A program made the position numbers and the translations under genes. Source: Euglena gracilis (Eukaryota). Taken from it: DNA of 64,000 nt. Under the pieces are notes generated by a model. The model made no database searches. It saw only the letters and a list, made by a program, of their open reading frames with translations, and was not told the DNA's origin. Below, piece after piece: positions 1 through 64,000 of this stretch; position 1 is the first letter of the stretch; the number at the start of each line of letters is the position of its first letter. Location of the stretch: the NCBI GenBank assembly GCA_039621445.1, contig CP154954.1:15580140-15644139 (forward strand). Reading direction: 5' to 3'.

Positions 1-501
1 CGGGCCCGATTTTGGGGGGGTCCCCGGACCCCCCCCCCCCCCCCCCCCCCCCCGGGGGGGTCCCGCGCCACCCTGGGTGGGTGGGGGGGGACCCCCCCTC
101 CCCCCCCCGGGGGTCTTAAAAAGAAGCCTGATGGTGGGATTGGGCACAGGCTTCTTTTTAAGTCAAAGACCCCCCTGGGGGGGGATGGGTCTGGGGCTGG
201 ACCCCGCGGGGGGGGGTCCTGGGCCAGATGCCTGGTTATGGGTTTCGGCACGAAGTGCCAGAAATTCTTTGGGAAATGGCCTCAGACGGCGCGGTTTTTG
301 GGAGCCCCCCTCCCGCCTGGATTTGTATCGACCATGCGGCAACGTTTGGGCAGCCACTGGCTCGTGGTTCTTGCGTGGACCCCTTTTCCAGGACGGAATT
401 TTGGTTGATTTTGGGGTTGCGAAGAAAGAACTTATTGGCCCTGACCACCAGCCCGGGGCAAATGCAACAAAATCGCATTGAGAGCGCAGGGCCCTGGCAA
501 C

Positions 502-537
502 GACCTTCGCCCGCCGCGATTCGATATCCCACGGCTG
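502..537 (+). CDS. Gene A exon [12 protein letters not shown]
   Basis: Preceded by CTG at -8..-6 (494-496). Paralogous exon at 63846-63881 differs almost only by synonymous changes. Confidence 0.85.
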
Positions 538-3500
538 GGTCTGCCCACTTCTGCCCCTGGTGGCAATGGGATTGGAAAGTCCCTGTGTCCTGGACTCAGA
601 CTGGTCAGCCGCATGGCCCAGCAATGTTCTTACTGTGTTATTATTTTTCAATCTTTTATTATGTTAGTTCATAATTATTATATTTTACATCATTATTGCA
701 TCATAGCATTATATTATTAATTATTATCCTAATATAATATCAGATTTTTTATTTTATTTTAGTATCATATTCTTTATTTCCAACCCTGAACCGAAATCCC
801 TGTTGTTGTTTTTTTTTCTGACAAACTTGTGACAAAAGTCTCTTCAAACTTCATGGTAAAGTTGTGATTCCATTTGGTTTCGCCTGAAATACTTTTCCCG
901 ACCAACATCATTGCATGTTTTCTTGCAAATTTCCGTTTACACCATTCGAAGCCGAAGGGAGTTATATGACTTGCACCGTGGAATAACCCCCCCCCCACCA
1001 GTCATAAACCCTCTCCGCTCCCTTTTTGTTCAAACCCAATCGAGGAAGATTACTTGGCAGGCTACTTGTCCAGTCAGAAGACCCCCAGGGTGGGGGGGAT
1101 GGGGGGGGTCCAGGGCCGGACCCCCCCCCCCCCCCGCCTGGCGGGGTCCTGCACCGGGCTGAATGGGTGGGGTGTGGGCCCCCCCTCCCCAGGGGTATTA
1201 AAAAGATGTCTGGTATTTGGCCCGTCTCTGATGTGGGCGGAGACATGGTTGTTTTTTTCGTTCTCTTCTCCAGCATGAGTTGTATTGGGACTTAGTGCCA
1301 TTTCAGGTGGCCATGTCCTGATGGTTCGGGAGTGGATACCATGTTTGTGTGTGCCAGTGCTGTCTTTGCCTGTGTCTGGAAGAGGGCAGGGGTGCCAGGC
1401 AGCCGCTTTCACTGGCCAGACTTTCACCGTAATGCAAGGCCACCCGGTGTTCTCCCAGGTGTCGGTGATCGGCAGTTTCCAGGACCCCACGGATGACCAG
1501 GCGCGATTTCCTCTTTTGATGAACGTCTCCGCAACCTTTCACACCTTCTTCTTTCAGGTGTGGAATTCGCCCTTTAACTGGTGATTTTTCGAATGGTGTT
1601 TGCAAATGCGTGTGTACCTGTCCCATCTTGAGGTTGCCATTTTTCCTGCTGGGGAGGTGTCACATGGTCCCTCTGACGTGCAAGGTGAGGTAGGTATAGT
1701 TGCATTCAGGTGTCAAAGTCAAGTTGACCACCTGGAGAATAAAAGCTGGGTCTCATTGGCGGGTCATATTGCGAGGGTGGGATGCAAACTCATTTCGTTT
1801 TTTGTGTTTTTGATATTGCCAAAATTTGTGGATTTTTTTGTATTCTTTCCCCTCTGGTTTATTGATTTTGAGAAATTCTGCACTTTGGCCCCGATTTTCC
1901 CCCTAGTTTTGTTAAAGCTTTGTCATTTGTGGCTTTTGCCCTCAAATTGCACATCTTTCGATCCAGGATGCTCCCAAAATCTACATAAAAAATGCATGAT
2001 GAAAATTTTTTTCCTGGAGAATGTGGAAACTTTTCGAAGTCTTCTCCTGCAGAAAAGAGCACATCCCCAGGCATTTTTGAAGGAATTTTCTGCATACTGT
2101 GTATGACCAGGTTATTCAATGGGGGCGGGTTTATGTATGGTGTCGAAGGAGGGTTTATGCCAAAGGGGTTGGCAAGAACCTCCCCCAGATTCCTCCAAAG
2201 GCCCAATGGTGTGATCTGAGGGGGCTGAGTAAGGGGAATATGGGACGATTGGATGGGGTTTGAGGCAAAATTACGAGTCTTGTTCCCTATCGACCCAATA
2301 CTCTCTACAAAAAGTCCCAAATTCACATCCGTTGAGCTTTTCTGACCTCAATGATACCCCAATGTCACTTTTTGGTCAAAATTCATTTTAGAAATCATTT
2401 TAGAAATAATAATTTGATTGGTTGCATCCATCTGATGACAGGAGCAGAGAAACATTCAAGAAAGTTTCCGACAGTGCACACTGTCCCAGTTGCATATACA
2501 TGTGCACAAACACATATGCAAATACAGTGACTGCTTGCAGTTGCCACCAGGGCGTTTTTTTTTTTAAACAACCCCCAGGGGGTCCAGCTCAGAGGCTGAA
2601 AAATTTGTGCTGGCTGGAATCAGGTTGCTGGCTGACCCTCCCGCGCCGCTAGAGGTCCCAGGCTGGAGCTGGGGCCGGCCCAAGGTCGAACTAGGTACCA
2701 AAAAATTGAAAGCGCAAAAAATGTCCAAAAAAACTGCCAATTATGCAAAAAAAAATATATTTTTGGCCCCAATTTTTCCAATCTCAACCTGACCCAATTT
2801 CGCGCATTTTTGACCAATTTTTTGGCCCATTTTTTTTGGTTTTCTTGCCCCCAGGGCAAGAAAACTTGACCCCACCCCCTGGGGGGGTCAGCCAGCAGCC
2901 TTTTTCCAGCCAGTTGCCTTCTTTCGGCCCTGAGATTTTTACTTCTTTATTTATTTATTTAGGTTTATTTATTTCCAGCCACTCTTCGGGTGGCTGCATG
3001 GTAATGGCTTTTTCACTTTCCGGGGCATAAAAAACCATCCTTTTTGAAAAGTCGCAACATCCGCCCCAAAAATTCATCGCCTGGCCCTTATTTGCACCCT
3101 TGGGGAGCTCAACCTGGCGAGGGGGGGGCTTTGTGTTTTTCTGGTTGGTGTTAGATTAGTAGCGTGGCAAAACGTTGCCAAATTTTTCACCTGTGGTCAT
3201 ATAAATCAGATTGTTGGTGGATTTTGAGGATTGTCTTTCGTCGCGCTGCATTTCTTTCAACACAAAGCAATGTGTCTGGTCACCCGTCCAAGGTTTCGCG
3301 TTGCCCCTGCCCCTGGTTCCTACATCCCCACTTTCTTTGTGACGTTCGTGGCGTTCTACAACAATTTCCTCAACAGCACCTCCGGGAACCGCACAGTGTA
3401 CAGCACCCCAATGGCGATGGCCGCCAACGAAAAGGTGTCAGTTCTGGGCTGGGGCCGCCCTGAATTGTTCCGTTCTCTGTTTTTTTTGATTGCAACAGAT

Positions 3501-6500
3501 GAAAGAAGAAAGAAGCAAAAGAGAAGTTTTGTTTCCTGAAGGAAAAATATTATTTTCTTTTGGAGGAAACTCCTGTTCGTTGTATTACTTTTCACCTCTG
3601 TTTCCATCCCTTCCTCCAAATCCATCCTTGTTTCTTTATTTAAGAAAATCGAAGCCGCACTTTTTGACAGATGCATTTTTTTAGGGTTGCGGACAAAGTG
3701 TGGACCCACAAATCAACGTGACGCAGGTGGACCAGATCACAGGAAAGCCAACACGCTTGATTGCGTCTCAACCCGCTCCCTCTGCCTACTACGACAGGCC
3801 CCACCCTCAAAGCCCATTTTTTTGGCCATGCTCATGCTTAAGATGGGGTGTGGGTACCCGGAGACCCTGGGATTTGTGTGTGATTCGAAGAATCTTAAAC
3901 AGAGGACCAAACCGTCAGAAAATGTATTTTTTCTGGTCAAAATATTCAAGGTGCCCAGCATATTCCACAGCTCAGGAATCGTGGCGGGTGGGGAAGTTGC
4001 ATTGTCGGAGTTGATGGCAAGAGAGCCCCCACAGAAGTGGCGAATCTATTTTTTTTACACCTCCAGGCCATGGATCCAGCCAGCCTCAAACCTCATCCGT
4101 ACCCGCACATTGTTGTTCGTTAAATTGGAGAAAATTCACGACAAACATCAGAGGTTTTTTTTTGGTCACACCTTCACACATTTACACATTTACACATATT
4201 TTCACACATTTATCGGGTTGCACATTTGCTCGTCCTCGTCTTCGATTTCTCAACTCCCTGCCCACGCCCCCCCCCCCCCCCCCCCCCCCGGGGCTCAGTC
4301 GTTGTCAGTGTGGCAACCCGCCCTTCCCCCTCCCCCCCAAGAGTGGCGCCGGGCCCCAAGCTGCCGCAGTGGGAGAACGGCTGGCTGCCGACGATGGCGT
4401 TCAACAAGTGGACGGGCCAAGTGGCACTGGTCCGCCGGCAGAGCACAGGGGCCGGCCCGTGGCATCCGTTCCCCCGGGGCTTGTGGCCCCTCATGGAACC
4501 AGGATGCAAGGTGCTTAAAATTGATGTAAAAGGGCATTTTTTTTTGCTCTTTTACAATTTTGAGCCCTCTTTGGGGCCAGCACCCCCCGGGTTGGCCCCT
4601 AGGGGAAGGCACCCCATAGTACCCCATCTGACCCCCCCTTGGGGGGGTTGGGTTTGGGGGGTGCCTGCCCATAGCAGGCACCCCCCAAAACCCAAGCCGG
4701 AGTCGGAGGGGGTGCCTGCCCATAGCAGGCACCCCCTCCGACCCCGGCGCCAAAGGCGCCGGGGACACAGAAAAAGCCATTTTCAATAAAAATTTTCTGG
4801 GTCCCCACCGGAACCCCCGGAACCCCCCCCGGGGGTCTCACCACGCAGCAAACTGGGCCAGAAGCGAAGTTAGCGCCGGCCATAAACAGACAAGAAGCCT
4901 TAGTGCAACTAAGGGGGGGGGGGTGCCTGCCAGGGGCAGGCACCCTGTACCCCCCCCCCCCCGGTCGGTAAGCACAAGCCTGGGGTCAACCACCCCCCAC
5001 CACCTCTTCCCATTTTTCTGGTGGCACCAATTTTTGGACCCAAATTTTTTTTCCCCGCCGCCTTTGGCGCCAGGTGTACTTTGGACCCATTTTGGGACCC
5101 ATGTAGGACGCCTCAAAAACCCCCCAAAACCCCATTTTTCACACCTTCCAAAATTTCAACATTTTCTCAAGATTTTGATTTTGAGAGTATTTTTTGAAGC
5201 AAAAAAATGCCATTGAAAATCCAAAATTCAGTAAAATTTGATTGTGAAAATTTGGTTGTGAAAAATTGTGGTTTTCCATCAAAAAACCATGTGTTTGGGG
5301 TTCAATTTTCAGAAAAAAAATTCAAAAAGTTTCCCTGGCTTACACCCCCGTTTCCCCAAAATTGGTGAAAATGCTGTAGTGGGTGGTGGTCGACCCCCCA
5401 TCCCGGCTGGGATGTCACGGGAGGAAACGTCGTGGGAGGTTGGTTGGGTCGCGACCGGCTGCCGCCCAACCAAATTGTCATTTTGGTTGGGCCGCGGCCG
5501 GCTGCGGCCCAACCAAATCATTTTTTTGGGTTGGTCTGCGGCCGGCCGTGGCTGGCTGCGGCCGGCCGTGACCCAACCAAATCACTGTTGTTGGTTGGGC
5601 CGTGGCGACCCAACCTCCCACGAACCCACCTCCCATGACCTACCCCCCCCCCCCACCTCCCGGGTGGGTGGGTCGACCCCTCCCCCCACCAGGCCTTCCC
5701 GTTCTGCCCTGCCCCCCCCGGGTGGGTGGGTGGGTGGGTCCGGACCCCCTCCCCCCGCCTTGGGTCCTACCCCCCCCTCCCCTAGTCGTACGACCACCCC
5801 TCATTTACGACCACCCCCCGGTCACAGGTTGCAGGTCATGGGGGTGTTATGACCACCCCCCCGGTCACAGGTTGCAGGTTGCGAAAAATTTAACACCACC
5901 TTACCTATGACCGCCCCCTCAGTTACGACCACCCCCCGGTCACAGGTTGCAGGTTATGGGGGTGTTACGACCACCCCCCCTGGTCACAGGTTGCAGGAAC
6001 CCGGTCGTACGACTAGGGGAGGGGGGGGGGTAAAAATCCCCCTGAGGGTCGGCCCCTGGGCCCAGTTCGCAGCCCAGAACGGGACGTGGATGCTGCTGAC
6101 GATCAACATCGCGGCGGCGACCCTCAGCGACCAGCTGCAGAGCGAGCTGGCCGGGTTCCCGGATGGCCAAGTGCCCCCTTCAGGAGTGCGAGGAAGGGAG
6201 ATACCCGCCCCCAGGGCAGAACGGGAATCGGCCAAACAACCAGGGTGGTGGGTGGGGGGTTCGACCACCCCTCCCCCACCACCTCTTCCCGTATTTCCGG
6301 AAGGACCAATTTTTTCGACCGAAATTTTTTTTCCCAAAATGTTTTTTTTTACCCATTTTGGGACCTTTCAAAAAACCCCCAAAACCCCATTTTTTACACC
6401 TTCCAAAAATTCAACGTTTTCTCAAAATTTTGATTTTGAGAGGTTTTTGAAGCAAAAAAATGCCATTGAAAATCCAAAAAAAATCGAAGACAAAAAATGT

Positions 6501-9500
6501 CAGTAATGTCAGTTTTGACTGTGCCAAAATTTGGTGCACTTTTTTTTTGACCTTCTTTTTTTTCCACCCCCCTCCTAAAAACTAGCAATTTTTAACCCTG
6601 AAATTGTTGAGATTTTTTTGTGAAAAAAATGTGGTTTTCCATCAAAAACCATGTACAGTATATGTAGTCATTTTTCAAAAAAAAATAAAAATTTTCACCA
6701 GCCAAAATCCCTGTTAACCCAAAATTTGCGAAAATGCTGTGGTGGGGGGGTTGTATGCATGCATGCATGTACGTACATACGTACGTATGTATGTATGTAT
6801 GTATGTATGTATGTATGTATGTATGTATGTGTATGTATGTATGTATGTATGTATGTATGTATGTATGTATGTATGTATGTATGTATGTATGTATGTATGT
6901 ATGTATGTATGTATGTATGTATGTATGTATGTATGTATGTATGTATGTATGTATGTATGTATGTATGTATGTATGTATGTATGTATGTATGTATGTATGT
7001 ATGTATGTATGTATGTATGTATGTCTGTATGTATGCATGTATGTATGTCTGTCTGTATGTATGTACCTCTCCCCCCCCAAGCCCAATGAACACCCTTGCA
7101 CAATGAACAGTGGTGTTCGGACCGTCTAGATTGTCACCAGATGCTTTTTTTTGTGTCGCCAAGGAAATATTCCTTTGTTGCTTGTCCTCTCCTTGCAGAT
7201 GAGTTCCTCCCAGTTTTCCTTCTTCAAAAATGGCCAAAAATGGCCTAAAATCGCGAAAAATGCCAAAGAAAATAGCAACTCTTTCAAAAAAATTGGCGCT
7301 TTCGTATAGTATACCTAGGAGGGGGCACTGAGACCCCAGCGGTGCCCAGCCTCCTCGCGGCGGGAGGGGGGGCAACGTGTCGAAAAGCATGGCAAACCGG
7401 GCGAGAAATTCTTTTGGTGGTAATGTTTGACCGTCTGAAAACAAACGGATATGCATATGCCGTTCATTGTTGAGCGATTGCACATGCACTGTTTATGCAC
7501 GTTTCAAGGCTACATTGAGAAGGTGACAGAATTAGTGTACACCCATTTCCAATGAACGCCCCCCGTTCGGACCGTCTACATTGTCACCTTAGTGTTCATT
7601 GGGCTGGGTGGGGGGGAGGTATGTATGTATGTATGTATGTATGTATGTATGTATGTATGTATGTATGTATGTATGTATGTATGTATGTATGTATGTATGT
7701 ATGTATGTATGTATGTATGTATGTATGTATGTATGTATGCATGCTTGCATGCATGCATATATGTATGTATGTAACCCCCCCCCCCCAAATAATAAACCCC
7801 CCGGTTTATTATTTGGACACCCGAAGTCGGGGTCCAGGGGGGGTTTATTATTTGGGGGGGTTTATTATTTGGGGGGATTTATTATTTGGGCGGTTTATGT
7901 ATGTATGTATGTATGTATGTATGCATGTATGCATGCATGCATGTATGTATGTATGTATGTATGTATGTATGTATGTATGTATGTATGTATGTATGTATGT
8001 ATGTATGTATGTATGTATGTATGTATGTATGTATGTATGTATGTATGTATGTATGTATGTATGTATGTATGTATGTATGTATGTATGTATGTATGTATGT
8101 ATGTATGTATGTATGTATGTATGTATGTATGTATGTATGTATGTATGTATGTATGTATGTATGTATGTATGTATGTATGTATGTATGTATGGATGGATGT
8201 GTGTATGTATGTATGTATGTATGTATGTATGTATGTATGTATGTATGTATGTATGTATGTATGTATGTATGTATGTATGTATGTCTGTGTGTATGTACAA
8301 ATGTATGTATGTACGTACGTATGTATGTATGGATGGATGGATGGATGGATGGATGTATGTATGTATGTATGTGTGCATATTTATGCCTATAAATATTATG
8401 TGTACATAAATAATAACACCAGAAGGTGAGTTTAATACCTGCTTTCTTGGGGTCACTTGCAGGAGACCGGCTTGTGCTTTTTTTCCGCCAGCCCAATGGC
8501 TACATGATAGCACCCAGCGCTGGCTTTATATTTTGCTGAGTGTGTGATGATGATATGGGGTTAGACAGCAAGGATTTGTAATCCGTGCTTTCCTCTAATG
8601 CCACCCGAATTATGCCATTGCTTGTTGGTGGTCTGAAATGACTCCCCTCGACAATATTCGACATTCAAGGGCGTTCAAGGGGGCTTGTGCCTTGAGTACT
8701 TCTGTTGCTACTTCGTAAATTTGTCAATTCACCGATGACACATTTTTATCATCCTGAGGGATACTATGAAACTAGCAGGGTTTTCTTAAGCCCGAGGGAC
8801 CCTACCTGCGGGGGGTTCAGCCATCCAGCACTTTTTTTCCAGCCAGCACCTCCCTTCCGGGCCAGGCTTGTGCTTAGTCGGGTGCCTACCCCACGGGGGG
8901 GGGTGGGTGCTAGGGGCAGGCACCCCATAGCACCCGATCCGACCCCCCCCCCCCGGGGGGGTAGGGTTTTGGGGGGTGCCTGCCCCTAGCAGGCACCCCC
9001 CTCCGACCCCGGCGCCGAAGGCGCCGGGGGCCCGGAAAAGGCCATTTTCAATGAAAATTTTCTGGGTCCGGCCCGGACCCCTATCCCCCCCGGGGGGGGG
9101 TGTGCCTGCTAGGGGCAGGCACCCTATAGCCCCCCCCCCCCCCCCCCCCCCGGTTGGTAAGCACAAGCATGTTCCGGGCTGCGGACCCCCCCCCCCCATC
9201 GGGGTCCGCTGAAATAAAGTTGTGTCCAGCCCGGCGAAGCCATACTCTACCGAAAATTTTTTGGCGCCGAAAGACTGGAAAAAGAAATTTTTGGCGCCGG
9301 ACTGGACCGAAAAGTGCCGAAAATTTTTGAAATGGAGTCAAGGATGGCCCAAAAATGGCCATTTTGGGTGGTTTTTGGGTTTTTGTCTCCTATTTTTGGC
9401 TGAAAAATGCCAACCCAGCTGGGCTTTTTTGGCATTTTTCGGGTGCCCACCGGGTCCAGCTCCCATACGGGTTCGAACCACCCCACCGGACCCCCCCGGG

Positions 9501-12500
9501 GGGTCCAGCCAGCACCTTTTTTCAACCCAGCACTTTTTTCCAGTCGGCCTCCCCCCCCCCCGGGTCTTTAAGAAAACCCCGGGAAATCAGAATCTGGACA
9601 ATACCATTGCTTGCCGACTGGTGGGAGCGCTTCTGTTCATTTGAAACTACATTTGTACCTTCCTTCCCCGCTGCCCTCTACCCCCTCACCTGCTGTCTTG
9701 TCCTGACCTGTCTCCTCCCTTTGTACCCACTGAACTGTCTGCTAAGGATTTTTTTGAATTATTCTGTTTAAAAAACGACAATTTCCACAGTTAGAAAGAA
9801 ATTCTTTCCAGACATTTTTCCTTGCGTCTGGGTACAAGTTTCAAGAAAAAAACTTTTTTTTTCTCCAAGGTCAAAATAGTCAACTTTTTTTCCCCCAACC
9901 CGGACCCGGAAGTTCCCCCAACCCGAAACTGTCCTCCAACCTCTGTACTCGTTGGCCTGTCCTTACAGGGACCTGTCTCCCTCCTACCTCTGTACTCGCT
10001 GATTTGAGCGAAGCTTACCCCTGTGCAAAAGGGGGGGTCGAACCCCGCTAAATCGCAAGGCTGCCACGCTGTGTTGGGCTGTAAATCGGCCATATTCCGA
10101 TCTAGGCGCGGAGTTGCGTGGAAATCAAAATACTGTTAGATAGGGCATTGTCTGGGCTGCAATTTAGGTCTCCGCACATTTCCTTTGATTTTGCTTCATC
10201 TCCGCGATATTTTTAAAACATCAATTTTTGACCCCGAAAACGACCCAAAATGGTCCCAGAAACGGGCCAAAATTGGCCGAAAAAATGGCCACAACTCGGG
10301 CTACACAAAGAGTTGGGGAAAAAGTAAAGCATGGTTGGATTGGGCATTCCAAGGGCTTCCTTTTTGCTCTCTGGACATTTCGAGATATCTTGGAAAAATC
10401 GATTTTTTGAGCAAAAAAAAACGGTCCAAAACACACCCCACAATGGCCGTTTTGGGCCACAAAAGCGCACCGGAACACGGGCCAGGCGTGTCGGCGGCCA
10501 AAGCGGCGAATGGGGGGCGATAGAGGGCCTCTGGGGATACACTTTGTCAGCGGGACACTACCGGAGTTAATGAACATTTTCTCGAGATATTTTCGAAAAT
10601 TGAATTTTTGACCCATTTTTGGACCCGGCAAAACGACAGAGTCGGAAGAGGGGGGGCCAATCCTACCCCCCCTTCACGGCTGAATAACTCGGGCCTGGCA
10701 GGGAGTTGGGGGTCAAACGGAGGTGATTCGGAAACAAAAAATCCAGTTGCAGGCGACTGAAAGAAATTCCGGGAACGGATCCAGGATCATGGTGATAATT
10801 TGCCAGTCAATTGAGGCACTTAAAATGCCCAATCTAACAGTATTTTGATTTCCCCGAAACTCCCCTAACCCGAGCTACGGCCATTTTCCGGCCAATTTTG
10901 GCCGTTTTGTTCAGTTTTGGCTCGTTTTGACCGTTTTCGGCCATTTTTGGTCAAAAAAAAGTCAAAAAAATCGAAAAATAACTCTTTTTTTTTTAGCCTG
11001 AAACTCTGTTTTTTGACCTCCTGGACCCGGAAAATTTTTTTTGAGCCTAAAATCAAAAGAAAATGAGCGTTTTACGATCCCCCCCCCCGGCGCCCCCTTT
11101 TTGTCCCAAAACCCATGGATTATGGGCCATTTCTGGGTCAAAACAACCAAAAAATCCAAGGAATGGGGTATGCCCAAGTTATTCACACGCGAAGGGGTCC
11201 AATCTGGGTAGGATTGCCCCCCCCCCTCTTTCGACTCTGCCATTTCGCCGGGGTCCAAAAATCGGTCAAAAATCGAAAATATCTCGAGCAAACGTACATT
11301 ATTTTCGGAAATGTCTGATGAAATATACCCCTGAGACCACTCTAATACGCCAAAACCACAACCCCATACCTAAAACTAAAAACACTACTAACTAAACCCC
11401 GCCCAATAAAACCCATTCGCCGTTTTGGCCGCCGAAACGCCTTGGCCTTGTGCTTTTGCGGCCCAAAACGGCCATTTTGCGGTGTTTTTTTTTGGCCGTT
11501 TTTGGGCCAAAAATTGATTTTTTTCTAAAATATCTCAACAATGAAGCAAAATCAAAGAAAATGTTCCAGTGCAAAAATGAAGCCCTTGGAATGCTCAATC
11601 CAACCATGGTTTATTTTTCCCTCAACTCTTCGTGTAGCTTGAGTTACGGCCATTTTTCGGCCAATTTTGGCCCGTTTTAGGGCCATTTGGGGCTGTTTTT
11701 GGGGGTTAAAAAATATCAATGTTTTCAAAATATCTCGGAAATGAAGCAAAATCAAAGGAAACATCCCAGGCCTGCTTTGAAGCCCTTGGAACGCCCTATC
11801 TAACACTATTTTGATTTCCCCGCAACTCCCCATCTAGCTCGAGTTACGGCCATTCTTCGGCCAAGTTTGGCCATTTTGTACAGTTTTTGGCTTGTTTTGA
11901 CTTCGCCGTTTTTTTTGCCAGAAACAATGTTTTTTTTTGCCTCCCGGACCCGGAAAACCTGTCTTTCAGCCGAAAATGAGCATTTTTCGACCCGCCAGCG
12001 TCCCGTTTTGGGCCCGAAACCCATTGACTTTGGGTCAAAACCGGGTCAAAAAAAGTCGAAAAATATCGAAAACAACATTTGCCCGAAACGATGTTCTTTG
12101 GCCTCCCGGACCCGGAAAACCTGTTTTCGAGCCGAAAATGAGCGTTTACGACCCCCCCCCCCGGCGCCCCGTTTTGGGCCTGAAACCCATGGACTTCGGG
12201 TCAAAACCAGGTCAAAAAGTTTGAAAAAAATCCAATAAACCGGGTGTCTGGGGTATGGGGGGGGTTAAGCTTTCATTAACATTTCAAAAATTTTTCGTAA
12301 AATTACTGTAAGTCACCGTAAATTGCAATGATGTCATTTGCAAGTTATAAATTACACGAAATTTGCAATGCAAGTCTTTTCTGGCTTTATTACATGCATG
12401 TCCCATTAAGAGCTCAGCACTATTCAAAACCTGGTGATTAAGTGGGTGTTTATTTTGTTATAATTGTTGAAGTTCGGCAACGATCACCCACATGTAGAAT

Positions 12501-15500
12501 TACAAAAAATTAAAAGTATTGCGCCAAAGCGCAATGTGTTTTTATTTTTGCAATGGAAAAAATGGGTGTGCCATGGCACAACTGAGCAATGGAGTCCCCT
12601 CGTTTCATTACTGGGCGCTTTGTGTTCATGCACACTGGGCCCCAGGAGCGCTGTGCCCTTGGACTGTAGAATTCCAAGTCGTTGTTATCGTCCTCTTGCC
12701 TGATTTTGAGGGGCGCCGATTTCAGGTCAAAATTTTCCTTCAGCACCTTTGGCATCAAAGGAAATATTTCTTGCGAGGTGCTGTGGTGGGGCGGGTCGAC
12801 CCTCCCCCCACCTCCCAGAGTTGGGGTTGACCCCCCACCAGACTTTCCCAAACAGCCCTGGCACTTTCGACCCCCACCCCCTTGAGTTTTGGGTTGTGCA
12901 CCAGCACACCCCCACCACAGCCCTGATAGTGCCTCTTTTCAGGGAACCCAAAACCAACCCTGGGGATGGAGTTGTTATGGAGAACCCATGGCCGAAGTGG
13001 AACCTTTTCCTCACCCCCAGATTGCCAAAAAGTCGCCCGAAGTCGTGGTATGCCGTAGTCCTGCTTCCGTGGCCATCGGGCTGGCCCGTCCATTCGCGCA
13101 AAAAAAAATGGGACTCCGGGCCGTTGGCGTCGAGCCGCCGCTGCCCGCAGCCTCCCACGGGAAGTACTTCAGCGACAGCGACGTGGACCTGCGTTACATC
13201 AACCCGCTGGTGAACCCGCCCAACGTCTCCGCCTACCGCCTGTGGACCTGCCTGCAGAGCGACGACACGCTCATCGCACAGGCCTGCCAGCTACTCTACG
13301 GTAGGTACCGGCCAGGGGAAGGGTCTGGAAGGGTTTTGCAGGCCTTTGAACACACAGCAACGTCATTAAGAAGGATCTTTTTGTGGATAAATCACCATCA
13401 CCTTTTAGCAGCCTAGCAGAGTCTAAAAAAATGTCAACTCTCCTGAATGAACACCATTTTGTCACTCCAGCACCTCGTGCCAGTAATTTCCCATATTTTT
13501 TCCCTTCAAGTTGTGTCAAAATACATATATTAAATATATATTTAATATTAATACACATTATAAATAGTACATAATATGTAACAATAACTGGGAGATAATA
13601 AATACGTATGAAATACTGGATATTTTCGGCTAAAACCTTTTAAGCAGCACAAAAATCATTATTTTCTCCCCCCTCTCCACCCGAGAAGAACTCGTTTTTG
13701 TCGTTACTAGTGTTTTATGTGTCTTTTTGTGTGGATCCACGTTGTTGTTCTGCCAAGGTCTCAGGCTTGCAGACACCCTTCTCTCCTGACCTCCCCTGTC
13801 CCCAGTCCTGGACGGCCATTCCTGAAATGAAGCCAGGGGCTGTTCTTATCCAGAACCATTTGCACCACCTTCTTTCTCCCTCTCATTCCTCTCGTTGTAT
13901 ATGAGCGATGTATGGAAAGCCCTACCACGTTTTTGAGGTTGGTGTTGCCCCCCCCCCCCCCTCGAGTAAAGGTGGTTCCCCAAGTCAAGGTCTCCTAAAT
14001 TTTCTCTTTCAAGCTTCAACGCAGGGCCACCTTGGGAACCGGCGGAGGATAACCACGATCCCGGTTCCATTCCTGGAATGAAAAATTTTTTTAGTCGCGA
14101 GCGACTGGACTTCAGTAATTTCAGTTTTCAAATCACCTCTGTTTGACCCTCAACTCCTTGCCAGGCCCGAATTATTTAGCCGCGAAGGGATCCAAACTGG
14201 GCAGGATTGCCCCCCTTCCAACTCTGTTCTTTCACCGAGGTGAGATTTTCGGTCAAAAAATTGATTTTTCGAAGATATCTCGAGAAAACGCACATTATTT
14301 CCGGAAGTGTCTCACTGATGAAATGCACCCCTGGAGGCCCTCTATCGCCCCCTGTTCACCGTTTTGGCCGCCGACACGCCTGGCCCGTGTTCTGGTGCGC
14401 TTTTGCGGCCCAAAACAGCCATTTTGAGGTGTGTTTTGGCCATTTTTTTTGGAAAAAAATAGATTTTTCCAAAATTTCCCGACAATGAAGCAAAATCAAA
14501 GAAAACGCCCGGAAAGCAAAGAGGAAGCCCTTGGAATGACCTATCCAACCATGGTTTACTTTTCTTCCAACTCTTTGTGTAGCCCGAGTTACGGCCATTT
14601 TTTTCGGCCAAGTCTGGCCAATTTCATGAGCTATTTTGGGCCGTTTTTGGGTAAAAAAAAAAACCGATGTTTTCAAAATATCTCAGAAATGAAGCAAAAA
14701 GGAAATGTGCGGAGGCCTAAATTGAAGCCCTGAAAATGCCCAATCCAACGGTACCCTGATTTCCTTACCCCGCCTAACGCCAGTTATGGCAGTCTGTTTT
14801 GTCTTGGCCGTTTTGAGCTTTTTCTTAGGTCAAAAAAAGTAAAAAAGGTCGAAATAATAGGAATTTTCTTTTGCTCGAAACCATATTTTTTTTTAAGCCT
14901 CCGGGACCTGGAAAAACTATTCTTGATTCCAAAAATAGCGAAATGTTTTCTTCCGGTGCATAGCGCCGGAAAATGAGCAAAGCAACCAGCGGCTTTTTTG
15001 AGCCAACCCAAATTTTCCACCCTATTGGTTTTCTCTGAAGGGTTCGACCCCTAAAATCCAGGACGGTCCATAAGGAAGAGGAAGGACCGCCCATTAAGGA
15101 CCGCCCTCGGGCCCCAGTTCTGGACGGCTGAACTGGGGCTTGAACGGGGTCAAAAATGAAAATCCGAAAAACACATTTTTTTGACAGTTTGGGTGGATGG
15201 GCGATGGTCCAAGGATGCCAAAAATGACTTTCTCTCCCCAAAGTCGGCCCGTTTTTGCCAAAATATGGCCGTTTTTTCAGTCGTTTTTCCCATGCATTTT
15301 CCATTGAATGTGCTGGGACGGGAAGTTTCATTCTCGGTTCAGGACCAGGCTGTCTTATAGCCGGGTGCCGACCCCACCCCGGGGGGTGCCTGCCTGGGCA
15401 GGCACTCCAAGGCATTTCAAATCCGACCCCCCCCCCCAGGGGGGGTAGGGCACTCGGCCAAAAGTGCCTAGCAGGCACTCCGGCACCAAAGGCTCCGGAA

Positions 15501-18500
15501 GGCTCAAAAAGGCCTATTTTCAAGGAAAATGGCCTTTTTTCTAAGGAAATTTCCTGGGCACAGGCCGGAATCCGACCCCCTGGGGGGGGGGTAGTGCCCG
15601 GGCAGTGCACTCAAGGGCACTCCGGACCACCTCCCCCCGGAGTTCGTAAAAAAACAGCCCCCCGCCCCTCGAGCTCCATAAGAACACCCCTGGCTGGGAC
15701 AAGAGGTTCTGTTGACTGGTCAGCGATATTGGGTGGCCACTGGCTACAGCTCTGGTGACGGGGCTGGCGATGGTTGACCTGGGTGTCGTCGAACACAGAG
15801 GAGGGAACTGAATTGGTTGGGATCCTGCCTTGGGGAAGCTGTTGTGTCAGCCTGAGAAGCGGGCGTCCCGTCAGTAACAGCCGTTTGGGAATACCCGTCA
15901 GACAGGTGGTATTTTATTAGGTGGAATCCTATTGGGTTTTATCGTATTAGGCGTCATTGAATGAGGGAGCATTGTATTGACAATGGTGCGGGGGTGTGGG
16001 GTGTGGAGGCAGTGGTTCGTCTCCAGCCCAGCAGTACCCTGCAGTGCACGGTGCTGATGCTGAAGAACCGGGCGTCGGTAATGGGAATCATTGATGCCAC
16101 TAACGCTCGAGTGGACCAATCCGTGTCGGACAAGAAGGGCGTCACAGCCGGGGAACTGAACGATTGTCTCCGGAATTGCATTTAGTTCAGGTTTGACCTC
16201 TTCCCCAAAAGGCGCCGGAAGTGCTTTTCCTTTACCCCGTGAACACTCCACGGCAGAACAACGCTTCAATATTTTTCAGGTGTGAGATCCTGACCTGCTG
16301 AACGAGTCAAAGGAACAGCCGAACTTCACTTGAATGTCATCCTCATCCATGCGAAGTACCATCAATGTCCAATGACACTGTCTTTCTTCGAACAAAGCGG
16401 GTGTTCCTGGACGGGAGGGGGGGACCAGACTAAGAGGGACTCAGAGGGACTAGAAAATCTTGGAAAAGCACTCCAAAAATACCGTTGTGTGGTTTTGGCA
16501 TCACACTGGTCATGTTTTTTTTTTGCCAGCTGGCATTTACGTAGTTACGCTGCCCAGCGGCCATGGCAAACGCCTGACGGCAACTGCTTAGTTTGTTTGG
16601 GTGGTTTTCTTTTCTGTTCTTTTTTTTTATCTTTGTGTCGAAAGCGGAACCCCCATGGACGGTGGCCACCCCGCCGTACACCCCCGGCCCACCATGGCTC
16701 GGCGGATGCGTGGGCTCCCCCCCCCCCCCGCAGCCCCCCGCCCCAGGTCGCCATCCTGGGGGGCGGTCAGCGCTGTGGCGGTCCTCCTGCCCCTTGGCGT
16801 GGGGCTGTGGCTGGGGACGCGGCTCCACGCGCTGGCGCGGGGGCCCAGGGGTCCGCCCACGCCTACGAGGGTGTGGCCCACCAGGCTTCTTTTCAACTCA
16901 GTAGACCCTCCCGGGGGGGGGGAGTCCAGGGCTGGACATCCCCGGATGCCAGGGGGGGGTCCCAGGCCAGAGTCCCAGGTATGGGTTACAGCACAAAGCA
17001 CATTTTTTTTTGGATATGCGCTCAGACGGCCTGATTTTGGGGGTCCCCTCCCCCCTCCCTTGCTGGGGTCGTTAAAAGAAGCGTGCCCACCCCGGGAGGC
17101 TGTCGCCGTGGGGAGGGAGGGGTGTCTGACCGGCTGACTTGTCCTGTGGGAAGGTTCACGACAGGGCCCCCTGTTATCACTCAGGTTTGAGCTTACGGGT
17201 TTGTCAGGCGGCAATTTTCAGCAAGGGGAGGGGAGAGTGTCGTCTGCAAACCTGTGAGCTCCAGGGAAATATCTTCCACCCGCTGTTCCCACCGACCACG
17301 ATGGTATTTGAGAATATTGATAGCATTTGCCATTGAAACGGCATTTTTTTTCCAGCTTCTGTGCAACAAAAAAGGCATTATCTCTTGGCCATTAATCACA
17401 TATTTCCAAGGAATGGGACTTGGGAATTATTATTCTGATCTGTGGCCTATTTGGCCTGTGACCTAGTAAAAAAGTATGCTTTCACATCTGTCACAGGCAA
17501 CCTCTGTCTTGGGCAACGTTTCCAGTTGTTTTTTTTTAAATTTATGTCATGGCCCCCTAGTTTAGGGGTGGGGTGTCTCAGGTTGAGGTGGCGCCCCCCC
17601 CCCAAATCAGAGTTCCTGACCCTTGACATCGGGAAATCCATTCACACCCAATCTCTGCCACCCTTGGGCCTGAGGACTGGCCAAGGGCTGGACCCGGGCT
17701 TGAATTGGGTCAAAATGAAAAAAAATAATGAAAAGAAGACACATTTTTGAATTTTTGGCTGGATTGTTGATGGCCCAAGGATGCCAGAATTTTTTTTTAC
17801 CCCCCCCGAAATTGGCCTGGTTTTGCCAAAATACGGCCGGTTTTCCCGGCCATTTTTCCCTTGTGGATTTTGCGTTGGATGCACAGGGACCGGTTTTTTT
17901 TTTTTGCTGAAGGACCGCCCCGCATAAAGCTGGTGCTGACTGGGCCCTGTTTTTTTTGCCACCCGCCATTGAGTATTTGCCCCCAAGTCCATCCCATCTG
18001 TGGCCCCGGCGTTAGTGGCCCCGGCACGCCAGGAACGCCCCCCACCCCCCCACCCCCATGCTGCCTCTCCCGCTGCGGCCGGGGCCCTGCCCTCTGATGG
18101 ACCGCATCGCCCAGCTGCAGTTCACAGCCACCGTCGCGAAACCCACCGTGTTCCGTCCACAGATTCACTCAACACCTGTGACCCCCACCCTTGGGGGGGG
18201 GGAGGGGTGTGGGGGTGATATTGGCCTGGCCGAGCCTGGCCTAGGGCCAGGCTGGAACTTTTTCCAGCGTTTTCGGCCGATGCTGCGTTTTGTGTGTATG
18301 TGGGTGGGTGTTGGGGAAGGGGGGGGGTGGGTTTTCGAAAAAAAAAGTGGGTGGGTGGGTTTTGGGTTCGGGAAGGAATGCCGCCACCCCTGTGGTTACT
18401 GAGTGATTCCCTGATTCCGGGAGCTACACCGCTTCCAGGCCTCCTTCACCCAGATGGAGCGCGGCCTGCGGGCGTTTGGGAACAGGGACTTTTCACACCA

Positions 18501-21500
18501 AGGTGCCCCAGCCCTCCTTGGCCAGGGTGCGGCAGCCCCCCCCCCCCGGGAAACTGTCACCCATGGGAACCTGTCACCAAAACCCCGCACTCGCTGACCT
18601 GTCACAAAAGGGACCTGTCACCTAGCTCTGTACTTGTTCACTTGTCAGGTGACAGTTTCCCGGGGGTGGTAGCCCGCGCAATTTCAGACCGGGCAGCCGA
18701 GCTTGGCGGCCGTCCACCCCCCCCCCCCAGCGCCGGCCAAGCAAGCTGAAACTCCACGGTGCAAAGCACCAAAAAACCTTGGGGGAAACGGCCCGAATCG
18801 GTCGAAAATGGCGTTGTTGAGGGATTTGCAGCATAGGTTCATTTATCATCTGGCTGACCCCACCCACCCCGGGGAGGGGATTTTCGAGAGTGGGTGGGTG
18901 GATTCGAACCACCCCCTCCCGAGTCTTGGGTCAGATTTTGGCCCAGACGAAGGCCGGAAAACGTTTTTCGGCGTTTTCCGCCGAATTTGCTTGTGTGGGA
19001 GGTTAGGTAGATGGGTGGTTGATCCCGGGGGGGGGGGAGTTCGTGGGTGGGTGGGTTTTCCAAAAAAAATGGGCGGGTGCGTGGGTTTGGGTCCGGGGAG
19101 AAGTGCCCCCCCCATTTTAAAAAGGTTCGGGACAAAACTGTGGCAAATACCATATGGAACAGATGTGGGCAATTTCTTGGTTCCAGCCCAGGTCCACCCA
19201 GCTGTCGGCTCCCCCCCAATCCACCCAAGGCTGTGGGGAATCTCCAAACCCCATGGGTGGTTGGGTGGGGGGGGGGGGCGGCCCCCCCCCCCCCCCCCGC
19301 AGGCCTTCCCCTATTTCTGGGGTGCCGTTTTTTAGGCCGCAGCATTTTTTTCTCGGCACCTTCTCTCTCCGAAGGAATTTTGAATTTTTCTTTTCGCAGT
19401 GCTGTGGTGTGTCAGGTAGGGGTCGCCCCCCCCCCCCCCACCACCAGCCCCCTCAGACCTGTCCGAAAAATCCCTGCATGGGAAGTTCGTGCCGCAGGCG
19501 GTGGTGAAAGTGCTGGGCAGCCTCCCGGCTGAACTGTGGGTTGGTTGAGTAGTTCTTTTTGTCTGGGTATTTCTACGCCTGGCGACGTGATTCAGATAGA
19601 ACTCCCTTTCAAAGCAACCAGCAAATAGATCCGTTTGTCTTTGCATTTTTTTCTCCGCAGGAAAGAAGGGCTTCGTGTCCCCATCCCCCTCTCCAACGTT
19701 GTCGCATGCTGCCATGCCCCTTGCTTGATTGTCTGTGATTTAAATGGAGGGAAGGAATCAGAAGCATCTGCATTACGATCTGGTGAGGTCAGTGTTGGCT
19801 GGAAGCGTGGTGGGGCAGACATTATGTATGTAATGTGGTTCACAAGGTATTTTGAGCCACAACAGTTTTTTTGGGTGTCCACAGTTGAACCACGAAATCT
19901 GAAAAGAAAATAAATACTTGTCCACAGGTGTACAGCACAAAAGGTGAGGGGGATTTTTATGTTTGTTTAACAATGCAGTGATCGCGTGGTTTCGGCATGC
20001 AGTAATGTTTTGCAATTTCATTTCCTTGCTTTTCCTCCATGGTTTGGCGTTTTTTTGGTTCTTTTGAGACGTTTGCATCCACCCGGGGACTGGTTTTGAT
20101 TGCTGGCAAAATGCAGGCAAACGATCAAATGTACCCCAACCAGGCCAGCATTTGTCTGGAAAGGAACAGGACGATTGGTGGTGAGAATCTTTGCTGCTTG
20201 TTGCTTGGTTCTTTTTCCCAAATGAAAGCGATGTTCAGCACCACAAACCATTGATGCCCTATGGAATGTTAACTGCGGAACGACAGCAATGGAAGCTACC
20301 ATTTCACAATTTTACAACGAACACTCGTACAAAATGACCGTTGCAGTTTATCTTGATCGTTTTTTTTCACCCACCGTTTTGTTTTATGTTATTTCTTCCT
20401 TTCTCAGTTTTCATTTGGTGTATCGGGTCAGCGGGAAATGGCCAATACAGTGGGATAGCACCAAAGCGGTGCCTGCTGCTGAGAAACTGACCATTATGTT
20501 CGCAGACATCGAGGGCTTCTCCACCATCTGTGAGAAGGAGACCCCCGCCACGCTGGTCTCCGTGTGCACAGAGTACTTCGAGGCCATGTGCAGCGCCTTG
20601 GGCCCCTTCTTGGCAGTGAGCCTCACTTCTTGGCGCCCAAGTCCCATTCCCAGTGGAGGGAGAGGCATGTGCGAACAAACACGTCTTGTTTTTTTTGCAT
20701 TTTTTGTGTTTTTTTGTTATTATTTTGGAAATCTGTGTGTTTCGCATTTTTTGTGTCCCCCACCTTTTTTCCCTGGCAACAAATGTTCCGAATTCTTAAT
20801 CACCTACCCGCCCCCCCCCCCTGTCGTACGACCACCCCTCATTATGACCACCCCCTGGTCACAGGTTGCAGGTCATGGGGGTGTTATGACCACCCCCTCC
20901 GGTCACAGGTTGCAGGTTGCGAAAATTTTAACACCACCTTACCTACGACCGCCCCCGCATTTACGACCACCCCCGGTCACAGGTTGCAGGTTATGGGGGT
21001 GTTATGACCCCCCTCGGTCACAGGTTGCAGGAACCCGGTCGGTCGTACGACAAGGGGGGGGGGGGCGGGTACATATCAAGACCAATTTCTTTAAATGCAC
21101 ATTTTTCTACATAATTTGGATTTTTTTTTGCTGTTTTTGATCATCCTTTTAAATTTTTTGAGAGGAAAATTGGCACAGTTGTCCAAAGCAGAACATATAA
21201 CCTCTCCAGCAGACATTGTGCGTCCCAGGCAGTTTCTTTAGAAGCACTTTTCATGTAATTGTCGTTTTGTGTGTGAGTGTTTATGTGTTTTTGTGTGTTT
21301 TTCTTTCCCCCATTTCTTTGTCCTTCGAGGGTCCTTGTTCCGTCCTCCTGTTATTCCCACTCCCACCGCCAGTATGGGGGGGGGGCAGTCGACCCCCCCC
21401 CCCACCACCCACAGGGTTTCGGGTATTTCTGTAGTTCCTTGGGAAGGGTTAGCGGGCACAGAGGGTGGAGGACATTTTCCCGGGGAGAACAGTTTCCCAG

Positions 21501-24500
21501 GGGGGATCGTTGGCAGCTCCTCCCGGAAAGCCGTGTGAAAATGCCTTCCCTGTCAACCTTTAAAAGAACCGTGACACCATGGTATGGAACCACAAAGAGC
21601 CCACCCTCCAGGGCTTTCTGTGTTTCCGGAGGCACCGATTCTTAGGTCAAAAAGTTCCTTCGGCGCCGAAGGATTTTTCTTTGCACGGGTGCGTAATTGG
21701 TGTGCATTATTATCTTAAAGACTAAATTTTTCAATTTTTTTTAGGGTTATTTAAGGCTTTTTTAAGCGTTTAAAATTTTTAAAGGCATCTTGGAGTTTTA
21801 AGAATTTTTCAGGTGTCTATTTTCCAAGGGCAGTCAAAGAGCAGAGCAAAGAGTCTGGGCATCGAACCAACGTTTGTTCAAGCTGAAAATCACAAAAGTT
21901 TTAAAAAGCACTCTTTTTAGGTTTTGGGTGGATGCACTATGTTCCACCAATGCGAGAGAACATTTTTTTCAAAGAGTTGGCTTGTGTTTGCCAAGATTTA
22001 GCAACTTTTTTTTTGCTCAAAACTTGACAAATTTTCCAAAATTATCTGTTTAAGGTTCTTCAAGGGGTTTAAAGGTTTTTTAAGACATTTTGGCCAAAAA
22101 AGTATTTTTTTATTTTTTTTTTAATTTTTCAAGCGCCTCAAAGAATTATACCTGGGGGTTCGACCCCCCCCCCCAGGTGAGGGGGTGGACCAGTTCCTAC
22201 CGTTCCTACAGTGCAGCCCTGCTCCTACCCTTGTACCCGCTGAACTGTCATATATTAATTTTGAAAGTTCTTTGTTGAAAACAGCAATTTCCCAAAATAA
22301 TTGCTTTCATTTTTATCCGGCTTCTGATCACAAATTTGTGAACCCCCGCAGTTTTGCTTTTTTTGTGTCGACCGGAGGGTCAAAAATTGTCAATGCCTTC
22401 CCTCTAAGGTAGGCCCCCGGGAAACTGTTCTCTGTTCCAATACTTGCAGACCTGTCCGTATCATACCATTGCTTCATACCTGTCCCACCCCACCCCGGGG
22501 GGTGACTGACTGGTTTTTTCAGAGTGACTAGCTGGTTTTTTGGCCAAGAGACCCCCCCCCCCCCCATGGGGTGGGGTTGGCCTGAACATGAAAAGTAGCT
22601 GGCCTGGCGCCGAAGGCGCCGGAAGTTTTTTGAGACTTTTTGGCAATATTGCCTTGCCAACGTGAGCGACATGAGCGCATTCAAGAGTGGTCGATTCCCC
22701 CGGGGGGGGGAGGGGTAAAGCGAGTGACTGGTTTTTTGGGAAAAAGTTACTGACTAGTTTTTTCAGGGTTGAAAGCCTTATACCCACCCCACACCCAACA
22801 TTGGAGGAAAATTTAGCCCCTCCCCCCTCCCCCCCTCGCATTCACGGAGAGCGTGAGGCTTCCCTCCTCCCAAATCATTTTGCGTCCCACTCCTGATCCT
22901 CACCCAATCCCAGAAAAGTCAAAAAGGGGGAAAGGGCAAGCGGGTGAGGTTCTGGTCGCCTTTCTTCTAAGTGACTTCCTCAGCACACCCCGCACATAAG
23001 CTCAGATGTTTCCTTTGCCATGTGTCCCAAGAATGTCTCTTTAGTTGCCAACAAAAGGAAAGACACGATAGACAAAAATCTGGGGGCATCCCTTCTCCCC
23101 CCGTTTTTTCTGGTACAGCCGTGCGGGGGGGTCAGCACAACGTGCAGCACAAAATTATCGGCGACATCAACACCGTAGTTCGCACCAGATGCTGCTTGGG
23201 GGGGCATTTCGCCGCTGCGAACATTTTTCTCCCCCCCACGTGCACCCACTGGAAAATCTTTGGGACCTTGCCCAAAAAAACGCAGATATTTTGCAGGCCA
23301 ACTCCCAGCACCTTGCGATCAGATATGGCGTATTACCTGGGCCCGCCTTTTGGGTACAAAACCAGCATGTTTGGCCCCTCCGCAGCCCCAACCCTGTCAA
23401 TTTTTTCCCTGTGGTCTAGGACAAACCCAACTTCCCAAGGGGGATATTCTTGCGAGGCTCCCCCCCCCTCAAGTTCCCCAGGCTGGAAAAGCCTTAGAAA
23501 TATTAAAAAAATACCACAGTGCAGATACGATGGAGTGCGGGGTCATCCAATGCAGTGGGGGGCTGGCAGTACCTTCTGTGATTGTGACGCCTGGAAGCAG
23601 GGCAGGGTAGGGTGGATAGATTTGTGTGAAGATTGGGCAGGTCCCAATGGGTCAGTTGGGGCAAAATTGGGGCAAAGGTTTTCCCTCATTTCAGAATCAA
23701 CTGCCATTCCCCCCCCTCCCCCCCGCCAGAGCGCATTCAAGTTCTGGCAGCCCCACACAGTTGCCCACGCAGATATTTTGGCAGGGGCCAACTCCCTGTG
23801 AGGCCAACCTTGCGAGTCCGGACCTGGGGGGGTGTCAGGATATGGTAATTGGACGGCGGTGCCCTGCCTTGCTGTGGGGTCAGAGCAAACCAGCATGATG
23901 GGGATTTGGCAGGGTCCCCGGTACCGGCCAACCTGTCAGGTGACAGTTTCCCTGTGGGGGGGGGGGGGGCTAGGAACAAACCCAGAGGACAGCTTCCCAG
24001 GGTGGATAGCTAGTTCTAAGAGCTGGCTATTCCCCAAATCTCAATGTATTATTCAACGAAAACCCAGCCGAAAGGCTGGAAAGATAAGCAACTCTAAAAT
24101 ATTAAAAAAAAACAGTGCTACCAGATACGATGGAGTGCGGGGTCATCCAATGCAGTGGGGGCTGGCAGTCATTGCGCTTACCTTCTGTGATTCTGACTGC
24201 TGGAAAAGCCGGCCGGAAGCATGGCATCCGGGTTCAGGGTTAGCGGTCGGGATAGATTTGTGTGAAGATTGGGCAGGTCCCAATGGGTCAGTTGGGGCAA
24301 AATTGGGGCGGTTTTCCACTCAACCCCCATATTTCATCCTACCCCCCCCCCCCCCAACCCTGACCCGCCCAAAATTCAAACTCCATGTTTCTGGAAGGGG
24401 AAGCAGTGCCCTCCCCCACACAGTTGCCCCACCGCGGGGCTGCGCCATGGCGATGACTGGAACACCCCCACCTCAGAGTGGGCCACGGACCCCCCCCCCC

Positions 24501-27500
24501 CCCCCAGTGACCCACAACCCATCCACCCGTTCAAACCGCAGTGTTTGGTGAAAATCGTCATACCAGTTCCCAGTGAAAATATGTCTCCAGTGCTTTTCAC
24601 CCTTGATTCTTTTAGGGCATGTGTTCTTTTCAAAAACTAAACGCCAACATTTGATTGACCTCCACCCAGTGCCTCTGAGATGAATAAACCTTTTTGCTGC
24701 ATGCAGTGAGTTACAAGGCCTAACATGATGGCAACATGCTGACAGGCAACAGGCAGCAGGAATGCACCGCTCAAGGTGCAGGGCAATGTGTGGGCGGCCA
24801 CTCAACCCCCATATTTCATCCTACCCAAGGACCCTCTCCCTCTCTAGGGACCCTGCCCGCCCAAAATTGACTGAAAACCCTTGAAAACAGATCAGTTCGA
24901 CCTGGCCAGACTGACTCATGGAACACCCCACCTCAGAGTGGGTGGATGGATTGTGGGCCACTGGACCCCCCCCCCCCCCAGTGACCCACAACCCATCCAC
25001 CCGTTCAAACCGCAGTGTTTGGTGAAAATCGTCATACCAGTTCCCAGTGAAAATATGTCTCCAGTGCTTTTCACCTTGTTTTCAATGTCTTTTCAAAAAC
25101 TAAACGCCAACATTTGATGACCTCCACCCAGTGCCTCTGAGATGAATAAACCTTTTTGCTGCATGCAGTGAAGTTACAAGGCACATGTAATCCACCGAAT
25201 GGTAACCAAGACATCAATGAAATAGAGTCTGTGCCAAAAAAAAAAGCATTTGGGCTTTCGGCTGACCCTGCTGCTAGCGTCATGGACCTGCATACGTCGT
25301 GGCGGGCGGGCGGCCTGCCACTGCTGAAGTTCCGTGCAGGGATCCACACTGGCGAATGTCTCGTCGGCAACTTCGGCCAGGGCTGAGCGATCGCTGTTTA
25401 TTTTTCTGTTGGACTCCCAGCTACCAGCAGCCACCATCGCGTTTCTGAGGATGTGCAGATGGATGGATAGATAAATAGACAGATGCATCCATACATTACA
25501 TACCTTCAGAGATAGATAGATGGATTGATGGATGGATGGATGTGTATCCACATACACACATGCACACATACACATTTATGTATGTATACACATGCATGCA
25601 TGCAGACGTGAATACATACAACACACAGCCATACAAGCATTCATGCAGCATGCATCCATCCATCCGTCCATCCATCCATCGATCCATCCATCCATCCATC
25701 GATCCATCCATCGATCCATCCATCTATCCACCCGTCCATCCACCCATCCACCCATCTAACCATCCATCCACCCACCGACACACCCATCCACCCACATCCA
25801 TCCATCCATTCCTCCATCCATCCATCCGTCCATGTACGCACACATGCATGCACACATACATACATACATACATAGGTAAACACATACATACATACATACA
25901 TACATACATACATACATACATACATACATACATACATACATACATACATACATACATACATACATACATACATACATACATACATACATACATACATACA
26001 TACATACATACATACATACATACATACATGCATGCATGCATGCATGCATGCATGCGTGCATGCATGATGGATGCATGCGTGCGTGTATGCGTGCGTGCGT
26101 GCGTGCCTGCCTGCCTGCCTGCGTGCGTGCATGCATGCATATATACATATAAACATGCATACAGACATACGTACGCATAGGTATGTTTCTATGCTTACAA
26201 GGAATACCGGGAATGATCTTATTCCGGAGGTTGTTAATCCGGACGCTCAAATTCCGTTGGCCCAAAGGCCGTACCGGAATTTGTGATTCTGAACTTCGCG
26301 TTTTTTAAATTAGGTCTCGCATGTAACAAAAAAATGCCAGAAGGATGGGAAAAAAGCAGTCTACAAGGTTGAGCGTGACATGGATTACATGTAACTAGTC
26401 TACAGTTTCACAGAACGCTCATCCCAGTTGATTCCTTCGTTGGGTCAATTTTTTTTTGTGTTTCGGGCTGAGTGACCTGAGTCTGTTTCCTTCCCAGAAC
26501 GATAGCCAGGGTGAGTGAGAGCAGTTCACAGTTGGTCCAGTTCACTGAAAGTCGATTTTGCAAAATTTGAGCACCTGAAACTTTGAAAAGTGGCAGTGAA
26601 GTCAATTGAAGGTGTGCATTTTTTTCAGCTGAGAAGCAAGTTCCAGATGCTTAAAGGTTCCTTGGCAAGCAACAATTCCACCTTAATTGGTTTGCGCGGC
26701 CTTGATTTTTCTGTTGTCCATGTTCTTGTGCGTTTTTTTTATATAGTTTTTTTGTAGCTTTTCCTGATGGAATTTTCAAAAAAAATGAAAATTTCAACTT
26801 ACTAAGTCAACTCCCACAGGTTGAAATGGACTTTTTGGGGTTCCTCGACCTCAAAAATCCCCACTCCCCCTTTTGAAAGGCTTAAACCACCAAAAAATAA
26901 CAGCATTTTTTTGCCATACGTTTTCGCAAATTTTCGGGCATTTAGGCCTCATTGCGCCAAAACTGGGTTTTCAACCCTGCTAAACCAGCAGCCGAAACCA
27001 ATGTTTTTGGATTCCTGCCGCTGAACTCGCAGGGGAACCAAAAAAAATGTTCAAAAAAGGATGCCACGTTTTGCGGTCGTTTAACGAAATGAACGCCGGT
27101 GCACTCTGGGCGGTGTAACATATCGGCGTCCGGTTTAAATGTCGACCGAAATTAATGTCGTCCGGAATAAGAGCCGCCGGAGTTAGATCGTCCCCGGTAT
27201 ACAAAATTTTGGGTATTATGTCATCATCATTGCATCGGCGATGTCAGAAAAATTTAGTATTCTGATAGCGTTGATCACAGAACATGAATTATAATACAGT
27301 GCCATCATATTGTATTCAGAATACAAGATACATCGCTCAAAAAATGCATATTTGCTTATGTTTTTCTCGTTTTTTGTTTTGTTTTTGAAAACACTGCTTT
27401 CCACCAGGCAATCCATTACCTGTAGCCACGCACCTATGCCGACCGCAGCTGACCGCAGCCGACCACAGCCGACCGCAGCCAACCGCGGCCGACCGTGGGT

Positions 27501-30500
27501 TTCAGGACTGTCATAGGTGGGTTGCCGACCGCAGCCGACCGCAGCCGACCGCAGCCAACCGCGCAACTTTTTTCTAATTGATGCCAATTTTTCAGTGAGA
27601 ATGAGGAATTAGGCTCATTTTTATCCCAGATTTTGAGGTTTTTCTGGCTCATCTGGCTCATGTTGTCACTTTTGGCCACTTTTGACCATTTTAGGTCGCT
27701 TTTGTCACATTTTGGCCCATTAGTCACCATAATTCCCCCATTTTGACCTATTTTGACCTTTTTGGACCACTTTTTGCCCACTTTTTGTAATTTTGGGCCA
27801 TTTTGTCGCCCTGGGGCCATTTTGGGCCATCTTTGACCATTCAAGCCATTTTCGACCTTTTTTGTTATTTTTGCCCATTTTTTGGTCTCTTTTTCGTCCA
27901 ATTTGACATTTTTGAGCATTTTGAGCCAGTTTGTTGCCAAAAGTGAACAAAAGCTGCCAAAGTGACCAAAATTGGCCAAAAGCAGAGCCATTTTTGCGCC
28001 AGTTTTGACTTTTTTGGACCACTTTGGGCTTTTTTTTGTTTTTGTCTGTTTTTGGTAACTTTTTGGTCCATTTTAATCATTTTTGACCATTTTTCGCCAG
28101 GTGCAGCTTCTGGAGTCGCAAAAACAGTGGCCAAAGCAGCCTTTCTTTGGCCTCTTTTGCCCACTTTTGGCATTTTAACCATTTTTGGCCACTTTTAGGC
28201 CATATTTTAGGTCACGTTTGGCTGCTCTTGATGTGAAAAGCAACAAACGACGTTTAAAGTGGCCTGAAAGTGGCCAGAAGTGGATAAAAGTGGTCAAAAG
28301 CAGAGAAAAGTGGGCAAAAGAGGCCAAAAGTGGTCAAAAGAGGTCAAAGAAAAGCAAAAGGTGGCCAAAAGCAGCCAAAACACAGCAAAAAGTGGGCAAA
28401 AACAACAAAAGTGACTAAAAGAAAGTGTTATATGCTCATTTTTTGTTGGCCTGCCCCCCCACCTACGGCCGACTATTTTGCCGACCGCTGCCGACCGCAG
28501 CCAACCGCAGCCGACCGCGACCGACCATGACCGACCGCAGTCGACCGCGGGCTAAAATTTGGAATCTGTCATAGGTGCTTGCCTGTAGCCCCCACCTACA
28601 AACCCCTGGATTCAAAAGACATCTGGTCAGCGGAAAGCCGTATTTTATAAGTCAAGGGTTTGTCAAATCCCCAAAGCAATCCCAACCCCCCCCAGATTTT
28701 GTCAGAATTGCGTTTTTTTGATCATGTTCACTCATGTAAAAATTGCCAGAACAATCAGGTTTTAGTGGGTTTCGGCAAAAATGGCGTCCCCAGGTTTTTC
28801 ATTTTCTTCATGGTTCACGTCTTTTGGTTGGGGGGTTATGAGTGTGAGGGTTCCATTATCCTGTGCATCCATTCATGCAGTTTCACATGCGCAACATTCC
28901 GGGTATGTGGAATATTCTGAACTTCAAACCCCCCCCCAGGGTTCGATATAAGGAGGGCGTACATGGTTTAGGTGGGGGGGGGCCGTCCGCCCCCCCCCCC
29001 CCCCCCCCGCCCCCCCCCCGGCCCCCGGGGGGGGGTCCCGGCCCCCCCCCCCCCCCCCACCTGCAAGGGGGGTCCGGACCGACCCTCGGGGGCAAAAATT
29101 GACCCCCCCCAAAAAGGGTCAATTTTTTCCTCCGGCGCTTCGCGCCGAAAATTTTTTGCATTTTTGGCACATTTTTGCCCAAAAAGTGCCCAAAATGGCA
29201 CTTTTGGTCGTTTTGGGGGTCAAAAATTTTCGGACCGGCGCTTCGCGCCGGGCCGAAATTCGGCCACCCTGACCGCGCACCTGTTTAGGTGGGGGGGGGT
29301 GTCCCCCCCCCACACCCCCCCCCCCCCCCCCGGCCCGCAGGGGGGGGGGTCCGGACCACCCCCCCCCCCCACCTGTCCTTATATCGAACCCTGCCCCCCC
29401 CTCTACCGGCCATCTGCCGGCAGAATCCTCTCTCGGGCCCTGGGGCCGGCTGCAGCTACCGCGTCAGCTACACCTGCCTGGGCGACGGGGTGGGCCAGCC
29501 CCCTCCTTGCACATCCTTGGCATATTTTTGGGACGTTTTTGAATGGGTGACTGCGCTGTTAGTTTCAGCGAAGGATGCATTTTTGATTTTATATATTTTT
29601 GTAGTCAAAGACCTTTTTCTGGATATTCTTTCCCAAAAATTGGAACTGGATCTTGGCCAGACTTTCAGTTAGTGCGCCGCACAAAATTTTTTCTGTGCGC
29701 CGCAAGCGCCGCAGGAAAATTTGATTATGCGCCGCAAGCACCGCAGCAAAAAATCCACCGTGCGCCGCCTGTGCCGCAGCAAAAAAATTCCGTGTGCCGC
29801 AAGCGCCGCAGCATTATTTTCACCATGTGTTGTAAGCACTACATTTTAATTTCACCTTTCTTCCCCTAATAAAAATAAGAGTGAGGCCGGTGCTACCATG
29901 GTGAAGCACAGCTTTGCCAAAAGCCCGGGTGTGAGCGCCTTTGTGGTTCAAAGTGCACCACAGTAAAATTTCAGCAAAAAAATTATGTGCGCCGCAAGCA
30001 CCGCAGCAAAAAAAATTTTGCGCCGCAAGCACCGCAGCAAAATTTTGTCCATGCGCCGCATGCGCCGCAGAAAAAAATTTTTGCGCCGCACAGAACTTCC
30101 TGAGTCGCACTAACTGAAAGTCTGATCTTGGCTCGGTGGCTTGCTCACAGACTTGTCAAAGGGATTGTTCCCCACCCCCAAGGCCGGTTGTACGTCGTCC
30201 AACTAGCAGGTTTTTTTCAACCCTGTACCCATGCCCACCGATGAATTTCAATGCCTAGTCACCAAAGGGTGACTGGACGAAAGCAGCCTTGCTGAAGCTG
30301 CGTTTTTTTCCTTTATAATTTTCCATTTTCCCATAAAAATGTAGTATATTTTGGTTTAAAATTTAGGGGGTCCACCTGCCTCATCCGGAAAAGGCGAATG
30401 GCAGCAAGGAAGTTGGCACACACAAATATTTTATTTTCAAACTGAATTTTACCAATTGGCCCAGTTTCGACCCATTTTGTCCTGAGTCGAAAATTTTGAC

Positions 30501-33500
30501 TTATCCTCTGCCCCAATAGAGGAAACAGAAATACTGCACATTTTTCAAACCAAAAGAAATATTTTGAGAAGTAACGAATTCCCAAAAAAAAGAAGTGCGA
30601 GAAATTTCCACTCCTGGTCAATTTCCCCCCAATTTGATCAATTTTGGGGAGCCCGAAGTGAGGCATGATGTGCCCCCCTTGTCCAACGACTGGGATTGTC
30701 TAACAACCTCCCCCAGTCAGGTGCGATCGTTTTGTGTGTGATGTCGGTTTGATCAGTGTAGAACAAATTGTTGATATAATTTGTTTCACAGAAGCTTGTT
30801 TTGTAAATTTTTGGGGTGACAACCACTGAAAACACAAAAAGGGCTCGAAAAAGGGCTGTATGCCCCCCCCCCAAATGGACATGGGTAAAATGACTAAAAT
30901 TGATATAAGTGTGCAAGGTTGCGACAAACGACCGAGATTTTGCTTAAAGTTGGCCAAAAATATGGCCAAATACGATGCCAAAATTGGGCAAAAACCGCCC
31001 AAAATGGCCATGTACCCCGTCTCTGGTCAATTCTCTTTGCTGATTTAGCTCCCCCCCCTGTCTAACGGCCACCCCCCTGGTGGGAGATGAACATTGGCTG
31101 TTTTTGCCACCACCCAAGAAAAATCTTCACCTTTCAGGTGGCAAATTGCCCAATAAAACGGCATCAAAATATTTGTGATGAAATTTGTTATCGCCTCATT
31201 CGCAGGAAGTTTCTGTTCTGGACATGGTCAAACATAGTGCCATAGTTGCCATGTGAATTTTAAAGATATTTCCTTCTGGCACATTCACCCATGTTGGTGT
31301 TGCCCAAGAAGGGCGCTGGCCGGCAACCTTTCCTCCCGTCTGGAAGGGCTGAACAAGAAGTTCGGGCTCAGGCTGCCCCATACCCCCAACTCAAATAAAG
31401 CTGGGTTGAGCAATTTCAAGCAGCCAGCAGGTCTAAAAACCAAGGGCTTGTATGCACCCCCCCTCCCCCCGGTCGGAGGACACCTTTTCAGAGACTTTTC
31501 CAGATTTTGTTGGCCTGGCGCACAGCACTGGGCCGAAAATTTTTGAACCCAAAATTGGCCAAAAATTGACCAGAATGCCATATTTTGACATTTTTTGGGC
31601 AGAAATTGGTCAAAATCGCCCAAAAAATTTCGGCGCAAAGCTCCGAAAGGAAAATTTGGCCATTTTGGGGGGCGTGGAGTACCATGCACCCCCCCCCCCC
31701 CCGGTTGGAGGACACCCCTTCGGTCCCAGCCCCATGTCCAACGACCACCCACCGGTCGTTGAACAAAGGGTAGTTTCTTTATCGGAAGCCAAGCTTGATA
31801 TTTTGATTTACAAGTTGAGGTGTTCGGGATAGTATCCGATGATGCGGGGTGAAATGCACTGGTGGTTTCTGGCCTTCTGTTTCTCTCCCCACTCCGCTGT
31901 GCATCGCTCATCTATTTCCCTTGTCTAAGGTTATGGTATTTTTGTATTTTCAGGGTGAAGAAGTTAACCTTTTTCCAGGCATGGGGGAAATACGTGGCTC
32001 ATTTCTCTGAGTTCTGCAATTCCACACGGGGCAAGAAAAAGCCCATTGAAGGTAAAACAGAAAAAAAAACAGGAAAAGTTTTCAAGGACAAAGTGCATTT
32101 TCCGTGCAGTCAGTTTTGATGCGGTTGAAGATGATAATTTAGCTTGAGTTTTTTTTCTTTGCTCTTTGTAGGTTGACTTGGTGTTTTGGGAAGTTGGGAA
32201 CACACATTCTACAGCTTGTCCGAAAATTTGGCATCGACAACCAAGTGCAATCCATATGTGTTTTTATCATCCAAAAATTGTTTGAAAACACGAGGGCAAA
32301 ACACCCAGGAAAGGTTGTCGTTTTCCAGCCTGTGACGTTGTCATCTCGCCCGAGCGTTTTTGCCTGATCCAGCCCTCGCATTCTCGAGGGTTTTACCTCG
32401 GTTTGTGCCCACTTGTCAGGAACCACCTTCTGTGGGGGGGTGCGCATTGCCAATGCTCAAATCTCAGGGTTTTCCTTTTTTATTATTATCCCAGAATATC
32501 CGCTTCAGGGCGTCGCTCAAGCTGAAGTGAACCTCATCCTCCCCAAGCCGATTTTTTTCCGGTCCCGGACCCCCTCCCCTCCCCATCAACGAGGGTTTTA
32601 AATTATTTTCCAGCCACCCTTTGGGCGGCTGGACGGTAATGGATTTTTTGTTTTTTCTGGTGCAGAAATGGGCCAAAAATGGGCCAAAATCGGGCAGGGC
32701 AGCATTTTGGATGAAAAAAATTCATCACCATTTTTTTTTGCATAATTGGCAGCTTTTTGGGGCGTTTTTGGAGTTTCGATTTTGGCACCCGGTTCGACAC
32801 CCAGACTGGCCCAATTCGAGCCCTGGGACTCCTATGGGGGGGTCCTCTGAGCTCCCCCTCCCTGGGGTCACTCACGAGGTCAGGTGCAGCGTCCGGAAAT
32901 GGAGGTCAGGAGGCGGGGTCTTTGTCTGGAACTGGGTTGTCACTTGGACACCCTGTTCTTCATGTCAGTGCTGGGGGGGGGGGTCGGGGATGGTGGAGGT
33001 GGCGGGGGGGCGACACTCTCCCAAGTGAATGTGGAGGGGCAGCCTGCCGGTGACCTACATTTGTGTCTCCCAGTCCACGTTTGAGGCGTGTCCAGAGGAT
33101 TTCCATTTCAGGCAGCTGGCAAAGGTGACGGTGCCTGGCAAGGCTGCCCAGGCGCCGAGACTCCGACAGAGTTCTCCCCACCCAATTTACCTCGGTACAA
33201 ACAGCTATCAGGCCCGCTGAGCCATCGTCCCCACAAGGCCTTAACCTTCCAGTGGCAGTCATATAAGGTCAGGCTAACTCCAGTTTCTGATGATTTTGAA
33301 GGGCTCGAATTTGTATGCCTTTTTCAAGCGGCCAAGCCATTTTTCTTGTACCTTCGAATCATCTTCATTCTTTCTGACGCAGAGGGCTTTGGCATTCCAT
33401 TTGCTGCTTCTCAATTTGGCATTGTTGACGTGCTATACAGTTGGAAGCCAACCCTTTCTCGGGGACTTCATGCAAGGTTTTGTTGTGCAGAGGCCTCTCA

Positions 33501-36500
33501 TATTTAATGCCAACCCTCGGGGAGGAACCCCTGGAGAGTTTTTTAGAAACTTTGACCCAAAATTGAAACCTAAACTGGTTGCCCCTTCCGAGACCCAGGG
33601 GCACCCCCTATGGGGCGGGTGGTGAGTACCAACCCCTCCCTCCCCTTTGGGTCCTTATTATTAAAATATTAATTATATTAAACACATAATAGTGCATGAA
33701 TTAATTGGATAGGAATACACATAATGTGTTAATTATGAATTGATATATTAAATACACTAAACCCGGGGCAGTTCAAGATTTTATTTTCCGTTTTGTTTGG
33801 CCCCTGCCAGGGAGGTTCTTTCCGTGTACGAGGTGCTATGCACGTACATGGGGTACGCCGCGGCACAAAGCCCAACAGCGTCCGAGCTTCCCGGGGCGGT
33901 CAGCATGGACGTGGAGGAAATGGAGCATCCAAGGGAGATTTACAAGCCTGTCAAGTCACCACCCAGGGATTTCAATGCTCGCTTTGCCATCCCCTGATCA
34001 CATTCTTTTTAGCTTCAGCCTTCTCAGCCATTCACACATCTGTTCAAATTTGGGATATGTCACCTTAAAACAACAATTTCAACATTGCTTCATGATGACC
34101 TCGGTTCACGTTCTTCTGTGGTCAAGCAGCTTTGGACAGTGTGCAAACGTTTTACAGAAAATTGAGAAATTGACGCATTGAATGAAGGCAACAGTGTTGA
34201 AAGTCATCGAAGGATTCAAAAGAGTAGGGAGGTGATACCATTTGGATGCGCACACCCAGCTAACAGATCAACCAACATCCAGATGAGCTTTTGATGAGCT
34301 TCTGATCCTCCCCGCCTTTTCAGACATTATGCTCACGTGGCAGGCGATGTGATTTTTTTTAGATGTTGGAGTAAAACACGATTCTTCCCTCCCTGGGCAG
34401 GAGGGAAACTGTCTTTCCCAACCACATGCAATCATGCACGATGCACCTCCGCAGGCATTTTTCAAGGAGCGACCACAATGCCTGGCCTCAAGTGCCATGC
34501 CAGGCAGGAGCCTGGAAGTCTACACTCCTGTCCACGGCCAGAGATAACCCCCACACAGTTTCCCTCCCCACTCTCTTGGACTTTGGGTTTCCAGGTCTTT
34601 GGGTCCCCCCCCCCCCCCCCCCCGGGCAATTGACGCCCCCGGGCAATTGACGCCCCCGGGCAATTGACGCCCCCGGGCAATTGTCACCCCTGGCTGTGCC
34701 GGCCAATTTGTCACCCCGGGAAATTGTCACCCCCGTCCGTGCTGCCCAATTTGTCACCCCCCCTACAGAAGATGTTTGTGAACTTTCTTTTCACCAACAC
34801 GACTCGATTGATCCTCTATTTCGCCACAACATGCTGAGAAATGTCACATACCAAATGCTCTGCACAATATCACGACCATAGCTGCATTTTTGCGTGTTCA
34901 CTGGTGTTTCAGATGGTGTTTTTGGTCATTTGGATTTAATGTGGCCTACATCGGTGGGCAATTGACGCCCCCGGGCAATTGACGCCCCCGGGCAATTGTC
35001 ACCCCCCTCTGTGCTGGCCAAATTGTCACCCCGGGAAATTGTCACCCCCCTCCGTGCTGCCCGATTTGTCACGCGACAATTGCCCGGGGGGGGGGGGCGG
35101 GTATGGGGCCAGGAAGCAGTTCTCAGGTGCGGCCTGAGATTTGTTCTTCTGGGTCCTGTCTGGGCACCACCCCATCATTGGCCCACTGGTCACCCCCCTG
35201 GGGGGGGTAAGGTGGTAGGGGGGGGGGTCCCTCTTGAGGCTCAATATGAAACTTTGGGGAAAAAATGGCCGTAACTCCGGCCAGGCGGGGAGTTGCGGGG
35301 AAATCAAAATACTGTTAGATAGGGCATTTTAAGGTTTTCAATTTAGGTCTTTGACATTTCTTTTGATTTCCCACCATTTTTGAGAAATTTCAAAAACTTT
35401 ATTCTTTGACCCCCCCCCAAAAAACGCCGAAATCTTTGGCGACCGAAAACTGGAGGTAGGACGGGTCCCCCCCCCCCCTCCTCGGAGATTCCCATACAAG
35501 CTGTCGTCGTCACCCCTCCCTGCCCACCTTTGCGCAGCAGGGGGGTGCCTCCGGCCTGCCCCCAGGCAGGTGCCGTACCACTGGAGACGGGTGGACCGCA
35601 GTGCACTGCTGCGGTCCGCCGTCCGGTACGAGGAGGCGTACACCGCTGTGGCGGCTGGCAAACAGCCCGCTGTGCTGACTCCCCCGCTACTCACAGCCAG
35701 CTTTCCCAATGTTCAGTGGCAGTGGTGCTTCTGCCGGAAATTTTGGACCTCAGGGTCGGAAGACCAGGGACGCCTCATGTTGTATTTCCCGTTGCGCGTT
35801 GATATTGGACACGCCGAAACAGGCAAACAAAACAATTAAAAACCATTTGTGTACCTGCCCCTTCTTTCCCCTGGGCAATTCCCTCCCTCTTGCATGAGGC
35901 CACATCCTTTGTCTTTTTTTTATTATCTTTTTGCAATGGATGAGGGGCAAAAATGCCAGAAGAAAACCATACACAAATGAAGCATGTTGTGTGTTTCTGT
36001 GTGTTTTGTGGAATCTGCATCCCGTCAATTTTCCTGAATTCGTGGAATTCTTGAAATTGGCCATGGATAAGTTTATATCTTATTTGAGGGGCTCTGTAAA
36101 GGGGGGGGGGCAGTTGGATGTGATTCTTCCAGGGTATTTTAAACTCTTTCCTTCAACCAGATTTCCATCTCTCATATCCGACAATAGAGATCTGTCGGAT
36201 GTCGGCGGGGAGGCAAAAAAATGTTTTTGGCAGACCCTGTTTGCAGAACTATGGGTAGCTTCGGAAAGACAGAGAATATTACCCCCCCCCCCGCAAAAAA
36301 CTGACAGGGTGGGTCCCGAGCATCTCTTTAAGGTTTTGCAGACCCCCCCTTCCCAAGGGGGTCTGCAGCAGCCAGCTCCAATTTTGGCCCAGCCCAGCTG
36401 CAACAGCACCTCGGGGGGGGGGGGTGCTGCTTGCCCTGCTATGTGAAGTGCCGAATTTTTTTTGGCAAAAAGTGTTCAAAAATTGGCCCAGAATGGTGTT

Positions 36501-37771
36501 TTGGTGGTGTTTTGGGCGTTTTAGGGGGGTTAGCCAGATGCTCATTTTTTCTCAAAACTGTGTTTCGCAGGTCATTTTTGGGCAATTGTCCTATTTCGGC
36601 CCAGCCCGGCCCAGCCCAGGTCCAGCCAGGGTCCAGCCCATACCATTGCTTAACCCCCCCCCCCCCGGGGGGTTGGTGACTGACTGGTTTTTTTCAGAAT
36701 GACTGACGGGTTTTCTGGCCAAGAGTCCCCCCCCCCCGGGGGGTAGGCCCAAAAATGAAAAAGTGGCTGGCCTGGCGCCAGAATTTTTTTGGAGTTTTTT
36801 GAGACTTTTTGGCAATATTGCTTTGCCAACACGAGCGCATTCAAAGGTGGCTGATCCCCCGGGGGGGGGTAAAGTGACTGACTGGTTTTTTTGGGGGGAA
36901 AAGTTGCTGACTGGTTCTTTCAGAGTGGAAAGTGACCTCCCCTCACCCCTGGGGGGGGGGTCGCTAAGCAATGGTATGGTCCCCCAGCCCAAATTTCTAG
37001 CCCTAGCCCAGCAACCCCGGGGTCCTTAAGGAGATGCATGCTCCTGAGCAGCGGCCGGCGATAGTTCAAAATGGGCCGAGGTTGGCACAGTCCTCTGTAC
37101 CGGTGTCCAGAATGCGCCGTGTACCCTGTGCTGGTGCAGGGGAAATTGTTTGGGCGGAAATAGCCAATCTGGGAAATGCCCAAGGGTTCCCCCCCCCCAC
37201 CCCATCCTTGGGTGGGTAGCCTCCCGCCCCAACTCTCCTTCCCATTTTTCCCGGGGCAGTTTGTAAAAACGATCCTTTGATGCCGAAGGTGTGGGCACCA
37301 TTGGGCACCACCACAGCACACCAGAGAAGTGCCATGGTGGGCGGGTCGTATACATATGGGCCCCACCCACTACGGGGAGGGGGACCAGAAGAAATTCTCT
37401 GCCCCCCCCCCCCCCCGAAAACAGGTTGTCCAAGCCAACCTAGACCTGAACCAGGCAGAAAATATCCCGTTAGATTACAAAAAATCTGGTTCAGGATTTC
37501 GGGACCCAACACCTTATTCCCTGGTTTCTGATCTCAAAACCAGAGGGGGGGGGCAGACAAAATGGAGGTTCACAAGCGACTGCAGGGAAATATGGTGCAA
37601 GTGAAATTAGCACAGCACGCTGCCGGGGACCACCAACGGGCGCGGCAGCTGCTGGCGGCCCACCCGCTGCTGGACCCGTCCGACAAGTCATGGGCCACCC
37701 TGGCTGCCCAGCTGGTGCGCACGGAGGCTGGCCAGCCATGGGACGGCGTGTTCTACTTCACAGAGAAGTAA
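502..37771 (+). CDS. Gene A span: multi-exon transmembrane class III adenylyl cyclase (5' end outside window)
   Basis: Exons join in frame to give extracellular domain, TM ([22 protein letters not shown]), HAMP-like MDRIAQLQF...[24 protein letters not shown], and cyclase motifs [51 protein letters not shown], ending [13 protein letters not shown]. Confidence 0.9.
1403..1494 (+). CDS. Gene A exon (AA)[29 protein letters not shown]; start 1403 (GT-AG reading) or 1408 (stem reading)
   Basis: In frame with both neighbours; downstream intron has CAG at +4 (1498-1500) and CTG at -8 (3307-3309). Confidence 0.75.
3315..3434 (+). CDS. Gene A exon [40 protein letters not shown]
   Basis: Coding-like codon usage; stem-type acceptor; possible GT donor at 3435. 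Confidence 0.75.
3685..3792 (+). CDS. Gene A exon ...[28 protein letters not shown] (boundaries approximate)
   Basis: tttttag acceptor at 3684 keeps frame with the 3435 GT donor; 3' boundary uncertain. Confidence 0.6.
4358..4442 (+). CDS. Gene A exon [28 protein letters not shown] (start approximate)
   Basis: Downstream intron 4443..6063 has a 13-bp terminal stem caggggccggccc/gggtcggcccctg (one G-U). Confidence 0.75.
4585..4950. repeat. AGGCACCC/GGGTGCCT inverted-motif MITE family (also ~8880-9150 and ~15360-15640)
   Basis: Recurrent aggcacccc and ggggtgcctg motifs plus a shared cggcgccnaaggcgccgg core. Confidence 0.7.
5770..6030. mobile_element. MITE with TA TSD and internal ggtcacaggttgcagg repeats
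   Basis: TIR cccc...ctagtcgtacgacc/ggtcgtacgactag...gggg, TA on both sides; second copy at 20807-21069. Confidence 0.8.
6064..6164 (+). CDS. Gene A exon [34 protein letters not shown]
   Basis: GC3-rich codons; both flanking introns have +4/-6 stems; frame preserved. Confidence 0.85.
7066..7619. mobile_element. TA-TSD MITE inserted in (ATGT)n
   Basis: Imperfect TIR cctctccccc...agcccaatgaacac/gtgttcattgggct...gggggagg; TA at 7064-7065 and 7620-7621. Confidence 0.75.
7774..7895. mobile_element. Small TA-flanked palindromic MITE inserted in (ATGT)n
   Basis: ccccaaataataaacccc/ggtttattatttgggg inverted repeats with TA flanks. Confidence 0.65.
8465..8511 (+). CDS. Gene A exon [16 protein letters not shown]
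   Basis: Stems caagtg/cacttg upstream and cagcg/cgctg downstream; joins to ASHGKYF. Confidence 0.85.
10070..12240. repeat. Large interspersed repeat/foldback family with internal inverted copies (also ~14130-14950 and ~35260-35380)
   Basis: gaaatcaaaatactgttagatagggcatt at ~10122 and ~35300 is inverted at ~10825 and ~11793; other blocks recur in both orientations. Confidence 0.75.
13149..13309 (+). CDS. Gene A exon [53 protein letters not shown]
   Basis: Strong coding bias; CTG at 13141-13143 and CAG at 13313-13315 in register. Confidence 0.9.
13804..13830 (+). CDS. Gene A 27-nt micro-exon QSWTAIPEM
   Basis: Both flanking introns have CAG/CTG stems in register (downstream: caggggctgttctta/taagaacacccctg); frame preserved. 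Confidence 0.85.
   Translation, partial: SPGRPFLK
15698..15750 (+). CDS. Gene A exon [18 protein letters not shown] (end ambiguous, 15747-15759)
   Basis: Acceptor stem in register; two alternative 5' stems pair with tctccagccc at ~16020-16029. Confidence 0.8.
16030..16145 (+). CDS. Gene A exon [39 protein letters not shown] (start 16030 or 16033)
   Basis: Open frame with coding bias; downstream stem cgggg/ccccg in register. Confidence 0.8.
16746..16842 (+). CDS. Gene A transmembrane exon [32 protein letters not shown] (apparent +1 G frameshift at 16758-16763)
   Basis: Hydrophobic helix is split across two ORF-track frames at a G6 run. Confidence 0.8.
18096..18154 (+). CDS. Gene A exon [19 protein letters not shown] (HAMP-like)
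   Basis: In frame; downstream intron ends pair (tcactca/tgagtga). Confidence 0.85.
18419..18479 (+). CDS. Gene A exon [21 protein letters not shown]
   Basis: HAMP second helix; downstream stem cagggactttt/aaaaatccctg. Confidence 0.9.
19482..19514 (+). CDS. Gene A 33-nt exon [11 protein letters not shown]
   Basis: FGKFVP cyclase-transducer motif is rebuilt across the junction; CAG/CTG in register on both sides. Confidence 0.9.
20098..20137 (+). CDS. Gene A exon [13 protein letters not shown]
   Basis: CAG/CTG stems in register on both sides; frame preserved. Confidence 0.85.
20481..20587 (+). CDS. Gene A cyclase exon [36 protein letters not shown] (end approximate)
   Basis: Class III cyclase FADIEGFS motif with the first metal-binding Asp; CAG at 20591-20593 suggests the intron starts at 20588. 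Confidence 0.92.
20807..21069. mobile_element. MITE, same family as 5770-6030
   Basis: TIR cccgcccc...gtcgtacgacc, TA flanks, same internal repeats. Confidence 0.8.
22495..22770. repeat. GTGACTGACTGGTTTT repeat family (also ~36660-36965, ~46225-46545, ~53400-53690)
   Basis: Near-identical blocks at several loci. Confidence 0.75.
25276..25374 (+). CDS. Gene A cyclase exon [33 protein letters not shown]
   Basis: R-x-G-I-H-T-G-x-x-x-V-G motif; stems in register. Confidence 0.92.
25455..26180. repeat. Compound (CATC)n/(CATA)n/(CATG)n microsatellite
   Basis: Directly visible. Confidence 0.95.
27430..28578. mobile_element. TIR element with subterminal (ccgaccgcag)n repeats
   Basis: Ends gcacctatg/cataggtgc; ccgaccgcag arrays at both ends; interior switches from T-rich to A-rich. 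Confidence 0.6.
28937..29393. mobile_element. hAT-like MITE, 18-bp TIR cagggttcgatataagga
   Basis: Perfect TIR; poly-C on both flanks is compatible with an 8-bp TSD. Confidence 0.8.
29448..29492 (+). CDS. Gene A cyclase exon [15 protein letters not shown]
   Basis: YT-x-x-GD-x-V motif; upstream stem cagggct/ggccctg. Confidence 0.9.
29658..30124. mobile_element. hAT-like MITE, 19-bp TIR cagactttcagttagtgcg, 8-bp TSD atcttggc
   Basis: TSD at 29650-29657 and 30125-30132; subterminal gcgccgca repeats. Confidence 0.9.
31325..31365 (+). CDS. Gene A cyclase exon [14 protein letters not shown]
   Basis: Catalytic N-x-x-x-R; downstream perfect 11-bp stem caggctgcccc/ggggcagcctg. Confidence 0.92.
33052..33145 (+). 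CDS. Gene A exon [31 protein letters not shown]
   Basis: Resembles the cyclase C-terminal I-x-VS...V-x-V-x-GK segment; CAG/CTG in register. Confidence 0.9.
33812..33924 (+). CDS. Gene A exon [37 protein letters not shown] (3' end unresolved, may reach ~33960)
   Basis: VYE motif follows GK as in class III cyclases; acceptor CTG at 33804-33806. Confidence 0.8.
34620..35095. repeat. GGGCAATTGACGCCCCC 17-bp-unit repeat family (two copies here, another at ~55295-55490)
   Basis: Tandem 17-mers followed by aattgtcacccc motifs; shared downstream sequence between 34620-34830 and 55295-55490. Confidence 0.75.
35564..35659 (+). CDS. Gene A exon [32 protein letters not shown]
   Basis: GC3-rich; downstream stem cagcccgctgtgct/agcacagcacgctg. 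Confidence 0.8.
37628..37771 (+). CDS. Gene A terminal exon [47 protein letters not shown]
   Basis: WDGV...K* tail typical of many bacterial-type class III cyclases; TAA at 37769-37771. Confidence 0.88.
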   Translation, partial: DHQRARQLLAAHPLLDPSDKSWATLAAQLVRTEAGQPWDGVFYFTEK

Positions 37772-38360
37772 CGGAGCAGGCTTTATCTTGTCCCTGTCTG
37801 ACAGCTTGAAGCTGTCATGCCCGAGAACCTGCCAGGTGTCGTCTGGGAAATTGTCAGTGTCCCTAACTCCCCCCCCCCAAATACCCTGGCGAGGTGCCAG
37901 GTTATTGGAGCCAACTTTTGGCCCTGTCCCCCCGCCAGGTTATTTGGGCCACCTTTTCAGCGCCGTAAAGGAATTTTGCCAAAAAAGGACCCCGCCAAGT
38001 TACTGGAACTATCTTTTTTGCCCCTCCCCCCGCCAAGTTATTCGGCCCCCGCCAGGAGTTGGGACCCCGCCAGGTTATTTGGGGGGGGTTTAGTTCCGAC
38101 CGACCCATCAGGTAAAAGCAGACCTCTCGTTCGTGTGCATCAAGAAAAAATTTATTATGAACAGTGTATATTTTTTGTATTTGGTGTGCATCGGTCCCTC
38201 CTCAACCTTTTCTCACAGGAATGAAGCAAGTCCCCTTTTTTTCCCATTTTGACCTTTTTTATTTTTGATCATTTCGGTCATTCTTGTCCACTGCTGTGCA
38301 GAATTTCAATTTCCCCCATTTCCAGAACATTAAACTCTGTATCTGAGCGTCCACAATACC

Positions 38361-38532
38361 TACCTACCCCCCCCCCCCCGGGAAACTGTCATGCCCGAGA
38401 ACCTGTCAGGGTCCCGCCCGGGAAACTGTCAGGGTCCCTGCTACCGGCCAACCTGTCAGTATAGGAAGTTGTCAGGGTCCCCGGTACTGGCCAACCTGTC
38501 AGGTGACAGTTTCCCGGGGGGGGGGGTAGGTA
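38361..38532. mobile_element. TA-flanked MITE, TIR cccc...gggaaactgtca (related copy ~18535-18670)
   Basis: Inverted termini with TA flanks. Confidence 0.75.
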
Positions 38533-41500
38533 TGCCGGTAGGTATGCCGATGCAGACTATGTAGCCCATTCGCCAATGTGCATGGCTATTCCCGCGACGC
38601 CGGGATACTCCGGGGAGTCAATAAGTGGCCGCAAAAGAAGCAGCTTGGGCGAAAGCACCCCTTCGGTTTCCCCCCCACCCCGACTTCCCGGGCCATTTTT
38701 CTTTCCTACGGCCTGCACGAAGCATCCCCCCGCCCACACCATGCGTGCCTCACATGCGGGCCTCACAATGTCTTTGTGCTTCGCCCTCGGTGTCCCTTCC
38801 TCCCTTTTCCTTTCCTCGAGGGAGTGCGAACTTCCTGAGCACCCTACTTGATGCCGGAAAGGCCGGCCGAGCAATTGTCTCGTCCAATTTTCAAAAAAAA
38901 CCGACAATTTCCAGAGGAGCCCTTTTCAAAAAATAAGCGTTGTTGCGGGAAACTTCTCGCCCAGGGTTTTCCGACCTGCTGTCCGCGCCTGATTTTGCTG
39001 GCCCGAAAAATGGGGGAATGGGCCAGCTTGCTCTTCCCCCCCGTTCTGAGTTGGAAATGAGGCTTTTAATGCGGTTTTGGCTGATCTTGGTAAAAAAAAT
39101 CCCAACAGCCCAAAAATGGGCTTTGGGCCAAAAAAATCACTGGACAAAGTTTTCCACTCGCCAGCTGCTAGGATTTCCGCTTGACAAATTTTGGACTGGG
39201 TTCATCGAGCCCCCCAGGGGGCTACTGCGGACCGTTGAATGAACAATGCATGTGAGTCAAAATCTGACCCATACCAGGGTGGTGCAACGGGCCCCCCTTG
39301 GCCATGGGGAGGAGTCGGTCCCAGGAGTTGGGGGGGGGGGCGATCCCCCACCCACCATGGCACCCGCACAAAGAAATCCCCACGGCGCCCAAAGAAAATT
39401 TTGGCTGAAAAATCGGGGCCCCCGGAAACACAAGAAGGCCGATGGTTGGCACGCAGTCCACCACTCCACTGAAGCATGGAAGCGATCTGAGGCCTGGTTT
39501 CAGACCCCAAGGGTGCGACACTGATGGCCTTCTCTGACGTTGTCGCCCTTTGGTGCGTGCATTCGCGTGTGTTTGTCTGTGTGTGTCGCGTGTTTCATTT
39601 TGGTGCGAAGGGGATTGAGTGCTGCTGTTGGACGCCTGATTGATATGACTGATAAATGTGTGGGTTCCCCCATTTTGCAGTTCACGATGTGCTGGTGTAT
39701 TGTTAAAAGGGCTGCGGGTGAATGCGACCCACATGGGAGACCTTTCGGTCTCCGTTGTACACACACCGAATAAACCCCGCCTGCGTAAATAACAGCATGT
39801 CGTTCTCACGCATGTTTTAGCTGGGTCTGACGACTCCCAAGATTGCTTGGGGTTTCCCTTTCGCTTCGGCCAACCACATCATGTTCCCAACACCGACTGT
39901 GCAAGGTTTCGCTTCTTTGGCAGCAGCTTTAGGTTGATGTGCCGCTCGGCAGGTCATCCCCCAGCATGTATTTTTCTCAGTGTAATGAATACGTACCGCA
40001 TTTGTATGTTTTGGTTCCAATAAATTCTATTTTGCACACCCATCTCCCTTCCAGCATTCTCAGAGCACGAGGGAGGCCAATACCTCTCCTTTAGTGCCCC
40101 CACCGCACCCCGGCCTCCAATCACCCAGGCTGCCTCCTGTTGCTCCCCAACAGTACCTTTTGGGCAACGTATGCTGCATAAATTAATGATTGTGTGATGG
40201 GCACCGTGACAATAAAAGACATCTGTCTAGCCAAGAGATTTTCGCAATGATGGACGATGAAATTGACCAATTATTTTTTTAGATGGTTTGAAGTGGGCAG
40301 GAAGCGGAAAACCGCTTCGTCCGACCCCCCAAACTTTTAGCCTTTTTTTGGAAGAACCCCTTTTTGGGTAGTTTCTGACGATCGTTTGGGTTAGAATAAT
40401 GAATTTCTATAAGAGGCCGAAATGAGCGAAAGGCGGCATAATTTTTTAAGCCAAAGTAGAAATCGGCGAACAGCACCCGAAATTTTCAGATGAGGCGAAA
40501 AACACGCTTCGTCACTGCCTAGTTCTACTGCACTCCAAACTGAAGAAAAGCAAAACGATCCGAAATGGGGGTCTCCCGAGACCCGAACTGGTGGTCTCCC
40601 GAGAACCGAAAGAGCAGGGAAACCAAGATTGCCAAAAACTGCTTCCCTATTGAACGTCAAAAAGCGGAAATGAGAAGCTGGAAGAGGATTGGAGAAGATT
40701 GACCGCAAACACCCCCAAATTTTTTAAAATGACCAAGAGGAAGCGGAAACACATTTTCCTAACGATTCAATTTTTATGACCATGATTTCTAAGGCCTGAG
40801 TGGCCTTAAGGGGCACTAAAACGAGGGTGAGATGAAGCCGGAACCCACTTCCTCCATCTAGCATATGTTCATTTCAAAATAGTCTCTGTGGCATGGGCAT
40901 TCGGGAAACGTTGAGTGGTCAACAGATAAGTTTGTGCTGTGATAGCACGTTCATGCGGTTGATGCTAGAACACGCCCCTGTCCGGATGGGGCCTTGAGAT
41001 ATGAAGCACGAATGCAGGGGGAGGGAGGAAGATGGTTTGAAATGTTTGCGTGGGAGAGCTGGTTGTGAACAAGGTTGTTGCGATCTGGCCCAAATGTATC
41101 GCGGGACACAGAATGACATCTGGATGCTTTTGGTGCACCCACTGCAACCACTTTGCTTGGTCCCTCGAACTATGCACTTACTGAGGGAATGCATTGCACC
41201 CCCCAGGCGTGGAGTCGTTGTGGCAGTGTGGGCAGGGCATTGTGGGCTGGGGAACGTCATCTAAACTCAACGGGAGAGGGAGGGCCATTGGGGACGGTTT
41301 CTGGCCTCACCGTGATGGGATTGAAGTACTTTTGTGGGTGTAATAACGAGCTGAGATGCAGCATCATGGATGAGGCGGGTCCAAGTGGTTCAGAGAGTGC
41401 TCCCCCTTCCCCTGAGACGAACATGTGGTGCAGTACCCAGCCTCAGATGCCAAGGTTTGATCCGAGGAAGCGGAAAGCCGCCTCTTCGGATTGCAGGGTA

Positions 41501-42440
41501 TAGGGCGAGGAGGAGATTGCCAGCCACACCATAGCTACACCAATAGAAACAGGCGGTTGGAGAAGTTGCCTCGTCGTCCATAATGAAGCGGAAACTTGCT
41601 ACCTCGGTGTTTTTCAACATACCCTGAAGCGTCCCGGAATCAATGTGAATCCTGTGGAGGTTGCAGAGCAGTTCCTGTAGCAGCAGACAGGGACGGAAGC
41701 GGCTTGGTGTGTACTGCAGAGGGGTGTGGTGATGGTAGGTTTTGAACAAGATTGTGTCAGGGGAGCAGCACAGAGGAAATCAGGCATCTGGAAAAAAGAT
41801 TCAGAGGAGAGTAGTCCACACATCTCGGAGGTGGCGTTGGGCATCACCCGTGGCAATCCATCCAGAGGATATCTTTGGTATTCGCAGGCATATGCCACAC
41901 CAAAAGGGGTCACGGGGAGAGAAAACCGTTGGATGGGGACCCAGGAGGGGAAGGAAGATGGTGGTTTCAAGTGAGAGAAGGCAGGTGTTATCCCTTCTGG
42001 TACCAGAAACAGAAAACAAAGCCAAGTGAAAGCTGCAATTGGGCCTGGACGCTTTGTCGCAATCAAAAGAAAACTGGACCACAAAGCCTTTAAAAGCCCC
42101 CTCCCCAAACCTGTGAAATCCATCGAAACCTGCCAAAGTATCCAGCGATGCAGAATTCTGTTTCAAAACCTGCCAAAATATCCAGCTGTGGAGAATTCTG
42201 TTTCAAAACCTGCCCTCACGTTCCTGCTTCCACAGCCAAAGCGCATGCAGTTGGGCCTTTCCTGTGTGGTTTTGTCCATTTGCTCTTCCCGGGCCGTGTT
42301 TCAAGCCCACCTCCACCTGTTACGTCGCAGAAGGTGGACCCTGGAGGGCTGTCTTCGTCCTCCAGGGCCCGCCGATGGCTCTCGGCAGGACATCCTGGTG
42401 AACTGAACACCTACCATACTCCCAGGAGGCTCACGGTGAC

Positions 42441-44661
42441 CAGGCATTATTTTTTTTTAAGGCGAGATTTCTCAAAAAATTTTAAGGCGTTTTTTAAGGT
42501 TTTTTAAGGTTTTTTAAGGTTTTTTGAGGAATTTTAAAAATTTTTAAGGTTTTTTAAGGCATTTTTTTTCATTGCAACTGTTTTAAATTTCTGACCCTAT
42601 TCAGGACATTTGCTTGCCTGTTGGACTTAAATGGCCTAAAATGGCCTCAAATGGGGAAATTTTGGGGCTTGACCATAGGTGACCAAGGTTGACTGCTTGT
42701 TTTTTTGAAACAAAAAAAATGTTTTTTTAAAACAGCATGTTTTTTTTAAAAAAAACTTTTTTTTAAAAAAACAATTTTTAAAATACAGTAGGGGAACTAA
42801 ATAGTGGGACACCTGAAAATTTTGTGGGTCATACCCAACCCCCAGCCCCAAAGCCTCTGCCAGCCCATGGGATGTGGTGATGGTGTGTGCACACTGGCAT
42901 GGCCCTGCCCCACGCAGCAGTGCCCCAGCCAGCTCTGCTGCAGCACGCTGTGCCAAAATCAGGCCAATCCTATGTGAGCAGGTTTTTTCCATTTCCTGAC
43001 CCCTTTTGGACTGCAAAGAAAACCCAGCCTCAGGTAAGGGGACGAGGCGGTTCACACTGCAGTGAGTGACATTGGACCCCTACTTTGAACAATGCAGGTT
43101 AACAACCCCTGTCAACGTGGGCTGGTGGGGCGATGGCCTCGACATGCGGACCAATTTGGGCAAAAATCACCGTTTTTGGCCATTTTTTGCCCAAATTGGT
43201 CCGCATGTCGAGGCCATCGCCCCACCAGCCCACGTTGACAGGGGTTGTTAACCTGCATTGTTCAAAGTAGGGGTCCAATGTCACTCACTGCAGTGTGAAC
43301 CGCCTCGTCCCCTTACCTGAGGCTGGGTTTTCTTTGCAGTCCAAAAGGGGTCAGGAAATGGAAAAAACCTGCTCACATAGGATTGGCCTGATTTTGGCAC
43401 AGCGTGCTGCAGCAGAGCTGGCTGGGGCACTGCTGCGTGGGGCAGGGCCATGCCAGTGTGCACACACCATCACCACATCCCATGGGCTGGCAGAGGCTTT
43501 GGGGCTGGGGGTTGGGTATGACCCACAAAATTTTCAGGTGTCCCACTATTTAGTTCCCCTACTGTATGTGTTTTTTTAAAAAAAACACATCAAAAAAGTC
43601 TGGAAAAACTTAAAAACGTCACTTTTTGATGACAAAAAAATACTTTAGAACTTTTTCCTCAAAAAATGGCCATTAAACTCCCTCAAGCCCCCATTTTTCA
43701 CACCTTCCAAAAAATCAATATTTTCTCAAAATTTTGAATTTGAGAGGTTTTTGAAGCAAAAGAAATGCCATTGAAAATCCAACAAATTTGACAGAGGAAA
43801 AGTGTCAGTAACATTTGACTGTGCCAAAACTTGGTCCACCTTTTTTGACCTTCGTTATTTTCCACCCCCCCCCCAAAACTACCAAATTTAACCCTGAAAT
43901 CTTTGAGTTTTTCTTTTGTCAAAATCAACATTTCTCAAAATTTCAATTTTGAGAGATTTTGGAAGCAAAAAAAAATCCCACTGAAAATCCAAAAAAATTT
44001 CCAAGGGAAAAAATGTCAGTAAAATTTGACTGTTCCAAAATTTGGTCCCATTTTTTTGACCTGCATTTTTTGACCCCCTCCTAGAAACTAACAATTTTCA
44101 TCCCTAAAATTTTGGTGATTTTTTTTGCTTGAAATGCTGTGGCAAGTGTGGGAAACTGCTCCAGCGTAGTAAATTGTCCCAAATCGGGATTTTTTTGTTG
44201 TTCATGCAACTTTTGCTGCAATTGCACTTTTGAGCAATTTGGGTTGACTCCTCCAAGAATGTCTCAAGTAATTCAAATCAAGAAAGATGTGGTTGCAAGT
44301 TTTGCTTATTCTGGCCGTGTGTCACAGCTTTTGGTGAACCGAGGCCAACCGAACTATGCCAGAAACCTTGGCAAACAATCCGGTTTTCACATTGTTTGTT
44401 CACAACCGCTTCTGCATTGACTGGCTTTATGCGGGGTTTCAGACATGCCATTATTTTGTTTGGTGCAAGAAAAAAAATCCCAGGGAGAATTTTTAAGGTT
44501 TTTTAAGGTCATCACGCGGAGGAAAAACTTCCCCGGGGTGATTTTTTTAAGGTCTTTTAAGGTTTTTTAAGGTTTTTTAAGGCATTTTGGCAAAAAAAAT
44601 TTTAAGGTTTTTTAAGGTTTTTTAAGGTTTTTTAAGGCGCCTTAAAAAATAATAATGCCTG
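42441..44661. mobile_element. CAG...CTG TIR element with aaggtttttt subterminal repeats; hosts the foldback element
   Basis: caggcattatt...ttaaggcg/cgccttaa...aataatgcctg; no clear TSD. Confidence 0.6.
42786..43564. mobile_element. Foldback/Tc1-mariner-like nonautonomous element: 381-bp inverted arms, 17-nt spacer, TA TSD
   Basis: Arms 42786-43166 and 43184-43564 mirror each other (ORF track shows mirrored ORFs); termini TA|CAGT...ACTG|TA. Confidence 0.9.
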
Positions 44662-47600
44662 GCCGAGCCCCCCAGGGGGGGGGGTCCCCCAGGGGGGTCT
44701 GCCCAGGGGGGAGTGGGTCATACTTTTCGGCGCCGAAGGCACCAAAATTTTTGAAAAAGTGTTTTTTTTTTCAATTTTCGTGATTTTCTGGCCATTTTCG
44801 GGGGAAGGAAAGTGGGTCCCCCGGGACCCCCTCGGGGGCCCCCCCTGCCTCCTCCCGTATTTCTGGGAGCACCAATTTTCGCTCCAAAAATTGTTTCCCA
44901 GCGCCCTCTGAGCCAGGTGGAAAAATGCTGTGGTGGGTGGGGGTCGACCATCCCCCCACCAGGTCTTCCCGTTCTGCCCTGGGGGGGGGTGGCGGGCAGC
45001 ACACTTCCAATCCCAGGGGGTGGGTGGGTACGTGACCCCCCTCCCGGTCTTTAAAAAAAAACCTGCTTTTGGCAATGTGCCCCCCGCCCCAATGCTGGAT
45101 GGACCTGGAAAATGGCTTCTGGGTGTGAAAAAAAAATGCTGGGTGTGAGGAGATTGGTTCTATTTTTCCTGATCCATCAGCCCCTTCAACTGGACCTGCC
45201 CCACTGCCCAGCTTTATACCACCCAGCACCACCTCCCGTTTTGAACCAGACAAGTCCACTGACCAGTCGGCTTCCCGCCTGGTGGACACGCATTCCTGTT
45301 GGGCATCCAGTGTCTGCCTCTTGCAAACTAACTCGAGGCTATTTCTGAGGGATTTTCTCCCTCAGAAATAGCCTCAAAACACACTGTCCATTAACTCACA
45401 CCAAAATGGCCCCATCAAAGTTAACACTTTGGTTAACTTTGGGAGCCAAGGTTAAAACCTTGTTTTGAGGTTCTTTTTTTTTGCTGCCGTTTCCCTATCA
45501 GTTCAGAACACACAGCATTTAGGCCACGCAAACACAAGGTCCAACCATTCCCACAAGCATCCACGATGCCACCATTTACAATCAGCGTCTAGGCACATTT
45601 CAGGCACAGTTTGGGCACTCAACGTCCAGCACCTGGAGACCTCTGCTTGACTGCCACCAGGGCAGACGGCAGTGAACGGGCGGTGACGCCATGTCCAAAC
45701 GGTAGTGCCTCCACTGGTGTGGGGCAGGAACGTCCAGTGCCGAATCCGCTCCCCTCATGCCAACAAACCATCTGGCCCAGCAATAGGAAGCGGAATCCTG
45801 TCTCCCTCGTCCAGGGGTCTACATTGGATGATTGTCACACTTGCTCTCCTTTTGGAGACATTTGCTTTTGTTGGGTAAAGAGGCCATGTCCTCTGTTGAC
45901 GAGGTTGATATCGGCCTGAAGCTGATTAACTGTTGTGACATGAGGTGGAGGAAGTGGAGAACCGTTTCCCCCAAAAGTCTCAGAGGAACCGATGCCAAAA
46001 TTGAAAAATGCTGGCAGGTTTTGCTAATTCCTTCAGTCCAGGGGGAAGCGTTTTCCCGCTTACCCCCAAAAAGGAAGCGGAATCCTTCTTCAAAAACACC
46101 GCCAAAAATCTCCAAAAAAATAAAGTCAAGCCTGACACCCAAAATTTTCAGGTCAAAATTTGCAGGTTTTCTGGTGCCAATCTCGGGGTTAAAATCCAGT
46201 CCACCCGACCCCGCCTAAAGATTTAGTCACTGCCCCCCCCCCCCCCGGGGGGGGGAGGTAGGTGAATGGAGTTTTCAGAGTGACTGACTGGTTTTTGCCT
46301 GTACCGACACCCTCCCCCCCCTGAGGTGGTCGGGAAAAAACCACTGAATTGACCAGACGCCGAAGGCGCCGGAGAATTTCTTTTTGGCCTTTCTTCTCCC
46401 GTTTTTGGGTTAATTACCTTTGGATTCCAGAGTGGCCGACCCCCTCGGGGGGGGGGGGGTAGTGACTGACTGGTTTTCCAAAAAAATTGAGTGCCTCGTT
46501 TTTGGAAGAGTTGAAGTGACCCCCCCCCCCCCCGGGGTCAGTAAAAAGTTGTATGGTGCCACAGGTCTACAGGGTGGACCACTTTTTTTCCCATCTCGGC
46601 GGCTCCTCCCCTGAGACAGTGCCATCCCTGATTCTCTTTGCGAACAACCTTCAGGGTAAGAAGTCCCCCCCCCCGGTTCCTCCTTGGTTTGGAGGACCCA
46701 GCCAAGCCTGGGTTCGAAAAAGGCAGGTCGTCTGAGCCCCTCGCCACGCCAGACCACGGACCACAGGGGGACAAGGATTTGGGTTTCACCGCTTTGCCAG
46801 GCGTAGGACGCACCCTCTCCTCGCCTTCTCTCTCTTCTTTCCTCCCCTCCCATATTCAATACCCTGCTGATTATAGAACAGGGCCTACTGTTACCCAAAC
46901 AGTTGCTTTCTGGCACTGCGGCAGGAAATGAGAAAGGCATCGTCACCGTTTTGTCTCTGGTCCCTTTCCAGTATTTTTTTTTCAAACGCTGGTGGGACGC
47001 ACATTATTGTTACCGCAAATTTTTTCTTGCCTGAGACCACTGCAGAATATTTTTGTTTTGCATTTTGGCTTTACTTGTTGTGTTCGCCGGCGTCACCGCA
47101 GATATTATGCCCTCGGCAGCACCACCAGAAAACCTGTTTATTGTTGTGATGTGGCTGACGGTTTCTGTGCTATGGGCCACAAACGCCGCGGCAAAAGATC
47201 TGTTCCACTGCCGCAGAAAGGAAATCTCGGTCCCGCGGCGTGAGCGCTGTGGCGCACTAATTACAAGTCCAGCATCGTCAACATTAGAGGAGAGAACAAC
47301 CAAGCCACAAGTGCGCAGAAACAGAAGCCAGATTTCAACTGCACTTGCAGTGCGTATTGGCTCCTTCACATCTATAGCACTGGTTTCCCTCTGAATTGTG
47401 TCTTTCACCGGCTGCACTGCATCATTTGATTACAAGATGCACCCGCACATGCATCCATGCTCACACACACAAAGACGCACGGACACACCAACGCCCAGAC
47501 GCGAACGTCGTTCTTGTTTTGTCCTCGGTTGACTGCCGTCACTAGGGGCCTACAGGCTCTGCAATGGATCGAAAGGCACCGCAGAACCCCAGATTCCGCA

Positions 47601-48689
47601 GCATATTATCCTGTGTCCCTTGCAGGGATCTTTCCCCCTTTTTTACTTTCCTCCTTCTTTGGGCATAAGTAAATGCATGCATTTACATGCATACATGCAT
47701 GCGCGCGTACACACATGCATACATGCAAACATTTACAGGCGTGCATTCATACATGCATGTTTGCACACATACATGTATAAACACTTGCAGGGAATGCTGG
47801 TGTTCAGAATTTGTCTTCTGCCAAATTTTTAGTCCATGAGTGTGTGACCAGTGTTTTCACTTTGCAAACCGTGTGCGGCCCCTTTTACAATGACTGGTCC
47901 AGTCTTGCCACGTCCGTTGCTCGGAGTTCTCCCAAACTCCGACTTCTTTCCTCCCCACTACACAGTCCTCTTTTGCTCAACTTTCTTGTTCGCCACGTTA
48001 CCACATCCTTTAGGAGGAGCCTAATCTTCCAAAGCCAATGAATGCTCAGTGGGCACAATGGTGTCAATGCCTGCCAATGCCAACCAATGCTTACAGTGGA
48101 ATGTCGAAATTTGGCAGAAGGTTCACGTTTGAAGCGCCGAAAGGGAACACCAATGCGGATGCCATTGCTCATCTGGGTTACCTCTGTTTTGTTTTTCCTC
48201 CACCCCAGACACAATAAAATGAACTGAAGCGGGCTGCTTTTTGACTTTTTTTGTCCCCCCCGCCACACACGACCGTTCGCCAGTGTAACTGCAACCAGCT
48301 GCGATGTGGCTGGTGAATGTTGCCCCCCCCCTCCCCCCCCCCGAGCTTTGTCTGCGGCTTTTCTCCACCTGGAAGATGCTCTGCAAATGACATTTTTTTG
48401 TTGTCCCATTGTGTTAATGTTTGAGAATACAATTATTTCATTTTGTTTTGTTTTATTTTGAGTTAATTGAATTGGCATATGGTCATATTAGAAGGTTATT
48501 ATAAAAGTCATACTTGATGTACAGTACACTATTGTGTTTGAATTATATATTATATTTGAATAATGTTTATATTTGTATCACAATCTATATGTTCACACTT
48601 TACTTTTTGTATTTTGCATTTTATGTTAATTTTTGTATTTGCATTATATTGATGTTCATATTTACATTTATATTATGTAAATATTTAAA

Positions 48690-48933
48690 TCTATATTTTT
48701 ATTCATATTTATATTCATTCATTCATCTGTTTATTTGTTTATTTGTTTATTTATTTGTTTATTTATTATATTTTAGTATATTTTATTATATTTATTTATT
48801 CATTCATTTATTTATTCGTTTATTTATTTATTTATTCATTTATTTATTTATTTGCTTATTCATTCATTTTTTATTCATTCATTCATTCATTCATTCATTC
48901 ATTCATTCATTTATTTTTGTATTTATTTATTTG

Positions 48934-48964
<31 letters not shown>

Positions 48965-48979
48965 GTTCATTTATTGTTT

Positions 48980-49011
<32 letters not shown>

Positions 49012-49320
49012 TTTGTATATTCATTCATACATGCATTCATTCATTCATTCATTCATTCTTTCATTCATTCATTCATTCATTCATTCATCCATCCATCCAT
49101 CCATCCATTCGTTCATTCATTCATTCATCCATTCATTCATTCATTCGTTGTTTGTTTGTTTGTTTGTTTTCATTCATTCATTCGTTGTTTGTTTGTTTGT
49201 TTGTTTGTTTGTTTGTTTCTTATTCATTCATTCATTCATTCATTCATTCATTCATTCATTCATTCATTCATTCATTCATTCATTCATTTATTTATGTATG
49301 TATGTATTCATCATTGTTAT
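48690..49320. repeat. (TTTA)n/(TTCA)n/(TTTG)n microsatellite in an AT-rich tract
   Basis: Directly visible. Confidence 0.95.
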
Positions 49321-51971
49321 TTGTAGTTGTATTTACATTTATTATTTTGCATTTATATATTTTATAGGTTTTTATTTGAAAATTTATATTTAGTTTTTTA
49401 TTTAACAGAATTGTATTTTCAATATCCATAATTTTACTATTTTTAATTTATCTATCTGTATTTGTATTTTGTATTTTGTATTTATGGTTGTAGTTATAAT
49501 TTATTATTATACTATTATTATTTTGTAGTATATCCTGCTTTATACTGGAATATTATTACAAAAGCATTGTTATATTTTTTATTTGCATTTGTATTTGTAT
49601 TTTGTATCTGTATTTGTATACTATGAAGACTTTGGAATGCTCCATCTCATTGGTTTATGAATGTCCCACTTGCTTCTTCATTTTCTTTTTTCAATTGTCA
49701 TTTTTGAAAAGGCAACATTCTGTTTTCCTTTACTCATCCCTCCAACTTTCAGATCATGGCCTGCTTCTGTATCATGCTTGGAAAATGCTGCTTTCTATTC
49801 TCTGCACTCTTCCCTATCCTCGGACCTGCCTTCGATTCACTTAGATTTGGCCTGCCCCTGCATTTTAACCTTATATGTACCCCCCCCCCCCTGTCGAATG
49901 CTCCTGCTTCTTGATTGCCCTTTTAAAAGCTATATTCCAAGGAGATTATTTTTTTTACGTTTTGTGGTGTATTACCCCCTTGTCCAACGACCATTAATGT
50001 TCATCTCTGACTGAGGGGAATGGATCCCAGGTCGGCAAAAAAAATGGATACAGCTGGGGTATGGGAATGACCATTTTGGGCCTTTTGGGCACCTTTGGCT
50101 TTTTTTTGTATCTCATTTTCGACCGGTTTTTTTTTTGCTATTTTTGGCCGATTCTTAGCAATTTTCGGCTATTTGTCACAATCTCGGAAAAAAAAAGTGG
50201 TGTGAAACAGGCCACCGCGACCAAAGTGTCCACAAATTATCCAAAGTGGCAGAAATTAATTTAGGTGTGCAAGGCATTTTCAGCCATTGTCAGATTGTAT
50301 GCTTATCGTCCCAACAAATTACAAAAAGAACAGCCACTCTGAAACATTGCAAAAAAGTGAATTAAATTATACACATCTTCACACAATTATTGAACTAACA
50401 TCGCGTGCCGAAAAGATTACATTTGATCAAGGGACAGGGGATTTGGTGTTTCTTTTGGCCTGGCCAACACACTGTCAATTCACACATCTCTGTGCTTGTG
50501 TATTTGGTAAACCCCTAAAATAAGACCCGGACCGAGCAACAAAGATCCAGAAATAAGTCTTCTCCCCCAATGCCGCAAAGTGACAGAGACGGCTTCCCTG
50601 AAGAATTATCAAAAACCAACTTTTAGACACATCAAGGATAAAGACCAAATTTTTGTCAAATTAATGTATTTGGCACTAAACATATGCTGTGAAGCACAGA
50701 ATGGAGAAGAAAGAGTTTGAAACTTGAAAAATGATGATTTTTGGGCCGTGTCGGTCAAGAAAAACACAAGAATAAGACCTAGAGATTTCCAGCAACGGAC
50801 CTAAAATACAAGACCCAGGTTGGTTGTATTCGGCGGGAGGAGGTCAAGACTACCAAAGTGAAACCCTGGGCCCACTTTTTTTTGGTATTTTTGCTAAAAA
50901 TCTCAAAGGTCTTTTATCTTTTGGGGTCCACTGTTTTTGAATTTTTGAAAGAACCTTCTGCAAAAGCATTCCTGCAAAAGCAGGATTTTTGACAATGAAA
51001 AGGGGTGAGCAAATATTATCCCCAAAAATGCACAGTTTCAACAAATCAAAATGCGTCGAAGGAAGACACACACAGTCAAAAAATCATCCATTCTGGGGCA
51101 TTTTCACAAGTTTGGGGTGAGTTACATTTTATAAATAGCCAAGGGATGTTGTTACTGTTTCATGAACAACCTTTTTTTACATTAATTCTGGGGGCTTCCT
51201 TTGGGGGTTATTTAACCCTGATTTTGCTTTGCTTCTCTGTGGCTTCTTGTCAAGGTTGCACCCCACCGAGGGGGTTGGGGGCAACCAGGGGAGGCTGATG
51301 TTGGGGGGTGGCCCACACCAGGGAGTCGTGTCATCAGTCGAGACAAAGCTTTCCGTCACGAAATGCTGGGATTTTTTTTTATAAAAACTGCCAAAAGATG
51401 ATAGAAGGGTGGCTTTTAAGGGTTTTTCTTCAAAAGTACCCTTAAAGAAAATTCGGCCAAAACCTCCACGTTGAAACTGCCAACAAGGTAGAAAGGTCAG
51501 GAATGATGAAAATTAGGGGTTTGTGGGATTTTCGCACAAACACAAACAGACCAAGGGTTTTCCTTGTGACCCCCCAGGTCCAGGGTCCAGGGGATCCTGG
51601 GTTGTTTAACCTGCTGCCCCTGCCGTCACTGGAGCTGGGCTGGGCCAATGGTTTTTTTTTGCCAATTTGGGTGTGGGGGCGGGTTGACCCACAACCTAGT
51701 GTACAAGTATGTGTGTATGAGTGAGAGAGAGTGCGTGTGTGCGTGTGTGAAAAGGTGTTTTATGGACAAGATTGAAGAGGACACTACCGAAGTGAATTTT
51801 TGCTCTGCTTGCTCGATCCCTACTTGGCGATGCCAACTTTGGCACTGCGAGCAAGGGTCGTGCCCCACCTCTGTGGTAGTGTTCATGGTTAGCTGGCAAC
51901 GGGTGGCGACATGTCTGACGCCAATCGCGCAGCCTGTTTTTGGAGGTGGAAAGGCGACGGAGGGGGGGGGG

Positions 51972-52418
51972 CATACATCTCTCTAAGGTTTTGCGAACCC
52001 CCCCCGGGGGGGCGGCTGCAGCCAGTCCTGATTTGGGCCCAGCCCAGCCGCAGCAGCCCCCCCCCCCCCCTCCGGGGGGGTGCTGCTAGCCCAGCTAGCC
52101 AGCCCCTTTTTTGGGGGTCCAGCCCAAAATTTTTCGGCGCAAAGCGCCGATATTTTTTGAAAAACTGTGTTCAAAAGTGGCCAAAAATGGGGTTTGGGGG
52201 CGTTTGGGGCATTTTGGGGGGGGTTCAGATGCATAATTTTTTTCAAAACTGTGTTCTGCAGGTCATTTTTGGGCATTTTTCCGATTTCAGTCCAGCTCGC
52301 CCCGGTTCGGGTCCAGCCGGGGCCCAGCCCCCCCCCCCCCGGGGGGGGGCGGGCTAGCCAGCCCAAATTTCTAGCCCTAGCCCAGCACCTCCCCCCGGGG
52401 TCCTTAAAGAGATGTATG
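51972..52418. mobile_element. MITE with TIR catacatctctctaagg/ccttaaagagatgtatg in poly-G (related copy ~36317-37040)
   Basis: 17-bp TIR with one mismatch; body similar to 56035-56471. Confidence 0.75.
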
Positions 52419-52556
52419 GGGGGGGCTCACCTTGTCGAGGCCTGAATGTCAAGGGGAGGTGCGGGCCGAAGGAACTTCTATCCTTAACACTCTCCGCCCC
52501 CCCCCCCCAGGGCCTAGAGGGTGGCAGACACCCCCTGGCCGCCCCCCCCCCCGCTC

Positions 52557-52606
52557 GTGTCCGTCCGTCCGTCCGTCTGTCTGCCTGTCTGCCTGTCTGT
52601 CTGTCT

Positions 52607-52640
<34 letters not shown>

Positions 52641-52650
52641 CTGTCCGTCT

Positions 52651-52684
<34 letters not shown>

Positions 52685-52694
52685 CTGTCCGTCT

Positions 52695-52746
<52 letters not shown>

Positions 52747-52866
52747 GCCTGCCTGTCTGCCTGCCTGTCTGTCTGCCTGTCTGTCTCTCTGTCTGCCTGT
52801 CTGTCTGCCTGCCTGTCTGTCTGTCTGTCTGCCTGCCTGCCTGCCTGCTTGTCTATCTGTCTGTCC
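52557..52866. repeat. (GTCT)n/(GTCC)n/(GCCT)n microsatellite
   Basis: Directly visible. Confidence 0.95.
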
Positions 52867-54347
52867 TGAAAATACTAAATGAAATGAAGATGATTGTCTG
52901 CATCATCCAACGTCCTGGTTGTTTCGCCTCCCCCATACCCCGATAAGAGGGGAAGCACCTTTTGCTCCTTTTGGGCATTGATTTTTCGGTTGGTTTTGGT
53001 TGTGTTGCAAGGGAACAGGTAAAATGAATGTTGGTGGCATACAACAGATATTGTGTGATGAATCTTGTTCAACAGGAGGTAAAATCATTCTGAAGAGGGG
53101 CACCTCGTGACTCCCGCCTATGGTTGGTTTAGTTGGAGCCCCTTGCTTCGGAAGCGGGAAGTCCAAAGCCGGAGGAGATCCTAACCTGGGGGGGGGGCTT
53201 CCAGCAACCAGCAGTTTTTTTTCCCTGTCAACAATTCCCAACTGGGCTGCACACTTTCAACGAGGGCCGGCAGAAACAAGGTTGCGGCCACCTCAGCCCA
53301 GTTGATTGCTAAATTTTAGGACTGGAGGGATTGCAAAATGGCCAAAGGGAGCCCATCCTGGACCACACAATCACTCAGCCACACATCACCTGCCCCCCAG
53401 GGTGACTCACTGTTTTTTTTTCCAGAGTGACTGACTGGTTTTTGGCCCGGACCCCCCCTCCCCCCCAGGAGAGGGAGTCGGCCAGGGGTGGGCAAAAGTG
53501 GCTTGGGTGACCCGGACGGCAGCCGGGGAAACTTATTTGGCCTAAAATGGCCTAAACTGACTGGAAAGTGGCTGGCTTTCCTGAGTGGCCCGGGGGGGGG
53601 GGGGGTTACTGACCGGTTTCTCAAAGAAAAGTCAACGACTGGTTTTTCGAAGATTGGAGTGACCCCCCCCCCCCTAGGGGGTCGGTCAAAAATTTTGGGG
53701 CCTGGACCCCCACCTCCCCCTCCCCCCGTTGGGACTCCATTGACACTTTCCCCCCCAACCAACACTTTTTCCCTGCCACTCACTCAACCCCCGAGCCGCT
53801 CCATTCGTTTTTCCAAATGCGGCATTGGCTTCGGGTTCCCACCCATCGCCACGTGAGCTTTGACCTCCGACGGCTCCTTTGCTGTCGGCCCGCTGACCCC
53901 CTTTCCATTGGCAACGCCCCGCCCCCTGCCAGGGATTTCCGGGGGGCTTGCCACTCCAAGACAGAGCCCCCCTCCAGGGCCTGGCTTGACGTCGCAGGAA
54001 CGGTTCAGACAGTCATTTTTCGGGCCCCAAGGTGGCACGTTGTGGTGCACCCAGAGCCCAAATAGCTTTTTTTTTGGTGAACTTCAGGACACCAGAATTC
54101 TTCAAGGTCCCTAAAATTTGTTATATCAAACCACATTGTTAATGGTCCATAGAATTTGTGATATCAATATACAAAAAAACAATATACAACAAAAAATTAA
54201 ATTCAAATAAAGTGTTAATATTTGAAATATTTTGATTGCGATTTTTTTAAAAAATTTTATAGGAAGACTGATATTGAATATTCGAAGTATTTTTTTTGGC
54301 ACGTGCGTTATATGTCTTAATTAATAGAATTATAATTCTGACAAAGG

Positions 54348-54851
54348 CAAGTGTTAAGTTTAGTCCCCTCCCCCCTAGGGGGGTACTAAACTTGACACCG
54401 GGTTGGGCACGGGGCATACACCTGGGTTAGTGGAGGGCGCATGGTTAGGGTTAGGACCGGCCTGAGGTCGTCCGCCGCACGCACGCGACGCCGCGCAACC
54501 TGCCCTGCGCACGTGGGCCCAACTGCCTTGACTGCCCACACCGCAAATCGCGGCACCGGCCCCTTTTGGAGTCACTCACTCCCAAGGCAAAGGGAGGGCG
54601 AAGTCCCTTATGGGGGCCGACTCTTCGGCGGGCTTTATCTTTCTTTCCTTCTGTCAGTCTGCCGCCTTTCGGGATCGCGCAGCTGGGCCACTGGGCCAGC
54701 AGGGAGGATGCGCTGCGTCGCGCGCGCGACGACCTCAGGCCCGCCGGTCCCAACCTTAACCCTAACCACTGACCCCAAGGTGTGTACCCTGTGCCGAACC
54801 CGGTGTCAAGTTTAGTACCCCCTAGGGGAGGGGAACTGAACTTAACACTTG
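54348..54851. mobile_element. Imperfect ~500-bp GC-rich foldback element in AT-rich DNA
   Basis: caagtgttaagtt...tactaaacttgacaccgggtt mirrored by aacccggtgtcaagtttagta...aacttaacacttg; pairing extends inward roughly 170 bp. Confidence 0.8.
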
Positions 54852-56034
54852 TCATATGTATGTATATACATATTATTAACATTATAGTAATTATAATTAT
54901 CTGTACTATGATTATTCAATGCAATTAATTATATTTAAAATTATATATTGAATTAGCTTTATTAAGATAATAAATTTATATAGCTAAGTATATAACCAAT
55001 TATATAGTTATGAGTAATTATAATGTAAATTAATATATATAAGACATAATATATGAGATATATTCATATAGACATATACATATAGACAGATTCATATAGA
55101 CATAAGACATATACATATATATAAGATATATACTATACATTATTATGTATATGATAAAATATTGCGCATATGTATAAATTTGTGCCCCCCCCAAGGGCAA
55201 AGGGTTGATAGGGATATTGAAGGAGTGGGCTCCATATGAACGATTTAGGGGGGGTTATAAATTTCAATACAACGTATTATAGAGTACCCGCGCCGCCCCC
55301 GGCAATTGACGCCCCTGGGCAACTGACGCCCCCGGGCAATTGTCACCCCTGGCTGTGCCCGCCAAATTGTCACCCCGGGAAATTGCCACCCCCTTCCGTC
55401 CTGCCCAATTTGTCACCCCTCGTTTGCAGTATTGCACTGTGAACTTTCTTTTCACCGACAACTCGATTGATCTTTTGTTTCCCCACAACGTGCTTTTTGT
55501 AATTTTCTTGAAGCCATCCCACCATCCCACATGACTGCCTGGCCTGGTTTACGCCGGCGGTGGCTCACTGCGGGGCAGCGCCGGCCGCGGCGCCCGGCGC
55601 ACGCCGCCTTCTCTCCGGTGGGTCGGCGTTGCTGATTCGCCCGCAACGGCGGCCGCGGCGCCGGGGCTCGACCGCCGCGCCGGCCCGCGACCGCTCCGGC
55701 GCTACCGGCGGAGTTGGCCTTCGGGCTTGAGGCATGGAAACTGGACGGCGTTGAAGTCGGTTTGGACAGCCCGGTTCCGAATCGGCAAAGATGAACCGGA
55801 GGCGGTCCGACTTGAAAAGTCACCGGGAAATGGGGAGATTTAATTCTCACTTGGAAGCATCCAATTTTTTCCCTGCTGTGGAGGCATAAATCACCCCCCC
55901 CCCAAATGGAAGCGTGGGGCCGATTTTCTTTTGTGCCAGTGTTGTTTGTTCATTAATTATTTTTTTATTCATTAAACTTCCAATTTCCAGTTCCAAAATA
56001 GGTCAATAACAAAATCTTGATCTGCAGCCCAAGG

Positions 56035-56471
56035 CAGGCTTTTGCTTAAGGGATTGCACTACCCCCCCCCCCCCCGGGGGGGGCTGGACTGCAGCTAGTT
56101 CAGATTTGGCTAGTGGGATTTCTTGCAGACCACCCCGGGGGGGGTCTACTAGCAGGGCTCGGTAGTGGAATTTTTTTCCAAGTGACCGGCGTGAAACGCC
56201 GAAAATTTTTTTGGGACCCCCCAAAATGGCCAAAAATGCCCGTTTTTGGCCATTTTGGGGAATTGTTGGAACAAAATCAGCCAAAAACCTATTAAAAACC
56301 TCATTTCTTCCGGCGCACAGCGCCGGAGGAAAATTTTTTTTCCAGTTGGGGGGACCCCCGGACCCCCCCCCCCCCCCGGGGGAGGGGGGTCTAGCTAGTC
56401 CGTTTTTTCCAGTGTCTAGCCGATTGGCTGCCAGTACCCCCCCCCCCCCGGGGTCCTTAAGCAAAAGCCTG
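56035..56471. mobile_element. hAT-like MITE, 17-bp TIR caggcttttgcttaagg, 8-bp TSD gcccaagg
   Basis: TSD at 56027-56034 and 56472-56479. Confidence 0.9.
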
Positions 56472-59400
56472 GCCCAAGGATTGCGTTACTTGGAACTCCC
56501 CAGTGAGCTGTTGGCAGTTCTCTTCCCAAGTTCAAACAACAGTAGAAATGCTGATGCCATGGAAGTGTTTGTTGGTACAACCATATTTTTTGGTGCCTCT
56601 GACTTTTTCTTACTAGAAAGTGTGTGTGTTTCATCAGTCTTACGAGAGGAGAGTGATGAATACATATTTCTCAACCTTTGAGTTTTGCAAATGAAAGCAA
56701 TGAATGTTGTGAATCATGATTTTCAGCCAACGAACCTTAAATTCTGAGGTTGGCTGAGGTGTAACGTTCCCATCCAGTCGCTGTGTGATTTGTGGTTTTT
56801 TTTCAACTTTTATTCTGAACTCCTTGAATAACAAACAAGTTTTTGATTTTCAAGGGGAAAAAAACAGAACCTCAAACGAAGTCCTCGGATGTTCCACTTC
56901 TGTGCACGTTTGCATTGGCTGCACGGCCCATCCGCGATGACCGCGCCTCGCACAGCTCTGATCAACGGCTGGTCTGGTGGCTTGTGGGGCTGGTGTTTGA
57001 CTACAAAAATAATACAGCACTCCGCGAAAATCATTTAAAAAGGTTTAGAATGGTTTAAACTGGAGACAGTACGAGTCAGAGGCGAGGGTTCAGGGTGGGG
57101 TTAGGATTGGAAATGAGTTCTGGGAGGGGGTGTTTGGGTAGGTGGAGGGTAGGGGTCCCAGGTTTGCACCATGTCTCGGTTCCCCCTCTTTCTTTGGGTC
57201 TTTGGCGTTGTTTGCCATGACATACAGGCCACAATGCTCAGAAAAGAAAGGTAGCCTCAACTTTTTGGCCTGGGTTTCTGCCACACAAACCACCCTTGTG
57301 CGGACGGGGAAGGTGCAAAATGAAGCGAGTTGGGGAGGATCCGAGAGCCGATCGGAGGTGCAGCAGCGTAATCATCGCTGACAAGGCTGCCTGTCTCTTG
57401 TCCTTGTCCTTGTCCCGTCAACGTGGCAAAGCCAATGATTCGCCAACACGAACAAGCCCCCTCCGTTGGCAGTGTCCCTGAGGGTCCCCCCCCCCCTCTG
57501 AGTTGAACTTTCCAAACACAAGGCAAAGAGTTTCCATGCTTGTGTGATCACTTGAGGAAATCCCGTTGTCCTCCTTCAAGCTGGTGCCAATCTTCGTGCT
57601 CCCCAACTTCCAGATGCCTAAAACTTCTGTTACAAACATAAAACTTAAACACAAAGCACTATTACAAGGTCATATGTAATGTGTTTCGTTCGAAGGCCCA
57701 CCAAACAGACGTCTTAGTGACAGTCCTGTCTCCACAGTCCTTCACTCACTCACTCAGGAGACAATTTACAGGCAGAGGCAGGGAAAAATTTCTGGATATT
57801 TACGAAAATTAATTGCAACTGAATTCAAAAGTGTCCATTTTTTGTGTGTTGTTTCCGTGAGATGAATTGTTTTCTGTTTTTCTTATTTGCTGTCTTTTTC
57901 GCTAGTTGTTTCCATGTTTGCAAACAAGATGAACCAAACACACAAATATGCAATCAGTTTTTTTTTAAAAAAAACGGGAGATGACCCAACCCCCAGGGCT
58001 GGCAACTTTTTCCCGGCCAGCAGCTCCCAACCAGCCTGGGCTCCCAACCAGGCTGTGACCCCCACCCCCAGATGTTCACTGAAACAAAGTTGCAAAGTTG
58101 GGACCAGCCTAGTGAAGCCGGGCTCGGCCAAAATAAAATAAGGCCGAAAAAAGAGACTTCAAAAAAAATGTCTCAAAGAGGTACTTTGAAAAATGGTCAA
58201 AAGAGGCTCCAAATGGCATTTTTGTGTGTTTTTGGGGTTTTTGCTTCAATTTTTTTTGGCTTTTTGCCTGTTTTCAGGGTCAGTTGCCAGCCAGCTGGAC
58301 CCCCCCCCCTCTCTCTGAACCAGCCCTGGGGGAGGGTACAGCTAGCACCTTTTTTTCTGGCCAGCACCTTTTCCAGCCATCCCACAGAGCCGGGGAGCAA
58401 AAGTCCCTTTGCAAACAACAGTTAGTCACTCCCCCCCCCTCTGCCTGGGGGAAAGGCTACTTTTGGGATTAACAAACAGCCGAACCTAATCCTGCATCGA
58501 TTTTTTTTTCAGGCACTTCTTACCGGAAACATGCATTTCACCCGAGGATTGAATGGGGATCAGCAAATCCCATCTGTTCCTGTACCTTCCCGCAGCAGTT
58601 GTCAAGCTTCAGATGCAGAAGGAAAGAGTAATGAAGTGCGATCACTTTTTTGGGTTTAATTTGGTTTAGCACAGACGAGAAGTTGATGGTGTCGGCAGAA
58701 GCCCATACCGGGGCTTTTTTTTGTGTAACCCTTTGCGCTTTCTGGTAAGACAGTCAGCCGGATAAAAACTGACGGGGTGTGCAGAACGTGTGTTTGTTTG
58801 CTCTTGTGTTGTTGTTTTTTTCCCCCTTCAGAATCCCGCCTTTTTTTTTCCAGCCCAGGCACCTCTGAAACAGTTGTATTTTTGATAGTCAGTGACAGGA
58901 TTCTGCTGAAGGGTTCATTGCTCCCGGTCAGTGAAGAAGAAAAACCTCGAAAACAGGAAATTCACGGAAAATTCACGGAAAACCATGCGAAATTATGGAA
59001 AATCACAAAAAAAGTACACTTTGGTCTCAGCCAGCACGGAAATGGGAGAAACCCTGCATGTGTGCGCGCGTATATACATCTGTACGTACATGGATGGATG
59101 GATGGATGGGGGGCTCCAGTATGACGGTGAGAAAATTTTTACCCGTTGAGATTTTCGACCATCATTTGTCTCTCATTGTGTTCCTGCTGGACACAGAATA
59201 TCCCGTATTTGCAGGCAGAAAATGTCTAGTTGTCGCATAAGTCAAAGTTTTTGACACTTAGTTAAAAAATTAGCAGAACAAAAGAATAGAACAAAGGATT
59301 TGCGGATGTGAGAGCCGTTTGGGCCAGACAGACAGGCCAAAAACCTACCTGGGCAGGCCACGCATCGCAATGGCGGCCAAGGTGGGGACGGGGCGCACAT

Positions 59401-59618
59401 GTAGACCATCAACGTGGGCACCCCTGCCTGAGCGGTCAGCCGGACCAGGGAGTGGGGGGGCCAGGGAGGTGGTTCCAAACCTGCTGCCAGGCTGGACCCG
59501 ACTGGGGCCCAAACAGGCAAGGCCGAAATCCAGCTGGGGTGCATTTTTCAGCTGACCTTCCCCTCATGGTTTAAGCCACAAACGTGGGAGGTTTCCACCT
59601 TTCATGCAACCACCCCAA

Positions 59619-59647
59619 ATGGTACATGCCCGTCAGTCACTGGCCAT
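59619..59647 (+). CDS. Gene B probable first coding exon MVHARQSLAI (upstream in-frame ATG at 59604 also possible)
   Basis: Intron 59648..62074 has caggtg(+4)/cacctg(-6) and joins in frame to the TM exon. Confidence 0.65.
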
Positions 59648-60449
59648 GGGCAGGTGACAACACAGGGGGGGGGGAAGTTGGGGCTAAAGAAAATTGGATG
59701 AAAAATTTGGAGGTTGAAAATTTTGACAGTCTCGGCAAAGCTCTTGTTCGACAAATTTCTTGAAATAATGGGCAATTTTTGGTGAAAAATTCCGAAAACC
59801 CTTTGGGGAATTTGGCGAATTTAGCCAAAACGGTAAAAAAAAGGAAAACACTTGCTGGGATTTCATTCCGCCAATTTCTTTCCATTCCACTTTGGGGCAT
59901 TGCCAATTCCCCTAGTAATGCCAATGCTCACACCAAAATGAGTGGATCGTGGGGGGGAAGTGGGGGGAGGTGGTCTTTTTGGACCCAATTGTACCACCTG
60001 GTTTCCGCAGTGCTGTTCCTCAAACCCGTATCAATTTTGACAAATGATAAATGCACAGGAAAAAAATAATTGAATACGAGCAACGCCAATTAACCACTTT
60101 CAGGTTCCGGGACATCTACATTAGTTTCACCAACCCCTGAGACCATTACTTCCCCCACCTTGGATGTCGAAAATTAATGCCGCAGGAAAGAGGAAAGCTG
60201 AAGAATTTTTTTTAACCTGACGATACTTCCCAAAGTGGCCAAATTTTTTGGCACATTTTGGTTTCCGCCACAAAGTGGCCACTGTTTTCGCTACCCACTG
60301 AAACGAGCTGACTTCTTTGAGGATAGGAGGTTGCTCTTGGACAAAATTGAATGAATGGTCAGGAAAACAACATAGTAATCAACCCAACGAGACACAATTT
60401 TTAGAACAACAGTCAAAGGCCATTGCTTTCTGAATGTATGATATCAAAA

Positions 60450-60508
60450 CATACACATGCACACACGCACGGACGCACGCACGCACGCACTCACGCACGC
60501 ACGCACAC

Positions 60509-60571
<63 letters not shown>

Positions 60572-60585
60572 TGCACACACACACG

Positions 60586-60622
<37 letters not shown>

Positions 60623-60742
60623 GCGCACGCACGCCCACACGCACGCCCACACACACACACACACACGCACACGCACACGCACACGCACACGCACACGCAC
60701 ACGCATGCACACACACGCACACACACACACACACACACGCAT

Positions 60743-60818
<76 letters not shown>

Positions 60819-60967
60819 ACGCACACGCACACGCACACACACTCACTCACTCACTCACTCACTCCCTCACTCACTCACTCACTCACTCACTCACTCACTC
60901 ACTCACTCACTCACTCACTCACTCACTCACCCACTCACTCACTCACTCACTCACTCACTCACTCACA
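60450..60967. repeat. (CA)n/(CACACG)n followed by (ACTC)n microsatellite in gene B intron 1
   Basis: Directly visible. Confidence 0.97.
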
Positions 60968-62074
60968 AATACCAAGCGGCCCAGAGAGCAGTGGATAATT
61001 ATGTCCCCTGTATTCCAAGTCTTCCACCCTGCGCAGTCTTTTTTTTCAGAATGGAGTTTCGCATCTCTTTCACATTTGCACTGACGCTTGTACCTTGGTG
61101 GGGCTCCAGAATTTTCTCCGTCGCATCTTGGCCTAATCTGAGGATTTTGCATCCCTCCCTGGATCGCCCAGTTTGGATCTGGCAGAGGGAAAAGGGACCC
61201 TATCCGGCACCCTCTGTCCAAAGCTTGTCTGGGACGTTGCGACCCTAACCAACAGGAAAAGCTTTTTGAGAGCCGTGTTTTCAGATGCTCTGTTGCTGAA
61301 GCCAAATCACCCAGCAGTATGAAGCAGCTCTCGCCCCCATTTTTTTTAAGAATATACTTGTAGTAGCCCCAAGTGAGTTGCACATGCGATTTTCAGGCTA
61401 TCCTCGTCCGCCCGTGAGAGTCTTATTTGGGGGGCAGCAAAGGTGGTGATAAAAAAAAAACAACAAAAATAAAGAAGGTTTTGGGTTTTTTTTAAAAAAA
61501 GCGCTCATGACGGTTTGCAAAATTTTTTTGAATAGAATCCCATTGACCATCACGTTTTAGGGGAAACACTTTGGGCCATTATTTGGTGCAAAAGTGAAAA
61601 GTGCACCCAATTTTTTTGAATTTTTTTGTGTAAGAAGATTTTGGGCATTTTTGGTTGTGAAGGTGCGTTGGGTTGGTTGCGAGGTAATGTCTCAAAAAGG
61701 TTTATTTTCAGGAAAAAATGGTGTTTTCAAAAAAAATACCTCCGTTTTTTTAAAAAAAAATAGCACGAGCTCTAGGGGGCATTACATTCGAATTATGCTA
61801 CTTCTTGTCTGCTTCCGAATTGGAAAGACGATATCACTGATTATCACTCTTTTTTTTTTATATTTGAAAACCACCATTTGGCAGTCAAATGATGTTAGAA
61901 CATAATATTTATGGAAAAGTATTTTCGAGCCCCAATGCATTTTTTTGTAATGGTGCTGCAAGTAAGAATCTGTATTAAAAATCTGTTTTTGTTTCTGAAA
62001 ATTTGGATATTTGAGTTTCGGGTCGGTGAAGTGATTCAAATAGAAGTCCAGCAAGTGGAACCCCACCTGTTATC

Positions 62075-62215
62075 AACACTTGCATTGTCGCTTGCCCCGG
62101 CCATAATCATCTGGGTGGTGTTCATGGACCTGATGACGTCCTCCGTGGACCTGCTGCGGGGTACCACGCGGGACTCAATGGACGTCATCGTACAAAATAT
62201 CCAACAGTTGCTCAT
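62075..62215 (+). CDS. Gene B exon TLALSLAPAIIIWVVFMDLMTSSVDLLRGTTRDSMDVIVQNIQQLLM (N-terminal TM/signal anchor)
   Basis: Hydrophobic helix, coding bias, stem-type junctions. Confidence 0.8.
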
Positions 62216-63488
62216 GTGCAGGTTGAGGCAGTCAAGAAGATCCAACATTCAACTTTGGATACCGGTTTTCCTTGCATCGAATGTGAAAAAAACAACCAAA
62301 TTGTCACACTGAACCAGCAAAATGGTCGAAATTGCCCGAGTTGGTAAGAAATGGCAGAAAAATGTGTCAATTTCAGATAGTAAAATTGTCTGTTATCGCA
62401 TTCTTTGAATCAAAGAAAAAAAGTCTTTGATTTGTTGGCAGGTATTTCTTACGCCGGACCCCTCCCTACCCCGGGTGGGTCCAGCCAGCCAGCACTTTTT
62501 TTCCTGCTCCCAGCTGGTCTGTGGACCCTCCGGGGGGGGGGGGGGAGTTGAGAATTTTTTTTTGCAGCCGGAAAATTTTTTCGGACCGAATTGCCGAAAC
62601 TTTTTGAAAAGGTGTCAAAAGTACCAGAAAGGGTCATTTTGGTACGCTTCCCCCCCCCCACCTCAAGAGCTCATTGCCTGAAAAATGCATCCCAGCTGCC
62701 AGCTGGATTCGGGCTTTTCTTGCCTGTTTTTTTCGGGTTCCAGCCAGGTCCAGCGCGGCAGCCGGGTTCAAACCATCTGGACCCCCCCACCCCATAGGGG
62801 GGGGGGGTCCAGCCAGCAGCTGGACGGCTGGACCTTCCCCCTAAGAAATTCCCTTGTGATTGTGGGTCCTTGGATTGACTGATTTGTCAATCCAAGTCAT
62901 GGAGAGGGAGGCAAATGCCCTTGCCTGCTTGTGCCTTGGACACCCGTCTCATACATGGACCTGAAAACTCACACAGTTACCCCTGAAATTATAAACTGGT
63001 ACAGAGATTTACTGTGTTGAATCTTTTGTATGTTATTTATCATTGGCTTTTTCAAGGATAAAATTCAGATTCTCAAACAGGCCTAAAACCATTGATTTTG
63101 ATCCGTTTTGGTCAAAATGGCCAAAACTACAGAAATTACAAAAGCAGCTGAAACGTTTTTAAAAATGGAACACCCTTCTCAAGAATTTCAGTTTTCAACG
63201 TCAGGTCCAGCCCTTCCTTTTCCTGTTTTTTTATTCTGACCTTTCAGTGAACAAGAACACCACCCTAGCCCATTCTCAGTTTTTTTTTTTGCATTCCTCA
63301 AAGAAAGGTTGACCCATAACGTTGACCTGCCTCTTACCTCTATGCGGATTTGGTTTCTCTGAGGGGAGAGGTGTCCAAACAGCTTGTAAGTCTGTAAGTC
63401 TGTGAAATCCACAGGGCAACGTCGGGTGAACATATTTTTTTTTTAATTCGGTTGGCCAACCTTTCCAACCTAAACCCTAAACCTGTTT

Positions 63489-63591
63489 GGTGAGCCAGGC
63501 GATCGAACGGTTCGACGCTCGGCTGACGGAGGGCGAGAAGGAGATGACGGAGGTGGCTCTCATGGTGCAGGGCAGCGGGGTGCTGGGCTAC
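63489..63591 (+). CDS. Gene B exon (V)SQAIERFDARLTEGEKEMTEVALMVQGSGVLGY (start 63489 or 63492)
   Basis: Coding bias; downstream intron 63592..63845 has stem tgggcacctgc/gcgggtgtcca in the +4/-6 register. Confidence 0.82.
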
Positions 63592-63845
63592 GGCTGGGCA
63601 CCTGCAGCGAACCGAATGCGGGGTTGGGCTCCCCTTGCACCCCAGAGCCAGAATTCTTCAGGAGTGTCTTGAAAGCTCTTGCAAACTTTTTGTCCAGAAG
63701 ATTCTGGAACACTGCTGAGTTTGTAAAAGTGTTACCCTTTCTGTGAGCAAGGCATCCGGCGGACACAGAAAAAGAAGGGGCTGTAGCTTTTTGGCGGGGA
63801 CGGCAGTGTGCTAAAGGAGGTGCAAGGGAGCGGGTGTCCAACGAC

Positions 63846-63881
63846 GACCTGCGACCCTCGCGATTTGATATCCCGCGGTTG
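63846..63881 (+). CDS. Gene B exon DLRPSRFDIPRL, paralog of the gene A exon at 502-537; gene continues past the window
   Basis: 11 of 12 residues identical to gene A, with six synonymous codon differences. Confidence 0.85.
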
Positions 63882-64000
63882 GGCCTGCACACTTCTGTCC
63901 CACAGAGCTCATGGCACTCCCATTTTTGAAGCGCGAAGGCAAGTTCAAGACAGTTAGAACTGCGATGAAAGCTGATTTACAGGTAAACCCCCAAAATAAG

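Follow-up and report, generated by a model that had tools for sequence, protein, structure and literature searches.

A Euglena gracilis-type receptor cyclase gene as an example of the published nonconventional splicing code

Introduction

How are the introns of a long euglenid gene recognised if they do not begin with GT and end with AG? This question is raised by a 64,000-nt stretch of Euglena gracilis DNA (contig CP154954.1, positions 15,580,140 to 15,644,139; hereafter the window), in which a sequence-only reading described a 37-kb cyclase gene with non-GT-AG introns defined by a paired stem in fixed register. Placing the junctions at the protein level leads us to regard the gene, with high confidence, as an E. 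gracilis-type nuclear gene for a receptor-type class III adenylate cyclase, with at least 25 short exons and euglenid nonconventional introns with paired ends. It is a clean textbook example of an already published splicing code, not a new phenomenon.

A cyclase gene with expressed relatives

The gene (gene A) spans 502..37771 on the + strand (37270 nt, including 2046 exonic nt), with 25 exons of 27-161 nt inside the window and a TAA stop codon at 37769-37771. A profile of 30 Euglena cyclase paralogues recovered 22 colinear segments on the + strand, spread from 1399 to 37768. The PF00211 domain is carried by 30/30 matches to exon 16, all of them named EG_transcript or GGOE, and was detected in one closely matching protein, P0042 (E 1.6e-11); at the sequence level, membership in the class III adenylate/guanylate cyclase family is certain. 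Gene A is one member of a large paralogous cyclase family. A second, gene B (61051..64000, + strand), begins with an ATG at 61051 and is cut by the window end; its exons lie at 61051-61091, 62075-62215, 63492-63591 and 63846 to at least 63887, and it is identical to P0013 at 78/78 residues and to P0035 at 95/108.

Joining the exons of gene A yields two open frames, 446 aa and 235 aa long. Exons 1-10 match P0032 (EG_transcript_14991) at 302/307 residues and exons 18-25 match P0042 (EG_transcript_1420) at 233/235, both without a gap, giving 98-99% identity and 7 substitutions in all. The claim that intron removal restores the reading frame holds only in part: 42 codons are absent, and the gene starts upstream of the window, whose edge cuts off its 5' end and 5' exons. 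Residues 1-94 of P0032 had no match in the window upstream of position 502, where the first visible exon (502-542 or 543, its junction being tied) follows the 3' end of an intron (CTG at 494-496, a 5-nt spacer and exon G at 502) whose 5' end is outside the window.

The best matches of both genes in the eukaryote protein set are EG_transcript and GGOE proteins, at 98-100% identity, and the EG_transcript names presumably denote the E. gracilis transcriptome. By these matches the host is a euglenid, Euglena. Since the gene A proteins are 98-99% and not 100% identical, P0032 and P0042 may derive from an allele or sister copy (5/307 and 2/235 differences). We infer that the window copy is itself transcribed and spliced.

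Placement of the junctions

Junctions in gene A were set by the two transcript-derived proteins and eight paralogues, leaving 23 evaluable introns there and 3 in gene B (26 in total). We accepted the position that reproduced cDNA or paralogue peptides exactly and counted equal positions as ties. The peptides across 17/23 gene A junctions are the same as in the near-identical cDNA proteins, bar point substitutions; the other six (introns 10-15) are backed by paralogues only, eight for each. Removal of the gene B introns is supported at the protein level by 100%-identical P0013 (B2 and B3) and 88%-identical P0035 (B1). Where a junction could slide (2-11 equal positions), the code-fitting position was chosen, which favours the code; the displaced and slid controls were given equal freedom. 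Paralogue-only mapping had overlooked a 27-nt micro-exon, 8b (13804..13830), which encodes (Q)SWTAIPEM and is supported by P0032.

The CAG/CTG code

CAG at +4..+6 together with CTG at -8..-6 marks thirteen of the 23 gene A introns, one more than the twelve originally counted. The downstream exon starts with G after introns 2 (1495..3314; P0032 junction peptide DPTDGSYIP), 8b (13831..15697; unique junction, stem -18.1 kcal/mol), 13 (18480..19481), 14 (19515..20097), 15 (20138..20480), 17 (25375..29447; stem -17.5 kcal/mol), 19 (31366..33051; 11-bp in-register stem), 20 (33146..33811) and 22 (35660..37627; eleven equal ties), and with A after introns 5 (4443..6063; unique junction, 9-bp in-register stem, -15.6 kcal/mol), 7 (8512..13148; 4637 nt), 8a (13310..13803; stem -16.9 kcal/mol) and 21a (33961..34489). 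Introns 13-15 are placed by paralogues only, and 17, 19, 20, 21a and 22 by P0042. Introns 11 (16843..18095, before G; paralogues only) and 18 (29493..31324, before A; P0042) keep CAG at +4..+6 with CTG at -9..-7, a 6-nt spacer; intron 18 has a perfect 7-bp terminal stem, GGCCAGC/GCTGGCC (-13.6 kcal/mol). The gene B intron credited with the same pattern, B2 (62216-63491, before G), does have CAG and CTG, but its CTG also lies at -9..-7 and not at -8..-6.

Altogether, the code N3-CDG/CH'G-N5-6, in which the two middle bases are complementary, followed by an exonic purine (R) is satisfied by 15/23 gene A introns (65%) and 1/3 gene B introns, all 16 being CAG/CTG. Against these 16/26, 2000 displaced controls averaged 0.2 fits and reached 3 at most. 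When the acceptor was slid, there were 16 matches at offset 0, 13 at +1 and 0-2 at every other offset; an earlier paralogue-only test gave 10/20 at offset 0 and 0-3 at 18 other offsets. As the sequence-only reading had noticed, purines mark both junctions: 16/16 code introns begin with a purine, and so does the downstream exon in 16/16 motif matches, scored without the purine condition, and in 5/5 other in-register introns. The last upstream exon base is a pyrimidine in 10/16 code introns. A strictly fixed register, on the other hand, was an overstatement; of the gene A code introns, 13 have a 3' spacer of 5 nt and 2 one of 6 nt, as in the published N5-6, and intron 12, outside the code, has its CAG/CTG 7 nt out.

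Eight of the 23 gene A introns, and 10/26 overall, fall outside the code, with removal of six of the eight implied by near-identical cDNA proteins. In five of the ten, complementary triplets occupy the N5 or N6 register, where chance would give 1.1 (P about 0.003). Two of the four alternative triplet pairs proposed earlier stand as described: CAA/TTG in intron 6 (6165..8464; 5-nt spacer, exon starting with G) and TGG/CCA in B3 (63592-63845; N5 before G). Microsatellite arrays lie inside intron 6. Intron 3 (3447..3714, before A) shows TGG/CCA only with a 6-nt spacer, and this is not a C-D-G motif. CTG/CAG at intron 9 (15760/16040) fails, as it gives GDVQC where P0032 and a paralogue have GTLQC; the accepted intron (15757..16035; three equal ties, d = 15754-15756) has instead GGG/CCC with a 6-nt spacer at 15756/16036 and a strong terminal stem of -14.6 kcal/mol. 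Intron 1 (543..1400), slidable by 1 nt, has CAC/GTG with a 6-nt spacer, a pyrimidine then a purine at both junctions, and a stem of -7.5 kcal/mol.

The boundaries of intron 10 (16146..16746) are uncertain. The proposed CGG...CCG pair fits only with a 6-nt spacer before G, which keeps the frame as assembled; this junction is a hand-reading, is not the paralogue-best one and has no near-identical cDNA. No in-register complementary triplet was found in introns 4, 12, 21b and B1 (61092-62074). Intron 4 (3792..4356), which slides by 1 nt, pairs CAG at +4..+6 with CCG at -8..-6, an A-C mismatch. Intron 12 (18157..18420; paralogues only) has CAG at +4..+6 and CTG 7 nt from the exon, outside N5-6, with eight equal ties (d = 18149-18156) and a slid-test match at offset -2. 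Intron 21b (34530..35563; six equal ties, d = 34524-34529) ends in CTG-N5 before A, with its matching CAG at +10..+12. The eight gene A introns outside the code include CAA/TTG, TGG/CCA, CAC/GTG and GGG/CCC pairs, a 7-nt spacer and a CAG/CCG mismatch; that they are natural exceptions by which the code might be extended is an unlikely reading, returned to below.

The folding of intron ends suggested by the sequence-only reading bore out the pairing: 26/26 are below zero, with a mean of -9.6 kcal/mol. Mismatched 5'/3' pairs (650 of them) averaged -6.9, and windows shifted inward by 40 nt averaged -2.7. The introns have the terminal stems of the nonconventional class. In whole-intron folds, intron 8a pairs both its ends (z -2.55); intron 15 folds no more stably than its shuffles (z +1.30).

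State of the gene A copy

Between exon 16, which ends ...YFEAMCS, and exon 18, which starts SVMDLH..., lies an interval at 20595..25275 whose 3' end again reads CTG-N5 before A (25268-25276). Here P0042 has 42 further codons (SIVQHNGTIDKFIGD...LAMQA, with the DKFIGD motif) that were found nowhere in the window; as assembled, the window copy lacks a complete catalytic domain, the DKFIGD segment being missing. Exon 11 also shows an apparent +1 frame shift across a G6 run (16758-16763), against 12/12 paralogues. Given the lost exon and the shift, the gene A copy may be defective or mis-assembled.

It is quite conceivable, if somewhat short of an even chance, that the copy is dead or mis-assembled, makes no functional cyclase, and has inherited its motifs from a functional sister copy, the source of the transcripts. 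Besides the two defects, further features speak for this: the 7 substitutions against the cDNA proteins, and direct repeats (110, 60, 54 and 40 nt, 100% identical) in the interval where the missing exon would be expected. Against it, the remaining 24 exons stay open, contain no gap or stop and keep 98-99% identity to the cDNA proteins, so any decay must be very recent; both defects are moreover of a type that assembly errors produce. Such a copy is compatible with the intron class and bears only on whether gene A works.

We think it unlikely, though worth stating, that this is a real haplotype or recent duplicate that has lost in frame the 126-nt exon with the DKFIGD metal-binding segment, and that its outside-code introns are exceptions extending the code. 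Recombination between the identical repeats could perhaps have removed the exon. The gene would then contain a 4.7-kb intron formed by fusion and encode a receptor cyclase naturally devoid of catalytic activity.

Conventional splice sites

Could the introns of gene A instead be conventional GT-AG or GC-AG introns, their true sites a few bases away and the CAG/CTG motif incidental? We scored 340-617 frame-preserving junction pairs per intron for GT/GC-AG alternatives. Among the positions that reproduce cDNA or paralogue peptides, GT-AG occurs at 0/26 introns and GC-AG ties at 1/26, intron 6, where GC..AG one base downstream equals the nonconventional junction. Every other GT/GC-AG alternative adds or changes residues against the cDNA proteins or paralogues, at a cost of 7-43 BLOSUM units per reference. 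Two rejected candidates illustrate the alternatives: a hand-read, frame-preserving GT..AG pair at 3435-3684 in intron 3 puts ten other residues in place of VSVL, which matches VSIL in P0032, and a GT..AG alternative at 35648-37615 in intron 22 turns V into H against P0042.

Some features do lean towards conventional splicing. In addition to the tie at intron 6, a 5' GT can be written for introns 9, 12 and 21b. The terminal AG of intron 10 follows a long C-rich tract, a trait of conventional E. gracilis introns (Gao et al., 2024, PMC11170887), and this intron would become GC..AG if the G6 run has an extra base. The absence of GT-AG ties and the confinement of the motif to one register nonetheless make conventional splicing of the gene very improbable. 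The description of these introns as non-GT-AG stands, as no GT-AG pair reproduces the cDNA proteins, and they are not of the conventional U2 type, with intron 6, and intron 10 if exon 11 has an extra G, as possible exceptions. That terminal complementarity is a functionless by-product of G+C-rich, repeat-rich sequence is hardly credible: any complementary triplet within +/-12 nt can be had in 8-19/20 introns at all slid offsets but -9, and mismatched ends still fold appreciably, but a frame-preserving CAG/CTG pair occurs in 16/26 introns where 0.2 are expected, and splicing is lost when CAG or CTG carries a point mutation (Nomura et al., 2025, PMC12501133).

A model for intron removal

Nonconventional splicing of gene A could then proceed as follows. 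In the pre-mRNA, the two ends of each intron would pair through a core of CAG at +4..+6 and CUG, the latter separated from the downstream exon by 5 or 6 nt; neighbouring pairs (CCAGG/CCUGG) would usually lengthen this core. The pairing would set the two junctions side by side, and an activity would cut twice, 3 nt ahead of the 5' arm and 5-6 nt beyond the 3' arm, before a purine. After both cuts the exons would be joined, and the intron would leave as a circle, as the literature describes. The need for the motif, spacers and purine is likewise taken from the literature and would apply here by analogy.

Comparison with published euglenid introns

The rule followed by gene A is in print, and so are its spacers (3 nt and 5-6 nt), its purines and both variants, CGG/CCG and CTG/CAG (Milanowski et al., 2014, PMC3935182; Gao et al., 2024, PMC11170887; Nomura et al., 2025, PMC12501133). 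Genome-wide sets, knock-in and synthetic-intron tests already exist, so the value placed on this locus as a test set was overstated. The circle-versus-lariat experiment proposed alongside has already been reported for E. gracilis (PMC11282704); circular RNA from its nonconventional introns was described by Guminska et al. (2021, J Mol Biol, as cited in PMC12501133 and PMC11282704).

The closest comparison is with the code 5'-N3CDG-/-CH'GN5-6 then R(exon)-3', which knock-in experiments and synthetic introns have put to the test (Nomura et al., 2025, PNAS, PMC12501133). Gene A shares with it the 3-nt 5' spacer, CAG, CTG, the 5- or 6-nt 3' spacer, the exon-start purine and pairing beyond the triplet. 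According to that study, pairing at the middle position alone is not sufficient, and the earlier statement that pairing matters more than sequence went too far. Its Discussion still calls the trans-acting factors unknown, in agreement with the sequence-only reading. In E. agilis, 61.2% of nonconventional introns fit the code and 38.8% have no signature; gene A fits at 65%, and the 16/26 of both genes places them in this code class, in line with the published coverage. Measured against the code as given there, nothing differs in kind, and the odd pairs of introns 1, 3, 4, 6, 9, 12 and B3 fall in the no-signature 38.8%.

Agreement with the older junction model is just as close. From 74 introns of tubulin and other genes, it gives CA/TG at +4,+5 and -7,-6, a purine as the opening base of both the intron and the downstream exon, and a preference for a pyrimidine at the last upstream exon base and the last intron base (Milanowski et al., 2014, MBE, PMC3935182). 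This locus adds 26 introns, of which the code introns agree in motif and purines; together with the spacers, this bears out the assignment to the known class of euglenid nonconventional introns. In the E. gracilis survey, the consensus is CCAGG at +3..+7 and CCTG at -9..-6, and folding of the terminal 10-nt ends yields between -2 and -10 kcal/mol (Gao et al., 2024, BMC Genomics, PMC11170887). Genes A and B resemble the surveyed introns in consensus, end folding, many slidable 'ss-variant' junctions and tandem repeats. The survey is mixed, however, with GT-AG or GC-AG at 12,186/28,337 introns, whereas GT-AG is found at 0/26 here and GC-AG is possible only for intron 6 and, given an extra base, intron 10. 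Gene A is therefore unusually uniform in intron type, while being of the same kind as the genes surveyed.

Gene structure

The window is eukaryotic DNA with a G+C content of about 50% and abundant low-complexity repeats. A cyclase motif lies inside one stop-to-stop frame (20226-21137). Searching a eukaryote protein set with 20436-20600 yielded 41 candidates, of which 30 proteins reached E <= 0.001; each of these 30 has PF00211 and an EG_transcript or GGOE name, and the top identity is 92%. Mapped back by tblastn, these proteins trace a chain of short segments in colinear order on the + strand, between about 500 and 37768 (gene A, a class III adenylate cyclase paralogue), and a second chain begins near 62100 (gene B, another paralogue). 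A profile of the 30 proteins matched 22 segments of gene A and two of gene B in ascending profile order, leaving profile positions 541-583 and 714-744 uncovered.

We sought the gene's transcripts among predicted proteins, using exons 8 and 18 as queries. Exon 8 retrieved P0032 (EG_transcript_14991, 401 aa; 98% identity) as well as P0031, and exon 18 retrieved P0042 (EG_transcript_1420, 281 aa). In the final exon set, exons 1-16 form an open frame of 446 aa that agrees with P0032 at 302 of 307 residues, while exons 18-25 agree with P0042 at 233 of 235, both without gaps, and end in a TAA at 37769-37771. Gene B is identical to a third transcript-derived protein, P0013, over 78/78 residues. No counterpart of P0032 residues 1-94 was found 5' of 502 within the window, and hence gene A starts outside it. 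The other protein retrieved with exon 8, P0031 (an unnamed ORF of 142 aa), is colinear with unspliced 12988-13413 at 141/142 identities, running from one neighbouring intron through exon 8 into the other; rather than a real protein, it is an ORF called on sequence that is genomic or unspliced.

Gene A has 25 exons of 27-161 nt, which together account for 2046 of its 37270 nt. The smallest is a 27-nt micro-exon (13804-13830, + strand), absent from the paralogue mapping and revealed by P0032; five others measure 33-45 nt. Both introns flanking the micro-exon are canonical N3-CAG...CTG-N5|R introns, its downstream junction being unique and its upstream junction having three equal positions. Solving junctions from paralogues only had given a single intron, 13312-15687, which is wrong, since P0032 places the micro-exon inside it; a TGG/CCA pair at 13322/15684 was dropped after this discovery. 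P0042 likewise revealed an additional exon (34490-34529, + strand) and how far exon 22 really extends, and the paralogue-only sizes of exons 22-24 were also wrong, being corrected with the near-identical cDNA proteins.

Splice junctions and the CAG/CTG code

For each pair of neighbouring exons, we listed all donor/acceptor combinations that preserve the frame within windows of about 43 nt, 340-617 per intron, and kept those with the best-scoring spliced peptides. The references for gene A were P0032 for 10 introns, P0042 for 7, and eight paralogues each for introns 10-15; gene B was solved by the same enumeration. Most introns have slidable junctions, with 1-11 equal positions, as already published for Euglena.

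At the best-scoring positions, CAG occupies +4..+6 and CTG -8..-6 in 13 of the 23 gene A introns, leaving a 5-nt 3' spacer. Two more (introns 11 and 18) have CTG at -9..-7, a 6-nt spacer, as does the CAG/CTG pair of gene B intron B2. The pattern described in the sequence-only reading is therefore present, although its count of twelve gene A introns was one short and its gene B intron does not have CTG at -8..-6. Nor is the register strictly fixed, as had been proposed: 13 gene A introns have a 5-nt spacer and two a 6-nt one, and the CAG/CTG of intron 12 is 7 nt out. All 16 code introns begin with the expected purine, and so do all 16 exons that follow them.

Other complementary triplets occur in the 5- or 6-nt register in five of the ten introns outside the code, against an expectation of 1.1 (P ~0.003). 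These are CAC/GTG, TGG/CCA (twice), CAA/TTG and GGG/CCC; introns 4, 12, 21b and B1 have no in-register complementary triplet. Two further variants had been proposed from the sequence. CTG/CAG at intron 9 (15760/16040) does not survive, as it gives GDVQC where P0032 and a compared paralogue have GTLQC. CGG/CCG does fit intron 10 when read by hand, provided that the spacer is 6 nt; the paralogues score another position best, and no near-identical cDNA spans this junction.

These matches far exceed chance. When donor and acceptor were shifted independently by 30-120 nt, a mean of 0.2 of 26 introns matched the code (maximum 3 in 2000 trials), compared with 16 observed. Sliding only the acceptor gave 16 matches at offset 0, 13 at +1 and 0-2 at all other offsets; the peak at +1 is expected because both 5- and 6-nt spacers are permitted. 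With junctions solved from paralogues only, 10/20 introns matched at offset 0, and 18 other offsets gave 0-3 each. Accepting any complementary triplet within 12 nt on either side gave 8-19 of 20 across all slid offsets but -9, making this loose test uninformative.

Folding the intron ends also bears out the terminal stem proposed earlier. Terminal 12-mers linked by U7 had a mean fold of -9.6 kcal/mol across 26 introns, compared with -6.9 when the ends were mismatched (650 pairings) and -2.7 when the windows lay 40 nt further inward. Among full-length folds, intron 8a had paired ends and a z of -2.55, while the stability of intron 15 was not unusual (z +1.30).

Conventional splicing fares poorly as an alternative. 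None of the 26 introns in the two genes has GT-AG among its equal-best positions, and only in intron 6 does one GC-AG position tie with the best. All other GT/GC-AG alternatives add or change residues, at a cost of 7-43 BLOSUM units per reference. Reading intron 3 as GT..AG (3435-3684) conflicts with P0032, and the GT..AG version of intron 22 requires a V to H change; both were ruled out.

A missing exon and an apparent frameshift

The cyclase frame had been described as restored once these introns are cut out. This holds for exons 1-16 and 18-25, which are open, but 42 codons of P0042 are missing and the frame of exon 11 appears shifted. The 42 codons (SIVQHNGTIDKFIGD...LAMQA) lie between exons 16 and 18 and include the cyclase metal-binding segment. 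Queries with paralogue and P0042 segments did not find them on either strand of the whole window, returning only chance-level alignments. By hand arithmetic, joining exons 16 and 18 directly (20594/25276) is in frame but has no complementary triplet or splice motif, and a CAG-based donor at 20587 with the acceptor at 25276 is out of frame.

The 4.7-kb interval in question (20595-25275) holds direct repeats of 110, 60, 54 and 40 nt at 100% identity. Just 5' of exon 18, a repeat of about 260 nt occurs in two copies 474 nt apart (24458-25190), with two perfectly matching blocks, one of 110 nt (24492-24601 and 24966-25075) and one of 54 nt (24656-24709 and 25118-25171). The second pair of perfect repeats, of 60 and 40 nt, lies at 23522-23673 and 24122-24309.

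At 16747-16765, exon 11 appears to shift frame by +1 at a G6 run (16758-16763), VAILG and AVSAVAV being read in successive frames. In each of the 12 paralogues with the DKKG motif, one frame covers the whole of F(V/A/I)ILG-V(V/I)S.... The shift may reflect either misassembly of the homopolymer or a real lesion, and the state of the run decides whether intron 10 is a CGG/CCG nonconventional intron or a GC..AG intron behind a C-rich tract. Taken with the missing exon, either the assembly is wrong at both places or this copy of gene A is a recently damaged allele or paralogue.

Surrounding sequence

The 23-kb spacer between the paralogues (38000-61000) contains 14 stop-to-stop frames of at least 170 aa, all low-complexity or repeat-like, and no convincing long ORF was seen there. 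Rfam gave no matches across the whole window. Long microsatellite or low-complexity arrays occupy parts of introns 6 and 17 and intergenic sequence (6785-7065, 7619-7739, 7896-8331, 25854-26029, 48505-49393 and 60405-61000), and G+C falls to 29% at 48-50 kb. Upstream of the ATG of gene B (61051) stand a T8 run and CAG (61038-61053), which together resemble a conventional 3' splice acceptor, making this a candidate spliced-leader trans-splice site.

Comparison with the published rule

The feature is real and the earlier interpretation correct, including its assignment to the known class of euglenid nonconventional introns, but it is already known. Milanowski 2014 (PMC3935182) gives CA/TG at +4,+5 and -7,-6, with purines at the first intron and first downstream exon bases; Gao 2024 (PMC11170887) gives CCAGG at +3..+7, CCTG at -9..-6 and terminal pairing for 16,151 nonconventional E. 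gracilis introns; and a review (PMC11282704) gives positions +4,5,6 and -8,7,6, with excised introns as circles. The code of Nomura 2025 (PMC12501133), 5'-N3CDG-/-CH'GN5-6|R, was derived from point mutants introduced by knock-in, from inserting or deleting spacer bases, and from fully synthetic introns; it covers 61.2% of nonconventional introns and lists CGG-CCG and CTG-CAG variants, with trans-acting factors stated to be unknown. Since the motif, spacers, purines and variants are already in print, the finding correctly re-derives, from one gene, a rule that was known. With circular excision and genome-wide intron sets published as well, the discovery value of the locus is small, and it brings no closer the answer to the biological question behind these introns, the cutting-and-joining enzyme.

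The locus instead serves as a worked example in which GT-AG gene finders, as anticipated, and paralogue-guided mapping both fail: three exons, the 27-nt micro-exon among them, came to light only with the near-identical cDNA proteins. It also differs from the published intron sets, in which the conventional shares are 43% (Gao 2024, PMC11170887) and 28% (Nomura 2025, PMC12501133), so that 57-72% are nonconventional, whereas GT-AG occurs in 0/26 introns here. Judged by these figures, gene A, with 24 introns and none of them GT-AG, is more uniform than predicted if introns are independent, and is mildly unusual.

Follow-up and report, generated by a model that had tools for sequence, protein, structure and literature searches.

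CAG...CTG elements with 8-bp target-site duplications in Euglena gracilis and their match to the nonconventional splicing code

Results

The window analysed here is a 64,000-nucleotide (64-kb) stretch of Euglena gracilis DNA (contig CP154954.1, forward-strand positions 15,580,140 to 15,644,139). It contains a gene for an Euglena-type receptor adenylate cyclase, whose cyclase domain was found by Pfam scan, and within intron 19 of this gene lies an element that has terminal inverted repeats (TIRs) and a target-site duplication (TSD), here called E2; three further elements, E1, E3 and E4, were located in the same window (Table 1). The closest database relatives of the cyclase have only 88-89% identity over the single exon that was queried, and the intron junctions were set by protein homology, no transcript-derived protein fixing them. 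The two exons that flank intron 19, at 29448-29492 (15 aa) and 31325-31366 (14 aa), match Euglena cyclase proteins. An open reading frame at 29289-29672 runs into E2, and we considered whether the element interrupts an exon. This was rejected, because homologues locate the exons that follow at 31325-31366 and 33053-33157, and E2 is therefore intronic.

Table 1. Features of the elements and of selected cyclase introns, in window coordinates.
Feature	Position	Strand	Description
Intron i7	8512..13148	+	acc-CAG...CTG-cccgc, next exon AGC; flanks 4/8
Intron i14	18480..19481	+	Most MITE-like intron; arms CAGGGACTTTTC / CAGGGATTTTTC, 11/12; homology-inferred
Intron i18	25375..29447	+	ggc-CAG...CTG-gggcc, next exon GGC; flanks 4/8; contains E1
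E1	28937..29393	.	457 bp; 18-bp perfect TIR CAGGGTTCGATATAAGGA; C8 on both flanks; inside intron i18
Intron i19 (host of E2)	29493..31324	+	N3-CAG...CTG-N6; contains E2; borders from protein homology only
E2 left TSD copy	29650..29657	.	ATCTTGGC; identical to 30125-30132
E2 left TIR	29658..29676	.	19 bp, starts CAG; perfect complement of 30106-30124
E2 left subterminal array	29674..29813	.	~32-bp repeats, GCGCCGCAAGCRCCGCAGCAAAAAA-like; TRF
E2 right subterminal array	29972..30090	.	~31-bp repeats; period 31, 3.8 copies
E2 right TIR	30106..30124	.	Ends CTG; pairs with 29658..29676
E2 right TSD copy	30125..30132	.	ATCTTGGC; same 8-mer as left copy
E3	42441..44661	.	2221 bp; TIR 23/24 matched, starts CAGGCATTATT; without TSD
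E4 with TSDs	56027..56479	.	17-bp perfect TIR CAGGCTTTTGCTTAAGG; 8-bp TSD GCCCAAGG on both sides

Excluding its TSD, E2 is 467 bp long (29658-30124), with a perfect 19-bp TIR starting CAGAC and a perfect 8-bp TSD, an anatomy that was read directly from the sequence and then re-derived by script. TRF reported the left subterminal array as two rows (29674-29751 and 29695-29813) of period 32 with 2.4-3.7 copies. The element has several features of a MITE, being shorter than about 800 bp with a TIR, having a TSD and lacking transposase coding capacity; the reading frames that overlap it (29543-29866 and 29823-30155) have no Pfam match. When E2 is folded as RNA, the terminal stem forms in the predicted minimum-free-energy structure. 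A metagenome scan for further copies with the 19-nt end of E2 returned one contig, which is otherwise unlike E2 and looks like bacterial coding sequence.

A preliminary description of this DNA had reported four elements that begin CAG and end CTG, two of them with clear 8-bp TSDs, and this holds: all four are so ended, and the TSDs belong to E2 and E4. E4 proper (56035-56471, 437 bp) has a TIR starting CAGGC and is an element unrelated to E2 with the same architecture; its overlapping reading frames (56006-56485 and 56166-56678) likewise lack a Pfam match. A position of E4 inside a coding exon was considered and rejected, the frame that is open downstream reaching a stop 3 codons upstream of the insertion site (by eye). 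The TIR of E1 starts CAGGG, and its homopolymer C flanks make the TSD length unreadable. The TIR of E3 starts CAGGC, its flanks match at 4/8 only and so give no TSD, and its interior holds a perfect 384-nt inverted repeat. Each of E1-E4 is present in one full copy within the 64-kb window. Other TIR elements in the window have the termini CAT...ATG or CAA...TTG.

An unbiased census of inverted repeats, requiring a perfect seed of at least 10, yielded 3238 pairs in the window. Exact 8-bp flanks are found in four of these (E2, E4, E1 with C8, and a G/C-run pair at 54-1127 with C8), which is more than chance, the expectation by our own arithmetic being about 0.05; only CAG...CTG elements have flanks of this kind that are informative. 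The three elements whose 8-bp flanks agree exactly all have CAG at their start, as against 10 of the 487 inverted-repeat pairs (2%) that are not of low complexity. A relaxed census of 250 CAG...CTG pairs gave flanks of 8/8 in three cases and 7/8 in none, and controls with displaced flanks reached a maximum of 6/8.

CAG ends with 8-bp TSDs are the hAT pattern, and hAT elements have the TIR end consensus 5'-YARNG and the target preference nTnnnnAn. The consensus is fully fitted by E1 (CAGGG) only, E2 having CAGAC and both E3 and E4 CAGGC, and neither clean TSD has the preferred target. Pfam detected no transposase among the 101 reading frames (at least 100 aa) scanned of the 197 in the window that are not of low complexity, its only hits being one to the cyclase domain and a chance match below threshold. 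The label hAT-like is a putative one, taken from duplication length and end sequence, since no transposase was seen among these frames.

The code of euglenid nonconventional introns has been given as 5'-N3CDG-/-CH'GN5-6 with a purine (R) directly across the junction (Nomura et al. 2025, PMC12501133). According to that report the spacers of 3 and 5 nt were defined experimentally and the donor spacer does not tolerate changes of length, splicing requires pairing behind CAG/CTG, and artificial 50-bp inserts bearing the code were spliced precisely. Together with its TSD, E2 reads ggc-CAG...CTG-atctt with G across the junction and has a 19-bp stem; E4 reads agg-CAG...CTG-gccca with A across the junction and has a 17-bp stem. 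The base at TSD position 6 is a purine in each case (G in E2, A in E4), and at least 12 paired bases lie behind CAG/CTG in the element, as the code demands. Judged from sequence, E2 and E4 with their TSDs satisfy all published requirements for excision from RNA. The preliminary description had calculated that removing such an element with 3 nt of one TSD copy and 5 nt of the other takes out 8 extra nt, exactly one duplication; this arithmetic is correct, and it coincides with the code N3-CAG...CTG-N5 followed by a purine.

The published code is fitted by 15 of the 23 homology-inferred introns in the window. The earlier statement that the introns carry 3+5 unpaired nt agrees with the published code and with 13 of these 23; two introns have 3+6 instead, and eight are non-standard or uncertain. 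The spacer sum is 10 in two introns and a 6-nt spacer occurs in two, and an 8-bp TSD explains neither.

Flank identity was examined in the 15 code-fitting introns, at 8 positions each (120 in all), against re-paired controls. It had been suggested that the start of an intron should match the start of the downstream exon (+1 to +3), and its end the last 5 nt of the upstream exon (-5 to -1), more often than in controls; within the window no such TSD-like excess appeared (44/120 matches against 38.3 expected, sd 4.6, p=0.15). Positions 6-8, which compare intron start with exon start, gave 18 matches in the 15 introns against 17.9 expected (p=0.57). The junction pairs cited earlier (ggc/ggc, gaa/gaa and acc/agc) do read as described, but matches of this class stand at chance. 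The flanks of intron i14, TTTGGGAA and CATGGGAA, agree at 6/8, which is individually non-significant; five of 210 re-paired flank pairs reach at least 6/8, and a set of this kind has a probability of about 30% of yielding a best intron of 6/8 by chance.

At none of the 42 ends of 21 introns is the terminus homologous to any other sequence in the window, and between intron ends and element ends nothing is shared there beyond CAGG. The idea that intron ends would group with TIR families therefore failed within the window, at 0/42 homologous ends. The tested introns may be old.

Discussion

The elements bear on how the nonconventional introns of euglenids arose and on why their register is 3/5. 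The preliminary description was right that a transposon origin had been proposed before. An origin from MITEs was put forward in 2014, when euglenids had no known transposons, and in 2025 was still merely 'suggested'; the reading of CAG/CTG as TIRs with TSD-like repeats is also already in print. Direct repeats are present at the junctions in 84.4% of E. agilis introns, in keeping with such an origin. Neither free-standing donor elements nor the 3+5=8 link came up in our literature search, and elements that stand free and have both the splicing code and an 8-bp TSD would be the donor that has been missing.

We favour, by a modest margin of belief, the view that 29650-30132 is a MITE recently inserted into cyclase intron 19 through a staggered 8-bp cut, and that nonconventional introns may plausibly derive from such elements. 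A staggered 8-bp cut would allow a non-autonomous DNA transposon (MITE) to insert, forming a TSD. A copy in a transcribed exon would then be cut from the RNA at sites 3 nt ahead of CAG and 5 nt past CTG, and the loss of the element together with one TSD's worth of sequence (3+5=8 nt) would restore the original message. Insertions would be nearly harmless on this account, and for that reason such elements could seed nonconventional introns; the 3/5 register would be the split of an 8-bp duplication. E2 fits this idea, and the window alone is insufficient as proof.

More tentatively, and with somewhat more doubt than belief, we suggest that euglenid nonconventional introns have their living source in CAG...CTG elements with 8-bp TSDs, and that the 3/5 register is either adapted to this one transposon superfamily or a fossil of it. 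If this were true, exon insertions with a purine at TSD position 6 would be erased exactly from the message, and neutrality of insertion at the RNA level would be a simple reason for intron spread, which would account for 72% of E. agilis introns being of the nonconventional type. The preliminary description had already regarded the register as a possible fossil of hAT insertion. That earlier reading is partly supported. The arithmetic, the code and a published intron with 8-nt repeats speak for it; the lack of a flank excess and of shared ends in the window speaks against it.

The superfamily may not be hAT. The elements could belong to another superfamily with 8-bp TSDs, such as Merlin, which would leave the splicing arithmetic as it is and alter only the label; we consider this somewhat unlikely. 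Among the reading frames scanned in the window no hAT transposase was seen, and our search turned up no paper that connects Euglena with hAT, while for E. gracilis two families of Merlin have been described that make 8-bp TSDs and have intact DDE transposases (PMC8101967). The same source gives Merlin a conserved terminal 5'-GG-3', as against CAG/CTG in E2 and E4. The inverted repeats of E2 and E4 cannot be extended outward to such a terminus, the bases outside the TIRs being unpaired. The combination of CAG ends and an 8-bp TSD is, moreover, that of hAT.

A broader alternative is that the agreement between elements and introns is a coincidence, the elements being ordinary transposons and the introns arising otherwise, for example by double-strand-break repair with filler DNA, with junction repeats that stem from microhomology or from a shared preference for pyrimidine/purine junctions. 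Several results are in keeping with it: flank identity in the window is not above that of re-paired controls, the intron ends have no homology to the elements, and the matches in the preliminary description are accounted for by intron +1 and exon +1 each being a purine. Against it, three independent features agree, namely the CAG...CTG ends, a TSD of 8 nt that equals 3+5, and a purine at TSD position 6, and a rough estimate of the joint chance is about 1%, the product of about 3/64 (ends fitting C-D-G) and about 2/9 (duplication length). A strain-specific, newly gained intron in gapC, the youngest known, is cited on both sides. It is reported to have direct repeats of exactly eight nucleotides, as the insertion model predicts, and its discoverers proposed double-strand-break repair (PMC4770533). 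Weighing these points, we regard coincidence as unlikely.

The reverse direction, in which excised introns got back into DNA through reverse splicing, or through reverse transcription of circular intron RNA, and gave rise to the elements, is very improbable. Introns and elements do have the end code in common, and a review describes excised nonconventional introns as full-length circles, but a re-inserted intron RNA would bring its old 3+5 nt and no duplication of a new target, whereas the inverted repeats of E2 and E4 are abutted on both sides by identical 8-mers, as a staggered cut in DNA leaves them, and the subterminal repeat arrays fit transposase binding.

Comparison with known systems

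In common with non-autonomous hAT elements (Ds-like MITEs), the elements described here have an 8-bp TSD, short TIRs that start with CAG and subterminal repeat arrays, and they differ from them in that no hAT transposase was linked to them among the 101 reading frames scanned. With the Merlin elements of E. gracilis they share membership of a class documented in the genus, DNA transposons that make 8-bp TSDs; the Merlin terminus as described in PMC8101967 (5'-GG, against CAG here) sets the two apart.

Introners, for example those of Micromonas, are described in PMC11282704 as MITE-like transposons that have turned into introns, one TSD copy giving part of the splice signal. They likewise combine TIRs with a TSD, and their removal along with one TSD's worth of sequence restores the exon (PMC11282704). 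According to the same source they depend on the spliceosome, with GT/GC-AG sites and TSDs of 3 nt, whereas here splicing would be nonconventional with an 8-bp TSD split 3/5. Introners also have many near-identical intronic copies, while here 0/42 intron ends match elsewhere in the window.

E2 differs from nonconventional introns in lying inside intron 19 and not at an exon-exon junction, and E2 and E4 are flanked by exact 8-bp duplications, whereas the introns of the window are not. What E2 and E4 share with the nonconventional introns of euglenids is the whole layout of the ends: CAG after the first 3 nt, CTG before the last 5 nt, then a purine, with long pairing behind CAG/CTG.

Genes and repeats of the window

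The window is eukaryotic DNA rich in repeats, and its gene layout was obtained by tblastn with 30 cyclase proteins, which gave 346 matches that were then refined. Translated, exon 20481-20600 gives a match to class III adenylate/guanylate cyclases (Pfam PF00211), the nearest database proteins being Euglena transcript-derived cyclases (names beginning EG_transcript_ and GGOE01; best 88-89% identity over that exon). Between 20595 and 25278, gene 1, the first of two cyclase genes, lacks a conserved catalytic stretch of about 40 aa (NGTIDKFIGDCIMA...) that is present in 5/5 compared homologues between the counterparts of exons 20481-20594 and 25279-25377 and is not encoded in any of the window's frames. 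Gene 1 could be a pseudogene, or an incomplete assembly at that place could account for the absence. Nested insertions of repeats seem to have enlarged the large introns of gene 1.

Long microsatellites, tetranucleotide and related ((CATC)n, (ACAT)n, (CATG)n), occupy 25649-26140, and microsatellite-like stretches with repetitive ORF translations also lie at about 6.6-8.4, 48.5-49.4, 52.4-52.9 and 60.4-61.1 kb. A dense family of inverted segments, 70-88% similar, fills introns 7 to 9 (10077-14764).

Coordinates of the cyclase genes and inverted-repeat elements
Feature	Position	Length	Strand	Ends or exons	Flanks or basis
Cyclase gene 1	about 469 to stop at 37768		+	some 24 exons	protein homology
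Second adenylate cyclase gene, tandem	starts 62097, runs on to 64000		+ (same as gene 1)	exons near 62097-62222, 63487-63606, 63846 onward	tblastn
E1, CAG...CTG	28937-29393			perfect 18-bp inverted repeat	in C-run, duplication length unreadable
E2, CAG...CTG	29658-30124	467 bp		perfect 19-bp inverted repeat	identical 8-mer ATCTTGGC on either side
E3, CAG...CTG	42441-44661			ends match at 23/24 positions	no duplication (flanks 4/8)
E4, CAG...CTG	56035-56471			perfect 17-bp inverted repeat	GCCCAAGG on both sides
CAG...CTG element	24505-24963	459 bp		ends CAGTGACCCACAACCCATCCACCC match at 22/24 positions	between C-runs, duplication length unreadable
CAT...ATG element	51972-52418	447 bp		ends CATACATCTCT.TAAGG match at 16/17 positions	between G-runs
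CAAGTG...CACTTG element	about 54348-54853	about 505 bp		long imperfect inverted ends	no duplication

CAG...CTG elements with 8-bp duplications

E1 to E4 were read off the sequence directly and then re-derived by script, and the preliminary description, which gave all four CAG...CTG ends and two of them clear 8-bp duplications, proved correct on re-reading. E2, which has subterminal arrays of 31-32-bp repeat units in each arm and whose terminal stem is formed in the predicted RNA fold (-163.8 kcal/mol, z = -4.05), is a real MITE (miniature inverted-repeat transposable element), recently inserted with an 8-bp duplication. The interior of E3 holds a 384-nt inverted repeat (42783-43567), 100% complementary with a 17-nt loop, possibly a foldback structure, possibly an artefact of assembly.

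A census that took no account of end sequence and required a perfect seed of at least 10 returned 3238 inverted-repeat pairs, and exact 8-bp flanks were found in 4 of these (E2, E4, E1 and one G/C-run pair), where about 0.05 would be expected by chance. CAG ends occur in 10/487 non-low-complexity pairs, as against all the elements whose 8-bp flanks are exact. When the census was relaxed to 250 CAG...CTG pairs whose ends match at 10/12 positions or better, the flanks were identical at 8/8 in three, 7/8 in none and 6/8 in four, while controls with the right flank moved 10 or 20 nt reached at most 6/8.

The elements are provisionally labelled hAT from their 8-bp duplication, CAG ends and subterminal repeats, set against the hAT consensus. 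The 101 ORFs scanned, which lie in the large introns or from 37.8 to 62.3 kb and are drawn from 197 non-low-complexity ORFs of at least 100 aa, yielded no transposase. The elements may belong instead to Merlin, another superfamily making 8-bp duplications: E. gracilis is reported to have Merlin elements that make such duplications and encode intact transposases (PMC8101967), but Merlin ends as described start with GG and those of E1 to E4 do not. The splicing arithmetic below is independent of superfamily.

Some terminal inverted-repeat elements of the window fall outside the CAG...CTG, 8-bp pattern. The interior of the CAT...ATG element resembles that of E4 (TAAGG, then C/G runs), and its ends lie outside the splicing code. 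The arms of intron 6 of gene 1 (6165-8464) start with CAAGTG, as does the CAAGTG...CACTTG element, six bases that are no evidence of kinship. In the region 24505-25002, the additional CAG...CTG element of 459 bp is followed by 15 nt (GAC and a C-run), after which approximately its first 100 nt occur again.

Elements read as nonconventional introns

The euglenid splicing code, genetically defined as 5'-N3CDG-/-CH'GN5-6 followed by R, is reported to have a donor spacer of exactly 3 nt, an acceptor spacer of 5 nt with 6 tolerated, a required purine at the next exon start and a need for pairing behind CAG/CTG; fully artificial 50-bp inserts built to this pattern undergo precise splicing (Nomura et al. 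2025, PMC12501133). Because the spacers are 3 and 5 nt, a CAG...CTG element between two 8-mer copies reads as an intron. Such an intron would open with duplication bases 6-8, continue through the element and close with duplication bases 1-5, and its excision would join bases 1-5 to 6-8 and restore the original site. The preliminary arithmetic of 3+5=8 is thus right and agrees with the published spacers. E2 reads ggc-CAG...CTG-atctt before G, and E4 agg-CAG...CTG-gccca before A, both with every listed feature of the code; judged from sequence, both would be excised once transcribed. E2 matches the code exactly, and this match is unlikely to have come about by accident.

Introns of gene 1

Intron junctions were placed from homology only, in-frame joins being scored against six homologous proteins before the code was looked for. 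Among the 23 inferred introns, N3-CAG...CTG-N5 is present in 13 (one with CAA...TTG) and an N6 variant in 2, the remaining 8 being non-standard or uncertain, two of them with spacer sums of 10. By homology, the short introns 15757-16035 (279 nt) and 18157-18420 (264 nt) lie outside the 3+5 register, with unpaired spacers summing to 10. At its junction, intron 13 carries a 5-nt repeat, TTCCG.

In each of the 15 code-fitting introns, the 8 nt ahead of CAG were compared with the 8 nt after CTG, with flanks re-paired among introns as control. The proposed duplication-like excess was not significant (44/120 matches against 38.3 expected, sd 4.6, p=0.15), and shifted registers gave similar values. 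A small trend is located at positions 1-5 (26 against 20.4, p=0.10). Positions 6-8, which hold the cases where intron and next exon both start with ggc, are at expectation (18 against 17.9, p=0.57); such matches arise because of purine composition at intron +1 and exon +1. Exon +1 is a purine in 13/13 N5 introns, and intron +1, which the code leaves free, in 15/15 code-fitting introns, in agreement with a pyrimidine/purine preference described for both junctions. Under the duplication model these two bases would be one target position.

The best case, intron 18480-19481, with arms matching at 11/12 and flanks TTTGGGAA and CATGGGAA at 6/8, looks in sequence like an aged MITE. Re-paired flanks reach 6/8 in 5/210 pairs, a rate at which about 30% of 15-intron sets would hold one such intron or more. 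Nor did intron ends resemble the elements: 0/42 ends (21 introns) have terminal homology elsewhere in the window, and intron arms and element ends have CAGG(G/C) alone in common. On the points by which the preliminary description would have its idea judged, junction identity and homology of arms to element ends, the window gives no positive support. The introns of gene 1 may be old, with just their intronic 3+5 nt free to drift.

Comparison with published introns

A MITE origin of these introns was proposed in 2014, when by that account no euglenid transposon was known, and put forward again in 2018 and 2025; in a 2024 review, CAG/CTG already appear as terminal inverted repeats and the junction repeats as duplication-like. 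Junction repeats are given for 84.4% of introns (Nomura et al., PMC12501133). In one E. agilis strain only, a gapC intron with all nonconventional features has "eight nucleotide direct repeats" at its junction, longer than those of any other intron in that study, which its authors read as double-strand-break repair (Milanowski et al. 2016, PMC4770533). These repeats are exactly what an 8-bp duplication predicts.

Library searches, which are no proof of absence, returned no paper joining Euglena, hAT, transposon and intron, nor a printed tie of 3+5=8 to a specific duplication length or mention of free-standing donor elements; "hAT" is absent from Nomura et al. and from the 2024 review. That CAG...CTG elements with 8-bp duplications seeded nonconventional introns is plausible, its general form being already proposed and one published young intron supporting it; the evidence of the window neither confirms nor refutes it. 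In gene 1, 57-65% of the homology-inferred introns fit the code, close to the reported 61.2%, and 10/15 code-fitting introns are slidable at nucleotide level, similar to the reported 69.1% (PMC12501133).
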